Assembly (NCBI GenBank): GCA_021162685.1
Contig: JAGGYF010000002.1
Location: 1 to 54,401, forward strand
Length of the DNA: 54,401 nucleotides
Direction of reading: 5' to 3'
Source: Candidatus Iainarchaeum sp.
Lineage (GTDB): Archaea; B1Sed10-29; WALL01
Under the pieces are notes generated by a model that was not told the origin of the DNA, ran no database searches, and saw only the letters and a program-made list of their open reading frames with translations. Positions 1-54,401 of this stretch are shown here, piece by piece. A program made the translations under genes and the position numbers. Positions within the stretch are counted from its first letter, which is position 1, and each line of letters starts with the position of its first letter.

Positions 1-645
1 ATTATATATGTTAATCAGAATTGGTTCCTTAGTTACAATATCCTTTCTTAGTATCTCTGGAAATCCCCCCTCTTTAAGGAAGACTTCCAGGTGATGGATA
101 ACTCTCTCCTTTTGAAAAGGATCTTTGTAATTTATTTTGTGTCTGGAAATAAACTCTCTGAATGAAAATGGGGTAACTAGTACTGTAATATGTCTCCCTG
201 TTAAGGTCCTTCCTATATCTCTTGAAATCAAAGAGGCGGATGATCCAGATACAAATATCTGCTTGAACTCACCCCTGTCGTAGTAAACCCTAATCTCCTT
301 TTCCCATTCAGTTATGTTTTGTATCTCGTCAAGGAAAACATATTTTATTTCTGGCTTTATCTCAAGGGCTGTAGAGATAGTCTTCCTAATGTCGTTGAAC
401 TCAGGGTCATCAAAGTTCAGATACAATATCTCTTCTGGCTTTGTGCCTCTTTTTATCAGGTGCGAGATGACCTGGTACATCAAGAAGGTCTTTCCAGATC
501 TACGCACTCCAATAATGTCTTTTATGTGTGGCAGGCTTGTTAAATCCAATACATCTTTTAAAATATCCCTCTCTGTCCATCCAAATGCGTTCAACTTCTG
601 TGGGTCTGACCACCAGAAGTTCCATTTCTCTATTGAAACCTTCAT
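1..645 (-). CDS. AAA-family ATP-binding protein (AAA_14/DUF4143-type), 3' end runs off the window
   Basis: My translation from ATG at 645: MKVSIEKWNFWW...IIGVRRSGKT (Walker A)...LYLNFDD...VFLDEIQ (Walker B)...VSGSS...LTGR...GGFPE. The frame is open to base 1. It is missing from the ORF track because there is no stop in the window. Confidence 0.9.
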   Translation of the reverse strand, partial: MKVSIEKWNFWWSDPQKLNAFGWTERDILKDVLDLTSLPHIKDIIGVRRSGKTFLMYQVISHLIKRGTKPEEILYLNFDDPEFNDIRKTISTALEIKPEIKYVFLDEIQNITEWEKEIRVYYDRGEFKQIFVSGSSASLISRDIGRTLTGRHITVLVTPFSFREFISRHKINYKDPFQKERVIHHLEVFLKEGGFPEILRKDIVTKEPILINIYN

Positions 646-728
646 ACATAGTTGTTATCCAAAAGCCTTTATAAATGTTTTCATTAAAGTGAAGGATTAT
701 AGTCATTTTTCCTTCACTGTTATGATAG

Positions 729-834
729 TGCTCCCGCCGGGATTTGAACCCGGGGCCTAGGCTTTCTCCAATTGTTGGGCTTTATACCCCATTTCGAGAG
801 GCCTAGATGTTTAACCGGACTACACCACGGGAGC
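729..834 (-). tRNA. tRNA-Glu(CTC) with a 31-nt canonical intron at 37/38
   Basis: Reverse complement: GCTCCCG acceptor, TAGGC-CT-CTC-G[intron]A-GCCTA anticodon arm, CCGGG-TTCAAAT-CCCGG T arm, CGGGAGC-A; mature length 75 nt. Confidence 0.93.
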
Positions 835-875
835 AATAGAGGTATTAATTTTTATAAAACGACCTTAAAAACCTT

Positions 876-3800
876 TTACTTCTCCATCCTCTTTCTTGCA
901 GTTCTATGGCTTGTTACATAGAGCATCCATAGTGAAGCGAGTGCAAGTATCGCAGCAAGCCCATATAATAGGTCTCCTCTCTTGAAAAGTAAGCCAGTCA
1001 TGAGAGTCTTTCTTCCCTCTGGTGCAGGTTTTGGTTGTGGACGTATTGTCTGTTTTGTCCTCTCAATAGTTCTCTCCTCTTCTGTCTGTTTCTCTACTTT
1101 ATTTTCCTCAACGGGTTTTAATGCAATCACTACTGGGTGGTCAAGCGCAGCGATGGTGTTCTCCTCAACATATCCACTAACAGTGTATACAATTTTGAGT
1201 GTGTCATCAGTGTCAAATTGCTTGTTCCATCCAACTGTCTTGTATGATGAGTAATCGTATGGTTTACTAAACACAGTATCCTCAACATCTTTCAGAAGAG
1301 AGTCTATGACAACAGTTTCAACAGATGCCCCTTTGTTTTTTATATTCATTGTGTATTCTGTTTCTTTGGTTTCTACAAAGTATATCCATTCCCTTGATGC
1401 CTCAAACTTGTCACAGATATCAAGCGTTTTCTCTTTGTCGTATCTATCGCCAAGTTCATCAATGATCTGCTTTATAGGAGCAGAGTTAAGCCTCTCTTCA
1501 AGGTTATCACATAGTGAGCTATATGATTTTACAAGTGTGAACTTCTGTTCCTCTGTTTCGCTGGATGTAGGCTTCGTTGAACTACCGCCAGAGGATCCAC
1601 CTCCTCCTCCACCTGAACCACAGCCTTCATCTACTACACCATCGCAATCATTATCCACGCCGTCACATACCTCAGCTGCTCCATGGTGTATATTTGCGTT
1701 ATTTGGAGAACAGTCTGTTGAGTCAGGGTCTCCATCTCCGTCAGAGTCTGGTTCAGTGGGTGTTGCGGTGGCAGTTATCACATCTTTGTTTTCATTTCCT
1801 TTTCTATCTACTGGTGTTACTCCAAAGTAGTAAAGCACATTATTTTGGAGTCCAGTAACTGTAATAGTTGTCTGTGTTGTGTTCAGCGTGCTAGTCATTC
1901 CTGACACATTTGTGAAGTTTGACGTGCTCCAATATATTTTGTATAACTCAATATCTGCTGCTTGGGAAGGATTCCATTCCAGTCTTACTTCTCCACCATT
2001 CCCTGTATCTGTTGCATTTAATCCTGTGACTATAGAAGGAGGAGTAGTGTCATTAACCGTGAAATAGATAAATGGTCCATCAAAATGATTTGCACTTAGG
2101 TCCCAGCAATACGTACCCACATAGAAATAACCATTCTGCTTCGTATTGAAGATATCTGTAAAAGTCTCGCTAGTTGAGATTATTGGGAACCCTTGTGGAT
2201 AAAACATTGAAGAAATCCAGATCAAAGAACCATCAGTTGCATTGTGCAATTCATAATTACAGGAGAGCAAACCATAATTATCTGTCACAGTAACATTCCA
2301 TGGCAAGCCTATTGAATCGTTGTATGTTACATTCTGAGGATCTGATGCCATTGTATTTGGAGGGGTATTGTCTATAATTATCCTCCAGTCTGTGTTGTTT
2401 AATCCATGGCCAAGTGTGTCATTAACAAATACACGAACTGTGAGGTTAGCATCACCATTATATGTTATGTTATAGTAACCTACACAATTTTCTGAATTGC
2501 ATGTTTTCACGTTAGACTCATTAACATATATCTCTATGGTGTCTACACCACTTACATCATTTGCAGTTACATTTATTTCTATTGTTTCATTCTGTTTTGT
2601 GAATGATTGTTCTTGCATTATGGATGTGCCATTTAATGAGATACTTACTTCTGGAGAGTCTGTATCAACAGAGAAGGACACATCTGAGAAATTGTAGTTG
2701 AATACATAATCTCTACACCATATCTCTAGTAGGTAATTGCCATCAGCACTTCCGAACATCTGTGTTACGTTTAGAGTATAGCTAACATTTGTATTGTTTC
2801 CGATCCATCCAATGCTTTTGTTATATTCGTTTGCGTCTTTATATATTACATATCCACATTTCAAAGTGTCAGCAAGATTGTCTGACACAGAAAAGTTCAA
2901 TTCAATAAGATCTGTACCATAAAGCATATTCTGAGGAGAATATATATCAATTCTGTAAGGTTCGCTGTTATCAACAGTTGCTGTTATTGTAAGATCATCG
3001 CCAAAAAGTGGGCTATTCCCAACATTATCATATACATCAAGCGGAACATACGCATATGTGTCTACGTTACTTGGATCTGTTTCACCAACATTTATTGGAA
3101 TATTATACCAGTGGCATTCCCACTCATTATCAGACACCATAGAGCAAAAATCTGGTGATATGTCCTGATCATTCTGATTCCCAGTCACGTCATTTAAGTC
3201 CGCAATTGTGTCGCTTTCCTCCAGACCGGATCCGCTCTCATTTACAACAAGGGCAACATATGCTTCTCCTCCTGTTTTTAACCAGTTTTCTTTTGGTTCA
3301 GTATCATTGTCATATTGATAAATGAGGTATGAGCTTAGTAGTATACTTGCATTCTCTATTACGGGCGCAGTGTCATCAATTGAAAATTCATTTGATACTC
3401 CATTGTTATTCTCAGCAAGATCCCAGGCCATTATAATATACTCGATAGTAGTTTCACCTAGTTGTTGAGGTATTGCTGCAGTATAATTATCTCCACCAAC
3501 GTTTGTCATTAGGGTTACTTCGAAATCATCCATTGTTCCGTTTTTCCACCACAACCTCACATTATTTGTGTCAAGATGCAGGTCAGTTATAGTAGCGTTT
3601 ACCTGGAAAGGACCCGAACTATTTGTATCAGGTAACGGGTCATGTATAATTTCTGGAGGAGTGTAATCAGCGGTTATGTTTACTGTTGTGTAGTTCCCAT
3701 CATTATCTAAGTCAGCTTTTATAGTGAGATTTTCATTATCGTTAAGTTTAACATACCAAACATTATCACAAGCAAAGAATGTAGGACCAGTCCATATGTT

Positions 3801-4097
3801 AAATATGCCTCGATAGTCACCATCATCTGCTCCACCAAATGTTCCATCATCATATACTGTTATGTTTAGTGTTTCATATGGGGTAATCAATGTTACTGTT
3901 TTGTTTTCTCCAGATGTAACACCATCACTAACATTTACAAAAACCTTTGTGTCAAGTTGGGAACATCCTCCATAGTATGCTTCTGAGAACACTGTTGAGG
4001 CTTCTGCTCCCCAGTCCCAAAGGGATGTTGTAATGGCGTCCTGGGCACCCATCACCCCAGCTAGCAGAATAAACAGCAGTAAAGCGGCCTTTCTCAT
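876..4097 (-). CDS. Large secreted, C-terminally anchored surface (glyco)protein: Ig-like repeats, FN3, MopE-like Cys/Asp metal-binding motif, Gly/Ser linker
   Basis: Signal peptide [18 protein letters not shown]; repeated D-x-T-x-P domain junctions; FN3-like segment (LEWNPS...YKIYW...[18 protein letters not shown]); [11 protein letters not shown]...[20 protein letters not shown]; C-terminal TM followed by a basic tail; many N-x-S/T sequons. Start placed at ATG 4097. Confidence 0.85.
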
Positions 4098-4170
4098 AGT
4101 TATCACTGAGGAAATAACTCAATTACAATATAAAAGCATTTCGTTTTTAGAACCACTGCATAGTTACAAA

Positions 4171-4626
4171 TTATGGATAGTCGTCAACACTTTCGCCAGG
4201 AAGCAGTCTTCCATGGTGATGCAACTGTCTTAAAAGTGCCTCTGCGTATGGGCCAGCACTTTCAGGCTCTCTCTCCCTCTCCTTATCAATCCTTTTCCTC
4301 AGTTCTTCAATCATCTTTTCAGTCAGAAGGGCGTTCCATTTTCTCTCAAATTTTTCCCACACGTCTTCTTTTATTTTTGGATTTTCAACATTAAGTTTTC
4401 TAAATGGTATCCCGTAGTTTTCTTCAAGGAGGATATGTACAAGGCCTTCCCTAAGTTCTGTTTCGGTTATGCCTCTCCTCCTGCAGAATTCCGCTATGAG
4501 ATGCTCTGGATTTTTCATCATCTGTTTTCTATATTCTCTATCCCACTTTGCAGTGTAGAGGTCTTCTTTTATCCAGTAGTCTGATTCTCTTCTCTCTTCT
4601 CTGCCCATTGGTCTCCATGGTGACAT
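4171..4626 (-). CDS. Hypothetical charged protein
   Basis: 151-aa ORF with Glu/Arg/Lys-rich composition; its ATG lies 2 nt after the 3' end of tRNA-Val. Confidence 0.6.
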   Translation of the reverse strand: MSPWRPMGREERRESDYWIKEDLYTAKWDREYRKQMMKNPEHLIAEFCRRRGITETELREGLVHILLEENYGIPFRKLNVENPKIKEDVWEKFERKWNALLTEKMIEELRKRIDKEREREPESAGPYAEALLRQLHHHGRLLPGESVDDYP

Positions 4627-4628
4627 AA

Positions 4629-4701
4629 TGGACCCGGGGAGATTCGAACTCCCGATCTTCGCCGTGTGAAGGCGACGTCCTAACCACTAGACTACGGGTC
4701 C
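4629..4701 (-). tRNA. tRNA-Val(CAC)
   Basis: Reverse complement GGACCCG...TCGCC-TT-CAC-AC-GGCGA...GGGAG-TTCGAAT-CTCCC-CGGGTCC-A, 73 nt. Confidence 0.95.
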
Positions 4702-4755
4702 GTGCTTTTATTATTTTCTACAATGCTTTATTAATACTTTTGCGAATAATATACT

Positions 4756-5229
4756 ATGCCAGTTCTCAGAAAAACATATAAGGATGTTAGGGTTAGCAAC
4801 AACAAACTCACACATGTCATCTACACATTTGGTAAAGGGGCAGAGATTCATGAAAGAGCGGAATATTCCATTATTAATACACATTCACTCCTTTTGCGTG
4901 ATTATAAAGATGTCAACAAGGCGAACAGACACATCATAAAAATACTCAATGATGTTGAGGAAAGGATAATGGAGGAGTTTGGGGAAAACCCATTCAAAAG
5001 CGAGATTACCACCAAAGATGTTGATAAAAAGCAAAAGCAACATAATGAAAATCTTAACATAAATGCGCGTGTTGTGATAGGAGATGTATTTGAAAAGCAT
5101 AAGGGGAACAAGGACCTTAAACTATCGCTTGTTACATATCTCCAACTGGTACCATATGTTGAACATAGGATAAGAGGGATAATCTCACAACACGCAGAGG
5201 AGAGAAGAAACGAGATCAGAAGGCGCTAA
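4756..5229 (+). CDS. Hypothetical protein
   Basis: 157-aa ORF with an AT-rich, TATA-like region upstream; no recognised motif. Confidence 0.6.
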   Translation: MPVLRKTYKDVRVSNNKLTHVIYTFGKGAEIHERAEYSIINTHSLLLRDYKDVNKANRHIIKILNDVEERIMEEFGENPFKSEITTKDVDKKQKQHNENLNINARVVIGDVFEKHKGNKDLKLSLVTYLQLVPYVEHRIRGIISQHAEERRNEIRRR

Positions 5230-5611
5230 ATTCAATATCAGCCAATGTTTTTGTCCTGTCCATTTGTTGTGCTGTTTCCATAACCTCTTTCACAAGTTCA
5301 CGTTGTTCAATGAGATCATTTAGATCTTTTCTATATATGCAAATCTTTCCTTCTAGTTGGAATTTATGCTCTCTTATTTCATCTCTCTTTTCATTGTCAG
5401 CATACTTAAAACTCTTCTCTACTGTCTCAAGTTCCCCTCTCTTTTCTTCGAGCATTTCCTTTTTTAACTCTATTCTTTTTTCTAGTTTTTCAGCAAGCTC
5501 TTGCATCTTCTGTATTGCATCTTTGATGTTTTGCTCAGGATACAACTCAACATTATTCAATATGGCTATTGTCCTTAGAACGCTCAATACCTTCAATGTA
5601 TTCTCATTCAT
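5216..5611 (-). CDS. Hypothetical coiled-coil protein
   Basis: 131-aa Glu/Lys-rich helical ORF, convergent with 4756..5229. Confidence 0.65.
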   Translation of the reverse strand: MNENTLKVLSVLRTIAILNNVELYPEQNIKDAIQKMQELAEKLEKRIELKKEMLEEKRGELETVEKSFKYADNEKRDEIREHKFQLEGKICIYRKDLNDLIEQRELVKEVMETAQQMDRTKTLADIEFSAF

Positions 5612-5706
5612 AATTAGTTTTTGGGTTTCTCAAATAAAAATGGATACCAAAATATGCAAAATCTATTAAATAGATTTTTATCTTTGAATGTTTTTCTATT
5701 ATATGT

Positions 5707-6912
5707 ATGTTGAAGATACTCAGATTTATACGTAAAGCGCATATGCCATTACTTACGGTTTCTCTCGTAGCGCTCTTTTGGACATTTGGAAGTGGGGCAT
5801 TCGAGTTTATGCTCCCAACATTTCTGGATGGGCTACTCAAAGGGAACGCATTTCTTGTTGGAGTACTTCTAGCATTGCCAGGATTTGTGGCAGTGATATC
5901 TGATATCCCAATTGGAGAGATATGTGACAAGGTCAGCAGAAAAACCATTATCGCATGGGCATTAACAGGCATTGCTGCAACCGCATTATTAATGCTAGGA
6001 CTTAACAATTTTTGGTGGCTTGTACCTGTTTTCCTACTTTGGGGATTTTTTTATCAATTAATCGCAGTTCCAATGTACTCCTATTTGGTAGAGATATCTC
6101 CAAAGAGAATGAGTGCGGAATATGCAGGAGTATACACAACATTTGTTGCACTTGGATTTTCAGTTGGGCCACTGATAGGAGGGCTACTACTTTCCACATT
6201 TACAGAAACTTCTGTATTTTATTTCTATGCCACTATCTGTATCCTTGTTTCTGTTGGGGTGATGCTTTCTCTAAAGAGAATTCGCAAATGTCAAAAACCA
6301 GTTTCTGAAGGTATTATAGAAGTTATAAAAGAGGACAAACTTTTCATTGAAGGATTAACTGCTTTTAGAAAACTCGGCTCAACAGGGCGCACTCTTCTGC
6401 TTTTTTCTTGTATTATTGCGTTGTGGGACTCCATTGTTTGGGTCTCTGAACCATTGTACTATTCTGTTATGCATTTTGATCCTTCATTTGGTGGCTTATT
6501 GCTTATGGTTTTCGTCGTTCCTTATGTTATTTTTTCGTCTATTGGGGGCATTATTGCTGATCGGTGTGGGAAGAAGAAAACAGCAACTTTAGGTCTTATT
6601 ATTGCAATTATCTCCTCTCTCTGTTTTGTTTTAGACAAAGGTGCTGGAATAAAACTCATAAGTGCATTTCTGATTTCTACAGGTCTTGCTGTTGTTTGGT
6701 CTTCTGTAAGCGGTATGCTAATAAGCAGATGTCCAAGGAGAATGAGTGGAGAGATAAGTGGTGTTTGGAGTACAGCATCTGACGTAGGATATACAATAGG
6801 GCCAATTGTAGCAGGAGCACTGTTCTCTATCCACCCTCTGTTGCCGTTCTGTTTTGGAACTTTTATGTTTGTTGTACTATTGATAGTTTTAGCATTTGTA
6901 GAGGGAGAATAA
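5707..6912 (+). CDS. MFS transporter
   Basis: About 12 hydrophobic segments; motif-A-like GEICDKVSRK and GGIIADRCGKK; GxxxGPxxGG motifs in both halves. Confidence 0.92.
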   Translation: MLKILRFIRKAHMPLLTVSLVALFWTFGSGAFEFMLPTFLDGLLKGNAFLVGVLLALPGFVAVISDIPIGEICDKVSRKTIIAWALTGIAATALLMLGLNNFWWLVPVFLLWGFFYQLIAVPMYSYLVEISPKRMSAEYAGVYTTFVALGFSVGPLIGGLLLSTFTETSVFYFYATICILVSVGVMLSLKRIRKCQKPVSEGIIEVIKEDKLFIEGLTAFRKLGSTGRTLLLFSCIIALWDSIVWVSEPLYYSVMHFDPSFGGLLLMVFVVPYVIFSSIGGIIADRCGKKKTATLGLIIAIISSLCFVLDKGAGIKLISAFLISTGLAVVWSSVSGMLISRCPRRMSGEISGVWSTASDVGYTIGPIVAGALFSIHPLLPFCFGTFMFVVLLIVLAFVEGE

Positions 6913-6976
6913 TAAAACAGAAGCACTTAAATAATAGAAATACACTAAATACCATCTTCTGTACAAGATTTAACAT

Positions 6977-7049
6977 AGCCCCGTGGTGTAGTGGCCAAGC
7001 ATGCAAGGCTCTGGACCTTGCGACAGCGGTTCGAATCCGCTCGGGGCTA
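6977..7049 (+). tRNA. tRNA-Gln(CTG)
   Basis: AGCCCCG...CAAGG-CT-CTG-GA-CCTTG...AGCGG-TTCGAAT-CCGCT-CGGGGCT-A; the A1-U72 pair is typical of archaeal tRNA-Gln. Confidence 0.95.
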
Positions 7050-7052
7050 TTA

Positions 7053-7727
7053 TTATTCTAATGGGTTTTCTCCGCAATCAATATTCTTTTCTATTTCATC
7101 TGCCTCTGTCAGCCCCTGATACACTCTCTCTCCGTTTATAACAAGTGCTGGCACCTTTTGTATGTTGTACTGTTTTTCTATAACCTTAACCAAGTCAATG
7201 TCTGTGTTATAGGGCAATGCGAAAACCCACGTATTCCTGCATTTGTTTCTCACAGTGTCCAGGATTGATGCTTGGACTCCACAATCTGGGCAAGCTGAAT
7301 GGTCAGGATCATTTTCGGCATAGAAATATATTATGTAGTTAACACTTTCGTTGCATTCATCTCTGAGCTTTTTGAACTGGAGGAAGAGCTCAAAATCTTT
7401 GTAGATAAATGTCTTTTTTATGGCATAATAATCAGGACTAAAAACGTTTGAGTTTCTATATGCGTCAATCTTTCTAGCAAGCATGTCTGCCTTTTCAACC
7501 TGCTGTATAATTCTGTGTTTCATTATTGTACATTGGGCGTTTTTGTCGCCGTGCATAGATTCCAAATAATTCAAGAACAATCTTGAATCTTCCATCTCCC
7601 AACTCATCTGTTGCATTTGCTCAGATATAACATTAATCCTCTGTTTGTCTAGTATCCAAAGTGATGCCATGCTTGCGATTATGAGCAATGCACCCAACAC
7701 CAATCCTTTAACATATACACTTACCAT
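7053..7727 (-). CDS. Membrane-anchored thioredoxin-fold protein
   Basis: N-terminal TM; IIYFY...CPDC (CxxC); YNIQKVPALVING cis-Pro motif; overlaps the stop of the GT2 gene. Confidence 0.75.
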   Translation of the reverse strand: MVSVYVKGLVLGALLIIASMASLWILDKQRINVISEQMQQMSWEMEDSRLFLNYLESMHGDKNAQCTIMKHRIIQQVEKADMLARKIDAYRNSNVFSPDYYAIKKTFIYKDFELFLQFKKLRDECNESVNYIIYFYAENDPDHSACPDCGVQASILDTVRNKCRNTWVFALPYNTDIDLVKVIEKQYNIQKVPALVINGERVYQGLTEADEIEKNIDCGENPLE

Positions 7728-9013
7728 ACCTTTCTACTCCCTTTAAGTTCATGAAAGAAACTCATCGTGTACGAGAATGTGATAAAGAATGAATACAAAA
7801 TCAAATAAAAAAGTATGTATGGTATCTCTGTAATTTTTGGTTTCCTTCTGTCAAATCTCATGCTTACATATAATAAATAACCCCAGAGGAGCAATGTTAG
7901 GACAAGAAACACAAGGTAGGGGGGCCATGCCAGTGGGTCTATATTCATAAGGAACTCTACCCTGAATGCATTATGCATGATTGTTGCGATAAACTGTTTT
8001 GCGTCCAGTATGAAACGTTTGGAGTTTATTGTGATAAATCCTATAAGGACAACCATGGAGAGGAATTCAACAATGAATGTAACGGGGAATACAAACATTC
8101 CGAACTGACCGTAAAACTTGTTGAAGATTAGATGCTTATATTTCAGGCCATTGAATATCTTTCCTCTGTACCACCTTATCCGCTGTCTGAAGTAACTTCG
8201 TAATGTATGGGGGACTTCTGTGTAAACCTTTGTGTTGACGCAGCACTCTATTTTCCATCCCTTTTCTTGCAGTGCCAGCGCAATCTCCATATCTTCTGTT
8301 ATATTACCTTCGTCAAATCCACCTACTTCTTTAACTGCTTTTGTTCTGTATATTGTCATTGGCCCAGGAGTAACATACAAACTTCTTAGTGATGAAATGC
8401 TTTTGTGCCAGAAACCAAATGCAACATAGTACTCAAATTCCTGTATCTTCTGTAAAAAGTTTCTTGGCTTTGAAGGCAGTATCAAAACAGTGACTGCACC
8501 AACCTTTGGATCATTGAAGTAGCCAACCATCTTCATCAAAGCATCTTTGCTTGGATAGGTATCTGAATCAATATTCGCAACAAGTTCTGTCTTAACCTTT
8601 TTCAGCACCTTATTCAAACTTACTGCTTTCCCCATGTTCTTCTTGTTCCTTATAATTGTTATCCCCTTAAACTTCTTTATCTTCTCATATGTCCCATCTG
8701 TGCTGCCGTCATCTATCACAATAACCTTGAATTTCTTAGGGTATTCCATGGCAAGGATGTGCCTCAAACTTTTCTCAATAGTGTCAGCAGCGTTATATGC
8801 TGGCACAATTATCGTTAGTGAGGGATATCGCTTAGGTTTTGGATCCTTTGTATCTGTTTCTTCAAGAGCGACAAGAAATATAGCAGCCTGCGTTACAAAG
8901 ATTGTTGAGCTTATGGTGAATATCCAATAAGGGTTGAAATAGGTAAATAATGCAATAGAAAAGAATACAAAGAGAGAGAATACTAACACACCAGCAACTG
9001 TTCTTAATCTCAT
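7721..9013 (-). CDS. Processive GT2 glycosyltransferase (cellulose/PNAG synthase-like)
   Basis: IIVPAYN, DDGSTD, GKA, DSD, TED and QRIRW (QxxRW) motifs; N- and C-terminal TMs. Start set at ATG 9013 (alternative TTG 9073). Confidence 0.9.
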   Translation of the reverse strand: MRLRTVAGVLVFSLFVFFSIALFTYFNPYWIFTISSTIFVTQAAIFLVALEETDTKDPKPKRYPSLTIIVPAYNAADTIEKSLRHILAMEYPKKFKVIVIDDGSTDGTYEKIKKFKGITIIRNKKNMGKAVSLNKVLKKVKTELVANIDSDTYPSKDALMKMVGYFNDPKVGAVTVLILPSKPRNFLQKIQEFEYYVAFGFWHKSISSLRSLYVTPGPMTIYRTKAVKEVGGFDEGNITEDMEIALALQEKGWKIECCVNTKVYTEVPHTLRSYFRQRIRWYRGKIFNGLKYKHLIFNKFYGQFGMFVFPVTFIVEFLSMVVLIGFITINSKRFILDAKQFIATIMHNAFRVEFLMNIDPLAWPPYLVFLVLTLLLWGYLLYVSMRFDRRKPKITEIPYILFYLILYSFFITFSYTMSFFHELKGSRKVW

Positions 9014-9136
9014 AGTAACGTGTTGTTTTGGTTTTATTGATTTATATTTCTTCTCATGTTTTATTTTTTGCAAAACGCAACATTTATTAATGCTTCTTCC
9101 GTTTTTTTAACAAAGTATTGGCAGGAGGTTAAACAT

Positions 9137-9721
9137 ATGGTAGACTATATGGCAGCGTTGAAAAGACCGTTTTCAGACCTGAAAGCATTTATCATAGGCG
9201 CAATTGTGGGCATTATACCTATTGTAAACTTAGCGTTCACAGGGTATCTATTGGATTGTGCAGCTACAGCATCAAGGAGGGACTATAGGCTCCCAGAGTG
9301 GACGAACTGGGGCAGATTGTTTGTCAGGGGGATAATGGCGTTTATCATAGCAATTATATACTATATACCAGTGGCGATAGTTGTGGTATTCTTCGCGCTA
9401 CTTGGGATGGCGGTGAAGAGTGCCGTGGTACCATTGATTGGATTGCTGTTCGTGCTTCTGGTGGCACTTATAATTGGTCTGATGTTGCCAATGGCACTAG
9501 TTTCATACGCAATACATGATGACATAAAAGCAGCGTTCAGTAATGAAGTGGTACGAAGGGTGTTCACAGGGAAGTACATTGTTGCATGGATTATTGTAGC
9601 AATTGTGTCGTCTATATTGTTATTGCTAGCTCTGATACCATTCATCGGTATAATGGTTGCATTGGTCGTAATAGGCGTATTTGGCAATACAGTGTATGGT
9701 ACATTATACTCAGAGCTTTAG
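9137..9721 (+). CDS. DUF4013-like membrane protein
   Basis: GGAGG RBS then MVDYMAALKRPF; IPIVN...GY...LPEW.NWG.LF..G pattern; multiple TMs. Confidence 0.8.
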   Translation: MVDYMAALKRPFSDLKAFIIGAIVGIIPIVNLAFTGYLLDCAATASRRDYRLPEWTNWGRLFVRGIMAFIIAIIYYIPVAIVVVFFALLGMAVKSAVVPLIGLLFVLLVALIIGLMLPMALVSYAIHDDIKAAFSNEVVRRVFTGKYIVAWIIVAIVSSILLLLALIPFIGIMVALVVIGVFGNTVYGTLYSEL

Positions 9722-9825
9722 AATCCATGAGGACATTGTCCTCATCATCCCTATTCTTTTCCATTCTTCTCTGCAATCAATAAGCTTTTATAGTATTGCG
9801 TTATAAATTATTCCCTGGGTTAATT

Positions 9826-10728
9826 ATGTGGGATAGAAGACATGTTATATCCATAGACGATTTCTCTCGCGAGGACATTGAAGATGTTTTAAAAAACACA
9901 GCAAAAATGGACGAATACCTTGAAAAAGGAAATGTACCAGAGCTCATGAAGGGAAAGATCCTTGCAACCTTGTTCTTTGAACCAAGTACAAGGACCAGGC
10001 TATCATTTGAGGCTGCTATGCAACGTCTGGGTGGTACTGTTATTGGATTTTCTGACCCAAGTGCAACCTCCATAAAGAAAAAGGAGACAACAGCAGATAC
10101 TGTGAGGATGGCAGCAGCGTATGCGGATGTTATTGCAATGAGGCATCCTTATCCAGGAGCAGCAAAGTTAGCAGCGCAGGTTTCCTCTGTGCCCATACTA
10201 AATGGAGGGGATGGCTCTAACCAGCATCCAACGCAAACACTTCTTGATTTGTACACAATAAAAAAGGAACTTGGTACACTGGATGGGATAAAGATAGCGA
10301 TGGTAGGCGACCTGAAGTATGGAAGAACTGTACACTCATTGTGTACTGCACTAAAACTATTTGATGCCACATTCAAGTTTATTTCACCAGAGCAATTGCG
10401 AATGCCAGATACCTACAAAAGAGGGTTAACATATGAAGAAACAACCGAACTTGATGTAAGCGATGCAGATGTAGTTTACGTGACAAGAATACAAGCAGAG
10501 AGATTCCCAGACCCAGCTGAATATGAGAAATTGAAAGGGTTTTATGTCATAAACAAAAAGGTTGTCTCAACAATGAAAGAAAAGAGCATCATTATGCATC
10601 CACTTCCAAGGGTAGATGAGATACATTATGAGGTGGATTCGGACCCAAGGGCAAAATACTTTAAACAAGCATACTATGGGGTGCCAACAAGAATGGCATT
10701 GATTGCAATGGTGATGGGGGCGATATAG
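9826..10728 (+). CDS. pyrB: Aspartate carbamoyltransferase, catalytic subunit
   Basis: FFEPSTRTRLSF, HPTQTLLD, GDLKYGRTVHS, YVTRIQAER and MHPLPRVDEI motifs. Confidence 0.98.
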   Translation: MWDRRHVISIDDFSREDIEDVLKNTAKMDEYLEKGNVPELMKGKILATLFFEPSTRTRLSFEAAMQRLGGTVIGFSDPSATSIKKKETTADTVRMAAAYADVIAMRHPYPGAAKLAAQVSSVPILNGGDGSNQHPTQTLLDLYTIKKELGTLDGIKIAMVGDLKYGRTVHSLCTALKLFDATFKFISPEQLRMPDTYKRGLTYEETTELDVSDADVVYVTRIQAERFPDPAEYEKLKGFYVINKKVVSTMKEKSIIMHPLPRVDEIHYEVDSDPRAKYFKQAYYGVPTRMALIAMVMGAI

Positions 10729-11172
10729 ATGTTAATGGTTAGGCACATAGAAAATGGAACTGTGATAGACCATATAGATGCAGGCAAGGGATTGGAGGTA
10801 TTGAAGGTTTTGGGTGGAGCAGGCGACACTACAATCGTTCTTGCCATAAATGTCCAGAGTAAAAAGAAGGGGAAGAAGGATATACTAAAACTGGAGAACA
10901 AATTTTTGGATAAGGATAAAATGGACCTCATCGCAATAATCTCTCCGAACACTACTATTAATGTTATCAGGGAGGGAAAGGTTGTTGAGAAGATAAACGC
11001 AGAGATGCCTGAGGAGATAAATGGAGTACTAAAGTGTATAAATCCCAAATGTATAACAAATGCACCGAGAGAGCCTGTAACAACAAGTTTTACTGTTAAG
11101 AAGAATCCTGTGATGCTAAAGTGCAAGTACTGCAGTACAGAATTCCCAGCAGATATGATACAACTACTTTGA
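10729..11172 (+). CDS. pyrI: Aspartate carbamoyltransferase, regulatory subunit
   Basis: IENGTVIDHI, KKDILKLE, Zn ligands CINPKC...CKYC; directly follows pyrB. Confidence 0.97.
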   Translation: MLMVRHIENGTVIDHIDAGKGLEVLKVLGGAGDTTIVLAINVQSKKKGKKDILKLENKFLDKDKMDLIAIISPNTTINVIREGKVVEKINAEMPEEINGVLKCINPKCITNAPREPVTTSFTVKKNPVMLKCKYCSTEFPADMIQLL

Positions 11173-11523
11173 CTTCTTACAAAAGCACATCGTTTCGCTT
11201 CCCAGCTCTCCCATTGCCCAAGGATTTAGAATGCAGGAGGCCCCAGGAAGATGTTCAGCATTGTTTGCTTTTTCAACCTGTTCAATTGCTGCTGGTGTGG
11301 TCGCAACCCTTTGACAAAAGCCAGAATCATAGCCTCGCGAAGTACATTGATTGATGCACTGCCACTCAGCCGGAATTTGCACAAAAAACGAGATAATAAC
11401 TAATAAGGCAACAACTGTCAAAATGGTAGCTGCTAAGAGGATAACAGCGATGGCTATGACCTTGCTGTTCAAACCAAAAACCTCTTTTTTCTTTATTATG
11501 GCCTTAGGTATATTGTTATACAT
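11164..11523 (-). CDS. Hypothetical membrane-anchored Cys-containing protein
   Basis: One long TM followed by a small domain with six Cys; start uncertain. Confidence 0.55.
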   Translation of the reverse strand: MYNNIPKAIIKKKEVFGLNSKVIAIAVILLAATILTVVALLVIISFFVQIPAEWQCINQCTSRGYDSGFCQRVATTPAAIEQVEKANNAEHLPGASCILNPWAMGELGSETMCFCKKSK

Positions 11524-11595
11524 GCAGGTTATTTAAAGGTGAGGCCTACCAAAGCTACACCTTTTTAAAATTTGAGTTAACCAATATTGTCCAAG

Positions 11596-11670
11596 GGGCC
11601 CGTAGTCTAGCTAGGATAAGGCGCCTGGCTTCGGACCAGGAGATCGCGGGTTCAAATCCCGCCGGGCCCT
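11596..11670 (+). tRNA. tRNA-Arg(TCG)
   Basis: GGGCCCG...CCTGG-CT-TCG-GA-CCAGG...GCGGG-TTCAAAT-CCCGC-CGGGCCC. Confidence 0.95.
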
Positions 11671-11708
11671 TTCGTTTTACAATAGGAAGGGGTGTGGATT
11701 CCGAGGTA

Positions 11709-11786
11709 CGCAAAGCGAAGCAAGGGAGTATATCCTTCTGTATGCTCTGCGCTTCGCATTGCGCAGGGGAAACCGTAGGTGTCCCC
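11709..11786. repeat. GC-rich double-hairpin element (REP/MITE-like or structured ncRNA)
   Basis: CGCAAAGCGAAGC pairs with GCTTCGCATTGCG (12/13), with an inner GGAGTATA/TATGCTCT stem; second hairpin GGGGAAACC-GTA-GGTGTCCCC. Confidence 0.5.
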
Positions 11787-11842
11787 CAAGACGCTCTGAC
11801 CTGCCGGCGAACAATTGCTTTGATTTTCTGGAAGACAATATC

Positions 11843-11872
11843 TTTAAATACTTTGTAGTACGTATGTACTAC
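11843..11872 (+). promoter_or_regulatory. TATA box plus palindromic operator upstream of the RHH-RelE operon
   Basis: TTTAAATA (11843-11850) followed by the perfect inverted repeat GTAGTAC-gtat-GTACTAC (11855-11872). Confidence 0.65.
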
Positions 11873-11885
11873 GGAGAGTGTTTGT

Positions 11886-12107
11886 ATGGAAACAGTACAG
11901 GTAAGGCTAAACAAGGAACTTGCCCGTCTACTCAAAGCTGCTGTGAGTAGGGGAGTGTATCCTAACAAATCAGAAGTGATACGTGATGCATTACGAAGAC
12001 TTTTTGCTCCAGAATTAAAGGAGGAAATACTAGCTGAGGCATTAAGACGGGGCAAGAGCAAAGAATTTGTTTCTCAAAAGGAGATTGAGAAGGAGTTCGG
12101 TTTATGA
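11886..12107 (+). CDS. Ribbon-helix-helix (CopG/MetJ-like) antitoxin
   Basis: METVQVRL...GVYPNKSEVIRDALRRL; overlaps the RelE start (ATGA). Confidence 0.85.
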   Translation: METVQVRLNKELARLLKAAVSRGVYPNKSEVIRDALRRLFAPELKEEILAEALRRGKSKEFVSQKEIEKEFGL

Positions 12108-12370
12108 GCGCATTTAGGGTAGTCTGGCATAAGAAAACAATAAAGGAGCTTCGCACCATTCCCAAGAAGATTGCCAAGCAATTGATTATCAAAGTCAGTG
12201 AGTTAGGTGATGATCCAATCAAAAAGTCATTCCCTCTTGCAGGATGTAATTTCAGGAAAATTCGTGTAGGAGAATACAGAGCAATAATAGAAGTTGTTTT
12301 TGATAAGAAGCTTGTTAAGGTCCTTCTTGTGGGGCACAGGCGGAACATCTATAAAAAGTTGTTCAGATGA
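12104..12370 (+). CDS. relE: RelE/ParE-family toxin
   Basis: 88 aa, basic; KIRVGEYRAI...VLLVGHRRNIYK signature. Confidence 0.88.
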   Translation: MSAFRVVWHKKTIKELRTIPKKIAKQLIIKVSELGDDPIKKSFPLAGCNFRKIRVGEYRAIIEVVFDKKLVKVLLVGHRRNIYKKLFR

Positions 12371-12375
12371 AAAAG

Positions 12376-13491
12376 TCACTCCTCAACCTTGCCCCAACTT
12401 GCCTCCTCTAGTGCCTCTTCCTTCTTTGACGGTTTCTCAAATGCTCTCATTACTGAGAATGCAATTCCACTTCCCAACGCAGAGGCAGGAGCGATGATAA
12501 ATGATTCTAATGCAAGTACAATAGATGCTAGTGCAAATGCTACAATGAGGTTCATCCATTTATATACTGTTTGCAGCATAGGTAATGTATCAATAAGGTT
12601 TTCAGCAGTACGCATCATTTCTTCTTTTCTTTCTGGAGCATTTAGTTGCTGATATAGCTTTGAGACAAGCGCCTCTTTATTGTACTGGAGCGAGCCGATG
12701 TTCTCCAACATTGCCTGTTTTCTTGCATTGATTGCTTCTGGGCTATTCACTTCGTTGTATATCCTATCAACCTCTTCGTCTGTTAGGTTTAATCCCATCT
12801 GTTCGTATATGGGCCCGTATGTTCTCCTTATCTGCTCTCTAACTATAGTAAAGTCCATGTTCTCTATCATCTGTCTCATAATTGCTTGATTATTTGATGC
12901 TTGTGCATCTACCATTGCTCTGATCTGATCCCTTGTTATCTCAAATGAGCCAGATTGTCTTATGATTGTTTTCAGGCTATTTTTGAAGCTGTCTTCATAT
13001 GGTTTACTGTCCATGGAAACAATTGCAAAAGTAGATATGAAAAGAATAACAGCAAAGATGAAATATGCCTTCTTTGTTGCGTTGAACCCAAAGCTCAGTA
13101 TACCTACCCCTCTCTCCTTTGGCGTCCCGCTTATTATTGCTGTTGCAATGGCAACAGAGATTGAGAACAAAATTCCTATTATTAGGTATTCAAGGAGCAT
13201 GTCTTGAAACGAAAGAATAAACAGAGACACAACAAACAGAGAGGATATGAAAGATAATATGGCTGCAACATTTCTCTTTTCTGTTTTCATTGATGCAAAT
13301 AGAACACCAAGACCAAGACCATTTGTTACAAGCGCGCCAATGATATAAAGGATGTTATCCTTGAAAATAGAAAAAAGCGCATTTATGTCCACTATCTTTG
13401 GCAGGGTTATGCCTATTGTAGAAAGCAAGAAGAATGATAGTGCAAGAAGCACTACGTAAGTAATTGTTCCAGCAATTGTTTTTCTTCTCAT
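12376..13491 (-). CDS. Hypothetical multi-pass membrane protein with a large helical loop
   Basis: Five N-terminal TMs, a ~150-aa helical segment and a C-terminal TM; overlaps the map stop. Confidence 0.75.
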   Translation of the reverse strand: MRRKTIAGTITYVVLLALSFFLLSTIGITLPKIVDINALFSIFKDNILYIIGALVTNGLGLGVLFASMKTEKRNVAAILSFISSLFVVSLFILSFQDMLLEYLIIGILFSISVAIATAIISGTPKERGVGILSFGFNATKKAYFIFAVILFISTFAIVSMDSKPYEDSFKNSLKTIIRQSGSFEITRDQIRAMVDAQASNNQAIMRQMIENMDFTIVREQIRRTYGPIYEQMGLNLTDEEVDRIYNEVNSPEAINARKQAMLENIGSLQYNKEALVSKLYQQLNAPERKEEMMRTAENLIDTLPMLQTVYKWMNLIVAFALASIVLALESFIIAPASALGSGIAFSVMRAFEKPSKKEEALEEASWGKVEE

Positions 13492-14363
13492 GTTGTCACC
13501 TCACATCCATCCTCAGTAACAATGATGGTGTATTCTTTCTGGGAGACCAATCCCCTATCAACCAATACTGGATAAGTTTCAAAGATGCCTCTCTGTACTA
13601 GTTCTCTCAGAGCAACCTTTAATTTAAATCCTGATGATACCTTTGTGAGCCATCTCTCTGCAAATGGCAATGCCTTGTATTCCTCCATAGCAAACTTCAA
13701 TATCTTTCTAGCATCTTGGTTTCTTACTGGTTTAAGTTCAACAATGGAGAAGATCTCAACCCTCCTCTGTTCCTTTACTATTCCATCGCCCATTGTAGCA
13801 AATGGTTCTATAGCAATAGCCATACCCTCTTTGATCTCAAAGCCAGATGGAGTTTTTATGTTGGGGATGGTTAATCCAACATGCAACACATACTCATCTA
13901 AAACATGTCCAGTTAGATTTCTTATTGGTTTGAATCCATACTGCCTGATAGTTTCTTCTATTTTTGCTCCGACTTCATTTGATTTTACTCCTGGTTTGAC
14001 CATAGCAATTGCTTCTTCAAGCGCCCTTTCACTAGCCTCTAATAGTTTACCATGTTCTCCGGTCAGATCAACAGTAATAGCAGCATCACCTATGAATCCA
14101 TCTACATGTGCACCGCAGTCCAATTTAACAACATCCTCCCCAAATGTTATCTCGTCATCTATGCCTGGTGTGAAATGTGCTGCCTGCTCATTTATGCTTA
14201 TATTACACGGAAACGCTGGTTTTGCTCCAGCATCATATATATACTTCTCAACTGCCTCTGCCACATCTAACAATTTCGCACCCACTTTGATCTTTTTAGC
14301 CCCGTGTTTCAGTGCTTCAGCAGTGATATTTCCAGCCTTTTTGTATTTCTCTATGTTTTTCAT
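13488..14363 (-). CDS. map: Methionine aminopeptidase type II
   Basis: AFPCNISINEQAAHFTP, KLDCGAHVDG...D, NLTGH, AIEPF, SQKEYT metal ligands. Confidence 0.97.
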   Translation of the reverse strand: MKNIEKYKKAGNITAEALKHGAKKIKVGAKLLDVAEAVEKYIYDAGAKPAFPCNISINEQAAHFTPGIDDEITFGEDVVKLDCGAHVDGFIGDAAITVDLTGEHGKLLEASERALEEAIAMVKPGVKSNEVGAKIEETIRQYGFKPIRNLTGHVLDEYVLHVGLTIPNIKTPSGFEIKEGMAIAIEPFATMGDGIVKEQRRVEIFSIVELKPVRNQDARKILKFAMEEYKALPFAERWLTKVSSGFKLKVALRELVQRGIFETYPVLVDRGLVSQKEYTIIVTEDGCEVTT

Positions 14364-14423
14364 GATACCACACTACCTTAATGAAAACAACATTTAAATA
14401 CCCTTTCTTCTTTATTATGGGAT

Positions 14424-14633
14424 ATGAAAATCATTGAGATGCTTGCTGAACAGGAGATGAAACGATACGAGAGTTTACCATTACACAAGAAAAGGGTAGT
14501 GATGTTCAAGATGGACGATCTAGCAAGGGCAAAAGGATACAAGGATGCAAAGGAAGTGAAGGAAAAAAGGCCATACATCTGGCGAGAGATGCTTGTAGAG
14601 GCAATGAGACAGTGCTATCCTGAAGGGGTTTAG
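14424..14633 (+). CDS. Small hypothetical protein
   Basis: 69-aa ORF with TTTAAATA about 25 nt upstream; fills the gap between map and polB. Confidence 0.55.
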   Translation: MKIIEMLAEQEMKRYESLPLHKKRVVMFKMDDLARAKGYKDAKEVKEKRPYIWREMLVEAMRQCYPEGV

Positions 14634-17600
14634 AACCACTCCCCCAGATTTTTCTGTTTTCCACCTATCTTTAAATCATCCTCTTTTATGCCTAGTTCAT
14701 GTAGTATCTTCATAACAGCAGGAAGGATTTGATTTTCTATGTAGTATTCTGCATCAGGTTCCCTGTTCCCGATTAGCTCCAAGGGATAACTCCTATCACC
14801 TATATTTCCAGCACCCCTTGTGACGATGTAGCCAATAACACTACCTTTCTTCATCTTTCGGCCAGCTTTCTCAAGACGCATCGCTGCTCTTACATGTGGG
14901 CCTATGGCTTCATAGTCCTTTATCTTTCTTTTTAGTGTGGTGTATATAACAAAATCTTCTATTGGAATCCTGCCTTTTCTTACATTTTCTATTGTTTCTG
15001 CAACAATACGTTTAGCATCATCAATCCTGTTCTCAAGTACTGCTCTTATGACCTTCTCCTGCGTTTTCTTTGCTATTGGACTCCAGTCACTTCTTACGAA
15101 TTCTAATCCAGTTATCTCAATTGCACCATCTTCCCTTATCAATGCATATCGCTTTTTTGCTGCTCCCCCCTCTCTCTTTGTTACAAAGATTCCTCTTGGG
15201 TAAAACCCCTCCAATTCCAATTCCATTGCTTCTGGAAGTTTGCTATTGTACATATCCAAGAATTTCAAAACGTCTTCCTTTGTTTTGTTCCCCATCTTTA
15301 GGAATAATGAATCTGTGTTATGGAGGAGTATGTGCCCACAGCTATCCACAAACATATGTGTTCCTTCAACCTCAAGGTCATATACATAACCATTATATCT
15401 CTCTTTTCTTAACGTTATTTTTAATCTGCTGTTATGTTTGTATGATGTAGAGACGATATAACTTTTCTTGCTTGGTCTGTATCTTATAGTGTACTCCTTT
15501 TTCAACTGGGTCAGTAGGAAGGATAGTCCGCATGCTAATTGCAGCGAGTTTGTTTCATATCTAAAATTATCTTTGGAGTACCTATCTGTATATCTTGGAC
15601 CAAACTTCTTACTACCATCGCCCTTTATCATATTATCCAAAAAGAGGAGTTTATACCTCTCCGGCACGTGAAATATGAACTCAGGAATTTTTTTACCTCT
15701 GCTCCCCTGGCCACATAACACTTTAAAGAAAACAGCAGATAGGTTGTTCATCATCTGTAGCTTATATGTCTTGTCATCATATCTAATTGTTTTGCCTTTG
15801 TATGACAATGTTCTCCTCTTTTTTGTGGATTTTATCACACATGTTTTTACACCTTTGAAAAGCATGTGATAATCTCTCTGCAACTGCTCAAGCCATTTCG
15901 TATCAGAGCTGCTTATACTTGCTCCCATACGTGACATTGTAGTTTCTGGTGTGGATGCACTCCCCTCTGCAACATACGCACCAAGTAGCCTACATAGTGC
16001 TGAAAACTCTTTTGTGCCTATACGAACAAATCGTCTGAGTTTTACGGGGTTCTTTCTATTTGTCCAGGAGAACCATACATACCGATCATCCTTGTGCACG
16101 AACGCTGTTTTCTGCCTTCCCTTGTAAGTTGTTTTGTAGGAATAACCTTTCAGCATCTTGTATAGATCAAGTGCTTTTATCTGTTTTATAGTTGGGATGG
16201 CTGTTATCCTCATAAATGGCTCTTTTAACTCAGTTGGCTTAACCTCAACTAGCTTTCCTTCTCTTTCAACAATAAGTGAATGATCACCTGTTACCCTTGT
16301 TTCACCATACTTCTGGTTTACTCTATATACCATTTTGTTTATCTTGTGTCTGATGACTCTTTTTATCGGTTTCCAAACAACCTTTCTAGTTTTAGGGTCG
16401 ACAGTAAGCGCTTTGTAGTGTTTTAGGCTTACAAACGCTTTATCTCCCCTTCTTCTTACTCTCTCCCCTTCACTGAATAACTCCTCAATATTCTTTATTT
16501 CTATCACACCATCCTTGTTCATTACTGTAACAAACCTCTCCTTTGTTACACTGTCTCCGTATAACACCTTAAATCCTGCATCCTCTGCCTCTTTTATCGC
16601 ATTCTGTATGTATTGTCTTCCCCATGCAGTAACGGATTCTCCACATTCCCTGTTGTACCATCTTGCTCTTGCATACAACATGTAGCCATATGTTGAGTTC
16701 GCTATAATCTTCAATGCATGTTGCTGGTTATTCAACCTTTCATATTCCTCGCCTTTCTCATTTCTCATACGTTTTTTTGTCTCAATACGTTTTTTCACAA
16801 CCTTCTCAAGCATCTCTGGGATCAATCCCTTCTTCTTCTTACAAAATCTTGCACCTGTTGGTGACACATGTGGATTTTTACAGTCATTGCAATTCAGTGT
16901 ATCTGGAGAGATATTGTGTGAGATAATAATGCTTGGATACAGTCCCCTAAAGTCAAGTATTGCTATATTCTCGTGCAATCCTGGTTCTGGCTCCTTAACA
17001 AATGCTCCCTTTATGGGATTCATTATCCTCTTCTTCACTTCTTGTTCTGTGGGTTTATTTGGTGCTATTTGCCCTCTTTTGAATGCCTCCTTTAGTAGCA
17101 TAATCTCAACAATTTGGCTAGAGCTCATTCTTGATACATCAAATAGCGTTTGATTTATGAGTTTGCTGAACTCCATGTACAACGGGAACATCTTTTCTCC
17201 GAGTAGGTAGCATGCCTCAGAATCCTCAAGTGAATACTGACAAAGTTCGTCTATGTTTTTGGAATCCCACATCTTCCATATGTCCTTGCCAACAACATCC
17301 TTTTTCTCCTTTCCTGTGAACTCTTTATACACATCTTCCAATGTGTACCTTGGGAGATGCAATGCACCAATTGCTGCTAAAAATCTCATACCCTTATATG
17401 CATCTATATGTACATGTGATTTTATGCTTGCCTTTTCTCCCTGTTGGCTTGGCCTGACAGATATTATCTTGTAGTCCAAGCCCAGTGTTTTCATCCTTTT
17501 TCTAAGATACGGTAGGTCAAAATTATCTCCATTGTATGTATACAGCACATCAATATCCTTTATGAACTCAAAAAAACGCTCTATCATCGCTTTTTCATCA

Positions 17601-18157
17601 TCAACAACCTCAACAAATGGCAGGTCGCACTTTCTCCATGTAAATACCTTCTTTTTCTCTCCAACAACAGAGATCATGATGATAGGATCTTTCTCTGGAT
17701 CAGACATACCAGATGGGTTATATGTTTCAATATCAAATGCAGCTCTTGTGATCTTTGGTGGTTTTTCCTGCAATGGCTTTGTTTCTATTGAACCATTCCT
17801 CTCATACCATTCCTGCATCTTCATGGGTGGGATATCTTTATCAATCAAAAATCGTTGTATGAATGGTATATCATACTCCCTAATCTGCCCATAGCGCTTT
17901 GCTTCCTCCCTGAGCGTCTTCACTTGGCTTGGAGAATGAGCAAATATCTTCAATGTATTTCCAGAGATAAGTTCTATGTGTTTTGCGTTTTTCAGCTTCT
18001 CAATCGCTTCTTTTGGCGATTTTGTAATGAGATAGAAGTATGGTTCAAATTTTCTCTCTTTGAGTATCACAACCCCTTTTTCTGTTTTTACATACAAATT
18101 TAACACTGTTTCCTTCTCATTTTCATCATAATCTACGTCCAGTAGTACGCCTTTCAT
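14630..18157 (-). CDS. polB: Family B DNA polymerase with one intein
   Basis: Exo motifs FDIET and YNGDNFD; polymerase motifs DFRGLYPSII and KIIANSTYGY; YGD/TDS interrupted by the intein. Start set at ATG 18157 (MKGVLLDVDY). Confidence 0.97.
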   Translation of the reverse strand: MKGVLLDVDYDENEKETVLNLYVKTEKGVVILKERKFEPYFYLITKSPKEAIEKLKNAKHIELISGNTLKIFAHSPSQVKTLREEAKRYGQIREYDIPFIQRFLIDKDIPPMKMQEWYERNGSIETKPLQEKPPKITRAAFDIETYNPSGMSDPEKDPIIMISVVGEKKKVFTWRKCDLPFVEVVDDEKAMIERFFEFIKDIDVLYTYNGDNFDLPYLRKRMKTLGLDYKIISVRPSQQGEKASIKSHVHIDAYKGMRFLAAIGALHLPRYTLEDVYKEFTGKEKKDVVGKDIWKMWDSKNIDELCQYSLEDSEACYLLGEKMFPLYMEFSKLINQTLFDVSRMSSSQIVEIMLLKEAFKRGQIAPNKPTEQEVKKRIMNPIKGAFVKEPEPGLHENIAILDFRGLYPSIIISHNISPDTLNCNDCKNPHVSPTGARFCKKKKGLIPEMLEKVVKKRIETKKRMRNEKGEEYERLNNQQHALKIIANSTYGYMLYARARWYNRECGESVTAWGRQYIQNAIKEAEDAGFKVLYGDSVTKERFVTVMNKDGVIEIKNIEELFSEGERVRRRGDKAFVSLKHYKALTVDPKTRKVVWKPIKRVIRHKINKMVYRVNQKYGETRVTGDHSLIVEREGKLVEVKPTELKEPFMRITAIPTIKQIKALDLYKMLKGYSYKTTYKGRQKTAFVHKDDRYVWFSWTNRKNPVKLRRFVRIGTKEFSALCRLLGAYVAEGSASTPETTMSRMGASISSSDTKWLEQLQRDYHMLFKGVKTCVIKSTKKRRTLSYKGKTIRYDDKTYKLQMMNNLSAVFFKVLCGQGSRGKKIPEFIFHVPERYKLLFLDNMIKGDGSKKFGPRYTDRYSKDNFRYETNSLQLACGLSFLLTQLKKEYTIRYRPSKKSYIVSTSYKHNSRLKITLRKERYNGYVYDLEVEGTHMFVDSCGHILLHNTDSLFLKMGNKTKEDVLKFLDMYNSKLPEAMELELEGFYPRGIFVTKREGGAAKKRYALIREDGAIEITGLEFVRSDWSPIAKKTQEKVIRAVLENRIDDAKRIVAETIENVRKGRIPIEDFVIYTTLKRKIKDYEAIGPHVRAAMRLEKAGRKMKKGSVIGYIVTRGAGNIGDRSYPLELIGNREPDAEYYIENQILPAVMKILHELGIKEDDLKIGGKQKNLGEWF
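15317..16552 (-). mobile_element. Intein (412 aa) with LAGLIDADG homing endonuclease, inserted at the PolB YGD|TDS site
   Basis: Begins with Ser (SVTKERF); block B TRVTGDHSL; LAGLIDADG-like LLGAYVAEGS and FLDNMIKGDGS; ends VYDLEVEGTHMF...ILLHN followed by extein Thr. Confidence 0.93.
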
Positions 18158-18204
18158 AGTAATGCTTTTATAACACACTCTTATAAATTAATTGGGGTGT
18201 TTAT

Positions 18205-18708
18205 TTGCCACGCGAGAGAAGACATGTGCCGCCGTCACAACAGAAGGAATCACGACCAGCCTCTTCCTTATCAAGCACTCTGCAGGCACTTGATGCACAG
18301 ATAAGGCTTCTTGCTCAGCGGATCAAAGTAATAGAAAACAATCAGCAGGTTGTTGGACAGACACTGGTTAAGCAAAATAAGAAGATAAAAGAATTGGAAC
18401 AGATGATCGCCTCATCTTCTGGTGGAAAAATTGATCTGTCCTCTGTGAAAGAGGAATTAAAATCAGAACTAGAAAAAGAACTTTCATCCATTGCAGCAGT
18501 TGCTCCACCACGTGTTGAAGAAATAGGAGCACCATCAAGTAAAGAGGATATAGAAAATTTGAGGCAGAGGGTTAAGGAACTTGAACAGGCAGTGTCAGAG
18601 ATAAAGTATGTACTTGAGACAATAAACCCTATGGAGTATGTAACAATAGAAGATGTTGGAGATATCGTAGAGAGAAAGTTGAGGGAAAAACAATCAAAGG
18701 GCGCTTAG
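18205..18708 (+). CDS. Hypothetical coiled-coil protein
   Basis: GGGGTG RBS before TTG; heptad-like helices; divergent from polB. Confidence 0.75.
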   Translation: MPRERRHVPPSQQKESRPASSLSSTLQALDAQIRLLAQRIKVIENNQQVVGQTLVKQNKKIKELEQMIASSSGGKIDLSSVKEELKSELEKELSSIAAVAPPRVEEIGAPSSKEDIENLRQRVKELEQAVSEIKYVLETINPMEYVTIEDVGDIVERKLREKQSKGA

Positions 18709-20157
18709 CGTTGGCCTCAATCTTGCTCTGTACGGCTTTTTACTTTGCTCCTGGATAACAACTTCATTCCCACCAATGCATTGTATCTTCATTGTGGCGT
18801 TTTCCAGAATCTCCTTGTCAACGTCAAGTTCGTTTTTTACAGATATGCATATCCCTATGCCATATTCGCTGCTGAGTTTGATCAATGTATTTATCTCCTT
18901 GTCAATACGTTCTCCTTTGCCTTTTACTACATCTGGCTCCTCTATGAATATTTCAACCTTTATCTCATGGGATGAGATCTCATGTTTGTAGCTCTCGTAG
19001 ACTGTTTTTAGCACTGTGTAGATAACACCTTTTACTATATTCTTCTCAAATCCTTTAGCATTAAATATCGCGACCCTGCCCATCTTCTTGAGCCATGGTG
19101 CAACAATCTCTTTTGGGTCCATCTTTCCATCAAATAACCTTGGATACAGCATATCCAAAAGTTTGCAGATCCTTACTGCTCTTGCTGCATAGTACTTATT
19201 CTCCTTCTCTTTTGTTTGTTCAAGCGCATCTATAAGTTCTTCCATTGTCCCTATGTTTTTTGATTGTAGTATTTTGCCTATCATCTCAATGGCTTTTCCA
19301 TTTCCAGCAGATGAAATATTACCAAATAGTTCGCCATCAAGCAACGAAAGGTCAATGAACATATCAGCTCCTGGTATGAATCTCCTCACGGGCATGCCAA
19401 TAGGGTCTACATGCAACCCATACTCTGAAAATTGTGTTGTGTCCGGGTTTGGAGCATCTATTTTATCATACTTGTCAGCTGTGTCAAAAACCACTGTTGA
19501 TATGCCGTTTAGTATGTTCCCCTCTAGTATAATGCGCATCGCATGTTTTCTTTCCTCTTCATCCCCTATGATCACAGCAAGCAATGTGCTCTGCACAAGT
19601 TCCTCAGCAGCTCCACCATCTCTCTTTAGTCCAATTCGTATGTGTTCAGCACTTGATGTAATTACAGTCTTTGGACCAACCTTTCTAACAGTTGTTACAG
19701 GTATTGCCAGTGGCTCCCCAAGTATCTCATGTATCTGCTCCACTTTTGCAAATTGCAGGTCTATGAGTTTTATGGGATAGCTCAGGGATGCATGCCTTAC
19801 CTCAGCACTTTTTTTCTCAAGCTCTGAATATAGGCTCTGTGCCTCATTTATAAGATTTCTTGGTGAGAATACAACATATTTGGGGTCTGTGCTGACAGCA
19901 ACAAATGTTCCTTTAAATGTTGGGGTGTTTTTCTCAATAACAACAACATTTGCATTTGTCTTAAACGCAAAGTTCGATGGGTTCCCATCAAGTATAAAAA
20001 ATCTGGTCATAATCATTACTACGCCTTTTATCTCATCCCCCTTTCTATCGTATATCATCATAAGTAGTTTTTTCTCTGGATTTTCGTGATATGTTACCTC
20101 CCTTCCAGCCCATACGCCAGAAAATATCTGTTTCCATGGACCATGAGGAAGTTGCAA
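18694..20157 (-). CDS. HerA/DUF853-like P-loop fold protein with degenerate ATPase motifs
   Basis: Motif order matches the HerA/FtsK clade: IGL...AVIIGDEEERKH (Walker A position)...ILEG...STVVFD...IFIEEPD (Walker B position)...SEYGIGICISVKN...DVDKEILENA. Start TTG 20157, or ATA 20169. Confidence 0.7.
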   Translation of the reverse strand: MQLPHGPWKQIFSGVWAGREVTYHENPEKKLLMMIYDRKGDEIKGVVMIMTRFFILDGNPSNFAFKTNANVVVIEKNTPTFKGTFVAVSTDPKYVVFSPRNLINEAQSLYSELEKKSAEVRHASLSYPIKLIDLQFAKVEQIHEILGEPLAIPVTTVRKVGPKTVITSSAEHIRIGLKRDGGAAEELVQSTLLAVIIGDEEERKHAMRIILEGNILNGISTVVFDTADKYDKIDAPNPDTTQFSEYGLHVDPIGMPVRRFIPGADMFIDLSLLDGELFGNISSAGNGKAIEMIGKILQSKNIGTMEELIDALEQTKEKENKYYAARAVRICKLLDMLYPRLFDGKMDPKEIVAPWLKKMGRVAIFNAKGFEKNIVKGVIYTVLKTVYESYKHEISSHEIKVEIFIEEPDVVKGKGERIDKEINTLIKLSSEYGIGICISVKNELDVDKEILENATMKIQCIGGNEVVIQEQSKKPYRARLRPTLSAL

Positions 20158-20240
20158 AATCCTTGCTATCCTATCACCTTTAAATACTCCTTTCCATTAA
20201 CATTAAAATCGTTGGCATATTAAACCTTTTTGGTGTGTAT

Positions 20241-20708
20241 ATGGACGAAGCAATGAAACAGCGCCTTGTTGATGTGGTAAAGGGGATGAACGCAAGAGGC
20301 ATGTCAAAGAGTGAGATAATGGATAATCTGAGGCAGATGGGCATACCAGATAGCGACATAGACGAGATCATAAAAGAGGCTCAACCAGAGGTCAATATTG
20401 CAGAGGTCCATGAGCATGCACTTGAAACAAGGAAGATGATTGAGAAAGGAGAGCATCTCAAACCCGTTGTTGAAACCCTTGGAAAACAGGAGGAGCATTT
20501 TGAAAGGCTGCACGCAACTGTTGGAGAGCTACATGAGAAGCACGAGGAGATGAAAGCCAGCATTGAGGAGATTAAAGAGATAAAGAAGGATATTGCTCAG
20601 ATTGAGGAGGAGCTTGCAGAGATAAAGCCCATGCTCGCAGCCATAAAACGTCTACAAGAGAACCTACTTGACATAAATAAAAAGATGCTCCTCAAATTCG
20701 GGTCATAG
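20241..20708 (+). CDS. Hypothetical coiled-coil protein
   Basis: GGTG RBS; short N-terminal helical domain (GMSKSEIMDNLRQMGIPDSDID) then a long coiled coil. Confidence 0.78.
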   Translation: MDEAMKQRLVDVVKGMNARGMSKSEIMDNLRQMGIPDSDIDEIIKEAQPEVNIAEVHEHALETRKMIEKGEHLKPVVETLGKQEEHFERLHATVGELHEKHEEMKASIEEIKEIKKDIAQIEEELAEIKPMLAAIKRLQENLLDINKKMLLKFGS

Positions 20709-21320
20709 CTCCTTATGCTCGTTCTTCCATCTCCAGAGGATTCCAATCATAATTATGATAATGCCCACAATAATCATTATGAGCGTGTTTCTATCAATTA
20801 GTGCTACTTCCTTCTCCATCTCGTATGCTATGGCATATCTTGTTCCATTCTCCTCTGACACCATTGCCTTAACAACAAATCTCTCGTTTTCAGCACCGCA
20901 ATTGTACAGTTCGTAGTACTCGTCTCCCTCCTTCTTTACGCAATTATCAAACAGTTTTCTTGGTGCCATAATAGTTATCTCAGAACCTGCTTTCCATGTG
21001 TATGTTCTGCATCTGTACCTATCATTTATGCCACTCAGTATTACATCGTTCCTATCAAAGGGCACATAAACAGAGCATTTTTCAAAGGATACATCTGATA
21101 GTAGTATGCCATCACCAATACATATCAGATCTTCAAGCCTTCCGAATTCATTTTGAATTCTTGGGCATTGCATAAAAGTATCCATTACTACACGCAGGGT
21201 GGCATTTCCTGGCTGGGGACATATTATATGGTCTGTGTATTTTTCGCATCCTGTTTCTGGGTCAATGCTAACAGCAGACACCAGTGATGCAAACAAAAGC
21301 ATTAACACAAACCATCTCAT
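20703..21320 (-). CDS. Secreted Cys-rich protein with a C-terminal membrane anchor
   Basis: Signal peptide MRWFVLMLLFASLVSA; eight Cys; C-terminal TM followed by RWK. Confidence 0.8.
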   Translation of the reverse strand: MRWFVLMLLFASLVSAVSIDPETGCEKYTDHIICPQPGNATLRVVMDTFMQCPRIQNEFGRLEDLICIGDGILLSDVSFEKCSVYVPFDRNDVILSGINDRYRCRTYTWKAGSEITIMAPRKLFDNCVKKEGDEYYELYNCGAENERFVVKAMVSEENGTRYAIAYEMEKEVALIDRNTLIMIIVGIIIIMIGILWRWKNEHKEL

Positions 21321-21324
21321 ACCA

Positions 21325-21903
21325 TCACTCTTTTTTCCATGGCTTATCTGTTATTGTTTTTGGAAGGGATTTTTTCAAGTCCTTCCATTTCTCGTCAGGC
21401 ACAACCTGCCAATAGCTCTTGGTTCCTTTATACCTGTATGGATATAAAAAGCTTCCCAGGCCTATTGGCAACCCTATAAATATGTGCTCAAGCAGACTTG
21501 TCCTTCCGTACGCACTGAATGGAAGGATGTTCCTTATGAAATCTGTTGTGTGTCTATTGAATGGAGCCTTTTTTGACCAGAACGCATATTCAACAGCAGC
21601 AGCAAATGGGTCAAATCCTGTCCCTCCTCTGAAATGCATGGGAGAACCCTGCATTGCTGCCATATATGTTGTCATATCCTCCTGCTTCCACATATCCTCT
21701 GGTGCTTGTATTAGTTTATGCCTTTTCTTTGGTGATGCTTGGGGTACTGCAATTCTGTGTTGTGGTACAGGTAATGATTTTATGTATGCCAAGAGGAGCA
21801 CAAGCAGCGCGCCAACAACACCTAGGAATATACCAAACTCAAAGTGAAAGAGATAACCAACTAATGCAAGTGCCATCACCATGAGGAAAAGTATGCCTTC
21901 CAT
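21325..21903 (-). CDS. Small membrane protein (N-terminal TM hairpin plus cytoplasmic tail)
   Basis: Two N-terminal TMs; abuts its neighbours in the cluster. Confidence 0.75.
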   Translation of the reverse strand: MEGILFLMVMALALVGYLFHFEFGIFLGVVGALLVLLLAYIKSLPVPQHRIAVPQASPKKRHKLIQAPEDMWKQEDMTTYMAAMQGSPMHFRGGTGFDPFAAAVEYAFWSKKAPFNRHTTDFIRNILPFSAYGRTSLLEHIFIGLPIGLGSFLYPYRYKGTKSYWQVVPDEKWKDLKKSLPKTITDKPWKKE

Positions 21904-22263
21904 CTAATCACTATGTAATGTTCTGTACCCTATCTTAGCAAAACTTGCCAGACCCATACCTGCCTTCTCAGCCCAATTCTTTGCGCTCCAGTTCGGCTTT
22001 ATCCTAATGTCCATTTTGGATGGTATCCTAAATGGTGGGCCCCTTGTGGTTTCAATAATAATCGGTTCAAGAACCTCTGCGCCTTTGACAGTTATGCCCC
22101 CTACACTCACTCCTCCCTTTACCTTCTTCTTTGTGCCTCCTGTGAGTATGTTTGCGAATACTGTAACAATGAGCAGGCCAATAGCAAGTGACCTATACCC
22201 AGCTAGGTAAACTGCTCCACATATCACCAGCATGATCAGGAACGTATCACTTTCAAACTTCAT
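21904..22263 (-). CDS. Small membrane protein, family B paralogue
   Basis: TM hairpin then EPIIIETTRGPPFRIPSKMDIRIKPNWSAKNWAEKA. Confidence 0.8.
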   Translation of the reverse strand: MKFESDTFLIMLVICGAVYLAGYRSLAIGLLIVTVFANILTGGTKKKVKGGVSVGGITVKGAEVLEPIIIETTRGPPFRIPSKMDIRIKPNWSAKNWAEKAGMGLASFAKIGYRTLHSD

Positions 22264-22649
22264 TTAAACAACTCTCCTTTGGGTTGTGGTGGCTGCCAAG
22301 TAAATGCATGATAGAATCCTCTCAATCCTCTACCCATAGCAGTTGCTGCCCACTCAAAATAGTTATTGGCTCTCCAATCTGGTTTAAGTTTTAGCCTGAA
22401 ATCTGGTGGATATAGGTACGGAGCTTCACCCACATCCTGAACAATTACTGGCGTGAGTATCTCCTCTTTTTCTGGAGCCCCCTGCGGTACAGGCTTCCTG
22501 CTTGGCAACCTAACTGATGAGAGTACCATGAGAAAACCAACAATCGCAATGAAAATTGAGAGCCATTGCATATCCAAATACAAGGAGAGGACTAACACTA
22601 CAAGCATCAGTGCGAATGGCTTTCCTTCTATGATGGGCTTCTCAGCCAT
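22260..22649 (-). CDS. Small membrane protein, family B paralogue
   Basis: TM hairpin then TPVIVQDVGEAPYLYPPDFRLKLKPDWRANNYFEWA. Confidence 0.8.
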   Translation of the reverse strand: MAEKPIIEGKPFALMLVVLVLSLYLDMQWLSIFIAIVGFLMVLSSVRLPSRKPVPQGAPEKEEILTPVIVQDVGEAPYLYPPDFRLKLKPDWRANNYFEWAATAMGRGLRGFYHAFTWQPPQPKGELFK

Positions 22650-22984
22650 TACCTATTCCTCCTCATAAGGTTTATCATACCAATAGTCCCCATTGCAACT
22701 GCTGCGAATGCATTCTCAAACCAGTTCTTTGTGTTCCACATTGGATTTACCCTGATTTTCATCAAACTTGGGTATATTGATGGAGGCCCTTCATATCTCC
22801 TCCTCACGATTATTGGTCTTATCTTTGGTTTGCCAGCACCACCTGTTGGAACTGCCTTCTCATTCCTTGCACCATACATGTATGCGAATAACAAAAACCC
22901 ACCGATCACAGCTAACCATAGCATATTCTTGTACAATCCTATGAACACGATCGCAAACAGCAACACAAGGGTGAATATCTCCAT
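22649..22984 (-). CDS. Small membrane protein, family B paralogue
   Basis: TM hairpin then RPIIVRRRYEGPPSIYPSLMKIRVNPMWNTKNWFENA; GGAGG RBS. Confidence 0.8.
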   Translation of the reverse strand: MEIFTLVLLFAIVFIGLYKNMLWLAVIGGFLLFAYMYGARNEKAVPTGGAGKPKIRPIIVRRRYEGPPSIYPSLMKIRVNPMWNTKNWFENAFAAVAMGTIGMINLMRRNR

Positions 22985-23271
22985 TAATACCCTCCCATCA
23001 ACATGCTTGGTGAGTATGATTCTGGACCTCTGCCTTCTTGTTTTATTATAAACACACCTATGATAATCACGGCAAGCAGGAACCAGAGCAATGGGGCTTT
23101 TGCGCCAAACATAGCACCAATAGCCAGCCCAACAATCACAATAACTAAAAGGCCCTTTGACCTAAGCCCCAAGACCAACAATACCATCAATGCTGCTGCA
23201 GCCCATGTTACTCCCTGATTTATTGAGATCATTATCATAATCAGGAACACTGCTAATGTGAATATATCCAT
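22984..23271 (-). CDS. Small, highly hydrophobic membrane protein
   Basis: AGGAGG RBS then MDIFTLAVFL (compare MEIFTLVLLF of the next gene); about four short TMs. Confidence 0.75.
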   Translation of the reverse strand: MDIFTLAVFLIMIMISINQGVTWAAAALMVLLVLGLRSKGLLVIVIVGLAIGAMFGAKAPLLWFLLAVIIIGVFIIKQEGRGPESYSPSMLMGGY

Positions 23272-23281
23272 GTACTGCCTC

Positions 23282-23518
23282 CTATAGCTTTCCTTCTGAC
23301 CACAATTTTTCAAATTGGTCAAAGAATGCATATCCGAAGAAGAATATCACAACAAACACCAATACTATAAAGTGCTGGTATATGGTGAGGTAAACAATGA
23401 TTATAGCCAAAAGGATACCTACCTTCCTGCTACCTGTTGTTCCTATCCCCCACTGTACCAAATACACAAAAACAAACAATATAGCAGCCAGTTGCAGGTC
23501 AGTCCACAGGTCTCCCAT
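23282..23518 (-). CDS. Small membrane protein, family A paralogue
   Basis: GGTGAGG RBS; LVQWGIGTTGSRKVGILLAIIIVYL. Confidence 0.75.
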   Translation of the reverse strand: MGDLWTDLQLAAILFVFVYLVQWGIGTTGSRKVGILLAIIIVYLTIYQHFIVLVFVVIFFFGYAFFDQFEKLWSEGKL

Positions 23519-23558
23519 TACCTCACCATTAATATTTTTTGCATATGTATTTATAAGG

Positions 23559-23924
23559 TTATTGCCCAATTGGCTTCATTGGGAATAGCATGCTCATCCA
23601 AATCACTATGTCAAGGATACCCAATACCAGCAGGAAATACAACACATATAGTCCTACTGTAAATTGTGGCAATAGGAAAACAAAGATATATATGAGAATT
23701 GCTGATATTGCCAGACTTAATGTTCCAGGACCAATGGTATTTCTCACCCAATTAAGTATTACAATAGATGCAGCGATCTGAAACAAAAGCATAAGCTCTG
23801 GGCTCACTGTGATTGCAAGCATGGGAATGCCCATTGCCAGCAAAATAACAACAACAAGAAATATTAGCGCAGGCCCTATTGGAACGGAAGGTAGAAGGAA
23901 CCATGGAAACAATCCCTTTTTCAT
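23559..23924 (-). CDS. Small membrane protein, family A paralogue
   Basis: ILNWVRNTIGPGTLSLAISAILIYIF; almost entirely hydrophobic. Confidence 0.75.
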   Translation of the reverse strand: MKKGLFPWFLLPSVPIGPALIFLVVVILLAMGIPMLAITVSPELMLLFQIAASIVILNWVRNTIGPGTLSLAISAILIYIFVFLLPQFTVGLYVLYFLLVLGILDIVIWMSMLFPMKPIGQ

Positions 23925-23926
23925 GC

Positions 23927-24298
23927 TCAAACACCTGGTGGCCTAACGTTTTGCATGTCCTGCATACCATCTGCTTCAGCAAATGCACCTGGGAATAGAT
24001 GTGATTTCGCAAATATGAATGTTACGATTAGCCCCAATGCACCATACATTGCAGCTAGGTAAACAATTGCCAATGGCCCAAATATTGGCCAGAACGGAAA
24101 TAATATCAGATAACCAACAAATAAGAGCACAATAGTAGCAATCAAACCAGAGCCCAAACGATTTCTTACCCATCCAACCAAAAACAAGAGCACAACAATC
24201 TTCAGTCCAATCATTATGTATCGACACTGTGGAACAAGCCCACAGAGCCCTCCGAACACATTGGATATATTCTGCATCATCTCAAGGATAAAGCCCAT
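23927..24298 (-). CDS. Small membrane protein, family A paralogue
   Basis: CGLVPQC...GLKIVV...LVGWVRNRLGSGLIATIVLLFVGYL. Start at ATG 24298, about 25 nt downstream of a TTTTTATA box. Confidence 0.72.
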   Translation of the reverse strand: MGFILEMMQNISNVFGGLCGLVPQCRYIMIGLKIVVLLFLVGWVRNRLGSGLIATIVLLFVGYLILFPFWPIFGPLAIVYLAAMYGALGLIVTFIFAKSHLFPGAFAEADGMQDMQNVRPPGV

Positions 24299-24394
24299 AT
24301 TAAAAAAGAGGGCGCGTGAATATAAAAAGCTTAGCATCACGCGAAAATGAATCCAATGGATAAGTATATATACTAGTTCTTGCAGAATATTTTC

Positions 24395-25159
24395 ATGCCA
24401 AAAAAAGCGCCTACTGCCCATGAGGTCATAAAGGAATTCGGAAAGCAATTTGGGGTTAATTACTATTCAAAAGCCGGTATCCCAAAAAAGAGGTACTGGG
24501 GAGAGAAAGGGAAGATACAGTTCATAAGAGATATACGGAAGGCCGTTGATCTAAAGCACCAGGAACTTGCGACAAAGAGGGAGGAATTACTGAAGACAAA
24601 GTGGGCTATAGAAGAAGCAATCAAAAAGGAACTGACAAGACTAAAAGAGAAGGGATTGCTTGATAAAGAAGCCGTCAATAAAATTCTAAAAGGCGAGATA
24701 ACACCAGAGACCCTCGAAGGGTTCCAAACCCTCTCCGAGTTTGATACGCTACTTGAGATGAAGGAGGATTTGCAGAATCATCTCTCTGAAATGGAGGATG
24801 TGAAAAGAGAATGGGAAGACTTCAAGCCAAGGTTACATTTCGCTCGCGCGATTTACAGTATTGCTCGGAAATCAGAGTGGTTGGCCAGTGCAGAAGAACT
24901 TAGGCTAAAGGCAGCTATACTGGAGACCAAAGTGAGAGGTCAACGCGCACGAAAGAAAAGGAGACTAAGCGAACTTCTTACAGAGATTTATCATTATGGT
25001 GGAACAACCCCTGAGGTTCCAGACATCAAAGGGAAAGAGAGAAGAGAGTTAATGAAGGAGTTAGATGAAGCACTCGGCGAAGAGTCAGACCCAGAAAAAG
25101 TGATGGAGTCTTTCCTACAAGTGTGGAAAGAAAGAGAGAAAGCCAGAGAACGAGTGTAA
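24395..25159 (+). CDS. Hypothetical charged helical protein
   Basis: 254-aa ORF from ATG 24395; Glu/Lys/Arg-rich; no recognised motif. Confidence 0.7.
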   Translation: MPKKAPTAHEVIKEFGKQFGVNYYSKAGIPKKRYWGEKGKIQFIRDIRKAVDLKHQELATKREELLKTKWAIEEAIKKELTRLKEKGLLDKEAVNKILKGEITPETLEGFQTLSEFDTLLEMKEDLQNHLSEMEDVKREWEDFKPRLHFARAIYSIARKSEWLASAEELRLKAAILETKVRGQRARKKRRLSELLTEIYHYGGTTPEVPDIKGKERRELMKELDEALGEESDPEKVMESFLQVWKEREKARERV

Positions 25160-25163
25160 CCTA

Positions 25164-25262
25164 CTAGCATTCCATTATTAAAACCATACTATAATCATCC
25201 AGCATTTTCACAGTTTCTGTTATTGTTTTGCATCCCTTCTTTTTTGCGACCCCCTTTGGTAT
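25164..25262 (-). repeat. Left direct repeat: degenerate copy of the 3' end of gene 32054..32458
   Basis: 25166-25249 matches 32056-32139 at 78/84 nt; after a 15-nt gap CCCCCTTTGGTAT matches again. Encodes IPKGVAKKKGCKTITETVKMLDDYSMVLIMEC*. Confidence 0.9.
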
Positions 25263-25291
25263 GCTCTTCAATCTTTTTTGTTTCAAACAAA

Positions 25292-26577
25292 TTATACTTC
25301 TTCTAACAACCACTTCCACAACGGCACGAATCGTATCTTCTTTCCCTTGATTGTTTCTTCTTTTTCTTTGTCTGCTGTTATCACCAAGCCCTGTTTCAGC
25401 TTGGTTGCTTCAAGCGCTTCCAGAAGACCTCTAATCTCCCTGTTTTCGGTTCTCTCATTTAGTTCAGCGCAGACCTGGATTGCCCCAACTGGCTTGTTTC
25501 TTTCCATGATTACAAAGTCACACTCGTTGTTATCTTTCCAGTAATAAACCTCTTTCCCCCTCCGCTTCAATTCTACCAGCACAATGTTTTCGTAGAAGTG
25601 GCCAATGTTTTTTGAGAACTGGAACGCAACAGCAGTAGCAAACCCGTTGTCAGACAAGTAAGCTTTTTTGGGATTCACTAATTGCTCCTTGAGCGAAAAA
25701 GAAAACTTGGGCACCAAAAAAACATAAAAAACGTCCTCCAAATAGCCTAAATACTCCAAGATAGTGTTCTTGCTTATTTTTAGATCCCTGGAGCTGAGCA
25801 ACTTGTAATATGCATGCGCTGAAAACAGCCTTCCAAAGTTTGTTGTGAGGTAATGCATCAGGTCTTTGATTATTCTGGTGTTTCTGATCCTGTATCTCTC
25901 CACCAAATCCTTGTAAAACAGCACGTCAAAATACTCCTGGAGCATTCGTATTTTGATATCTTCTTTTTTGTTCACAGTCTCTGGGAAGCCACCGAACCTC
26001 AAGTACTCGTTGAAAAGCTTTTTTACTTTGAACCTCCCTTTTCCATACTCTATGTTCTTTTTCAGCTCTATTCCGTGCGCAGTCAAAAACTCTTTGAAAG
26101 AAAAAGGGAAAATCCTATAAGTCAGGATTCTCCCCCTTAACTGCGTTGCTATTTCTTTACTCATCAATTTTGAAGAAGACCTGTCAAGCACAGCTCTACG
26201 TTTTCTGACTCATGGACTCTCCTTACAAACTTTTGCCACAAAGGAACCTCTTGAATCTCATCAAAGAAAACGTAAATCTTTTTGCCTTTGTTTTCGGGAT
26301 ACAATTCATAATAAGCCTCGGATATTTTGTCTAGGTCCTCTTTTTTAATCGGCCAGAGCCTCTCATCCTCAAAATTAATGTAAAGGATTTTGTCAGCAAG
26401 GCCTCTGGAGCAGAGGTCATTTATCGTCTGGTACAAAAAATAGGTCTTGCCCGCGCGCCTAGGGCCTACAATAACATTAATCTTTCCGACAAAGTCAAGT
26501 TCTAAATCCCTCCTGACAAGCTCTACCTCTCTCTCCTGCGCTTCTACTATCAGCTTCTTGAGGACCTCCTTTTCCAT
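25292..26577 (-). pseudogene. AAA_14/DUF4143-type ATPase split by a 1-nt frameshift
   Basis: 5' part has VGPRRAGKT, YINFEDER and FFDEIQ; the frame shifts at ...TTG ACA GG^TCT TCT TCA AAA TTG (~26180), where TGSSSKL is expected; 3' part has LRGR, GGFPE, NPKKAYLSDNG, YEN and ECDFV. Confidence 0.85.
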
Positions 26578-27016
26578 GTCCTTGTATACAGGGATACTTA
26601 TACATAATTCTTTCCCTCTATGGATGGTCAATCAATCGCCAGGTTCCCCGGCGTTTTCCTTCGGAAACTCGCCAGGTACTCAAACATCCATAAATAGTTT
26701 GGTGTGGAATTCACTAGCCTGCTTAGGGAGTATCAATGCAGGTAGAACTCTTTGGGTGTGGGTACCCTTTCTCGCCCGTGCTTGCAGATGTTTATGAGGC
26801 TATCTTCCACCATCTTGAAGAGCTCCTTGTGAAGCATTGTTGCCTAGCCTGCTTTTTCGGCGCGGTCAGCGAACTCCTCCATTTTGTCATAACATTCCTT
26901 GAGCAATTTGTCTCTTCTGTGGCAGCGCCTGACGCTGCACTACATGGCGAACTGGATAGGGTTTGGACATATGGTGTTTTTATGGTCCTTTACATTAAAA
27001 ATGGTGAGGGATTCAA

Positions 27017-27472
27017 ATGGGTAAGAAGACAATAATTTTCGATGTTGTGTATCTTGGTCAGTGCGGCTGTGGCTACGGCAGAAAGATTACTAGAAAGATT
27101 GAAGTTAAGGAAAGCCAAACACTTGACGACTTACATGACGCGATAATCAACAAATCATTTAAGTGGACGGATATCCACCTGTACTCGTTTTTCATGGATG
27201 GAAAAGCATGGAGTGACAATAGAGATATGGAATACACCAGACTGGTTCCAGAAGAGAACCTTGAGTACGATTCAAGAACAGCAGACGTGTGCATTAGGGA
27301 GTTGAATCTTAGGCAAAGACAAAAGTTTTTTTATATCTATGACTTTGGTGACGACCACCAGTTTAGGATAAAAGTTGCTGGGTTCGGTAAAGTGCAAAAA
27401 GGAAAAGAATACCCTTTGATTCTTGAAGAAGAAGGTGAAGCTCCAGAGCAATATCCTCCACCCGGGGAGTAG
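27017..27472 (+). CDS. Plasmid pRiA4b ORF-3 family protein
   Basis: TLDDLHDAII...W.DIHLYSF...YIYDFGDDHQFRI signature. Confidence 0.82.
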   Translation: MGKKTIIFDVVYLGQCGCGYGRKITRKIEVKESQTLDDLHDAIINKSFKWTDIHLYSFFMDGKAWSDNRDMEYTRLVPEENLEYDSRTADVCIRELNLRQRQKFFYIYDFGDDHQFRIKVAGFGKVQKGKEYPLILEEEGEAPEQYPPPGE

Positions 27473-27578
27473 GTAACACAATAAGTTGGGAGTGACCTGC
27501 TCGTACGGCTACAGAGCCTGCGCCCCCAGAATAGGACACACAGGTCGTTTCCTCGGAAATTTGCGGAAATGATAAGCT

Positions 27579-28001
27579 TTATTTTTTAAGCAGTTTTTCT
27601 ACTAATTCTATGAAATCTTCTGCAAACTCCACGAGGTTCCTGGCTTCTTTGATTGTTGGGAAATAATCTCCACTGTACATGACTTTATGTCTTCTTATTC
27701 TATACTGGTCCAGTAAATGAATGTAAGATGAATCTATGCTGGGGTATTTTACTTCAAGGTATCTAGCAACGCAAGCATGACTTTTTTCTATATACCCATC
27801 CCTGAAAAGCACTGCCCTAGCAGCATCAAACATTGCAGCATAGCCGCCGATTATAGCATTATTTGGCCTGTTGTCCTTGACGTCTCCCTTAGCTTCTTCA
27901 AGCAAAGCCCTTGCCTTATTCAGCTGTTCCTCTGCTTGTCTTGGAGAAGGTGCAATTCTCTTTATTAGGCCTTCCTCTTCGCATTCCTTTAATGAAATCA
28001 A
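27579..28001 (-). CDS. HEPN domain protein
   Basis: YAAMFDAARAVL...KSHAC...RRHKVMY; overlaps the upstream MNT stop. Confidence 0.85.
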   Translation of the reverse strand: MISLKECEEEGLIKRIAPSPRQAEEQLNKARALLEEAKGDVKDNRPNNAIIGGYAAMFDAARAVLFRDGYIEKSHACVARYLEVKYPSIDSSYIHLLDQYRIRRHKVMYSGDYFPTIKEARNLVEFAEDFIELVEKLLKK

Positions 28002-28540
28002 AGCGATTCACCCCAAATCGTTATAGAGTTAAACAATGAGTAGTATAACGACTCTACGTTTTTTCTTAGGTGCTCCATCCTCTCTGGAGTTGCTACTAGG
28101 ACTTCAACTGAAACTTCCATCCTCTTGCTGAGTTCTTTATTTATTTTAGCAAGATCTAAATCACTCAAGTCTTTATCAATTTTAATCCACAAGTCCAAAT
28201 CAGAACCTTTTCTGTTGGTTCCATTAGCCCAACTTCCGTAAACTCCAACGCCTCGCACTCTTGGAAACTTTTTTCTAATTCGTTTGATAATTTGGGATTT
28301 CTTTATCTTACTCAAGTTTTTGACAACTCTCAGTGATCTTGTTATTGCGTTATCAACTAACTTCTTGTTCTTGAACAATCCCTCTTTTTTGAGAATCCCT
28401 AAATAGTGGTGTACCTGGCTCGGGCTTACCCCTAGTTTCCTGGCAAGAGCGTTCATGTTTATTTCTTCATTTGGATTATCCAGGAGATAGTCCAAAATCA
28501 ACTCCCTTTCTTTCGTGGAGAACAAAGGCTGCATATTCAT
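27998..28540 (-). CDS. HTH plus minimal nucleotidyltransferase (MNT) antitoxin
   Basis: N-terminal HTH (NALARKLGVSPSQVHHYL); VYGSWANG...SDLDL. Confidence 0.88.
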   Translation of the reverse strand: MNMQPLFSTKERELILDYLLDNPNEEINMNALARKLGVSPSQVHHYLGILKKEGLFKNKKLVDNAITRSLRVVKNLSKIKKSQIIKRIRKKFPRVRGVGVYGSWANGTNRKGSDLDLWIKIDKDLSDLDLAKINKELSKRMEVSVEVLVATPERMEHLRKNVESLYYSLFNSITIWGESL

Positions 28541-28555
28541 ATAACATGAATATGC
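28531..28555. promoter_or_regulatory. Palindromic operator overlapping the MNT start codon
   Basis: Perfect 10-bp inverted repeat GCATATTCAT-ataac-ATGAATATGC next to a TATA-like TATATAAA. Confidence 0.65.
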
Positions 28556-28563
28556 TATTCATA

Positions 28564-29493
28564 CTATATAAATGTTTTGTTCATATAACATAAATTCTGG
28601 CGCATTGCATAAAGCAAATAAACAATAATCCCGCAGGAGTAATCACCCCATCTCTTCAAAAGTTTCCTAACTGTTTTAGGGTCTTGTCTTTTGCCGTCAA
28701 AATAGTACATTGAAACAGCGTTTCTCACCCCTAAGTCATCAGCAGGCACATAGTCTGGTCTGTTCATGCCGGCAGCTAGAACGAGCTCAGCGGTCCATCT
28801 TCCTATGCCCCTGAACTTTGTAAGTGCTTCGACAACTTCCTGTGACTCCATTTTCCACAAAGCTTCAGGATCGAACTCATTGCTTGCAACCGCTCTAGAA
28901 AAATCTTTAATATATTCTGCTTTTCTTGTACTAAGTTTGCATGACTTCAATTGTTTTATGGATGTAGTTGCTAGTCTTTGAGGTGTAGGAAACGCCCAAT
29001 AGGTTTCCCATTCTAAGTCTATTCTCTCACCGAAACTTTTAACAAGCAGGGAGGTCATATGGGCAGCGACTTGCAGTGAGATCTGTTGTTGGACAATCGC
29101 ATTAACAATTACCTCAAACAAGTTAGAGCTCATTGCAGGCACTCGGAAACCATAAAACCTCTGCGCTATCTTCTTTAATTTGGGATCTCTGCCCATAAAC
29201 TCATACAAGCTGTTTAGGTCATAATCTAGGTTAAAGAAGTGTGCGAGCTCTTTCTTCAGACGAGTTTTAGGAGCAGAGTTAGACGTTGTAACGCACAACT
29301 TTGGCTTTTCAATTGTTCCTATACTCTCAACGCGGACAGGATAAATTACGCCATTAAACCTGAACGCTTGCATGAATTGCTTGTTCCTCCATACGTAGGG
29401 CATTGGCGCATAATTTTCTTTAGCAATGAATTGCATGCTTACCTCAAAACTGTATGGGGCTTTTGGTTGCATGAAGAAGTTCATCCTGATCAC
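28564..29493 (-). CDS. alkA: DNA-3-methyladenine glycosylase (AlkA-like, HhH-GPD)
   Basis: AIVQQQIS, FPTPQRL, LTKFRGIGRWTAE (HhH), PADDLG. Confidence 0.88.
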   Translation of the reverse strand: MIRMNFFMQPKAPYSFEVSMQFIAKENYAPMPYVWRNKQFMQAFRFNGVIYPVRVESIGTIEKPKLCVTTSNSAPKTRLKKELAHFFNLDYDLNSLYEFMGRDPKLKKIAQRFYGFRVPAMSSNLFEVIVNAIVQQQISLQVAAHMTSLLVKSFGERIDLEWETYWAFPTPQRLATTSIKQLKSCKLSTRKAEYIKDFSRAVASNEFDPEALWKMESQEVVEALTKFRGIGRWTAELVLAAGMNRPDYVPADDLGVRNAVSMYYFDGKRQDPKTVRKLLKRWGDYSCGIIVYLLYAMRQNLCYMNKTFI

Positions 29494-29515
29494 TTACTCT
29501 CCATTCTTTTTCATT

Positions 29516-30028
29516 TTAGATGTAATGCTCTTCAATGTTTCTTGCTTCGAACACAAGCTTCCTCACCTCTTCAACAAACAGCTTTGCCTCGTTTTGGGCT
29601 TTGGTTGCCTGCTGGGAGCGTATTTCACCCAAGCCATACTGTGCTTTGATTCTTTCAATCCACACATCCTCAAGAGTGTCAGACAATGCCTTGCTCATTT
29701 TCTTTGCTTTCTCCAGATAGCTTACAAATTCTTTCTCAACCACTCCTTTCTTCACGTAAAAAGCATTGAAAGCAGAGATAGCGCATTCGTGAGGCCTTGC
29801 CTCTAAGCCAAGCAACCACAGTGAAGCCATTGTCGCGTGGTACATTGCGTAATAACTACAGATTATCATCCAATCAGATTTCTTGTTCTCAAGCATCAAG
29901 TCAGTTACCCCAAGATTGTATTCAGCCTTAGCTATGTGGCCCTGTGCTTTTTCAAGGTTTGGTTTTACTTTGATTAATCTTGGAGGCGTTTCTTTTGTTC
30001 CCTTGAAACATCTAGTTAGTGTATTCAT
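29516..30028 (-). CDS. HEPN domain protein
   Basis: SYYAMYHA...EARPHEC...ERIKAQY; overlaps the upstream MNT stop. Confidence 0.83.
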   Translation of the reverse strand: MNTLTRCFKGTKETPPRLIKVKPNLEKAQGHIAKAEYNLGVTDLMLENKKSDWMIICSYYAMYHATMASLWLLGLEARPHECAISAFNAFYVKKGVVEKEFVSYLEKAKKMSKALSDTLEDVWIERIKAQYGLGEIRSQQATKAQNEAKLFVEEVRKLVFEARNIEEHYI

Positions 30029-30651
30029 AATGGCTCACCGTATTTCAATACATAATGCCAGAGCTCTTCTTCCCCATATAAGATTATTCTGTCCTGCCAT
30101 ATGGTCGCGTAAACAGGCTCTCGCTTCCATCTGCTCTCAACGTCTTTTGTTGTCACCACGTGAAATTCCAGCTTGGTATGATAAAGAGATTTGATTGACT
30201 TGCAAAGCTTTTCTACTTCTTTTTGGTTTTTATCAACAACGACCAAGATGTCTAGGTCACTGCTTTCCCTTGAGTGTTTTCTTGCTGCTGAACCAAACAA
30301 CAGAATAAGGCATATGTCTTCTCTTGCGCTTTCCAAAAGCTTTTCCCTCACCCCAACCAGAATAGGAGCAATCTTTCTGTTTTTTCGCAAGAAGTCCAGT
30401 TGCCTGTCAACTTCCATTAAGCCGAAGACTTTTACAGTGAGGGGATTGTTTTTGTTTATCCTAAACAGTTTTGTCCTCCCAACTTCTCTTGAAACCAGGA
30501 TTTTTTCCTTTTCCAATGCATTCAGGTAACTGACTGCCCGCTCGTGCGAAATCCCTAATTCTCTTTCTATCCTTCTCCCGTGCTTTTCTTCTGACGGCTC
30601 TGTGAAGAATGCTTCCAATGCCTTGGATTCTGGTCTCAACAACATGGGCAT
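30025..30651 (-). CDS. wHTH plus MNT antitoxin
   Basis: HGRRIERELGISH...LNALEKEKIL wHTH; LFGSAAR...SDLDIL. Confidence 0.87.
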   Translation of the reverse strand: MPMLLRPESKALEAFFTEPSEEKHGRRIERELGISHERAVSYLNALEKEKILVSREVGRTKLFRINKNNPLTVKVFGLMEVDRQLDFLRKNRKIAPILVGVREKLLESAREDICLILLFGSAARKHSRESSDLDILVVVDKNQKEVEKLCKSIKSLYHTKLEFHVVTTKDVESRWKREPVYATIWQDRIILYGEEELWHYVLKYGEPL

Positions 30652-30841
30652 ATTATAACAGAGCTGGCATTTATTGGTTTGCTTTTTCAACCACATGGTT
30701 GGTTATACAAACCATAGAATTGGGGGCTCTGCATTTGAAACTAGTAAGCCACAGAAGGAACAAGTCGCACAGTTTTAGGACACTGCCTTTGTCATTTTTT
30801 CTCCTTGATTTGTTTGTAGGTTATTGGTGAATGAACAACCA

Positions 30842-31474
30842 TTACTTACGTGTCTTGTCAGGTTTGCTGAGAATCTTTAGAAATGACTTCTGCCAGTCTC
30901 TGAATGCTTTTAGGTCCATATCCAAAAACTTTATGTCCTTCGCACTAAACTCCTTTATCACTCTTTTGAGTTCAGACAAATAGTTTCTGATGCCATACTC
31001 CTCCAATAGTTTTTTGTATTTCCCTATATCAATATCTGCGTATATCAACAGTGTTAGGATGTCTATTGCATCTTTCTTTCCTTTTATGCTATACCTTCGT
31101 TTTATCTCAGCCCCCTGTTTTAGTATGAGAAGCTGTTCTGGTGATGCAGTTTTGATACCTTGCACCCTAACAGCCCTAATCTTTTCAAGCGGAATAGCAA
31201 GTTGAGAGTAAAACGGAACATATATGTCAATATCAAATTTATCAAACCTTATCTCGTATTTTTTCAATCTATCATTCTTAATCATTGTAAAATCCTGCTT
31301 CAACTGTTCCAATGTCTTAAAATCAACTACAATATCTATATCCTTAGATTTGTGCTTCCCTGTCCACAAGAATATTGCCCACCCACCTATAAGTATGAAA
31401 TCATACAGCTTAGATATCTCTTGTAACTTTTTCCAGCTCGCTTTTGTAAGTTGTTCATTCCAGTATTCTGTCAC
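30842..31474 (-). CDS. Nucleotidyltransferase-fold protein (AbiEii/type IV toxin-like)
   Basis: LIGGWAI...KSKDIDIVV...LLILK...KGKKDAIDI pattern. Confidence 0.72.
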   Translation of the reverse strand: MTEYWNEQLTKASWKKLQEISKLYDFILIGGWAIFLWTGKHKSKDIDIVVDFKTLEQLKQDFTMIKNDRLKKYEIRFDKFDIDIYVPFYSQLAIPLEKIRAVRVQGIKTASPEQLLILKQGAEIKRRYSIKGKKDAIDILTLLIYADIDIGKYKKLLEEYGIRNYLSELKRVIKEFSAKDIKFLDMDLKAFRDWQKSFLKILSKPDKTRK

Positions 31475-32003
31475 GTAATCTCCTCACAAATTCCTTTGCA
31501 TACCACTCTCTCATGTTCCATAGGTCCGCGAATATCAGGGGGTCTGTTACCTCAAATTCTTTTCTCAACACAAATAGGTTTGATGGCCCTCTTCTCTCTG
31601 GGAACCTTCTCTTTATCTCTTCCAATGACTCCTCATCTGCGTATACATACACCTCTGAATAATCAGCAGGTACATCCCTGTACTTGAATTTATAGGCAGT
31701 ATATCCTGTGAATTCAACACCCGCTGGCATACTCTTTTCTATCTCTGCTACTGGCATGTTGACTCTGGTTTTGTATATAACATCCTTGTATAGGTTCCTC
31801 TTATTCGCAACATACATCAATATCTTTTCAGCATCTATTACTCTAACACCCCTCTTTGTTACCTCAATAGCCCCCATGCTTTCAAGTGTTTTTACCGTAT
31901 TGTTCACAGTACTCAAAGAAACCTTTAGCATTTCTGCAATCCTCTTCTGTGTTATTTCTCTCATTTTGAGCAATAGAATTCCGATGGCTACAGCCTTCTT
32001 CAT
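31455..32003 (-). CDS. wHTH transcriptional regulator (AbiEi/type IV antitoxin-like)
   Basis: TQKRIAEMLKVSLSTVNNTVKTLESMG HTH; C-terminal FTGYTAY...DPLIFADLW; overlaps the downstream NTase. Confidence 0.72.
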   Translation of the reverse strand: MKKAVAIGILLLKMREITQKRIAEMLKVSLSTVNNTVKTLESMGAIEVTKRGVRVIDAEKILMYVANKRNLYKDVIYKTRVNMPVAEIEKSMPAGVEFTGYTAYKFKYRDVPADYSEVYVYADEESLEEIKRRFPERRGPSNLFVLRKEFEVTDPLIFADLWNMREWYAKEFVRRLRDRILE

Positions 32004-32053
32004 GTTTCGTTTTTTAAATTCAATATTTATAAATCTTTCGCTTTTTTAGAAAA

Positions 32054-32458
32054 TCAGCATTCCATTGTCAAAACCATACTATAATCATCCAGTATCTTCA
32101 CACTCTCTGTTATTGTTTTGCATCCCTTCTTTTTTGCGATAACAGTTACTTCCTCCCCCTTTGGTATCTCAAACGTGGCTCTACTATTACTTGTCATCTT
32201 TGTTATGCTCTCTCCATTCCATTCTGCTGTTACTCTGATATCATCTGCACCTTTCACATTTACTATAAGTGTGAACCTCTGCACAGGCAGCATCATATAC
32301 ACTGCAAGAGCCAAGAGGATAACTAATATACCCAATGTAATGCTCTTCACAGGTACTCCCTTTTCTTCAAGCTCCTCTTTTTTATCCAATACCCAGTATA
32401 CAGGTATCCCTTTTTCATCTAGTGCATCCATCAGATCCCAGATATCCATATCACTCAC
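32054..32458 (-). CDS. Mini-paralogue of the giant surface proteins: leader, TM and one beta-sandwich domain
   Basis: LMDALDEKGIPVYWVLD...LEEKGVP, then TM, then a CarboxypepD_reg-like domain (ATFEIPKGEEVTVIAKKKGC). Confidence 0.82.
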   Translation of the reverse strand: MSDMDIWDLMDALDEKGIPVYWVLDKKEELEEKGVPVKSITLGILVILLALAVYMMLPVQRFTLIVNVKGADDIRVTAEWNGESITKMTSNSRATFEIPKGEEVTVIAKKKGCKTITESVKILDDYSMVLTMEC

Positions 32459-32655
32459 GCAAACAAAAGATATGCAGCAATCAATGCAACCACAGCCAAT
32501 AGGACTCTGTTTTTTGTGTAGTACCTAGCCACAACAAGCAGCAACCCTAGTATAATAAATATCTTGAGGAGGATAGCCAACTCCCCACACTGCGGACATG
32601 CTACTTCAACAACATTGTGGAGGGGGTTTGGGAGGTTCATGTTGGACAACAGCAT
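32455..32655 (-). CDS. Small membrane protein, family A-like
   Basis: ACPQC...LLKIFII...ALIAAYLLF resembles 23927..24298; start may be 32640. Confidence 0.68.
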   Translation of the reverse strand: MLLSNMNLPNPLHNVVEVACPQCGELAILLKIFIILGLLLVVARYYTKNRVLLAVVALIAAYLLFA

Positions 32656-32664
32656 GTTCTTCTA

Positions 32665-35600
32665 CTATGTTACTTGTCCTGCTCCTCCTGTTTGGATGAT
32701 CCATTTTCCACTGCTACATACATATTTCCCACATTGTTTGCCATTGTTATAACTATTACAATACGCCACTGCACCTTTTCCTTCTGTTCCGTATCCATAG
32801 TCAACACAGCACTTGGTTGGGTCTCCACTGACTAACTCCCCAACATTTGTACATGTCTCAGCAGGTAGAGGATAACAGCAATAAGGTTTGTCACCACTGC
32901 AATCACCCGCAACATCCTTTTCGCACTCGTCTTTGTATTTTACTATTATTCCATTTATTGTTGACACCTTTCCTTCCCAATCTGTTGTATCTATATCCCT
33001 ACATTCATGGTAAACAAATCCATCTGGTTGTAGTATAGCTTTCTTCTCTTCGGCGTATTCCTCACATGTTTGTTTCGTCCCACTTGTCCCTTGATACACC
33101 ACTTCATCAGAGAAATCACCACAACCTACATTGTTGCATGCCTTCACTTTATAGGTATACGTTTTTGCTGGATCACTGAATATATCAACTGACCTAGCAG
33201 TACCTGTTGATGCTACTTGGCCGAAGTTATTGTTCCCATCCTTATCTGGTTTTCTATACACTTTATAATCAAAAGCACAGTCCACAGGACCCCATGTTAA
33301 AACAACGCGTTCTTCTCCCTGCGAATCCTTCTCTACGGAGAAGCTTATGCTCCCTACCTTCTTTGGTACACTTTCACATTGCGACCCTCCTGATCCTCCT
33401 CTTTGCTGTCCTCCCTGTCCTTGCGGTTCGTACCTACACACAAACACATCCTTTTTGCTTGCTGTTTTTTTCGGTACTCTCTCTTCTAGGCTCTTCTGTT
33501 TTATCTGTCCTGGTCCATCTGTTAACCTTATATATGCCTCTTGTCCATCGTGTATATGATCTTTCCAATAGCGTACAAACCCTCTCTGTGGATTTGTTCT
33601 TGTTCCCTCCTTCGCTTGTATAATAGCACTATCATCGTATGAAGAATATCCAGCATCTACACCCCACATCCAGCAATCGCTACAGTACCCTGTACTTGGA
33701 TTATCATGCTTTGTCCTGTCAAATGCAACATACCAGTTATTTCTTGTGTACGCTCCTGTATCATAGAATCTAAATTTGTTCTCACCGGTTACTAACCAGT
33801 CCTTTGGTATATCAAATGATACCCATCTTGGCGTTCTATCGTAGCCAAATACTGTACACCAGTGGAATGTTATATTTTGATCTGGGTTATCATTCACGAC
33901 GAGATAATTCACATCCTCATAAGGTGCTCTTCCCTTATCTTCTATCTTTCCTTTATTTTTTATAACTTGATTTATGTCCTCAGTGGAATAATAGTCAATA
34001 CCGCTCACATTTAACTCACATACGCTATTGTCAGGGCAAATTCCTCCACTACTTTTACTTTTACAGCAACCTTTTGCATTAGCATAAGATTTACCCATCC
34101 ACTTCCAATGTTTCATATCCTTATAACAACGGAATCTTCCACTTATTACTGGCTCTCCCTGTACACATTTCCCATAAACCCAAAGCGCCGCACTGTCTCC
34201 TGTTATCTTATCCGTGTCTACATACAACCATTTGTTCAGTCCATCGTTTAAGTCATTTCCACCAAGCCATCTGGGGGTGGCAAGATCCTTCGGGTTATCA
34301 TTCATAAATATGTTCGCATACAGCGGAGAGCATTTAATTCCTTGTACACCACTGCCCATTAGAACAGCATGTGTGGCAGTATATGGTACTGCTCCGGTAA
34401 GTTCGAGTGTTTTCTCCTGGTTTGCATCAATCCATCCAGTTGAGACTGCATATAACATCTGGCCTTTGTTTGTTACGTTCTCGCAGCTTCCTTCTCCAGT
34501 ATAGAATGCAATTACTCCTCTTCCTCCACTGGCTCCACCATTCTTTATCTTTAAGCTTACATCCAGAAGTTCTGAATGGCCTTTTACAGAAGCCTGCTCT
34601 ATGTCAAGGTCAGCCATTGTTGTTGCATAGATCATCTTGTCATTTGGGTCACTCTTCATGCCATCATTGTCTATAACAGTAAGCTCTGCTTTAAATGTGC
34701 CTCTACTAGGAATGGTGTATTGCGTTTGTTCTGATTCGCTTTCTGTGGTTGTAACTTCTGTATCCAGGTCAATGTAGTCAATGAAGATCGTGTTGTTTGT
34801 TGTTATTCCAATGTGGTGTTCCCCGTCTGCAAGTGCAACAGGCAACTTACCAAATTCTATGGTTTGCCACTCGTTACTTTTTGTCACAGTCTTATTTGCA
34901 ACTTCTTGCCCATCAACATTCACTTTGAGTAATGTTGGTCCTGATAATTCTTTTACCTTCATTGACATAGATGGTTTGGGGTTGCCAGTAGTTATTATCT
35001 TATAAGTAACACCTATGGTTCCAATCATAGTAACTTCATCAAAGTATACACTTCCAGTTACTGGATTATGTGTGTCAGTTTGCTCACCCCAATCTGGAGA
35101 ACCTCCTTCTAAGGTATCATCAAAGATTATACTGCGGAACTTCAGTGGCCTTTCAACTATTCCATCTCCTCCCCAGTGTCCAGCATTTCCTCCACCTGGA
35201 TTTGTCCCATCAAGTGGGAACTCGACCCACTTCCAACCAGTCCAATCAATTTTTAGTGATGGCTGCCATATCTCTCCATTGGCATCTACATATCTAATCC
35301 TGAGCATGTTATCTTTATGATCTGCTTTAAACCAGAAACCAATTCTAGTTGCAGCATCAGGGATAGGTGTGCTCAATGTATCTACTATCTCAAGGAATTC
35401 ATTTGCTTTGTGGCTAAACTCATAATCTGTTTTGAACACGTATCTTCCTTGTATTGATCCTGATTGTACAGCATCAGAGCTAACAGTTGTGCTTGTACAT
35501 CCTGTGTTACCAGAATTACAATCTATCTCATATGTTCTCCAGCCATCGGTGTTACCATCCTCAAAGTCATCTATCAAAGCATTACTTGAAAGTCTTATTT

Positions 35601-38600
35601 TGAGTTTTCCGCTTGCTGCATTGTCTCCAATTATCTTCGCACTTCCTCTCACATCATACTCCTCTGCCTCAATTCTTGTTGTCTGTGATATATTCCATAT
35701 ATACTTTGTTATGGTTCCATCTGGGTCATAGCTATCTGAGGCATCCAATGTTACTGTTTGTCCTGCTTGTGTTACTAGGTCTAGGCCAGCATCTGCAACA
35801 GGCTTTACGCCAACTGTTTCAGTAGTTATGTTGAATACTTGTTCTTTGTTTTCGGAGATATCTGTACTGTTATTATATGTCCAGTATCTTACCAATTCTG
35901 AAGCCAACGCTTGTCTGTACACATTAAGCTCTTCTGGATGGACATTGTAATACCTATCAGTGTAAACCAATCCAATCTCTATATCCACGCCAATTGCACC
36001 AGGTCCTTTTTTTAGTGTGTAGTAACCGAATACTCCTTTACTCTTATCAATGGAATCCGTTATGTAGTTGTATTTATCTGCAACCAACTCCTCTATGTAG
36101 TAATCCCTGTATTTTATACCAAAGCCTCTCTCGTCATAGTTCTGTGACCCATCTGAAACAATATCTTCAGAATAGCCAAAGATATCCCTTGAATCCACAT
36201 TTATGAATCCTTTTACTTTGGCTGCATCTATTGCATTTATGAATGGTGTTATGTCATATCCTTCATCCTGTTTGAATGCATAGTAGTTCACGTAATCTCC
36301 AAGTTCTGCTCTCATGTCCTTGTCAAGGTTCATTGCACCTATGACAAATGAGTAATTGCCTTCATCGCACCATGAAAGACATCTATTTGTGGATGACACA
36401 CTTAGGACACGTTTATCTGTAGGCGATCTCCTCAGAACGTCTCTATCTGTAGATGGCTTTATTGGAAGAATTACTGGAGCACTTCCGTCTGCAAGTGATA
36501 TACTCCTGTCTGTAGATGGCTCTATTACAACATCTTCATTGTTTGGCTCAAATTTGACTGTTACAATACCACAACCAATGTCCGTTCCTCTTACCCATAG
36601 CTCTTTGTTGGCAGTGTTTTCAAACTCTCCTATTGGGTATATAGCGGAGAAGCCTGCGAATCCAAGTTCTTGTCTGATCTTTTCCATTGTTGTCGCTGTT
36701 ATCTTCTCGTTTCCTACTGCATATCTATACTCTGTGTTTGGACCTGCGTTCAGTGCATCCTTCAACACTGCCATTGTGAATTGCTCTGCGTCGCATACCC
36801 TTACAACACCGTCTTCAATAGAGCATGGTGCTTCTACTCCTCTATCTATGTCTTCAGGGGCATTTCTGTATCTGTATACCTCATATTCACCAGGCGTAGT
36901 GACTTTCTCAGCAGCACCTGGGCAATCCAGCTCAAAGAAGAATGCCCTTCTGAACTCTGGGCTTGTGAAGTCAAACCATAGTGATGGTTTATAGTATCCA
37001 GAGCATTTCTCCATATCTGGTGCTCCCTTTATTACAATTTCTGCGTATGGTGCAGAACTAACATCTGCTGGTTTTCCTGGGATCTCCCATTCTGTTGCTC
37101 CTTCCTCTATTGGAATCTCTCTCCCGAATTCATTGTATATTGCTTTAACATTGATGTCAATGCCATAGTTCCTTACAACCCAGGATGGCGAGAAGTACGG
37201 CTTTTCAAATGTTACTGGCTCTGGCCAGTAGTTGTAAACCTTTATTGTCTGATTCATTTGTGGGTGCTCTTCATTCCCGTAAGCTTCTGTGAAGTTCCAT
37301 GTAACTGGTTCTGTTATACCATCAAATAGTATGCCGCCCACACTGAAGTTCCTTGTAAATGGTCCAAACTCATATCCTATTGCCTTTACTGTTATTGTTC
37401 CTGGCTTCAATGCTCCTCCCTCTTTTGTCGGCAGCACAAACTCAAAGTATGGCTGTTCTGCAAAGTTCTTCAGCCACATCTCGCATGACTCATTGGTGCA
37501 TGTTGACACATATCCTGCTGGTATGTCATCAGAATCAAAGTTCAGTGCATCTCCTGAGATGTATACAACATTATTCCTTCCCTTCTCGTCATGCACTGCT
37601 CCGTACCCCATTACTTGACCAGTTGGATGGTCTGCATCCCTCTTTATAATGGACAATACCAGTACCTTAGTTGTTGTATCCAATGCCTCATTGCCTTCGC
37701 TGTCAAATCCTTGTAGTATCATATCATAGTCAACCCAGCCGTGCTTGAATGTTCCACCCTCCCATGTGGTTGTTGGTTCATCTTCTCCGTAGTCCCACAT
37801 GTATGCTTCCATTGTGCTTGTCTGCTTTGTAAAGTCACTATCTCCTGTAACAAATATGCCTTTTCCAACAGCTGCTACCCATTTCTTTCCATTGGCAGGT
37901 ATTGTCAGGGCATTCCAGCGCGCTCGGACCATTGTTGGTTCATCGTTTCTCGGAACAGCAGCCAGTGCTTCAGCAGCTTTCATTGGGTCATTTTCTACAA
38001 GTTCTCTAATGTTAGTGGCGTTTTTGAGTTTTCCAAAGTGCGGTCCACTTTCTGATGTATATCCAAGCATCTCAGCAGTTATTGGTGTGTATTCCTCTCC
38101 TGCGTATCCTGTTTCCTCCTCCTCTTGTGGAACAATTTCAAATGTTGCACTCTTACAGTTTGCATGGGAACCGACATCTTGAATAAATCTATTTGGTATC
38201 CTTGAAATAGAGCTTGTGTAGTTGAATAGAGCACATACCCATACTGTTTTTGTACCTGCGCCCAATTTATTTACTGAATAGTTTAATGTTCCGAAATCTG
38301 TTGTTCTTACAGCAGAGTCCTTATCAATCTTCGCCATACCCAGCCATTGTGGTGGTCCATAAGGAGCACCTTGTTCATCAAGCACTATTGAGTAAACAGA
38401 GACGTTCTGTTTTGTATACTTCTCTGTGTTGTAGTTCTTTATTACTGCCTCAATGCTTACGGTGTCGCCTATACCATATGTAAATGTATCTGTTTGCTCC
38501 CCTTTACTGTTTCTCAGTGTTATGCTGTCAACACCAATGTCTATTATATCAGAGATCCATTCGCAGTCTGGGTCCATTCTACATAGTCTCTCATCTGTTT

Positions 38601-41600
38601 GTGATTTACAGTCGCCCGCGATGTCTGGGAAACATGCCCTTGTTGTAGTAAATCCTGGAACAATTGCCCATTCACATCCTTCTACAGATTCGCATACCTG
38701 TTCGTTGGCATTTCCTCCAGAACAATCAGGTCCATTACAGTCGCCAGGACAGTTAAAGTGGTCTTCTCCTGCACTTGGTTCGCAGGTGCCATTGTAGTTA
38801 CATACACATTCCCCTAGGATCCTACTCTGGCCTGCTCCACATAGTGATTCATCAAATTCCATACATGGATTACTCAAACCAGTATGCCAGTTCTCTCCCA
38901 GGCTTGATAAACAAGAGTTATCTCCGAACCCACAATCCTTGTAACAGTTGTCTATTGTTTCTCCTGCTGAAGCATTACAGCAGTAGTCTCCACATGTACA
39001 ATCATATGTGTTCTGTATGCTTCCGTTCTCATCTCTGTACATACATCCAAACCATGACTCTCCTGCATCACATACTCCATCGCCATTACATGGAGAACAA
39101 TCCTGTGGGCATGTTGAATAGTTCTCTGGTGGGTTGCCATTTGGCTCACATAATCCATTTCCGCATGTACAATTGTCTGTAACATTTCCTGTTACCACTC
39201 CAGCAGTTTCATCTATGTATGTACATGCTGTATAGCTCTCTCCAGCCCACCACTCGCATGTACCGTTTTTATCACACGTTCCAGCACAATCCTGTGGACA
39301 CGATGTATAGTTCTCACCTATTGTCCCCTGACAGATGCCATTCCCACAACCACAATCTGATGGACAGGTTGTTGCATTTTCAGTTGCAGGGTCACATACT
39401 CCATCTCCACAATAGCAGTCTGTTGTGCCTGCTTCTGTTGCTAGGTCACATATCCCATCTCCAAGATGACAATCATTTGGACACCAGCGTTTATCTTCAC
39501 CAGGGTCGCAGACACCGTCATTATCGCATGGACAATCTGATGGACAGTTGTTCGCATCCTCATCTGCCCATCTGTCATTTGTTTCACAGATACCATTGTA
39601 GTTGCATGGTTGGACAAGTTCAGAACAATCGCTTACTGGGCAGTCCTGGCATGAACCCTCTGCTTTTTCAACTGCTTCTATGTTCAAAATAATACTCTTG
39701 CAATCCATGTCATTTGTTCCCTCTACGTTATCATCAATGATTGTCGCTCCGCTGAAATTTAGATGCCCATTGCTCCAGAGGTAATAGTTGGCACATACAG
39801 TTAACTCAACATATCCAATGTTTGTATTGTTCAAAACCAAGCCAACAACTGTGCTTTCGCCTGGATTTAATGGTGGTAGGTAATCCCATTCATCTGGGAA
39901 ACTGACCAAGGAGGTAGGTATTGCAGTTATCGTCACTATTGGTTCAAGTTCATTTTTTCCATCACTATCATAGTCAAGGATTGGCACAGTTTCTGTTCCA
40001 GCATTTCTCACGGTTGCGTTTACATATATTGTGTCACCTTCGTGAGGTGTCATAGGCGATACAGTAATCTGCGTAATTTGTATATTTGGCAATGCGACAA
40101 CATGCGCTATCTGGTAATCTGAATAGTTGAGAGACTGGTTCTTTTCCTCATCATTGAGAGACTGGTTCTTTTCCTCATCATACAATCTAACAGCAACCTC
40201 AATCCTGTATTCGCCTGTTTCTTCAGGTATCCAAGAGAATGCAAATCTGTGGTTTGCAATGGTGAAATCTCCCTTATAGTATGCATTTGCATTTATATCA
40301 TACATCTCACTTGTTTCATTATACTTCCATATCTGCATCTCATAATCATCTGGAGATGCATCATCGTCCAGCATAATGCTTCCAGATACAATGCCCTGCT
40401 TCTGAACTGTGAATGTGTTTGCAGAATCAATCTCAACAGGTAGTGTCAACTCATAGAATTTTGCCCATGGCTGCTCAACTGCATGCTCGTCAACTAGTGC
40501 AAAGTTTATCTGCTTATCAAAATCATTGTTGTTCTCAAACTCAACAACTGTCGCAAACCTTCTTCCCTTTATCTCTCCCTGCTCTGGCACTGTGATACTT
40601 GGTACAGTGTACTTTGTATGGTCAAAGTATCTTCCCTCTTCAAACATGTATGATGCAGTATAAACCCTTCCCAAAACATTTGATATTGGTGTCTGTTGCG
40701 ATTCTGGGATCTCCAGTACTGTGTACGGCAACACAAATCCAGACTGGTCATTAAACAATACCAGCCAGTCATTGTATTCTGGCCTCAATGTTGTTGTTGG
40801 TTCTCCCTCTTTGTAAACCTTCATCTTTACTGCTAGTTGTAATTCGTCATCTGCTTCAAGTTTATAGAAATTAGCAAGTTTTGGATTATCTGCTACAGGA
40901 TCTATCCTCGTAGTATCTGCTATGCTCTCTGGTTCTTCTATCTTTTGCACGCTTCCATCTGTTCTGACAATTGCACCAGAGTATGTAATTGGATACGAGT
41001 ATCCCTTTGATGATGTTATCTCAATTCCATATGAGCTGGCATCTCTCTTTGCCTTTGCCCTTATCTGTAGGTAGAATGTGCTTCCATCTGCAAATGTCCC
41101 ACCATCAACCACATGCTGTCCTGCTTTGTCTGTTGAGAGCCATGCACTATAAAGATAGAAGTCTGGATGCGTATCAATATAATGCCAGCCCTGTGTCTGT
41201 GTTGTATCAATTGTTATTGGTACGTGCACCCATGCATTATCCGGCTGTGTGGTGAATACTTTTCCATCGTTTGTTACCCATTTCGCTCTGTAATGCAATT
41301 CTGTATCTGGTGTAAGTACTGCAGTTCTCACGTGCAAGGGTATTGGTATATTGAAGATCACAGGTTTGTTATACTTTGTTATATCTATCTTGAAATACTT
41401 TGCAGCACTTATGCTTCCTGCCTCTTCATATGATAGAGGTGTTGAATAACTAAATTCTGTTGCCAAGAGGGGTCCAGAGACTGTTGGATCCTCTAAGCTA
41501 TAATCCTTTGGCCTCACACTCTTTATGATTATTGGGCTGGCTTCAATATCAGAGACTGAGCCCTGGTCACCAACCCAGAACTCTACCTCTGCGCTTCTAA

Positions 41601-43560
41601 ATGTCTCGTGTGTTTGTGGGTCAAAATAAGGAAGATGCAGGCTTATTGTAGCAACAAAATCCTGCCCCTGCACAACACTGCTTGGTGCGCTCAGCGTTGC
41701 TGTTTGCGTCATTTTTGTTAGGTCCAAATCAAATGCATCATCCCCAATCATGTCATTTCTCACTGTAAATGGTGCAGATACTAGTGGTCCGTACTGTGTT
41801 CCATCATCAGCAGTGTACTGGCCCTTGAGATAGATCTCAGAGTTCTTTGGCACTTGGAATTCTATCTGTCTGTTCTCTCCACTTGTGCCTGAGAATATTA
41901 GTTCTGGGAAGTTCTTTGCATACGTCACATCATAAACATCTACTTGTACGCCTTTCATCCTGTTCTTTGTGCCATCAACAACAACATTTGTTTTAACTTG
42001 GACTGTTTTGTATTCTGGAGCAATCTCCATCCTCACGTTTTCAGTTTCTCCTGGTTCTAATGTAATTACATCACTTGATTGGCCATCCTCTGTCTGTATA
42101 TAGTATTTGCCTACTGGGATTCTTCCGAACTGGCATTGCCCAGAGGAAGGGGTAACACAGCTGCTGTATTCCTTTCCATCAGATCCCATCAAGCTGAGTT
42201 TTATTCCTCCTAATGGCTCTCCTATCCCCTCTTTGTTATATGCAGTAACAACTATGAACCCAGAGTTTGAGTCATCAAGTGGCGTAAGCTTAAACTCAGC
42301 AGGCTCTCCTCCAACAATTGTATCAGATACCATCATATAATTCGGCTTTCTTATCTCAATATCATACGTTTTCTTCTCAAGTACTGTTGTCGCTGTTCCA
42401 TCACTTCCTGTTAGCATATACTGAACAATTGCTCCATCATCTATTATTGAGACCTCAGCATTTGGTATGCGCGTATTATCCTTCTCATTCTCAACAGTAA
42501 TTGTGGTTGGAAAACCTTCCTGCATAACAATGGTTATGGTCTTGTCAGATGTTGCAATCTGCTTCACATTACTGATATATGTTCTATACTTATTGTACTG
42601 GTTGTCCTCTGCTTTTATGTAAAATTCAACATTCTTTGGGATAACTAGCCTTGCCACACCATCCAGGTCAGTCTGCGTTGTTGTCACAACATTTGAATAC
42701 TCCAAACTTAGGAGTTCTCCTGTCCTTCTAACAGCAGAAACCTGTATGCCTGGTAGTGGCTCTCCTCCTGCTGTGACAATAACATTGAATGTGTATACAA
42801 CATCTGCCTGAGGTGTTACATACTCATCTGGCTTCGGTTGAACACTTTTCAGTGTTATGCTTCCTGTGTCATGTATCTCCTGCAATGCCTGCTCCATTGT
42901 TGCTGTATACGTATAATCATTACAATCTATTACAACAATCTGGCCTCTTTCTGGGCAGTTCTGGTCTGAGTATGACATATACAACTTGTTTCCGCTTATC
43001 TGCCATCCCATATCAACGGGGTTGTATGCACTATCATAAGTTTTTAGCACACACCCCCTTGGAAAGCCACCATCTGGCGTTGCTAAAACTGCTTGGTCCA
43101 AATCCTTTGCTAACTCAATGCATCCGGCTACGGGTGGGGCTTTTTTACATATTATATCAATCTCAATACTGGATGCACCAGTGAGCGTGACCAGCTCCTG
43201 CGCCTTCTCACATGCTTCCTTCATCACCTCTATAGTAAATTCTTTCCCAACAGGAAGTTCAAATGTTGCAACACCTTCCTCATCTGTCTCTACTTTTGCG
43301 AGTTCTTCTCCATCAAATAACGCAGCGACCTGTGCATTCTCTATGGCCTCTCCGTTGCTCACTACCTTTACAGTTAGTGTTGCCTTTCCTGCCGGAAGGA
43401 GCATGAACCCAACTAGTGCCAGAATAATAACTAAAACACCAATAACAACGGGCATGCTCGGGATACCAGCATTTTCAAGTGGGTCAATTATTGCCCTTAT
43501 AGGAATGCCCTTTGCGTCAAGGGCATCAATTAGTTTATACCATTTGTCTTCAAGCCCCAT
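32665..43560 (-). CDS. Giant membrane-anchored surface protein, 3631 aa (carboxypeptidase-regulatory-like repeats, CARDB-like, Cys-rich repeats, PKD, CBM-like, FN3)
   Basis: Uninterrupted ORF with GAGGTG RBS; N-terminal leader plus TM; TDxxGxA repeats; PNIQITQI...VNATVRNAG; CGNGxC repeats; PVADAG...DASDSYDPDG; LTWGPV...YTYKVKACN. Domain names come from motif recognition only. Confidence 0.88.
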   Translation of the reverse strand: MGLEDKWYKLIDALDAKGIPIRAIIDPLENAGIPSMPVVIGVLVIILALVGFMLLPAGKATLTVKVVSNGEAIENAQVAALFDGEELAKVETDEEGVATFELPVGKEFTIEVMKEACEKAQELVTLTGASSIEIDIICKKAPPVAGCIELAKDLDQAVLATPDGGFPRGCVLKTYDSAYNPVDMGWQISGNKLYMSYSDQNCPERGQIVVIDCNDYTYTATMEQALQEIHDTGSITLKSVQPKPDEYVTPQADVVYTFNVIVTAGGEPLPGIQVSAVRRTGELLSLEYSNVVTTTQTDLDGVARLVIPKNVEFYIKAEDNQYNKYRTYISNVKQIATSDKTITIVMQEGFPTTITVENEKDNTRIPNAEVSIIDDGAIVQYMLTGSDGTATTVLEKKTYDIEIRKPNYMMVSDTIVGGEPAEFKLTPLDDSNSGFIVVTAYNKEGIGEPLGGIKLSLMGSDGKEYSSCVTPSSGQCQFGRIPVGKYYIQTEDGQSSDVITLEPGETENVRMEIAPEYKTVQVKTNVVVDGTKNRMKGVQVDVYDVTYAKNFPELIFSGTSGENRQIEFQVPKNSEIYLKGQYTADDGTQYGPLVSAPFTVRNDMIGDDAFDLDLTKMTQTATLSAPSSVVQGQDFVATISLHLPYFDPQTHETFRSAEVEFWVGDQGSVSDIEASPIIIKSVRPKDYSLEDPTVSGPLLATEFSYSTPLSYEEAGSISAAKYFKIDITKYNKPVIFNIPIPLHVRTAVLTPDTELHYRAKWVTNDGKVFTTQPDNAWVHVPITIDTTQTQGWHYIDTHPDFYLYSAWLSTDKAGQHVVDGGTFADGSTFYLQIRAKAKRDASSYGIEITSSKGYSYPITYSGAIVRTDGSVQKIEEPESIADTTRIDPVADNPKLANFYKLEADDELQLAVKMKVYKEGEPTTTLRPEYNDWLVLFNDQSGFVLPYTVLEIPESQQTPISNVLGRVYTASYMFEEGRYFDHTKYTVPSITVPEQGEIKGRRFATVVEFENNNDFDKQINFALVDEHAVEQPWAKFYELTLPVEIDSANTFTVQKQGIVSGSIMLDDDASPDDYEMQIWKYNETSEMYDINANAYYKGDFTIANHRFAFSWIPEETGEYRIEVAVRLYDEEKNQSLNDEEKNQSLNYSDYQIAHVVALPNIQITQITVSPMTPHEGDTIYVNATVRNAGTETVPILDYDSDGKNELEPIVTITAIPTSLVSFPDEWDYLPPLNPGESTVVGLVLNNTNIGYVELTVCANYYLWSNGHLNFSGATIIDDNVEGTNDMDCKSIILNIEAVEKAEGSCQDCPVSDCSELVQPCNYNGICETNDRWADEDANNCPSDCPCDNDGVCDPGEDKRWCPNDCHLGDGICDLATEAGTTDCYCGDGVCDPATENATTCPSDCGCGNGICQGTIGENYTSCPQDCAGTCDKNGTCEWWAGESYTACTYIDETAGVVTGNVTDNCTCGNGLCEPNGNPPENYSTCPQDCSPCNGDGVCDAGESWFGCMYRDENGSIQNTYDCTCGDYCCNASAGETIDNCYKDCGFGDNSCLSSLGENWHTGLSNPCMEFDESLCGAGQSRILGECVCNYNGTCEPSAGEDHFNCPGDCNGPDCSGGNANEQVCESVEGCEWAIVPGFTTTRACFPDIAGDCKSQTDERLCRMDPDCEWISDIIDIGVDSITLRNSKGEQTDTFTYGIGDTVSIEAVIKNYNTEKYTKQNVSVYSIVLDEQGAPYGPPQWLGMAKIDKDSAVRTTDFGTLNYSVNKLGAGTKTVWVCALFNYTSSISRIPNRFIQDVGSHANCKSATFEIVPQEEEETGYAGEEYTPITAEMLGYTSESGPHFGKLKNATNIRELVENDPMKAAEALAAVPRNDEPTMVRARWNALTIPANGKKWVAAVGKGIFVTGDSDFTKQTSTMEAYMWDYGEDEPTTTWEGGTFKHGWVDYDMILQGFDSEGNEALDTTTKVLVLSIIKRDADHPTGQVMGYGAVHDEKGRNNVVYISGDALNFDSDDIPAGYVSTCTNESCEMWLKNFAEQPYFEFVLPTKEGGALKPGTITVKAIGYEFGPFTRNFSVGGILFDGITEPVTWNFTEAYGNEEHPQMNQTIKVYNYWPEPVTFEKPYFSPSWVVRNYGIDINVKAIYNEFGREIPIEEGATEWEIPGKPADVSSAPYAEIVIKGAPDMEKCSGYYKPSLWFDFTSPEFRRAFFFELDCPGAAEKVTTPGEYEVYRYRNAPEDIDRGVEAPCSIEDGVVRVCDAEQFTMAVLKDALNAGPNTEYRYAVGNEKITATTMEKIRQELGFAGFSAIYPIGEFENTANKELWVRGTDIGCGIVTVKFEPNNEDVVIEPSTDRSISLADGSAPVILPIKPSTDRDVLRRSPTDKRVLSVSSTNRCLSWCDEGNYSFVIGAMNLDKDMRAELGDYVNYYAFKQDEGYDITPFINAIDAAKVKGFINVDSRDIFGYSEDIVSDGSQNYDERGFGIKYRDYYIEELVADKYNYITDSIDKSKGVFGYYTLKKGPGAIGVDIEIGLVYTDRYYNVHPEELNVYRQALASELVRYWTYNNSTDISENKEQVFNITTETVGVKPVADAGLDLVTQAGQTVTLDASDSYDPDGTITKYIWNISQTTRIEAEEYDVRGSAKIIGDNAASGKLKIRLSSNALIDDFEDGNTDGWRTYEIDCNSGNTGCTSTTVSSDAVQSGSIQGRYVFKTDYEFSHKANEFLEIVDTLSTPIPDAATRIGFWFKADHKDNMLRIRYVDANGEIWQPSLKIDWTGWKWVEFPLDGTNPGGGNAGHWGGDGIVERPLKFRSIIFDDTLEGGSPDWGEQTDTHNPVTGSVYFDEVTMIGTIGVTYKIITTGNPKPSMSMKVKELSGPTLLKVNVDGQEVANKTVTKSNEWQTIEFGKLPVALADGEHHIGITTNNTIFIDYIDLDTEVTTTESESEQTQYTIPSRGTFKAELTVIDNDGMKSDPNDKMIYATTMADLDIEQASVKGHSELLDVSLKIKNGGASGGRGVIAFYTGEGSCENVTNKGQMLYAVSTGWIDANQEKTLELTGAVPYTATHAVLMGSGVQGIKCSPLYANIFMNDNPKDLATPRWLGGNDLNDGLNKWLYVDTDKITGDSAALWVYGKCVQGEPVISGRFRCYKDMKHWKWMGKSYANAKGCCKSKSSGGICPDNSVCELNVSGIDYYSTEDINQVIKNKGKIEDKGRAPYEDVNYLVVNDNPDQNITFHWCTVFGYDRTPRWVSFDIPKDWLVTGENKFRFYDTGAYTRNNWYVAFDRTKHDNPSTGYCSDCWMWGVDAGYSSYDDSAIIQAKEGTRTNPQRGFVRYWKDHIHDGQEAYIRLTDGPGQIKQKSLEERVPKKTASKKDVFVCRYEPQGQGGQQRGGSGGSQCESVPKKVGSISFSVEKDSQGEERVVLTWGPVDCAFDYKVYRKPDKDGNNNFGQVASTGTARSVDIFSDPAKTYTYKVKACNNVGCGDFSDEVVYQGTSGTKQTCEEYAEEKKAILQPDGFVYHECRDIDTTDWEGKVSTINGIIVKYKDECEKDVAGDCSGDKPYCCYPLPAETCTNVGELVSGDPTKCCVDYGYGTEGKGAVAYCNSYNNGKQCGKYVCSSGKWIIQTGGAGQVT
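40127..40180. repeat. Perfect 27-bp tandem duplication (in frame)
   Basis: TTGAGAGACTGGTTCTTTTCCTCATCA x2, giving DEEKNQSLN-DEEKNQSLN. Confidence 0.95.
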
Positions 43561-43630
43561 CTACACACCTCATGCATAGAATTTGCATTGCTACAAATTT
43601 AGGGCGCTTTTATATATATACTTAATGGGT

Positions 43631-46600
43631 TTATTCCAATGTCATTTCTACCTCCATTTTGTCTAGATAATCTGCTTTCGGCCCGACCCACTCACCTTGA
43701 GTTGTCGATGACTCCTGGCATAAGATCTTCTTTATATTCCAATTCCCTGATTTCTCTTTACATTTGGTTTCTTGTGATTTCCAATTACTTACAGAATCCC
43801 ATATAGTGTATAACTCATCTGTAGACGGTGTGATCTTTATATAGAATTTATCCTCTTCTTCTAGCAATTCCTCTCCTCCTTTCCTGAGACAGACTTTCAT
43901 ATATTTTACTGTTAATGCTTCTCCAAATTCAATTGATCTCCATTGGTTACATGTTCCTTCGTTCACTACAGTAATATTGTGTCGCGAATAGCAACCAGAT
44001 TCTGTACTGCTTCCTCCATTTTCCCCTCCCCAAGCCTTTGTGATTGTGTACCATCTACAGTCATCACCAGATGACATAAATCCTTCAATTCCACAATGTT
44101 GCTGATCATTTAATGGACAACAGTCTTTTAATATGCTCGAAACACATATATCAGTAGTTTCCTTACTAGCACTGCAATCTCTCCACTTATTCTGATTATA
44201 CTTTGGTGCTCCGCATACATACATTTTCTTCTTGTCAATTGTCAGCGTCATAGTTGCTGTGTTCCCTACCTTGTCTTCAGCTGTTATTGTGTAGGTATGT
44301 TCCTGGTCGTCGTCTGCAGTGATTTCGATGATCCTTTTCCAACCTTTGTCGTTTCCAGAGAATATAGGCTGTTCATCAAGGTCATGTATTTTTTTTCTCT
44401 CTCCGTTCACTATGACTGCAGAGCCACCGGACACCCATCTTGGACCATCAACTTTAACACCTACAATCATTGTTTCTGAACACTCTTCTTTGTCATCGAA
44501 TTGCATCGGGGGAAGGAATGTGTGACTAGTCCCTAAGTTGTCCAATATCCCGGCGTAGACATCAATGCCCCATATAGTCTGTATGCTAAAGGTATTATCA
44601 GAATCTTCAACATAGTCTTGCTCTATTTTGTTCAAGCCGCCTTTGTATGCAATGTACCTGCCAGAGTCATCTGCGTGGTCCCAAGCATAGCAGCCTGCAT
44701 CACCATATCCTTGTGAGTAATCCATACTTTTCCCTTCCTGCTGGAACGCCAGTTCAAGTACAGGCGGAGTGGTATCTACAACTATATATATGATCCTAGG
44801 TGTTGTCTGTATATTTCCGTTCTCATCAATGGCAGAACAACTTATTTGAAGGTAGTTGAGGCCCTCTGCTACAAGGAACTCATTAGCTGATACCATGGTG
44901 TGGCACTCATATTCCTGTGCGTATGGGTTTCCTTCTATTGGCATGCAGTCTAGTGGTTCTGTGCTTACCTTCCCGTTTGCATCTGTATTTTGTGTGTTAA
45001 CTGCTTGTATTGTGCACCCACTTATTTTATTTGGTGATGTAACATATATTGGAATAACCACATCTGGTGAGTTTACATAGAATGGTCCTGATGTATCTGT
45101 ACACATCATACCTCCTGTTTCCTCTACTACGTGATGCGTTTCTTCAGGATTAAATGGTGCACACACACTTCCGTCTCCTAATATATCGCCTGTTCGTATT
45201 CCTTTGAACTCTCCTAGTATGTAGTTCCACTCTATCATGGGCTGGCCTTCTTCAAGCCTTACCACAGCAATTTTATCTGATGTACCAGTGTTTCCATTTG
45301 TATCTGTACAGTTCACTTTTATCATATTTGCTCCATCTATGTCACAATCATAGTTGTTGTAAACCTGTTTATTCGGCATGAGGTTTATACCAGAGCATTT
45401 AAATTCATATCTTATTGTTCCGTCAGGCATTGTATAGTTGTTTGTTTGGGTGCAAGTGTACTCATTTAAGTCAGTTGGGCAAACCCTGTACGCAGTACAT
45501 GATTCAACACCAAACCTATCTGTTGCATTAAACGAGATTGTTACAGTTGTTTCATTTGTTGCGCCAGGATATACAATGGAGAGGACTGTTGGAGGCGTTG
45601 CATCAAGCTTTATGGATTTTTCAGCTCTTGGACTCCAGATCCCACCTATGTTCTTGCATGTTGCTTTTATTTTGTATACGCCGTCATCACTACCGCCTAG
45701 GGTCCAGTTTGCGATCCTCAATGTGTTTCCTTCCCAGTCCGATGTTTCTTTGTTATATTCATTCACACGTTCAAAACTCCAATATGAACCTTCGTCTTCT
45801 GCATTCCATACCTTACACGCGATTGCGTCATCAGATGTTGTTATCCTTAGCTGAACATTTCTGTTCCCTGTGACATTTGCATCATATATGGGTGATTCCA
45901 ATAGGTTTCCGTCACGGTCATAGATTGCATCTATTACAAATGATTCTATTGTGGGTATTTCCCAGCCCTCTGCTTCTATGCATTCGCCCAGATCAAATAC
46001 CTGCTCCCCATTGCCTTTGATCTCAATATTATTTTCTTTTCCAGTCCAGAATGCAACAAGATTCGTTATAAAGCATCTTCTCTGGAAATCCAGGTTGTCT
46101 GCATTGGAATATACAATGCCTATCTGGAGCAGCCCATAATCTGCATTATATCTATAATACCCAGCAACGTTTGGCAATTGATTTGATACTGCCTTATCCC
46201 TGACCCATCTCAGTTTTTGGTCCGTTTCTTCCTTCATATCTTCTATAGTATATTCTCTATAATCTATCACAAATGGCGCGTATTGGTTATCGCTTATATC
46301 ACTGTCCTTTGCACCGCCAACAAAGTTATCCCAAGGCATAAACCCACTGACTTCTGTTTTCAGTGATGACAACGGCTCATTTGTTAGGGAACTGGAGAAT
46401 GAGAAGTACTTCACGATATCCATTGTAGAGGGTTCCCCTTTGAGGTCGTCATCATAGTTCATCAGTCCAAGTATGTACGGGCCGTACTGTGGGTTGCACC
46501 ATGGTACGTTCCTGTCAATCTCTGGCTCCAAAACAATGACATCGTTCTGCCTCTTTTCCAGCTTTAATTTTACTAATCCACATGTTATATCTTTTGTGAG

Positions 46601-49600
46601 TACTACGTTGTTTTGCCCAGCTTCCTCTTCTGTTGAAACCACACTAATGCTCTCTTCACTTCCCTCACCAAGCACCTTTGCTGTTACAATGTCATTGCCA
46701 AATGCGTAGTATCTCACATCCTCAATTCTATGTGATTGCTGCAGGTCTGAAACAGCAAGCCCTATGGCTTCTGAGAGCTGCTCTGCGTCACATAGGTAAA
46801 CAGTATCATCGGAAACAGCACATGAGTCCATTGTTGTTTTGTAATCCCTCTTATCCTCTCTGAATACATTAAATGCAGTGCCTAGGTCTGGTTTTTCTGG
46901 CTCAGGGCCAAGCGCAAATGAACAATTAAATATCATCTCATATTCTGCGCTCCTCTCTATGTGTGATTCCCTTGTATCTGTTGTCACAACTAATCTGTTT
47001 TTACTTTCATATAGGTTGCATTCTACTCCTGGGGGTATTGCAGTTATTGAGAGTATTGCCTTTCCTCTTGGAGGTATTTTTACAGAAATCTTCCCATCTT
47101 TATCCTTCTCCTTGCTTGTTATTTCAAAACCATTTGCATCATACACAACAACCTTTCTGCTCAATCCAAATTCTTCGTAATACTCCCACGTGCCAGTCTC
47201 TAGTTCTAATGATAACTCTTCCTCCCAGTTGTTTGTCACTGTTGCATAGTCAAATGTTATATTCTGCCTTTTGTCATCAAGTACAAATTTCATAGAATAT
47301 GGCAATGGCTCAAAGTGCGTTCCGTGTATCTCATAGCTCCTTTCAAGTGTTCCAATAGATTTGCTTTGTGCTCTTACCTTCAAGTATCCCCAATCCAATA
47401 CCAAGGGTTGGGACTGCGCTTCTGTTGTGAAGTATGTGCCTTCTACTCCTTCATACAGAGGAGCATATATTGTTTGACCTGGTGCCTCAAGAACAACAAC
47501 ATTTTTTATGCCATCTGTTTCTATCCTGCTAGTTATTGGTACACCTACACTACTGCTCAGTGTTTTCTCTAAGATGTCTATTCTTACGTCCTTCACCTCA
47601 GTGTTCAGTGTTTGTTCGGATAGTGCATTTCCTTCGTCATCTATTGGTGTGATCCTGAACACAAAATCAGCAGCACCAACATTGATTGTCTTGAACGGCT
47701 GTTGCATTGGCAATCCTTTCTTCCATAAATATATAACCACAGATGATGTATGCAGGTCTTTTCCTTTACCTGTTATCTCAATTACTTTTTTCTTTCCAGC
47801 ACCTATTGTCACTTCAGATGGGTATTCCAACTCCTCAATACCAGGTGCCTGAACAAACAATGATGCCTCTTGGTCTATCTCCCCCTTATTCTTCAGTGTG
47901 ATCTCTATCTTCATATCTCTTGCGCCTTTTGTCAGGCTCATGACAGGAAGCATCTCACTTTCATTGAATACTGCCCATGAACAACCCTCTGTATAAGGTG
48001 CATAATGGCATAGGTAAACCATTGGCTTAACCCTGGCAACAACATTTGGTATGCTTGTTTGTTCCTCTATTGGTGCTTCTTCTATATGGAATTTTAGTGT
48101 GTTTTTTAGATCATTGAATATGCTTATCTCAGCAAGGGATGTTGGTTCTCTTGCTTTTAGTGTTATTACTAAATGAACAATATCATCTGTGTCAACCTTA
48201 TACAGTTCTGGTGCCTCTGTTCCAGGTCTTATACTTACTGGCAACTCATTTGTATACTCTGTTTCGTAGATATTCGTTCTGTTCCCATTAATCCTCTCAA
48301 TCCATCCTGAATAATACATAGGCACAACATATTTCTGCCCAGTTACTGGTGGGAATGAATCAATTGCAAATGCATAGTTTTGGCTTTCATGCGATGCAAT
48401 TGCTTTTATGTGCAGGAAGATTGCAGAACCCTGTGTTAACGTAACCTCATTTGTTCCAGACTCAGCATTTGGGTCCTCTGAGAAGTATGCCTTGTATGCG
48501 TTGAAATCCTGAGTTTCAATAATATTCCAATCAGCATCACCATCTACTATATCTATTGTTGTCTCTTTCCACCCACTATCTATCTGTGTTCCATCCTCTT
48601 CTTCCCATACTGCTCTGTAGTGTACTGTTGTGTTCCCTTTCGCAAGTTTCCTAGCAAACATCGGGATTGTTATGGTATAACTGCCAGCATCATAATCGCT
48701 GATTACAAACTTAACGTATTTTGATGTTGTATCTATACTTCCTCTTGTTGGATATGAATCATAACTATATGAGTCAAATGCATATGGCTTTACAATGGGC
48801 TTTGGCTGCAAGCTGAATATGTAAGGGTCTATCCCTCCAATGACAACAGGCGTTCTTAAAGGATTCTCCTTCGTTCCAGGGTCCCCAACCCATAGCTCAA
48901 CAGTTATTGTTTTGTATGGCTCTCTCTTCTTTGGGTCAGCATATGGCAATCCAATATCAAGCTTTGTTTCATACATCTTCTCCTTTACAAATTCTAGTTT
49001 TGGATTTTGTGGCACAGTAAATCCAATTTCATGCTTTACTTCTCTTAGGTTAATTTCCGTTTCAATGTTATTTGTGACATCAAACACGTTTGTGTATGTT
49101 GGTCCATACGTCTTTCCTTCCTCGTCTGTATACTTTGCTTTTAGGAATACCTTTTGTCCTCTGTACGCGTTGAAAACAACTTTCCTATTATCTCCGCTTC
49201 TCTGATTATCTATCTCCTCAATGTCACCATATGTTGTTTCGTATAGCCAAACCCTTACATCCTTTTTTGGTATGCCCTCAACCTTTGTAAGTACTTCTAT
49301 GGTTACTTCAAGTGGTACAATCTTTAGGACCTGTCTTACTGGGGTACCTGGCTCAACATCAAATGTTTCAAATTCGTCATAATCTGCTTTCCCAGGTGCT
49401 AATGCTCTGAAGTAGTATGTTCCAGCAAGAACCTTTTTGAATTGACACAAACCAGTTGCAGGCGTCACGCATTCCCTGTATACTATGTCATCTAGTGTCA
49501 TCAATTGCACTCTAACACCCTGCATGCCCTCCTCAATACCTTTTGCATTTACTGCCTTAACCTCAACAGTTGCAGAATTGCTCTCATCAATCTTCTGCAT

Positions 49601-51259
49601 CTTTATCTCAGTATCAATCCCTCCTACAATTCTCTCTTGTGTGGGTATGTAATCATCATGCACAAGTTGTAATGTGTATTCAGCATCCTTTTGTAATACA
49701 AGTGTTACTTTTCCAGCAGATGTTGTTCCAGAATCCACAACTATGCCGTCTTCTATGGCAATTACTCTCACTCTGCTAATACCTATATTCGTAGAATTAT
49801 CCTTCACAACGATTGTGGTTGGGAAGCCTTCCTGCATGACCAGGTTTATGTCCTGTTGTGATAGTTGTGTCCTAAGTGGGCCAGTGGCATCTCTAAATCT
49901 TCCCAATGGGTCTTCTGCTCTTATATAATACCTCTGCCCCTCTGGAATATCTAGATACGCCTTTCCGTCTTCATCTGTTGTTGCCGGTTCAATCCCTTCT
50001 ATAGCTTTTCCCTGGGAGTCTACAACAGTTACAAGTATGCCCTCTAATGGATTCCCTTGACCGTCCTTTATTGTGACATATGTTGTATACGTCTTTGTTT
50101 CAATGGGTGGCTGAGGAGGGCAATTTGGCACATCTTGGGGACATGTATCGCACGTTTCTCCTATCTCCTGTATGTTATTTCCACAAACTGGTTGCTGCGA
50201 ACACTTAACATCCTGTGGGCAATTATCGCATGTCTCTCCTAGTTCAGCAATGCCATTCCCACAAACACCTGTTGTATTGCAACTGCTTCCAACATCCTCT
50301 GGGCAATTATCACAGTTCTCTCCAGGTTCAACTTCACCATTCCCACAAACAGCATTTTCTGGCAATCTCATATCCCTGCCGCAGACATCTGCATCCTTGC
50401 TATCTGGTACACCGTCTCCATCTATATCATCATCTTCAATATCTGGTATACCGTCATTATCATTGTCCATATCTTCTGAGTCCGGTACGCCGTCATTATC
50501 ACAGTCCATCATCCCTATATCTGATGTTTTCCTTGCAGGCAATGTTATTTGTCCTGTTCTATCAAGTTCCTCTTTAAGCTCTGAAACAGTCTCTGTTTTC
50601 CCATATCCTACGCATTGTATATCAATATCATAATCATCCAATAAGCAGGTATTCTCATCCAAAAATAATGTGTTCCCATCTATGCCCCATGTTATATCTA
50701 CTGCTTTTCCATCCTTATCAAATGCTCTTATCACACATCCCTCAAGTGTTCCATAGTCCTCTGCAACAAGTATCGCAGTGTAATACTCCTGCGCTATTGT
50801 GCTACATGCTTTTACTCCTAGTAAGCCTTCACATTCCATCTCTACTTCTACTTCTGTTCCTGCATCAATTGTTTTTCTCAATGTTTTGCATCCAGCATAC
50901 TTCACGACAAGGTCAATGCTTCCGAACCCCTCAAATGTTACTTTGCCTTCTTCATCTGTTTTTAATTCAAGTTCACTTCCATCTGGTAGTTTGGCAATAA
51001 CATCAGCATCAACGAGTGTGGTGTTCCCAAATTTCACAAGAACTACTGTTTCTGCGGGCTGCGGCTTTGCTCCTGTAATAGACATAGCAATGACCAAAAG
51101 CAATATGATAAAAATACCAACAACGAGTGGGAAGCTTGGCAACCCCAACCCTTCTATAGCATCTACTACCTTGTAAACAGGAATGCCCTTTGCATCAAGA
51201 GCATCAAGCACTCCGTAATACTTATCTTCTATTGCTTTATATGTTCCTTTTAGGTTCAT
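43631..51259 (-). CDS. Giant membrane-anchored surface protein, ~2542 aa, paralogue of 32665..43560
   Basis: GGTGA RBS before ATG 51259; same leader (VLDALDAKGIPVYKVVD); Asp-rich DxDxDG repeats; three CGNG...CPxDV repeats; shared scaffold motifs; Ig-like C-terminal domains. Confidence 0.88.
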   Translation of the reverse strand: MNLKGTYKAIEDKYYGVLDALDAKGIPVYKVVDAIEGLGLPSFPLVVGIFIILLLVIAMSITGAKPQPAETVVLVKFGNTTLVDADVIAKLPDGSELELKTDEEGKVTFEGFGSIDLVVKYAGCKTLRKTIDAGTEVEVEMECEGLLGVKACSTIAQEYYTAILVAEDYGTLEGCVIRAFDKDGKAVDITWGIDGNTLFLDENTCLLDDYDIDIQCVGYGKTETVSELKEELDRTGQITLPARKTSDIGMMDCDNDGVPDSEDMDNDNDGIPDIEDDDIDGDGVPDSKDADVCGRDMRLPENAVCGNGEVEPGENCDNCPEDVGSSCNTTGVCGNGIAELGETCDNCPQDVKCSQQPVCGNNIQEIGETCDTCPQDVPNCPPQPPIETKTYTTYVTIKDGQGNPLEGILVTVVDSQGKAIEGIEPATTDEDGKAYLDIPEGQRYYIRAEDPLGRFRDATGPLRTQLSQQDINLVMQEGFPTTIVVKDNSTNIGISRVRVIAIEDGIVVDSGTTSAGKVTLVLQKDAEYTLQLVHDDYIPTQERIVGGIDTEIKMQKIDESNSATVEVKAVNAKGIEEGMQGVRVQLMTLDDIVYRECVTPATGLCQFKKVLAGTYYFRALAPGKADYDEFETFDVEPGTPVRQVLKIVPLEVTIEVLTKVEGIPKKDVRVWLYETTYGDIEEIDNQRSGDNRKVVFNAYRGQKVFLKAKYTDEEGKTYGPTYTNVFDVTNNIETEINLREVKHEIGFTVPQNPKLEFVKEKMYETKLDIGLPYADPKKREPYKTITVELWVGDPGTKENPLRTPVVIGGIDPYIFSLQPKPIVKPYAFDSYSYDSYPTRGSIDTTSKYVKFVISDYDAGSYTITIPMFARKLAKGNTTVHYRAVWEEEDGTQIDSGWKETTIDIVDGDADWNIIETQDFNAYKAYFSEDPNAESGTNEVTLTQGSAIFLHIKAIASHESQNYAFAIDSFPPVTGQKYVVPMYYSGWIERINGNRTNIYETEYTNELPVSIRPGTEAPELYKVDTDDIVHLVITLKAREPTSLAEISIFNDLKNTLKFHIEEAPIEEQTSIPNVVARVKPMVYLCHYAPYTEGCSWAVFNESEMLPVMSLTKGARDMKIEITLKNKGEIDQEASLFVQAPGIEELEYPSEVTIGAGKKKVIEITGKGKDLHTSSVVIYLWKKGLPMQQPFKTINVGAADFVFRITPIDDEGNALSEQTLNTEVKDVRIDILEKTLSSSVGVPITSRIETDGIKNVVVLEAPGQTIYAPLYEGVEGTYFTTEAQSQPLVLDWGYLKVRAQSKSIGTLERSYEIHGTHFEPLPYSMKFVLDDKRQNITFDYATVTNNWEEELSLELETGTWEYYEEFGLSRKVVVYDANGFEITSKEKDKDGKISVKIPPRGKAILSITAIPPGVECNLYESKNRLVVTTDTRESHIERSAEYEMIFNCSFALGPEPEKPDLGTAFNVFREDKRDYKTTMDSCAVSDDTVYLCDAEQLSEAIGLAVSDLQQSHRIEDVRYYAFGNDIVTAKVLGEGSEESISVVSTEEEAGQNNVVLTKDITCGLVKLKLEKRQNDVIVLEPEIDRNVPWCNPQYGPYILGLMNYDDDLKGEPSTMDIVKYFSFSSSLTNEPLSSLKTEVSGFMPWDNFVGGAKDSDISDNQYAPFVIDYREYTIEDMKEETDQKLRWVRDKAVSNQLPNVAGYYRYNADYGLLQIGIVYSNADNLDFQRRCFITNLVAFWTGKENNIEIKGNGEQVFDLGECIEAEGWEIPTIESFVIDAIYDRDGNLLESPIYDANVTGNRNVQLRITTSDDAIACKVWNAEDEGSYWSFERVNEYNKETSDWEGNTLRIANWTLGGSDDGVYKIKATCKNIGGIWSPRAEKSIKLDATPPTVLSIVYPGATNETTVTISFNATDRFGVESCTAYRVCPTDLNEYTCTQTNNYTMPDGTIRYEFKCSGINLMPNKQVYNNYDCDIDGANMIKVNCTDTNGNTGTSDKIAVVRLEEGQPMIEWNYILGEFKGIRTGDILGDGSVCAPFNPEETHHVVEETGGMMCTDTSGPFYVNSPDVVIPIYVTSPNKISGCTIQAVNTQNTDANGKVSTEPLDCMPIEGNPYAQEYECHTMVSANEFLVAEGLNYLQISCSAIDENGNIQTTPRIIYIVVDTTPPVLELAFQQEGKSMDYSQGYGDAGCYAWDHADDSGRYIAYKGGLNKIEQDYVEDSDNTFSIQTIWGIDVYAGILDNLGTSHTFLPPMQFDDKEECSETMIVGVKVDGPRWVSGGSAVIVNGERKKIHDLDEQPIFSGNDKGWKRIIEITADDDQEHTYTITAEDKVGNTATMTLTIDKKKMYVCGAPKYNQNKWRDCSASKETTDICVSSILKDCCPLNDQQHCGIEGFMSSGDDCRWYTITKAWGGENGGSSTESGCYSRHNITVVNEGTCNQWRSIEFGEALTVKYMKVCLRKGGEELLEEEDKFYIKITPSTDELYTIWDSVSNWKSQETKCKEKSGNWNIKKILCQESSTTQGEWVGPKADYLDKMEVEMTLE

Positions 51260-51264
51260 GGATT

Positions 51265-54200
51265 TCACCTTTGTAATTCAATCTTTGTTATAACTACTTG
51301 GCAAGCAAAATCATCACATGCTGCAAAACAAGGTTCTAATACGCTACCTCCTGGTAGATAGTCAGATAGCCTAGATTCAGCAGCCTTCGCCCTGATGATG
51401 TACAACCCACCGCCTTTTAGTTCTGAGTGACATACCTCAAGTTCAAAAGGATCTGGAATAGCAAGTTCTGCAATACTCGTTACAGTCCCAGCAATAGGTA
51501 CTGCCTCTAATGCTCCAGTAGCAAGGTTTGCAAAGAATCTAGGATCTGATTGTCTGCACTGCGAGGCGTCTTGGACTCTCCATCCTACTCTCAACGCTTG
51601 AGGTGCAATCTTGACCAAACAAAATTTTAAGAAGAATTTCAAGTTTTCCAAGTTTCTTAAATTCCTGAGATTTTTAACAAAGGTTTTTCCCATCGTCTTC
51701 AAAAATTGCGACATCCTTGCCCCTTTACCAGCAGCCTGCGCACTCTTGAATGCGGTTTGCACTGTGCCGATTGTGAGCACATCCAATACGCCAGAACACA
51801 CTGCCTGACTTGCACATTCTGGGTTCCTAACAATCTTGTTCTCGTTTCTGTCCTGCCACTCCTGGTATTTTGAAATAATCCTATCCCAATTTACATCTCC
51901 AGTACCATCATAGTAGACAATTATGGTCACGCCATCTTCATCTAATTGATTATTACCTGCTTCATCCCTTACCTCCACAGAGCCGGGGATACCTTCATCA
52001 GCAAATCCTAGTTCTTCTATTTGCTCTTGGGAGTATCTATGTCTTACAATATTACATGCTCTTATGATCTCATCGGCAATGTTATCTGTGGTGAATTGGG
52101 GCATGTATCCATTAAGGGATTGATGTGCATTATCCTGCGTAAGATTTACATTGTTTACATCGTCTTTGCACTCTATCTCTATTTGCTTGTCTTTGGTCCA
52201 ATCAATTATTGCTATAGGTAGTGTTGGTTTTTCCATACCCTCAATTAACGTAGGAACACATGTTACATCTGCATATCTTGGGTTTTCACTACCAGTTGTC
52301 GTATCCAGCTTGCTTTGTACAGTACAGTCATATTCTGCGTCTGTAAAGTCTTGAAGTGCTATTCTTACCTTACAATTCTTTGTGCCTATCGGCGTGTACA
52401 GATCCTTTAGTGTAAAGAACATATTTGGGTCTTCCCTTCTTCTATTCTCATATTTAATAAATTCAAGGTATTTTTCCATGTTAAAGTTTTCTATGATGGG
52501 TCCTTCCTCATCCCATGTTGCTCTGAAACTCCTTGTGGCAGGCTGGCCTTGCTTGTCCTGGCATGTCACAGTTATGTTATTTACTGCATTCACTTGCAGA
52601 GGTAGTGGGCATGTGTATTCTATTTTTGTTGGGTCGCCTGTTGACAGCTCTCTTGGTGTGCATTCCCATTTTGGTGGTATTTTTGGGTTCGTTACATCAC
52701 TTCCATTCAGATTATTCCAGTGTTCATCATCATCCAAAAGTTCTCCAGTGTAATCCTTGTGCTTCCACCACTGAACAGATGCAGTGCAGGATTGCATGCC
52801 GTCCTCATCGCTTGCTACAAATATTAGGTTGAATAGTGATGTGTCTTCATCCAATTTCTTAACAGCACTGAATACAAAGTCCTTTCCGTTCTCGCTGAAT
52901 CTTACTGGATTTGCTTTCCCTTCCTCATCCCCTACTGTGTATAACTCACTCTGGTCTCCACACTTGGGGTCAAACCAGAACCTTGTTTGTTCTGCATCTG
53001 TTGTTGGGAATCCATTTGTGCTGAATATAAAGCTGTTCGGCAGTTCAAAATCCGGAAGTTCAGCACTCCATCTGTACACCTTTGTTGTGCCCATTGGTTT
53101 CTCAGTTCCAAACTCGTCCCTGCATTTAAGTTCAAGCTCAATATACTTGTTTGTTTCGCTGATATACGGACTGATGCAGGATATGTCTGCATTCCAGAAG
53201 TATAGGCCTCTTCCTTTGTCAGTTATGTAGCAGCACCCAGCATAGTTTTCATAGTTTTCTGTTGGTTCTGTATCTCCACATTCTGGTGCAGGTGGCAATG
53301 TTCCAGTCATTTGTTTTGGATAAAGCCAGCATTCGGAGAGCTTTGCATATCTTGACCTTGCTTTTATGAAGCCAGATTTTGGTATCCTCACATACGGCTC
53401 TCTTGTGTCTACAATATCAGGTAATGTCCTACCTATAAGTTCAATCCCGCTTGTATCCAATGTTATGGTATCCCTTGTTTTGTGTGATGGGATGCCTTCT
53501 TCAGATATACAGTACGCACCAACGAACTTCAGTCCAGAGCCCTCTGTTAGTGTGAATTCCTGGCCAAATATACCATATGCGTCTTCCTGGCTGGAATACT
53601 CCACAGGATACTTCTTCTGGCCTGTTTCCTCTCCATCTGGCTCTATGTTATATACTATACAGTATGATGCATTATTCTCAACCTTGATATTTACGTTTAC
53701 ATTCTGTGTTCCTGTTATGTCATAACTTAATACTTCCTGAGATTCATCTGTTTCACTCTGTTTGAATGAATACACGTAAAATTCAGATATCTCAGGCCCT
53801 TGTAGATTCACAACTTCGTCTGCATCAGCATCATCTATTGGTGAATAAATCATCTGATAATTCGGTGTGGATACGACCCATCCTTTGAGTGTGCCAGTTG
53901 TTACGAATTGCACAACTCTGGTGACAAATAGCGACCTGTACTGTTTCAGTTGTTCAACAGGAACATCATTCCTGTTGTAAACCAAGCCAAGGTAAACATC
54001 ATTCTTGTCGTCAATGGTGAAATATCCAATTACTGGCCTCCCAGCATTTTTGAACGAATTCATCGCAAATATGGGGCAGTATTCTCCTTCCCTCATCTCA
54101 CAGTCCCTATATTTTATGAACGCTTGGGCTTCTGTACCTGCTCTTGCGTTTACAATAGATCCTGCTGATAACCCTTTTGATTCATAACCAAACAATAAGC

Positions 54201-54401
54201 TTTCGTCCAGTACATTTCTCTGCGCGCTTAGTTGTATTGCCTCAACAAATGCCTGCGGATTGTAGCCTGATGTAAGATCAAAACTATAATACCTTCCGAA
54301 ATCAGGCCTCAATCCTTTGTCATAATTCAGCAATCCAATGAAATACGCAAACGAATCCTTGGAGCACCATGTCACCTTGTCCTGCAACACATTCTCTAAT
54401 G
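51265..54401 (-). CDS. Third giant paralogue, 5' end outside the window (>1041 aa)
   Basis: Frame is open to the window edge; WCSKDSFAYFIGLLNYDKGL matches WCNPQYGPYILGLMNYDDDL and WCDEGNYSFVIGAMNLDKDM of the other two giants. Confidence 0.85.
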   Translation of the reverse strand, partial: LENVLQDKVTWCSKDSFAYFIGLLNYDKGLRPDFGRYYSFDLTSGYNPQAFVEAIQLSAQRNVLDESLLFGYESKGLSAGSIVNARAGTEAQAFIKYRDCEMREGEYCPIFAMNSFKNAGRPVIGYFTIDDKNDVYLGLVYNRNDVPVEQLKQYRSLFVTRVVQFVTTGTLKGWVVSTPNYQMIYSPIDDADADEVVNLQGPEISEFYVYSFKQSETDESQEVLSYDITGTQNVNVNIKVENNASYCIVYNIEPDGEETGQKKYPVEYSSQEDAYGIFGQEFTLTEGSGLKFVGAYCISEEGIPSHKTRDTITLDTSGIELIGRTLPDIVDTREPYVRIPKSGFIKARSRYAKLSECWLYPKQMTGTLPPAPECGDTEPTENYENYAGCCYITDKGRGLYFWNADISCISPYISETNKYIELELKCRDEFGTEKPMGTTKVYRWSAELPDFELPNSFIFSTNGFPTTDAEQTRFWFDPKCGDQSELYTVGDEEGKANPVRFSENGKDFVFSAVKKLDEDTSLFNLIFVASDEDGMQSCTASVQWWKHKDYTGELLDDDEHWNNLNGSDVTNPKIPPKWECTPRELSTGDPTKIEYTCPLPLQVNAVNNITVTCQDKQGQPATRSFRATWDEEGPIIENFNMEKYLEFIKYENRRREDPNMFFTLKDLYTPIGTKNCKVRIALQDFTDAEYDCTVQSKLDTTTGSENPRYADVTCVPTLIEGMEKPTLPIAIIDWTKDKQIEIECKDDVNNVNLTQDNAHQSLNGYMPQFTTDNIADEIIRACNIVRHRYSQEQIEELGFADEGIPGSVEVRDEAGNNQLDEDGVTIIVYYDGTGDVNWDRIISKYQEWQDRNENKIVRNPECASQAVCSGVLDVLTIGTVQTAFKSAQAAGKGARMSQFLKTMGKTFVKNLRNLRNLENLKFFLKFCLVKIAPQALRVGWRVQDASQCRQSDPRFFANLATGALEAVPIAGTVTSIAELAIPDPFELEVCHSELKGGGLYIIRAKAAESRLSDYLPGGSVLEPCFAACDDFACQVVITKIELQR

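Follow-up and report, generated by a model that had tools for sequence, protein, structure and literature searches.

Three genes in the window, the whole 54,401-nt stretch of DNA analysed here, begin with a short acidic leader that is a hallmark of two DPANN phyla. The reading preferred here, to which we give about an even chance when it is taken as a whole, is that leader, membrane helix and first beta-sandwich together mark out a large unannotated group of giant surface proteins in Micrarchaeota-type and Iainarchaeum-type DPANN archaea, and that the leader forms the cytoplasmic part of an uncleaved N-in/C-out signal anchor, read by a partner encoded in the same locus. The shared leader, together with a sortase-like enzyme and a pilus-type motor that adjoin the genes, suggests a dedicated sorting or docking route for the giants. 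The genomes concerned are of about 1 Mb, yet several percent of them is devoted to two to nine giant surface proteins, which probably mediate host contact. The short, almost invariant module that these giants have in common is named in no database. Its description yields a profile of 65 positions with which the whole family can be retrieved, a defined peptide suited to pull-downs or structural work, and a concrete hypothesis that connects the giants with an archaeosortase-family enzyme and with a pilus-type motor. Because Micrarchaeota are in culture, cleavage, topology and partner are open to direct testing.

The leader family and its distribution

The leader stands at the N-termini of three minus-strand genes encoding proteins of 3631, 2542/2545 and 134 aa (Table 1), and these N-termini read as the earlier note had described them. 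A regular expression for the leader (D.[LIVM][DE].[KR]G[LIVM]P), run over the six frames of the whole 1.11 Mb genome, gave exactly five matches, all of them at ORF starts: the three window genes and two giants truncated by contig ends (contigs C39 and C40). A profile search of the same genome recovered the identical five copies. Mean pairwise identity among them falls from 0.57 for the leader to 0.44 for the hydrophobic segment and 0.27 for the next domain, i.e., the leader is conserved about twice as strongly as the domain that follows; the earlier note's impression that it is better conserved than its surroundings is thereby confirmed. Over 83 family members, the corresponding values are 0.48, 0.23 and 0.22. 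The 134-aa protein has the most divergent of the leaders, with the first half of helix 1 missing.

The two helix-GxP units described in the earlier note are a true duplication of 14 residues, each unit being a helix followed by G-I-P. Among offsets of 3 to 24, only offset 14 was positive (column-profile score of +0.68 per column), the others ranging from -0.45 to -1.85 per column. Unit 1 (positions 17-30) scored 23.8 against unit 2 (positions 31-44), compared with a null of -15 +/- 7, and this score was equalled in none of 100,000 shuffles. The leader is indeed acidic: its roughly 47 residues include on average 5.0 K+R and 8.1 D+E. The RR motif is absent from the three window leaders and from the family logo.

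No meaningful match to the leader was found in Pfam, NCBIfam, the PDB sequences or the ESM Atlas. In the Pfam search of the leaders, with E values up to 10 and the model of the extended signal peptide region (ESPR) of autotransporters included, no family reached a meaningful score. The leader is neither a known Pfam nor a known NCBIfam family. A search with the leader profile returned 1083 protein clusters, the best 150 of which underlie the position statistics. In these best 150, the leader occurs singly in each protein, starts at residue 1-33 (at residue 63 in one case) and is mostly carried by proteins of 1500-3600 aa, which is the N-terminal placement on very large surface proteins that the earlier note had put forward for checking. 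Among 156 family proteins, 81 have at least 1500 aa. In the window's own phylum (Iainarchaeum-type), 24 of 31 genomes carry the leader, including all 11 of high quality, as do 206 of 215 genomes of the second phylum (Micrarchaeota-type), including all 58 of high quality, with one to nine copies per genome; it was found in none of the 29 other archaea sampled.

Beyond leader and membrane segment, the 2545-aa giant consists of CarboxypepD_reg, SpaA and Big-like beta-sandwich domains, and a hydrophobic C-terminal tail was not found on it; the 3631-aa giant has a Cys-rich C-terminus without a C-terminal TM. The 134-aa paralogue, whose beta-sandwich ends in Cys, closes the array as its last gene, and the arrays of three relatives (G002, G004 and G005) end with equivalents of 129-137 aa. 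The downstream block of small membrane proteins is conserved and comes after the giant arrays in related genomes as well; its members gave no family matches. The inserted island contains HEPN/nucleotidyltransferase pairs, a split AAA_14/DUF4143 ATPase, PRiA4_ORF3 and an OGG-like glycosylase. It is not present at this site in the relatives compared, and it is context, outside the leader module.

Table 1. Positions in the window of the leader genes, their N-terminal parts and the neighbouring features.
Feature	Position	Strand	Remarks
Leader of the 2542-aa giant, residues 1-44 from the ATG at 51259	51128..51259	-	helix 1, KGIP, helix 2, GLGLPSFP
Hydrophobic segment of the 2542-aa giant, residues 45-62	51074..51127	-	read as membrane helix; AF2 helix 42-61
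Giant surface protein, 2545 aa from GTG (2542 from the ATG at 51259)	43631..51268	-	
Leader of the 3631-aa giant, residues 1-37	43450..43560	-	helix 1 shortened
Hydrophobic segment of the 3631-aa giant, residues 38-55	43396..43449	-	
Giant surface protein, 3631 aa	32665..43560	-	CarboxypepD_reg, PKD and CBM_11-like domains
Small paralogue, 134 aa	32054..32458	-	divergent leader 1-38, TM 39-57, one beta-sandwich domain
Further giant of the same BLAST family (fam2), C-terminal part of at least 1041 aa	51265..54401	-	start past contig end
Downstream block of small membrane proteins	20703..24448	-	three paralogues of 111-129 aa plus others
Inserted island, about 7.6 kb	24449..32003	.	between the small leader gene and the membrane-protein block

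Predicted fold, topology and the Sec pathway

The AF2 model (pLDDT 90.3) has helices at residues 3-23, 28-36 and 42-61, followed by a beta-sandwich, which gives the order helix, GIP, helix, GIP, 20-residue membrane helix, beta-sandwich; the two leader helices have a pLDDT of 89-95. In the model, a G/S/P linker follows the end of the membrane helix, which is not packed against the head domain. The first domain past the helix is a CarboxypepD_reg/transthyretin-like beta-sandwich by both Pfam and fold: it matches PF13620 (CarboxypepD_reg) at 1e-16 and 4e-12, Foldseek matched it to CnaB and carboxypeptidase regulatory domains, and a fold search with the 170-residue model matched the beta-sandwich only. 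Across the family, the first D/E/K/R/N/Q/H, i.e., the first polar or charged residue, comes a median of 23.5 residues after P44. K+R flanking the hydrophobic segment amount to 1.31 on the N-flank versus 0.49 on the C-flank, the N-flank value being the higher in 66% of sequences and the lower in 7%. The remainder of the giants is made up of extracellular-type domains (CarboxypepD_reg, PKD, CBM). The leader would lie in the cytoplasm, judging from the TM-length segment, the excess of K+R on its N-terminal side and the extracellular type of the C-terminal part. Listed proteins of more than 1500 aa number 24; the 20 that belong to fam2 have no C-terminal TM or sorting signal, and the other four belong to fam14 and end in a TM and a basic tail.

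These features lead to a model in which the module runs from the leader through one membrane helix to the first beta-sandwich. The duplicated unit, an amphipathic helix ending in G-I-P, would fold into two short helices resting on the inner face of the membrane, and the following helix of about 20 residues would be the sole membrane anchor of the giant, probably not cleaved. The leader would act as a recognition tag for a conserved partner from the same locus, which would sort, position or hold the giants. We infer such a tag because both faces of the leader, the buried one and the exposed acidic/aromatic one, hardly vary across two phyla, whereas the remainder of the protein diverges freely. 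The polar-face residues D12, Y15, D19 and D33 each exceed 3.3 bits. Candidate partners are the small archaeosortase-family membrane enzyme encoded directly upstream (fam11) and the adjoining type IV pilus-like ATPase and platform, and a docking role of the leader would have indirect support from the near-invariant polar-face residues and from the linkage to fam11 and the pilus-type motor. What the analysis shows is the sequence family, where it sits in the protein, how it is distributed, its predicted fold and its gene linkage, whereas we infer the orientation in the membrane, the absence of cleavage and a partner, including which protein that is.

As the earlier note had proposed, the leader does not behave as a Sec, Tat or standard class III signal. 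Compared with a class I Sec signal, its n-region is acidic and 40 residues long, its hydrophobic stretch has a median of 23.5 residues up to the first polar or charged one and its c-region is not conserved; no twin-arginine precedes the h-region. One variant of the Sec route nevertheless has to be weighed, in which signal peptidase I would remove the hydrophobic segment after export while the 40-residue extension tunes targeting or slows translocation, a role proposed for the ESPR (Pfam PF13018) of bacterial autotransporters; the giants would then be released or otherwise held. This proposal would account for the restriction of the leader to very long exported proteins, the G, A, S, P-rich stretch past the hydrophobic segment could hold a small-residue cleavage site, and a released fibre is conceivable for giants that have no other anchor. 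We nevertheless consider it unlikely, given a hydrophobic stretch of TM length, the lack of a conserved c-region across the family, and the presence in the same locus of a 1550-aa neighbour (...VMAQEN) with a clear Sec signal, a short h-region and an AxA-like site. The leader is, moreover, also borne by the 134-aa paralogue, it has no Pfam ESPR match, and its invariant exposed residues point to specific recognition rather than mere delay. The ESPR of autotransporters and two-partner-secretion proteins, the subject of PMC2805444 and PMC8151025, resembles the leader. It too is a conserved N-terminal extension that precedes the hydrophobic segment for export and is confined to surface proteins of very large size, but it belongs to a cleaved Sec signal of diderm bacteria and has a charged-hydrophobic-charged-hydrophobic layout. 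In contrast, the leader is archaeal and acidic, shows no sequence similarity to the ESPR, and consists of a duplicated helix-GIP unit with one TM-length helix after it.

The archaeosortase-family neighbour and the pilus-type motor

The 174-aa gene fam11, found near the arrays, can be assigned to the archaeosortase family from its sequence: it scores 40.9 bits against TIGR04178 (cut-off 23), its best subfamily match is archaeosortase B (6e-11), and C78, R120/R145 and H140 are invariant in 30 sequences. A fold search with the archaeosortase-like model retrieved nothing at E <= 0.001. When genomes of the window's phylum with fam11 and a leader on one contig were compared by hand, fam11 lay on the same strand as a leader gene, and no more than 3.8 kb upstream of it, in 18 of 20. 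Of the second-phylum loci with sufficient flank, 27 in number, 12 have a leader gene that begins 110-681 nt downstream of fam11. In three of five near-complete genomes of this phylum, fam11 sits immediately upstream of the array, and a pilus-type ATPase is found on the opposite strand, within the 1.5 kb flank beyond fam11, in 12 of 30 loci. The arrays of both phyla lie just downstream of fam11 and of a type IV pilus-like ATPase and platform. In the window's own genome, fam11, the ATPase and the platform are found on contig C4 together with a class III-signal protein; the latter runs on into C39, where it precedes a giant.

The pilus-like locus comprises genes for a T2SSE ATPase and a T2SSF-like platform, along with several small pilin-like genes of the KGQ/RGQ type and one for a protein of 700 aa whose signal is the canonical MKRG|F; the genome also contains two Peptidase_A24 genes. 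This equipment, together with the prepilin-like topology of the giants and the [KR]G found in unit 1 of 101 of 156 sequences, would suit an unusual class III signal, cut by an A24 peptidase before I-P-S-F-P, with the giants as giant modular pilins built into the filament of the neighbouring machine or set on its tip. The site directly before the hydrophobic segment makes this very doubtful: G/A/S occupies it in 87 of 156 sequences, but the full [KR][GAS] occurs in only 40 of 156, and N (53) or a deletion (15) is often found instead, all three variants coexisting in one genome (G051). Furthermore, the leader is acidic and 37-47 residues long, whereas the pilins of the locus itself have basic leaders of 3-9 residues, and the AF2 helix stops after 20 residues instead of continuing into the head domain. 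Archaeal class III signals (PibD/EppA/FlaK), as the available text of PMC6098224 presents them, share with the leader the N-in/C-out topology, a conserved pre-helix element and genes placed within a type IV pilus-like locus, yet the leader is 4-10 times longer than they are, acidic, infrequently provided with [KR][GAS] and followed by a helix that does not extend into the head domain.

A sortase-family gene beside its targets is a feature of one-enzyme-one-target systems, and archaeosortase/exosortase systems resemble the present arrays in that the sortase-family gene adjoins the target genes. Here too fam11 co-occurs with and adjoins the leader genes, with exceptions: it is unlinked in G087 and G098, lies 14 kb off on the other strand in G006, has no convincing match in the leader genome G262 and only one at E = 0.004 in G268, and is present as a fam11-like gene without a leader in G045. 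PolB and methionine aminopeptidase genes are also conserved near the arrays, in the other phylum as well, and the gene order may be partly inherited synteny. These points count against the preferred reading, as does the topology reading of the enzyme, by which its Cys and His would be on the outer face and distant from a cytoplasmic leader.

The linkage raises the question of whether leader, proline motif and helix make up a tripartite signal for fam11, placed at the opposite end of the protein from the usual one; the enzyme would then bind to the helix and act on the giants at the outer face, either processing or attaching them. It is the tightest conserved neighbour in two phyla, kept as a divergent copy even in G260, and it retains the Cys, Arg and His of its family. 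The last residues of the leader, right before the helix, are [IV]-P-x-x-P, and V-P-I-R-P or I-P-T-R-P stands ahead of the helix in a neighbour whose C-terminus is of the classical kind, with helix and basic tail. However, in the accessible part of PMC6098224 the signal of known substrates is C-terminal or internal and its motif lies outside the membrane, whereas none of the 20 fam2 giants ends in a hydrophobic stretch and the motif of the leader would be cytoplasmic, far from the Cys and His of the enzyme, which the topology reading places on the outer face. A sortase-type cut at an N-terminal anchor would release the protein rather than attach it, and some leader genomes have no convincing match to the enzyme. 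Other proteins with a C-terminal helix and basic tail could also be the true substrates; a genome scan for this arrangement gave 42 ORFs, with no obvious common motif. An archaeosortase signal at the N-terminus therefore appears quite unlikely.

Comparison with the PGF-CTERM, VPXXXP-CTERM and PEP-CTERM signals is instructive on both sides: as far as the available text of PMC6098224 describes them, they share with the leader a proline motif directly before a membrane helix and a charged region on the cytoplasmic side, whereas the leader is N-terminal, with an acidic charged part ahead of the helix and a motif that would face the cytoplasm. It is a tentative and rather improbable idea that leader and helix are an N-terminal counterpart of these signals, recognised by the upstream archaeosortase-family enzyme, possibly with the pilus-type motor, so that the giant host-contact proteins of Micrarchaeota and Iainarchaeota are mounted or released. 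If true, this would be the first case of a sortase-family pathway directed at the N-terminus of its targets, and a functional link of this kind would mean a broader range of recognition by such enzymes than thought.

Possible oligomerisation and comparison with other N-terminal domains

Leaders and helices of paralogues, including the 134-aa protein, could also bundle into homo- or hetero-oligomers at the base of a multi-chain fibre. Helix 1 does bear a heptad-like hydrophobic stripe, one side of the membrane helix repeatedly has small residues (positions 48 and 55/56), and the two to nine paralogues of each genome have this module alone in common, the minimal 134-aa paralogue being just the module. 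The exposed face, however, is acidic in all copies, which would disfavour self-association without cations, and AF2 confidently positions the predicted helices as a monomer; oligomerisation thus appears highly improbable as the role of the leader.

Several further ideas were discarded. Mimicry of the FtsZ C-terminal peptide was considered in view of its motif D-I-P-x-F, but the three FtsZ tails of the genome (...DLDIESIL, ...EIGIYSLI and ...IDIDVEYVE) are unlike the G-I-P-x-[YF] units. Identity with the Micrarchaeota S-layer protein was ruled out, as the accessible part of 10.1101/2021.04.28.441871 describes a different protein, of 101 kDa, that carries a PF05123 domain and for which an ordinary signal is predicted. 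An EF-hand-like calcium loop was rejected by eye, the spacing of the acidic residues not fitting.

The signal anchor preferred here has a general parallel in type II signal-anchor proteins, in which a large extracytoplasmic part is held by an N-terminal helix that is not cleaved, while a folded N-domain retains the N-terminus in the cell. The N-terminal helix anchor and the folded cytoplasmic N-domain would be alike in both. The N-domains of type II anchors are usually family-specific, whereas the leader is common to dozens of otherwise divergent paralogues across phyla. The net acidic charge of the leader counts against the preferred reading, being unusual for the cytoplasmic flank of an anchor.

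The leader and the proteins that carry it

The genome to which the window belongs (1.11 Mb in 45 contigs, estimated 98% complete, of which the window is contig C25) contains four adjacent genes on the minus strand of the window (see table). Three of these, the 3631-, 2542- and 134-residue genes, open with the leader, and all three starts read exactly as the earlier note had claimed. A six-frame motif scan of all contigs yields exactly five matches in the genome, each at the start of an open reading frame, and the two lying beyond the window are the beginnings of giant genes cut off by the ends of contigs C39 and C40. The last ~50 residues of these truncated giants (loci L001 and L002) are identical at the contig ends. 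A repeat common to paralogues probably interrupted the assembly there, and the genome may contain more leader genes than these five. Behind the leader, Pfam and NCBIfam detect only beta-sandwich and carbohydrate-binding domains, such as CarboxypepD_reg, SpaA, PKD, Big and CBM_11. The leader itself matches nothing in either collection, even when searched alone at E up to 10; membership of a known Pfam class, which had been named as grounds for giving up the proposal, is thus not what was found.

Giant and leader genes of the window and genes of the recurring upstream block
Feature	Position	Strand	Characteristics
Giant gene, 3' part	51265-54401	-	First gene of the row
2545-aa gene (2542 aa from ATG at 51259)	43631-51268	-	Leader at start
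3631-aa gene	32665-43560	-	Leader at start
134-aa gene	32054-32458	-	Leader at start
Small pilin-like genes	Upstream block, first in order
1550-aa protein	After pilin-like genes		Sec signal; C-terminal helix and basic tail
T2SSF-like platform	After 1550-aa protein		Weak Pfam match, 7e-4
T2SSE ATPase	After platform		5e-21; nearest NCBIfam match FlaI
174-aa exosortase/archaeosortase-family protein (fam11)	After ATPase		PF09721 1.4e-6; TIGR04178 40.9 bits, cut-off 23
700-aa protein	After fam11, ahead of giants		Canonical class III signal

The leader is far better conserved than the adjacent sequence, as the earlier note had it: among the five genome copies, mean identity reaches 0.57 for the leader versus 0.27 for the next domain, and among 83 relatives 0.48 versus 0.22. 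Also in agreement with the earlier note, the leader is genuinely duplicated, each helix-GxP unit being 14 residues long. When the leader is compared with itself, offset 14 is the only one between 3 and 24 to score positively, and the score of unit 1 against unit 2 (23.8, for a null of -15 +/- 7) is reached by none of 100,000 shuffles. Both units follow, in register, the pattern h-h-D-x-h-[DE]-x-x-G-I-P-x-[YF]-x, and a logo of 156 sequences displays near-invariant positions at Y7, E11, D12, K13, [YW]14, [YF]15, D19, L21, G25, P27, Y29, D33, E36, P41, F43 and P44. One giant of a relative (G008:C22:69137-77728, loci L027/L028) has an unrelated N-terminus followed by the second unit alone (..NGVPVP) and the helix, indicating that the module can decay to a single unit.

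A word-based search with a 65-residue leader query returned 12 longer proteins, all with the motif at the extreme N-terminus. A profile (A1) built from a 14-sequence alignment of leader and helix, run over 1.84 billion representative proteins, matched 1083 clusters at E <= 1e-3, of which 652 reach E <= 1e-10; in the best 150 of the 1083, the match is a single stretch starting at residue 1-33, with one exception at residue 63, which upholds the expected N-terminal position. The accompanying expectation that hits would fall on large proteins holds as well: 81 of 156 family proteins have at least 1500 residues, while the others are shorter, most of these looking like contig-end fragments. Public names, where any exist, are 'carboxypeptidase regulatory-like domain-containing protein' or 'hypothetical protein'. 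The leader is found in 24 of 31 genomes of the window's phylum (Iainarchaeum-type), including all 11 of those at least 90% complete. Among 30 archaeal genomes outside that phylum it was matched in G051 only, and in the phylum of G051 (Micrarchaeota-type) it occurs in 206 of 215 genomes, including 58 of 58 of high quality, with 1-9 matches per genome. Open frames behind the matches mostly span 1500-3400 residues, often as tandem arrays of 2-5, and the last gene of the array, in the window's family and one genome of its order, is a small paralogue of 129-209 residues.

No description of the leader was found in the article texts searched. In the portions available, the Mia14 paper (PMC5498576) reports four surface proteins amounting to 2.5% of the Mia14 genome and notes type IV pili loci, with no mention there of an N-terminal module. 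The accessible text of a census of type IV pili in archaea (PMC4858521) lacks the words 'archaeosortase', 'ARMAN' and 'Micrarchaeum', that of a dark-matter review (PMC6393860) treats DPANN pilus islands in general terms only, and none of the terms looked for occurs in the available part of the ARM-1 paper (PMC8784108).

Topology and comparison with standard signal classes

An AlphaFold2 model based on 83 sequences (mean pLDDT 90.3) predicts a helix at 3-23, K-G-I-P, a helix at 28-36, G-x-G-x-P, a helix at 42-61, a short linker and a beta-sandwich that, in a fold search, matches CnaB and carboxypeptidase-regulatory folds. The first two helices are amphipathic, with hardly any variation either in their hydrophobic face or at D12, Y15, D19 and D33 on the polar face. 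A median of 23.5 residues separates P44 from the first residue that is polar or charged; lysine and arginine average 1.31 on the N-flank versus 0.49 on the C-flank, the N-flank being higher in 66% of cases and lower in 7%. Among 24 inspected proteins above 1500 residues, none of the 20 giants of BLAST family fam2 has a C-terminal hydrophobic tail. From helix length, flank charges and the missing tail, we infer an N-in/C-out signal anchor, in which the leader would be cytoplasmic and the hydrophobic helix would be the sole anchor.

The claim that the leader resembles neither Sec, Tat nor class III signals holds for their standard forms. Twin arginine is absent, a long acidic n-region precedes a hydrophobic stretch of transmembrane length, and a conserved c-region is lacking; an ordinary Sec signal of these organisms is provided by the neighbouring 1550-residue protein (...VMAQEN). 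A cleaved signal of the ESPR type, which would have to do without such a c-region, is unlikely. Class III processing and tripartite archaeosortase signals are defined here after the available parts of a cell-surface review (PMC6098224). The residue preceding I-P-S-F-P is G, A or S in 87 of 156 sequences, with [KR][GAS] in just 40, N in 53 and a deletion in 15, and all three variants coexist in one genome. Pilin-like proteins of the same locus carry short basic KGQ, RGQ or KRG leaders. Pilin helices run on into the head domain, whereas the modelled membrane helix of the leader proteins does not. An atypical prepilin signal, for which the pilus-type genes nearby might speak, is thereby improbable.

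Linkage to an archaeosortase-family enzyme and a pilus-type motor

In arrays from six relatives, with neighbours grouped by clustering, an upstream block recurs in the order of the table, from pilin-like genes to the 700-residue protein and then the giants. The 174-residue enzyme (fam11) is nearest to archaeosortase B; its Cys, Arg and His are invariant in 30 sequences from both phyla, and its model is confident (pLDDT 89.6). In the window's genome, these genes are found on contig C4; the class III protein runs on into C39, where a giant follows it, so the window covers just the distal portion of the locus. The A5 platform proteins (e.g., L029:10956-13055; 700-800 residues) share a conserved, very lysine-rich cytoplasmic N-terminal stretch, KEH.YVK.CK..HK.FG..AKKE.

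Match positions in the window's phylum, compared by hand, place both genes on one contig in 20 genomes. In 18 of these, fam11 precedes a leader gene on the same strand by no more than 3.8 kb; in G015 the two are divergent and 6.4 kb apart, and in G006 they lie 14 kb apart on different strands. The second phylum has fam11 as a single copy in 167 of 215 genomes (E <= 1e-15). Of the 27 best loci there with at least 1.19 kb of downstream flank, 12 have a leader gene on the same strand that starts 110-681 nt beyond fam11; in 12 of 30 loci the far-side flank of fam11 holds the ATPase, encoded on the opposite strand, and 8 of 30 contain all three genes. Across five near-complete genomes from five families, fam11 immediately precedes the main array in three, is 11 kb off in one and unlinked in one, with the platform at most 20 kb away in three. 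About 50 second-phylum genomes have a leader gene and fam11 on one contig, about 46 of them within 20 kb (hand comparison of the best 150 places each). Where fam11 falls below the 1e-15 threshold, a divergent copy adjoins a leader gene in G260 and lies 8.5 kb upstream in G065; no match was found in G262 and only a doubtful one in G268. G045, which belongs to neither phylum, has a related enzyme and no leader. Inherited synteny may explain part of this linkage, since the unrelated genes for PolB and methionine aminopeptidase also hold their position near the arrays.

Taken together, the unvarying surface, the constant N-terminal placement and the gene linkage suggest, with a probability of about one half, that the leader serves as a recognition tag on the cytoplasmic side of an anchor that is not cleaved. 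A putative partner would read the leader at that side, the giants remaining held by the helix. Fam11 is the tightest neighbour of the leader genes, and the leader could accordingly be imagined as an N-terminal archaeosortase signal. By our own reading of helices and charges, however, the Cys and His of the enzyme would face outward, away from the leader, and such a signal is quite unlikely. Archaeosortases are placed in a subset of Euryarchaeota in the part of PMC6098224 available. The 1550-residue protein (G000 contig C36:10044-14624 and relatives, e.g., L029:2060-6769) combines a normal Sec signal with a C-terminal [VI]-P-x-R-P, helix and basic tail resembling a VPXXXP-CTERM-type sorting signal, and is the likeliest ordinary target of the neighbouring archaeosortase B-like enzyme. 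As for a partner of the proposed tag, the basic cytoplasmic N-terminus of the platform would suit the acidic leader, which is only a thought. The oligomerisation module also raised in the earlier note would be compatible with a tag or any other reading, and is the most doubtful of the proposals.

Other genes in the window

A 1076-residue protein with fn3 and a MopE-type metal-binding motif (876-4106, minus strand) ends in a hydrophobic helix and basic tail, which makes it a candidate classical substrate of an archaeosortase-family enzyme. That the genome is archaeal shows in its PyrB/PyrI pair and its intein-bearing family B DNA polymerase; the polymerase (14630-18178, minus strand, 1182 residues) is interrupted at residues 559-954 (Intein_splicing match), and its orthologues in relatives, of just 754-807 residues, are thus without intein. 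A ~7.6-kb island (24449-32003), missing from this place in relatives, encodes two HEPN and nucleotidyltransferase pairs. It also has a DUF6036 nucleotidyltransferase with an HTH gene, PRiA4_ORF3 and an OGG-like glycosylase, and its AAA_14/DUF4143 ATPase is divided between two frames (25292-26191 and 26164-26631), probably by a frameshift. Similar AAA_14/DUF234 ATPase genes stand between giants on C39 and C40. In the window's order, giant arrays are followed by a conserved run of tiny membrane proteins without family match (20703-24448, minus strand). Three of these proteins are tandem paralogues, 111-129 residues long, that have two helices at the N-terminus and a P-x-P-A-G-G-like motif. Finally, a 487-residue cytoplasmic protein with no Pfam or NCBIfam match (18694-20157, minus strand) adjoins PolB in all seven genomes compared, the other phylum included.

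Follow-up and report, generated by a model that had tools for sequence, protein, structure and literature searches.

A conserved array of giant proteins with turnover of distal tips in Iainarchaeum-type archaea: candidate adhesin fibres

We describe a tandem array of genes for giant proteins in Candidatus Iainarchaeum sp. whose members are ancient orthologous types with a conserved N-terminal body and, in two of the types, distal tips that differ even within one genus. These proteins are probably adhesin fibres, anchored at their N-termini and carrying replaceable distal binding modules. The stretch of DNA analysed, referred to as the window, is an entire contig of 54,401 nucleotides.

RESULTS

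The giant genes are paralogues in a tandem array

An earlier note on this DNA had proposed a family of three tandem giant genes. The genes considered here are as follows.

32665..43560, minus strand: type A giant (P0001), 3631 aa, which closes the run of giant genes (ORF and translation)
43631..51268, minus strand: type B giant (P0002), 2545 aa from the GTG at 51268 or 2542 aa from the ATG at 51259 (ORF and translation)
51265..54401 (ORF 51265-54399), minus strand: C-terminal 1044 aa of the type C giant (P0003), an ORF open at its 5′ end
32054..32458, minus strand: mini-paralogue, 134 aa, with leader, helix and a single stalk domain (35% identity with the P0001 N-terminus)
20703..24448, minus strand: nine close-packed genes for small membrane proteins, which follow the array in relatives (ORFs)

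BLASTP comparisons confirmed the paralogy. P0001 and P0002 aligned over 841 aa at 30% identity (E 5e-87), over 239 aa of the N-terminus at 31% (E 4e-32) and over 726 aa that include the WC block at 23% (E 7e-18), while similarity to P0003 is limited to the WC...IG.MN.D block and the part downstream of it (E 2e-13 with P0001 and E 3e-7 with P0002). All motifs quoted in the earlier note were found in the three translations, and the Ig-like domain that it had assigned to both P0002 and P0003 is borne out by an alignment that continues across the segment NVTGNRNVQL/DITGTQNVNV.

The family is nevertheless larger than the three genes first proposed: the genome holds at least four, with further pieces on contigs C39 and C40, in addition to the mini-paralogue. 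The P0003 gene is truncated at the contig end, which overlaps the start of C40 by 127 identical bases; C39, C40 and the window contig are all joined at their ends by such overlaps, and gene order over the two assembly gaps was taken from these k-mer overlaps and from synteny and is not read through. Judged from orthologues, each gap would measure ∼1.6 kb, and the deduced order is pilin-like gene, C1, ATPase gene, C2, B, A. Full-length type C orthologues measure 2556-2881 aa. The gaps between the giants are 5 and 70 bases. On the 3′ side of P0001 lies a 66-aa ORF followed by the mini-paralogue, which is picked up by the leader profile (A3) and has homologues of 131 and 137 aa immediately after the type A gene in the related genomes G002 and G005. 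The array occupies ∼3% of the 1.1-Mb genome. The two type C copies are a mosaic with gene-conversion patches between them, and mosaic near-identical tracts of this kind explain the breakage of metagenome assemblies at such loci.

The paralogues are ancient types in a fixed order

A tree of 19 rows, computed from the first 1000 aa by a quick search with SH-aLRT values and no bootstrap, supports clades A and C at 100 and clades B and D at 98; three of the rows deviate in composition and two of these have long branches as well. Clade A consists of P0001 and three orthologues, and P0002 has orthologues in G002 and G005 that align over ∼2170 aa at 33-35% identity. The gene order of types A, B, C and D is shared by other members of the taxonomic order (Iainarchaeum/Diapherotrites-type DPANN archaea). 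On the contigs of all five relatives inspected, 2-4 giants stand in tandem, and a gene for a pilin-like protein of 689-747 aa precedes each array. Homologues of three genes of the nine-gene cluster (23927-24448, 21325-21903 and 20703-21320) lie downstream of the arrays in four, four and five of these five relatives, respectively. The 205-aa product of the last of these genes has a C-terminal helix and basic residues. The paralogues are ancient orthologous types in a constant order rather than cassettes that exchange freely, and that part of the original reading falls away.

Giant genes are found in almost all genomes of the order, and most of the class has a single one. A profile of the WC domain detected 11 of the 13 genomes of the order, none of 18 from the rest of the phylum and none of 30 other archaea. 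The leader profile A3 reached 26 of the 61 genomes, namely 11/13 in the order, 14/18 in the rest of the phylum and 1/30 among other archaea.

Each giant has a conserved leader, one membrane helix and a putative beta-sandwich stalk

43369..43560, minus strand: leader and single membrane helix of P0001 (aa 1-64; alignment A3 and hydrophobicity scan)
about 51060-51259, minus strand: the same leader/helix module opening P0002 (alignment A3)
38461..39693, minus strand: cysteine-rich insert specific to the lineage, in P0001 (about aa 1290-1700, with 9-16 Cys per 100 aa by count)
35212..35808, minus strand: PKD and CBM_11-like modules of P0001 (aa 2585-2783; Pfam)

Every giant opens with a conserved N-terminal leader of 35-45 residues, with invariant columns G-I-P, D, E, G and P in alignment A3, followed by one hydrophobic helix. 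A hydrophobicity scan detected a single segment in P0001 (aa 28-64), and in 14 of the 18 sequences scanned a lone segment lay at aa 28-70, with no C-terminal one. The four sequences without an N-terminal segment are two C-terminal pieces and the database proteins P0009 and P0013, which start past the leader; P0010 has a weak second segment close to its C-terminus. The giants are acidic, and cysteine makes up 2.4-2.9% of the full-length proteins and C-terminal pieces, compared with a genome median of 1.0% and 0.9% in the N-terminal pieces.

Beta-sandwich repeat families scored above their curated Pfam cut-offs in P0001 and P0002, namely CarboxypepD_reg (PF13620; 61.2 and 46.7 bits, respectively, cut-off 32.3) and SpaA (PF17802; 24.4 and 29.6 bits, cut-off 23.1), and the N-terminal pieces on C39 and C40 match such families too. 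SdrD_B and Big_1 matched below their cut-offs only, and the C-terminal piece P0003 has no Pfam match to a prealbumin/CarboxypepD_reg-type domain. These matches, which cover a minority of the length, suggest that the stalk is made of beta-sandwich domains. The P0001 insert, which has no Pfam match, aligns poorly, with 19-38% of orthologue positions filled and an identity of 0.07-0.10. As the earlier note had supposed, P0001 carries further modules: Pfam identified PKD_4 (aa 2585-2625, E 2.6e-7), a CBM_11-like domain (28.1 bits, cut-off 27) and CARDB, with fn3 weak (E 7e-3). Nothing significant was found by Pfam in the tips of P0002 and P0003, and an NCBIfam search gave far-sub-threshold matches only.

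A four-cysteine WC domain follows the stalk

35821..36918, minus strand: WC domain of P0001 (aa 2215-2580; alignments A1 and A2)
45974..46921, minus strand: WC domain of P0002 (aa 1450-1765; alignments A1 and A2)
53830..54399, minus strand: second half of the WC domain of P0003 (aa 1-190; BLASTP and alignment)

Behind the stalk lies a conserved domain with four invariant cysteines that is outside annotated families. Numbered within the domain, its invariant residues are C34, C44, D45, C114, G115, C142 and N155. Leader, helix, stalk and a WC domain with the C, CD, CG, WC and N.D columns are all present in P0001 and P0002; in P0003 the second half of the WC domain is visible and the sequence is cut before the remainder. 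Among 29 members of the domain, no Pfam family occurs in more than one; the best E value of the profile against PDB sequences was 2.1, and the P0002 domain gave no usable match in the ESM Atlas. The family has 44 representatives in a collection of 1.84 billion, nearly all of them ∼2,000-2,900 aa long. The WC domain is a separate module, and its fusion to a C25 peptidase also occurs.

Tips of types A and B turn over while the type C tail is conserved

32668..34290, minus strand: orphan distal tip of P0001 (aa 3091-3631; Cys-rich at its end, with a weak fn3; self-match only)
43634..44746, minus strand: orphan distal tip of P0002 (aa 2175-2545; orthologue homology ends)
51268..52092, minus strand: conserved type C tail (aa 770-1044; alignments)

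The notion of a constant stalk with variable ends is upheld for types A and B, in which stalk and WC domain align at 30-50% identity and homology then stops abruptly before the C-terminus. Among orthologues of these types the break comes 230-600 residues short of the end, also between members of a single genus. Between G002 and G005, which belong to the same genus, type B aligns over ∼2,100 aa at 50% identity and the last 370-400 aa are without similarity, and type A aligns over ∼2,200 aa at 46.5% with the last 230-600 aa without similarity. In type B, homology ends just past a VDTxPP domain boundary. The P0001 tip gave a self-match only among the 1997-6355-aa proteins of a 5.8-billion-protein collection, and the P0002 tip one weak match, covering 9% of the query, among similarly long proteins; neither tip was found in any of the 12 other genomes of the order. 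The orphan tips could reflect fast divergence instead of replacement.

The earlier note had described different C-terminal tips in all three proteins; the tail of P0003 is no idiosyncratic tip and is kept to the last residues among orthologues. This tail consists of a small domain, a basic low-complexity linker of variable length and a terminal cap ending C..C.D(F/Y).C.V, with C93, C221, C259 and C264 invariant in alignment A4. It has no Pfam or PDB match, and ESM Atlas matches were all sub-threshold (0.77 or less). None of the three C-terminal regions matched a PDB sequence at E 0.1 or better, and Pfam recognised no binding fold in the tips other than the PKD/CBM_11-like modules of type A.

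Variation within a population was assessed in four hydrothermal vent metagenome runs of one study, in which the window is present as short contigs with partial coverage. At ∼4-6x depth in this one population, none of the tips was hypervariable: sequences were near-identical across them with scattered single changes, and a cluster of variants at 54205-54274 fits a paralogous copy.

The array lies next to pilus-type genes

Neighbours of the array include a long pilus-type ATPase, a platform protein, a pilin-like protein of ∼700 aa and an Exosortase_EpsH-like gene. In all five distant genomes inspected, a giant gene and an orthologue of the ATPase (757-768 aa, 55-59% identity) are 1.4-12.3 kb apart, and the orthologue also occurs in two of the five stretches from close relatives. 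The genome itself encodes seven pilus-type ATPases, of which the array's is the longest; none of the others exceeds 34% identity with it. Two genes for A24 peptidases are present.

Class III signals have a short basic leader, a [K/R]-G cleavage site and a hydrophobic N-terminal helix. The 750-aa pilin-like neighbour (L003:5902 onward), which starts MQKKG/FAVFTPMVG, fits this pattern, but the giants do not, having a conserved 35-45-aa leader, a variable residue before the Gly and Pro at +2. Complex prediction pairing leader residues 1-38 (A3) and the ATPase (A5) scored 0.00, which counts neither way. Substrates of exosortases and archaeosortases (PGF-CTERM and others) carry a C-terminal motif, a membrane helix and a basic cluster; by the scan, P0001, P0002, P0003 and the C40 copy all lack a hydrophobic segment at the C-terminus, so that they do not resemble such substrates.

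DISCUSSION

The architecture is best read as that of an N-terminally anchored fibre. One N-terminal helix, behind a conserved and probably cytoplasmic leader, would hold each giant in the membrane and leave the remaining 2,400-3,500 residues outside the cell, as an elongated stalk built from beta-sandwich (CarboxypepD_reg/prealbumin/Ig-like) domains, a WC domain that may be disulfide-bonded, and distal modules. With some 25 domains of ∼4 nm each, we estimate that such a fibre would extend ∼100 nm. The family split long ago into A, B, C and D, set in one operon-like array in fixed order adjoining the ATPase, platform protein, large pilin-like protein and exosortase-like gene, which may be dedicated to it. 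The far ends of the fibres may bind other cells, polymers or surfaces. Replacement of type A and B ends at the borders of Ig domains, over the time scale of a genus, would change the bound target, and type C would retain its conserved tail. The earlier note had offered host range as a property that the ends might set. Diapherotrites-type archaea have been argued to be comparatively self-sufficient (PMC8561730), so that a host may not exist.

Alternatively, the giants could form a structural envelope, a canopy or S-layer-like coat or spacer round a small cell, with variable ends that are merely unconstrained. A membrane anchor with a very long extracellular part, presence in nearly all genomes of the order and, in one copy, across most of the class, several types retained in fixed order and tips that mostly lack a recognisable ligand-binding fold would all suit a coat. 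We regard it as unlikely, however: relaxed constraint alone does not give homology that is lost abruptly at a domain boundary together with tips of quite different length, type A has PKD and CBM_11-like modules, and the linked pilus-type motor and pilin-like gene argue for a locus of appendage or adhesion function. That same linkage raises the possibility that the giants are cargo of the pilus machine, the leader being a divergent class III signal and the ATPase, platform protein and prepilin peptidase processing, extracting or assembling them into an appendage. The linked ATPase orthologue, a G-I/L-P at the leader end directly before the hydrophobic helix, the two A24 peptidase genes and the adjoining 750-aa protein with its textbook KKG/FAVFTPMVG start are consistent with such a route, which we nonetheless hold to be slightly less likely than a coat, as the leader is long and strongly conserved and has A, K, R, L or M before the Gly and Pro at +2, atypical of the class III pattern.

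The toxin-like layout suggested by the earlier note, in which a stalk delivers variable C-terminal toxins as a polymorphic, contact-dependent effector, draws on the conserved N-terminal bulk, abruptly replaced ends, orphan tips and tandem paralogues. We consider it improbable, since neither whole proteins nor tip slices match a toxin family in Pfam or NCBIfam, the 5- and 70-base gaps leave no room for immunity genes, none of the order's 12 other genomes has orphan tip cassettes, the tips are cysteine-rich with Ig/PKD/CBM-type pieces, and the paralogues are ancient orthologous types. Diversity-generating retroelements have been reported in DPANN archaea, and surface proteins with variable C-terminal ends would be plausible targets of these or of similar programmed hypermutation. 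This is highly improbable here: the 98.4%-complete genome has no RVT_1 match although control genomes respond, positions 32000-54401 contain no template/variable repeat pair, and the tips lack clustered variants in the four runs (one population, ∼4-6x).

Among the closest known systems are the Nanohaloarchaeota SPEARE proteins (Hamm et al. 2019, PMC6642349). As described there, these are likewise DPANN proteins, very long (3,315-8,553 aa) and mostly extracellular with one membrane helix, present in several copies (4% of one genome), with variable extracellular adhesion domains, a proposed role in host contact and pilus-type genes expressed alongside. By the same account (PMC6642349), SPEARE proteins differ in having an intracellular restriction-endonuclease-like part, a serine protease, laminin-G and a mostly C-terminal anchor, whereas the giants conserve an N-terminal leader, stalk and WC domain and form an ordered array of four ancient types. 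Our Pfam search detected no restriction-endonuclease-like, serine protease or laminin-G domain in the giants, our scan detected no C-terminal anchor, and their cytoplasmic part would be the leader only.

Bacteria have giant Ig-repeat adhesins such as SiiE, the LapA-type RTX adhesins and the SdrD/SpaA type. The giants resemble these in a long beta-sandwich repeat stalk that would project distal ligand-binding modules, and in their SpaA and CarboxypepD_reg matches; they differ in being archaeal, in having an N-terminal signal-anchor in place of sorting to the cell wall or type I secretion, in showing no RTX or LPXTG features and in matching no family over most of their length. The polymorphic toxin systems CdiA and Rhs share with types A and B, but not C, a sharp boundary between body and end; as the giants have no toxin domain, immunity gene or orphan cassette, the likeness is one of evolutionary pattern only. 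In the literature on DPANN/Diapherotrites surface proteins, pili and adhesins, searched by titles and the starts of abstracts, no paper listed concerned this giant family. The present analysis contributes the four ancient clades in order, the breakpoint-like replacement of tips within a genus, the orphan tips, the type C gene-conversion mosaic, the WC domain as a separate module and the distribution counts.

More speculatively, giants, ATPase, platform protein, pilin-like protein, exosortase-like gene product and the nine small membrane proteins might constitute one cell-contact organelle. In this doubtful extension, A and B tips would choose the partner, type C would bring a conserved, membrane-active end (the basic amphipathic linker and four-cysteine cap) to the partner's envelope, and the leader would couple the fibres to the motor.

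Iainarchaeum/Diapherotrites-type lineages are not known to have a cultured member, and little is understood of the means by which DPANN archaea recognise partners or surfaces and stay attached to them; this locus is a concrete, conserved candidate for the apparatus. The WC domain and the leader are unannotated invariant modules that deserve family definition. The locus separates parts that are invariant (leader, stalk, WC domain and type C tail) from those that change from one species to the next (the tips of A and B), and the variable tips may serve as natural probes for the ligand or partner.

Three paralogous giant genes at the right end of the window

The window is one entire contig (C25) of a 1.11-Mb genome assembled in 45 contigs and 98.4% complete. 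Its right-hand 21.7 kb is filled by three co-directional minus-strand ORFs, spaced by 5 and 70 bases:

51265-54399, minus strand, P0003, C-terminal part of a type C giant, 1044 aa, 5' end open
43631-51268, minus strand, P0002, type B giant, 2545 aa (2542 aa if the ATG at 51259 is used)
32665-43560, minus strand, P0001, type A giant, 3631 aa

All motifs quoted in an earlier note were found in the translations, and its proposal that the three ORFs are paralogues was borne out by BLASTP. P0001 and P0002 are 30% identical across 841 aa (E 5e-87), with 31% identity in the first 239 aa and 23% across 726 aa farther along. The likeness of P0003 to P0001 and P0002 is restricted to a block with the pattern WC...IG.MN.D (E 2e-13 and 3e-7, respectively), here called the WC domain, extended in the case of P0002 by the next Ig-like segment. 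Past this segment P0002 and P0003 have no significant similarity, as the note had described.

A single strongly hydrophobic segment, at approximately residues 28-87, is present in every sequence scanned that has its N-terminus, and is preceded by a 35-45-residue leader with invariant columns G-I-P, D, E, G and P. P0001, P0002 and both C-terminal pieces from this genome lack a C-terminal hydrophobic segment; among the relatives scanned, only one giant (P0010) has a weak one. A C-terminal helix of the kind used in sortase-type anchoring is absent. From these sequence features we infer that the giants would be signal-anchored extracellular fibres in an N-in, C-out orientation.

Pfam matches above cut-offs within the first 650 residues are to CarboxypepD_reg and SpaA-type prealbumin domains, and P0001 additionally has CARDB. 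Of the PKD, CBM and FN3 modules previously ascribed to P0001, PKD_4 and a CBM_11-like domain (just above cut-off) were recovered, while fn3 is weak. The greater part of the giants' length matched no Pfam or NCBIfam family. The giants are acidic, and cysteine makes up 2.4-2.9% of the full-length proteins and C-terminal pieces versus a genome median of 1.0% (N-terminal pieces, 0.9%); one 400-residue stretch of P0001 has 9-16 cysteines per 100 residues. Short direct DNA repeats at 50129-50351 (P0002; three units ~80 bases apart) and 39339-39567 (P0001) encode cysteine repeats of the CGNG..E.GE.CD.CP.D type.

The WC domain and its distribution

A profile of the WC domain (~320 residues) found only 44 representatives in 1.84 billion, nearly all in proteins of ~2,000-2,900 aa and similarly placed. 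In an alignment of 29 sequences the invariant columns are four cysteines, a D following the second, a G following the third and one N, with Q, W and D nearly invariant; no Pfam family is common to more than one of the 29 members. Against PDB sequences the best match had an E of 2.1, and a protein atlas search returned no usable match. In two shorter relatives the domain is fused to a C25 peptidase, which makes it a module in its own right.

Within the window's order, WC matches occur in 11 of 13 species genomes (those without are 85% and 61% complete); they occur in 0/18 from the rest of the phylum and in 0/30 other archaea. The leader profile reaches wider (11/13, 14/18 and 1/30, respectively), usually with a single giant gene in each genome; five matches, four of them consecutive, come from one distant complete genome. 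Records of related loci are labelled Candidatus Iainarchaeum and Diapherotrites, apart from two labelled Candidatus Micrarchaeota and one Actinomycetota bacterium.

Four ancient types and breaks in the assembly

Best-hit patterns and a tree (first 1000 residues, 19 rows, built by a quick IQ-TREE search with SH-aLRT as its sole support measure; branches are long in two rows and composition is deviant in three) define four clades. Clade A comprises P0001 and three orthologues (support 100), clade B P0002 and two others (98), clade C seven rows (100), in which this genome's two copies are sisters (100), and clade D three rows (98), none seen in this genome. Two genes of the relative G008 pair (83); this pair, clade B and the A+C clade meet at an unresolved fork. 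The gene order C, B, (extra), A is repeated in three relatives (G002, G005 and G008) and in this genome, and the giants are old, retained paralogues rather than a recent burst.

Searching this genome with tblastn, we found further family pieces on two contigs. Contig C39 ends with an N-terminal piece of 913 aa. Contig C40 carries a second N-terminal 913-aa piece, an AAA_14 ATPase gene and a C-terminal piece of 1072 aa that shares 37% identity with P0003. Exact 127-base overlaps join the ends of C39 and C40, the C25 end (reverse strand) and the C40 start, and the end of contig C4 and the C39 start; such overlaps are the mark of a k-mer graph forking within repeats. The two N-terminal pieces share 61% protein identity. 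At the DNA level they form a mosaic, with 92% identity over the initial 150 bases, 95% at 1651-1800 and 99-100% over the final 160 bases, against 46-80% elsewhere, a pattern that gene conversion between adjacent copies would leave. The simplest contig order, deduced across gaps not read through, is C4, C39, gap, C40, gap, C25. It gives four giant genes, C1, C2 (P0003), B (P0002) and A (P0001). Sized by comparison with orthologues, these encode ~11,000 residues and take up about 3% of the genome.

Turnover of the distal ends

Compared with their orthologues, P0001 and P0002 show 22-52% per-window identity across most of the stalk and WC domain. Identity falls to 0.06-0.16 in lineage-specific inserts and distal ends, where merely 19-63% of orthologue positions are filled:

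P0001, residues 1201-1800, 2701-2900 and 3101-3631 (identity still 0.18 at 2901-3100)
P0002, residues 301-400 and 2101-2545

The sharpest test of the tips, the distal C-terminal ends, compares two species within one genus. Their type B proteins are 50% identical over ~2,100 residues and the last 370-400 residues do not align; type A is 46.5% identical over ~2,200 residues, with the last 600 versus 230 residues unaligned. The type B breakpoint lies directly past a VDTxPP motif that also closes earlier Ig-like modules. The P0001 and P0002 tips have no match in any of the 12 remaining genomes of the order, and a word-based, length-restricted search of a 5.8-billion-protein collection returned only self-matches and one weak match at 9% coverage. 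Type C is colinear to its end: a small conserved domain is followed by a basic linker of low complexity, whose length varies greatly, and by a terminal cap that has invariant cysteines. The constant stalk with variable ends that had been proposed thus holds for types A and B, where homology stops within a genus, and fails for type C.

Gene neighbourhood and function

In 5/5 relatives' contigs, tandem arrays of two to four giants lie right after a 689-747-aa gene, homologous to a gene divided between C4 and C39 whose product begins MQKKG/FAVFTPMVG, resembling a class III signal. On the 3' side, 2/5 have a 131-137-aa mini-paralogue homologous to 32054-32458. Small membrane-protein genes, a 487-aa protein, PolB and an M24 peptidase also have homologues there, each in 3-5 of the 5 contigs.

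Compared with relatives, an insert at ~24.4-32 kb of the window carries nucleotidyltransferase/HEPN pairs, AAA_14 ATPases and a glycosylase. Of the two nucleotidyltransferase genes in that block (~24400-32000), one is paired with a HEPN gene; the block also contains a DUF6036 gene, HTH regulators and the AAA_14 ATPases, and its glycosylase is an 8-oxoguanine glycosylase. It lies between the mini-paralogue and the genes for small membrane proteins, which are within ~1 kb of each other in the two relatives having both (G002 and G005). One AAA_14/DUF4143 ATPase gene (25292-26631, minus strand) looks frameshifted, being read as two overlapping ORFs of 155 aa (profile positions 3-97) and 299 aa (98-129 plus DUF4143). 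The membrane-protein genes (20703-24448, minus strand) number nine, abut or overlap one another and encode products of 95-205 aa. Three of them (21904-22263, 22260-22649 and 22649-22984) have the motif P..IP..M.IR.KP.W..KNW in common and look like paralogues; the last of the nine (20703-21320) encodes a C-terminal helix and basic residues resembling a sorting signal.

Elsewhere in the window, a family B DNA polymerase (14630-18178, minus strand) contains an intein in which Pfam recognises a LAGLIDADG domain. Relatives' PolB proteins (763-782 aa) align only to ~3-554 and 949-1181 of it and so lack an insert of ~400 residues. Another large protein (876-4106, minus strand; 1076 aa), which has fn3 and a Cys-rich metal-binding motif of the MopE type, showed no kinship to the giants in a tblastn search. 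Rfam gives a 106-base tRNA match at 729-834 (minus strand); not reported by ARAGORN, it is possibly an intron-containing tRNA.

Upstream of the array, genes for a T2SSE ATPase and a T2SSF platform protein lie on C4. A 174-aa Exosortase_EpsH-like gene, divergent from the ATPase gene, adjoins a gene for a ParE-type toxin that has a small partner gene upstream (C4 159-1382). In 5/5 distant genomes examined, orthologues of the array-linked ATPase (757-768 aa, 55-59% identical) are separated from a giant gene by 1.4-12.3 kb. This genome (1.1 Mb) has two A24 prepilin peptidase genes and seven T2SSE-type ATPases; the array-linked one is the longest, and none of the others exceeds 34% identity to it. 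Its orthologue in a distant complete genome (G051:C1:650006-652255) has one in-frame TGA.

We consider it probable that the giants are membrane-anchored adhesin fibres whose distal modules would be replaced at domain boundaries. That they serve mainly as a structural coat is unlikely. Less likely still is that they are the cargo of the neighbouring pilus-type machine, a reading that overlaps with adhesin fibres. Toxin delivery, the toxin-like side of the layout suggested in the earlier note, is highly improbable: no toxin family was found in Pfam or NCBIfam, and there is no room for immunity genes between the giants. Programmed hypermutation of the tips is the most far-fetched of these readings, as no reverse transcriptase was found in the genome and no template/variable repeat in 32000-54401; clustered read variants in the tips were absent from four runs of one study at low depth, which is weak evidence. 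None of the giants' Pfam matches is to a domain by which SPEARE proteins are defined (PMC6642349).

Giant adhesin-like surface proteins linked to pilus genes are a known kind in DPANN archaea; a paper on this family was not found in open-access literature text. What the adhesin-like giants described here add is four ancient types in fixed order, breakpoint-like turnover of tips inside one genus together with orphan tips, assembly-breaking conversion mosaics, a WC module that also occurs fused to a peptidase, distribution counts, and a class-wide linkage to one dedicated ATPase.
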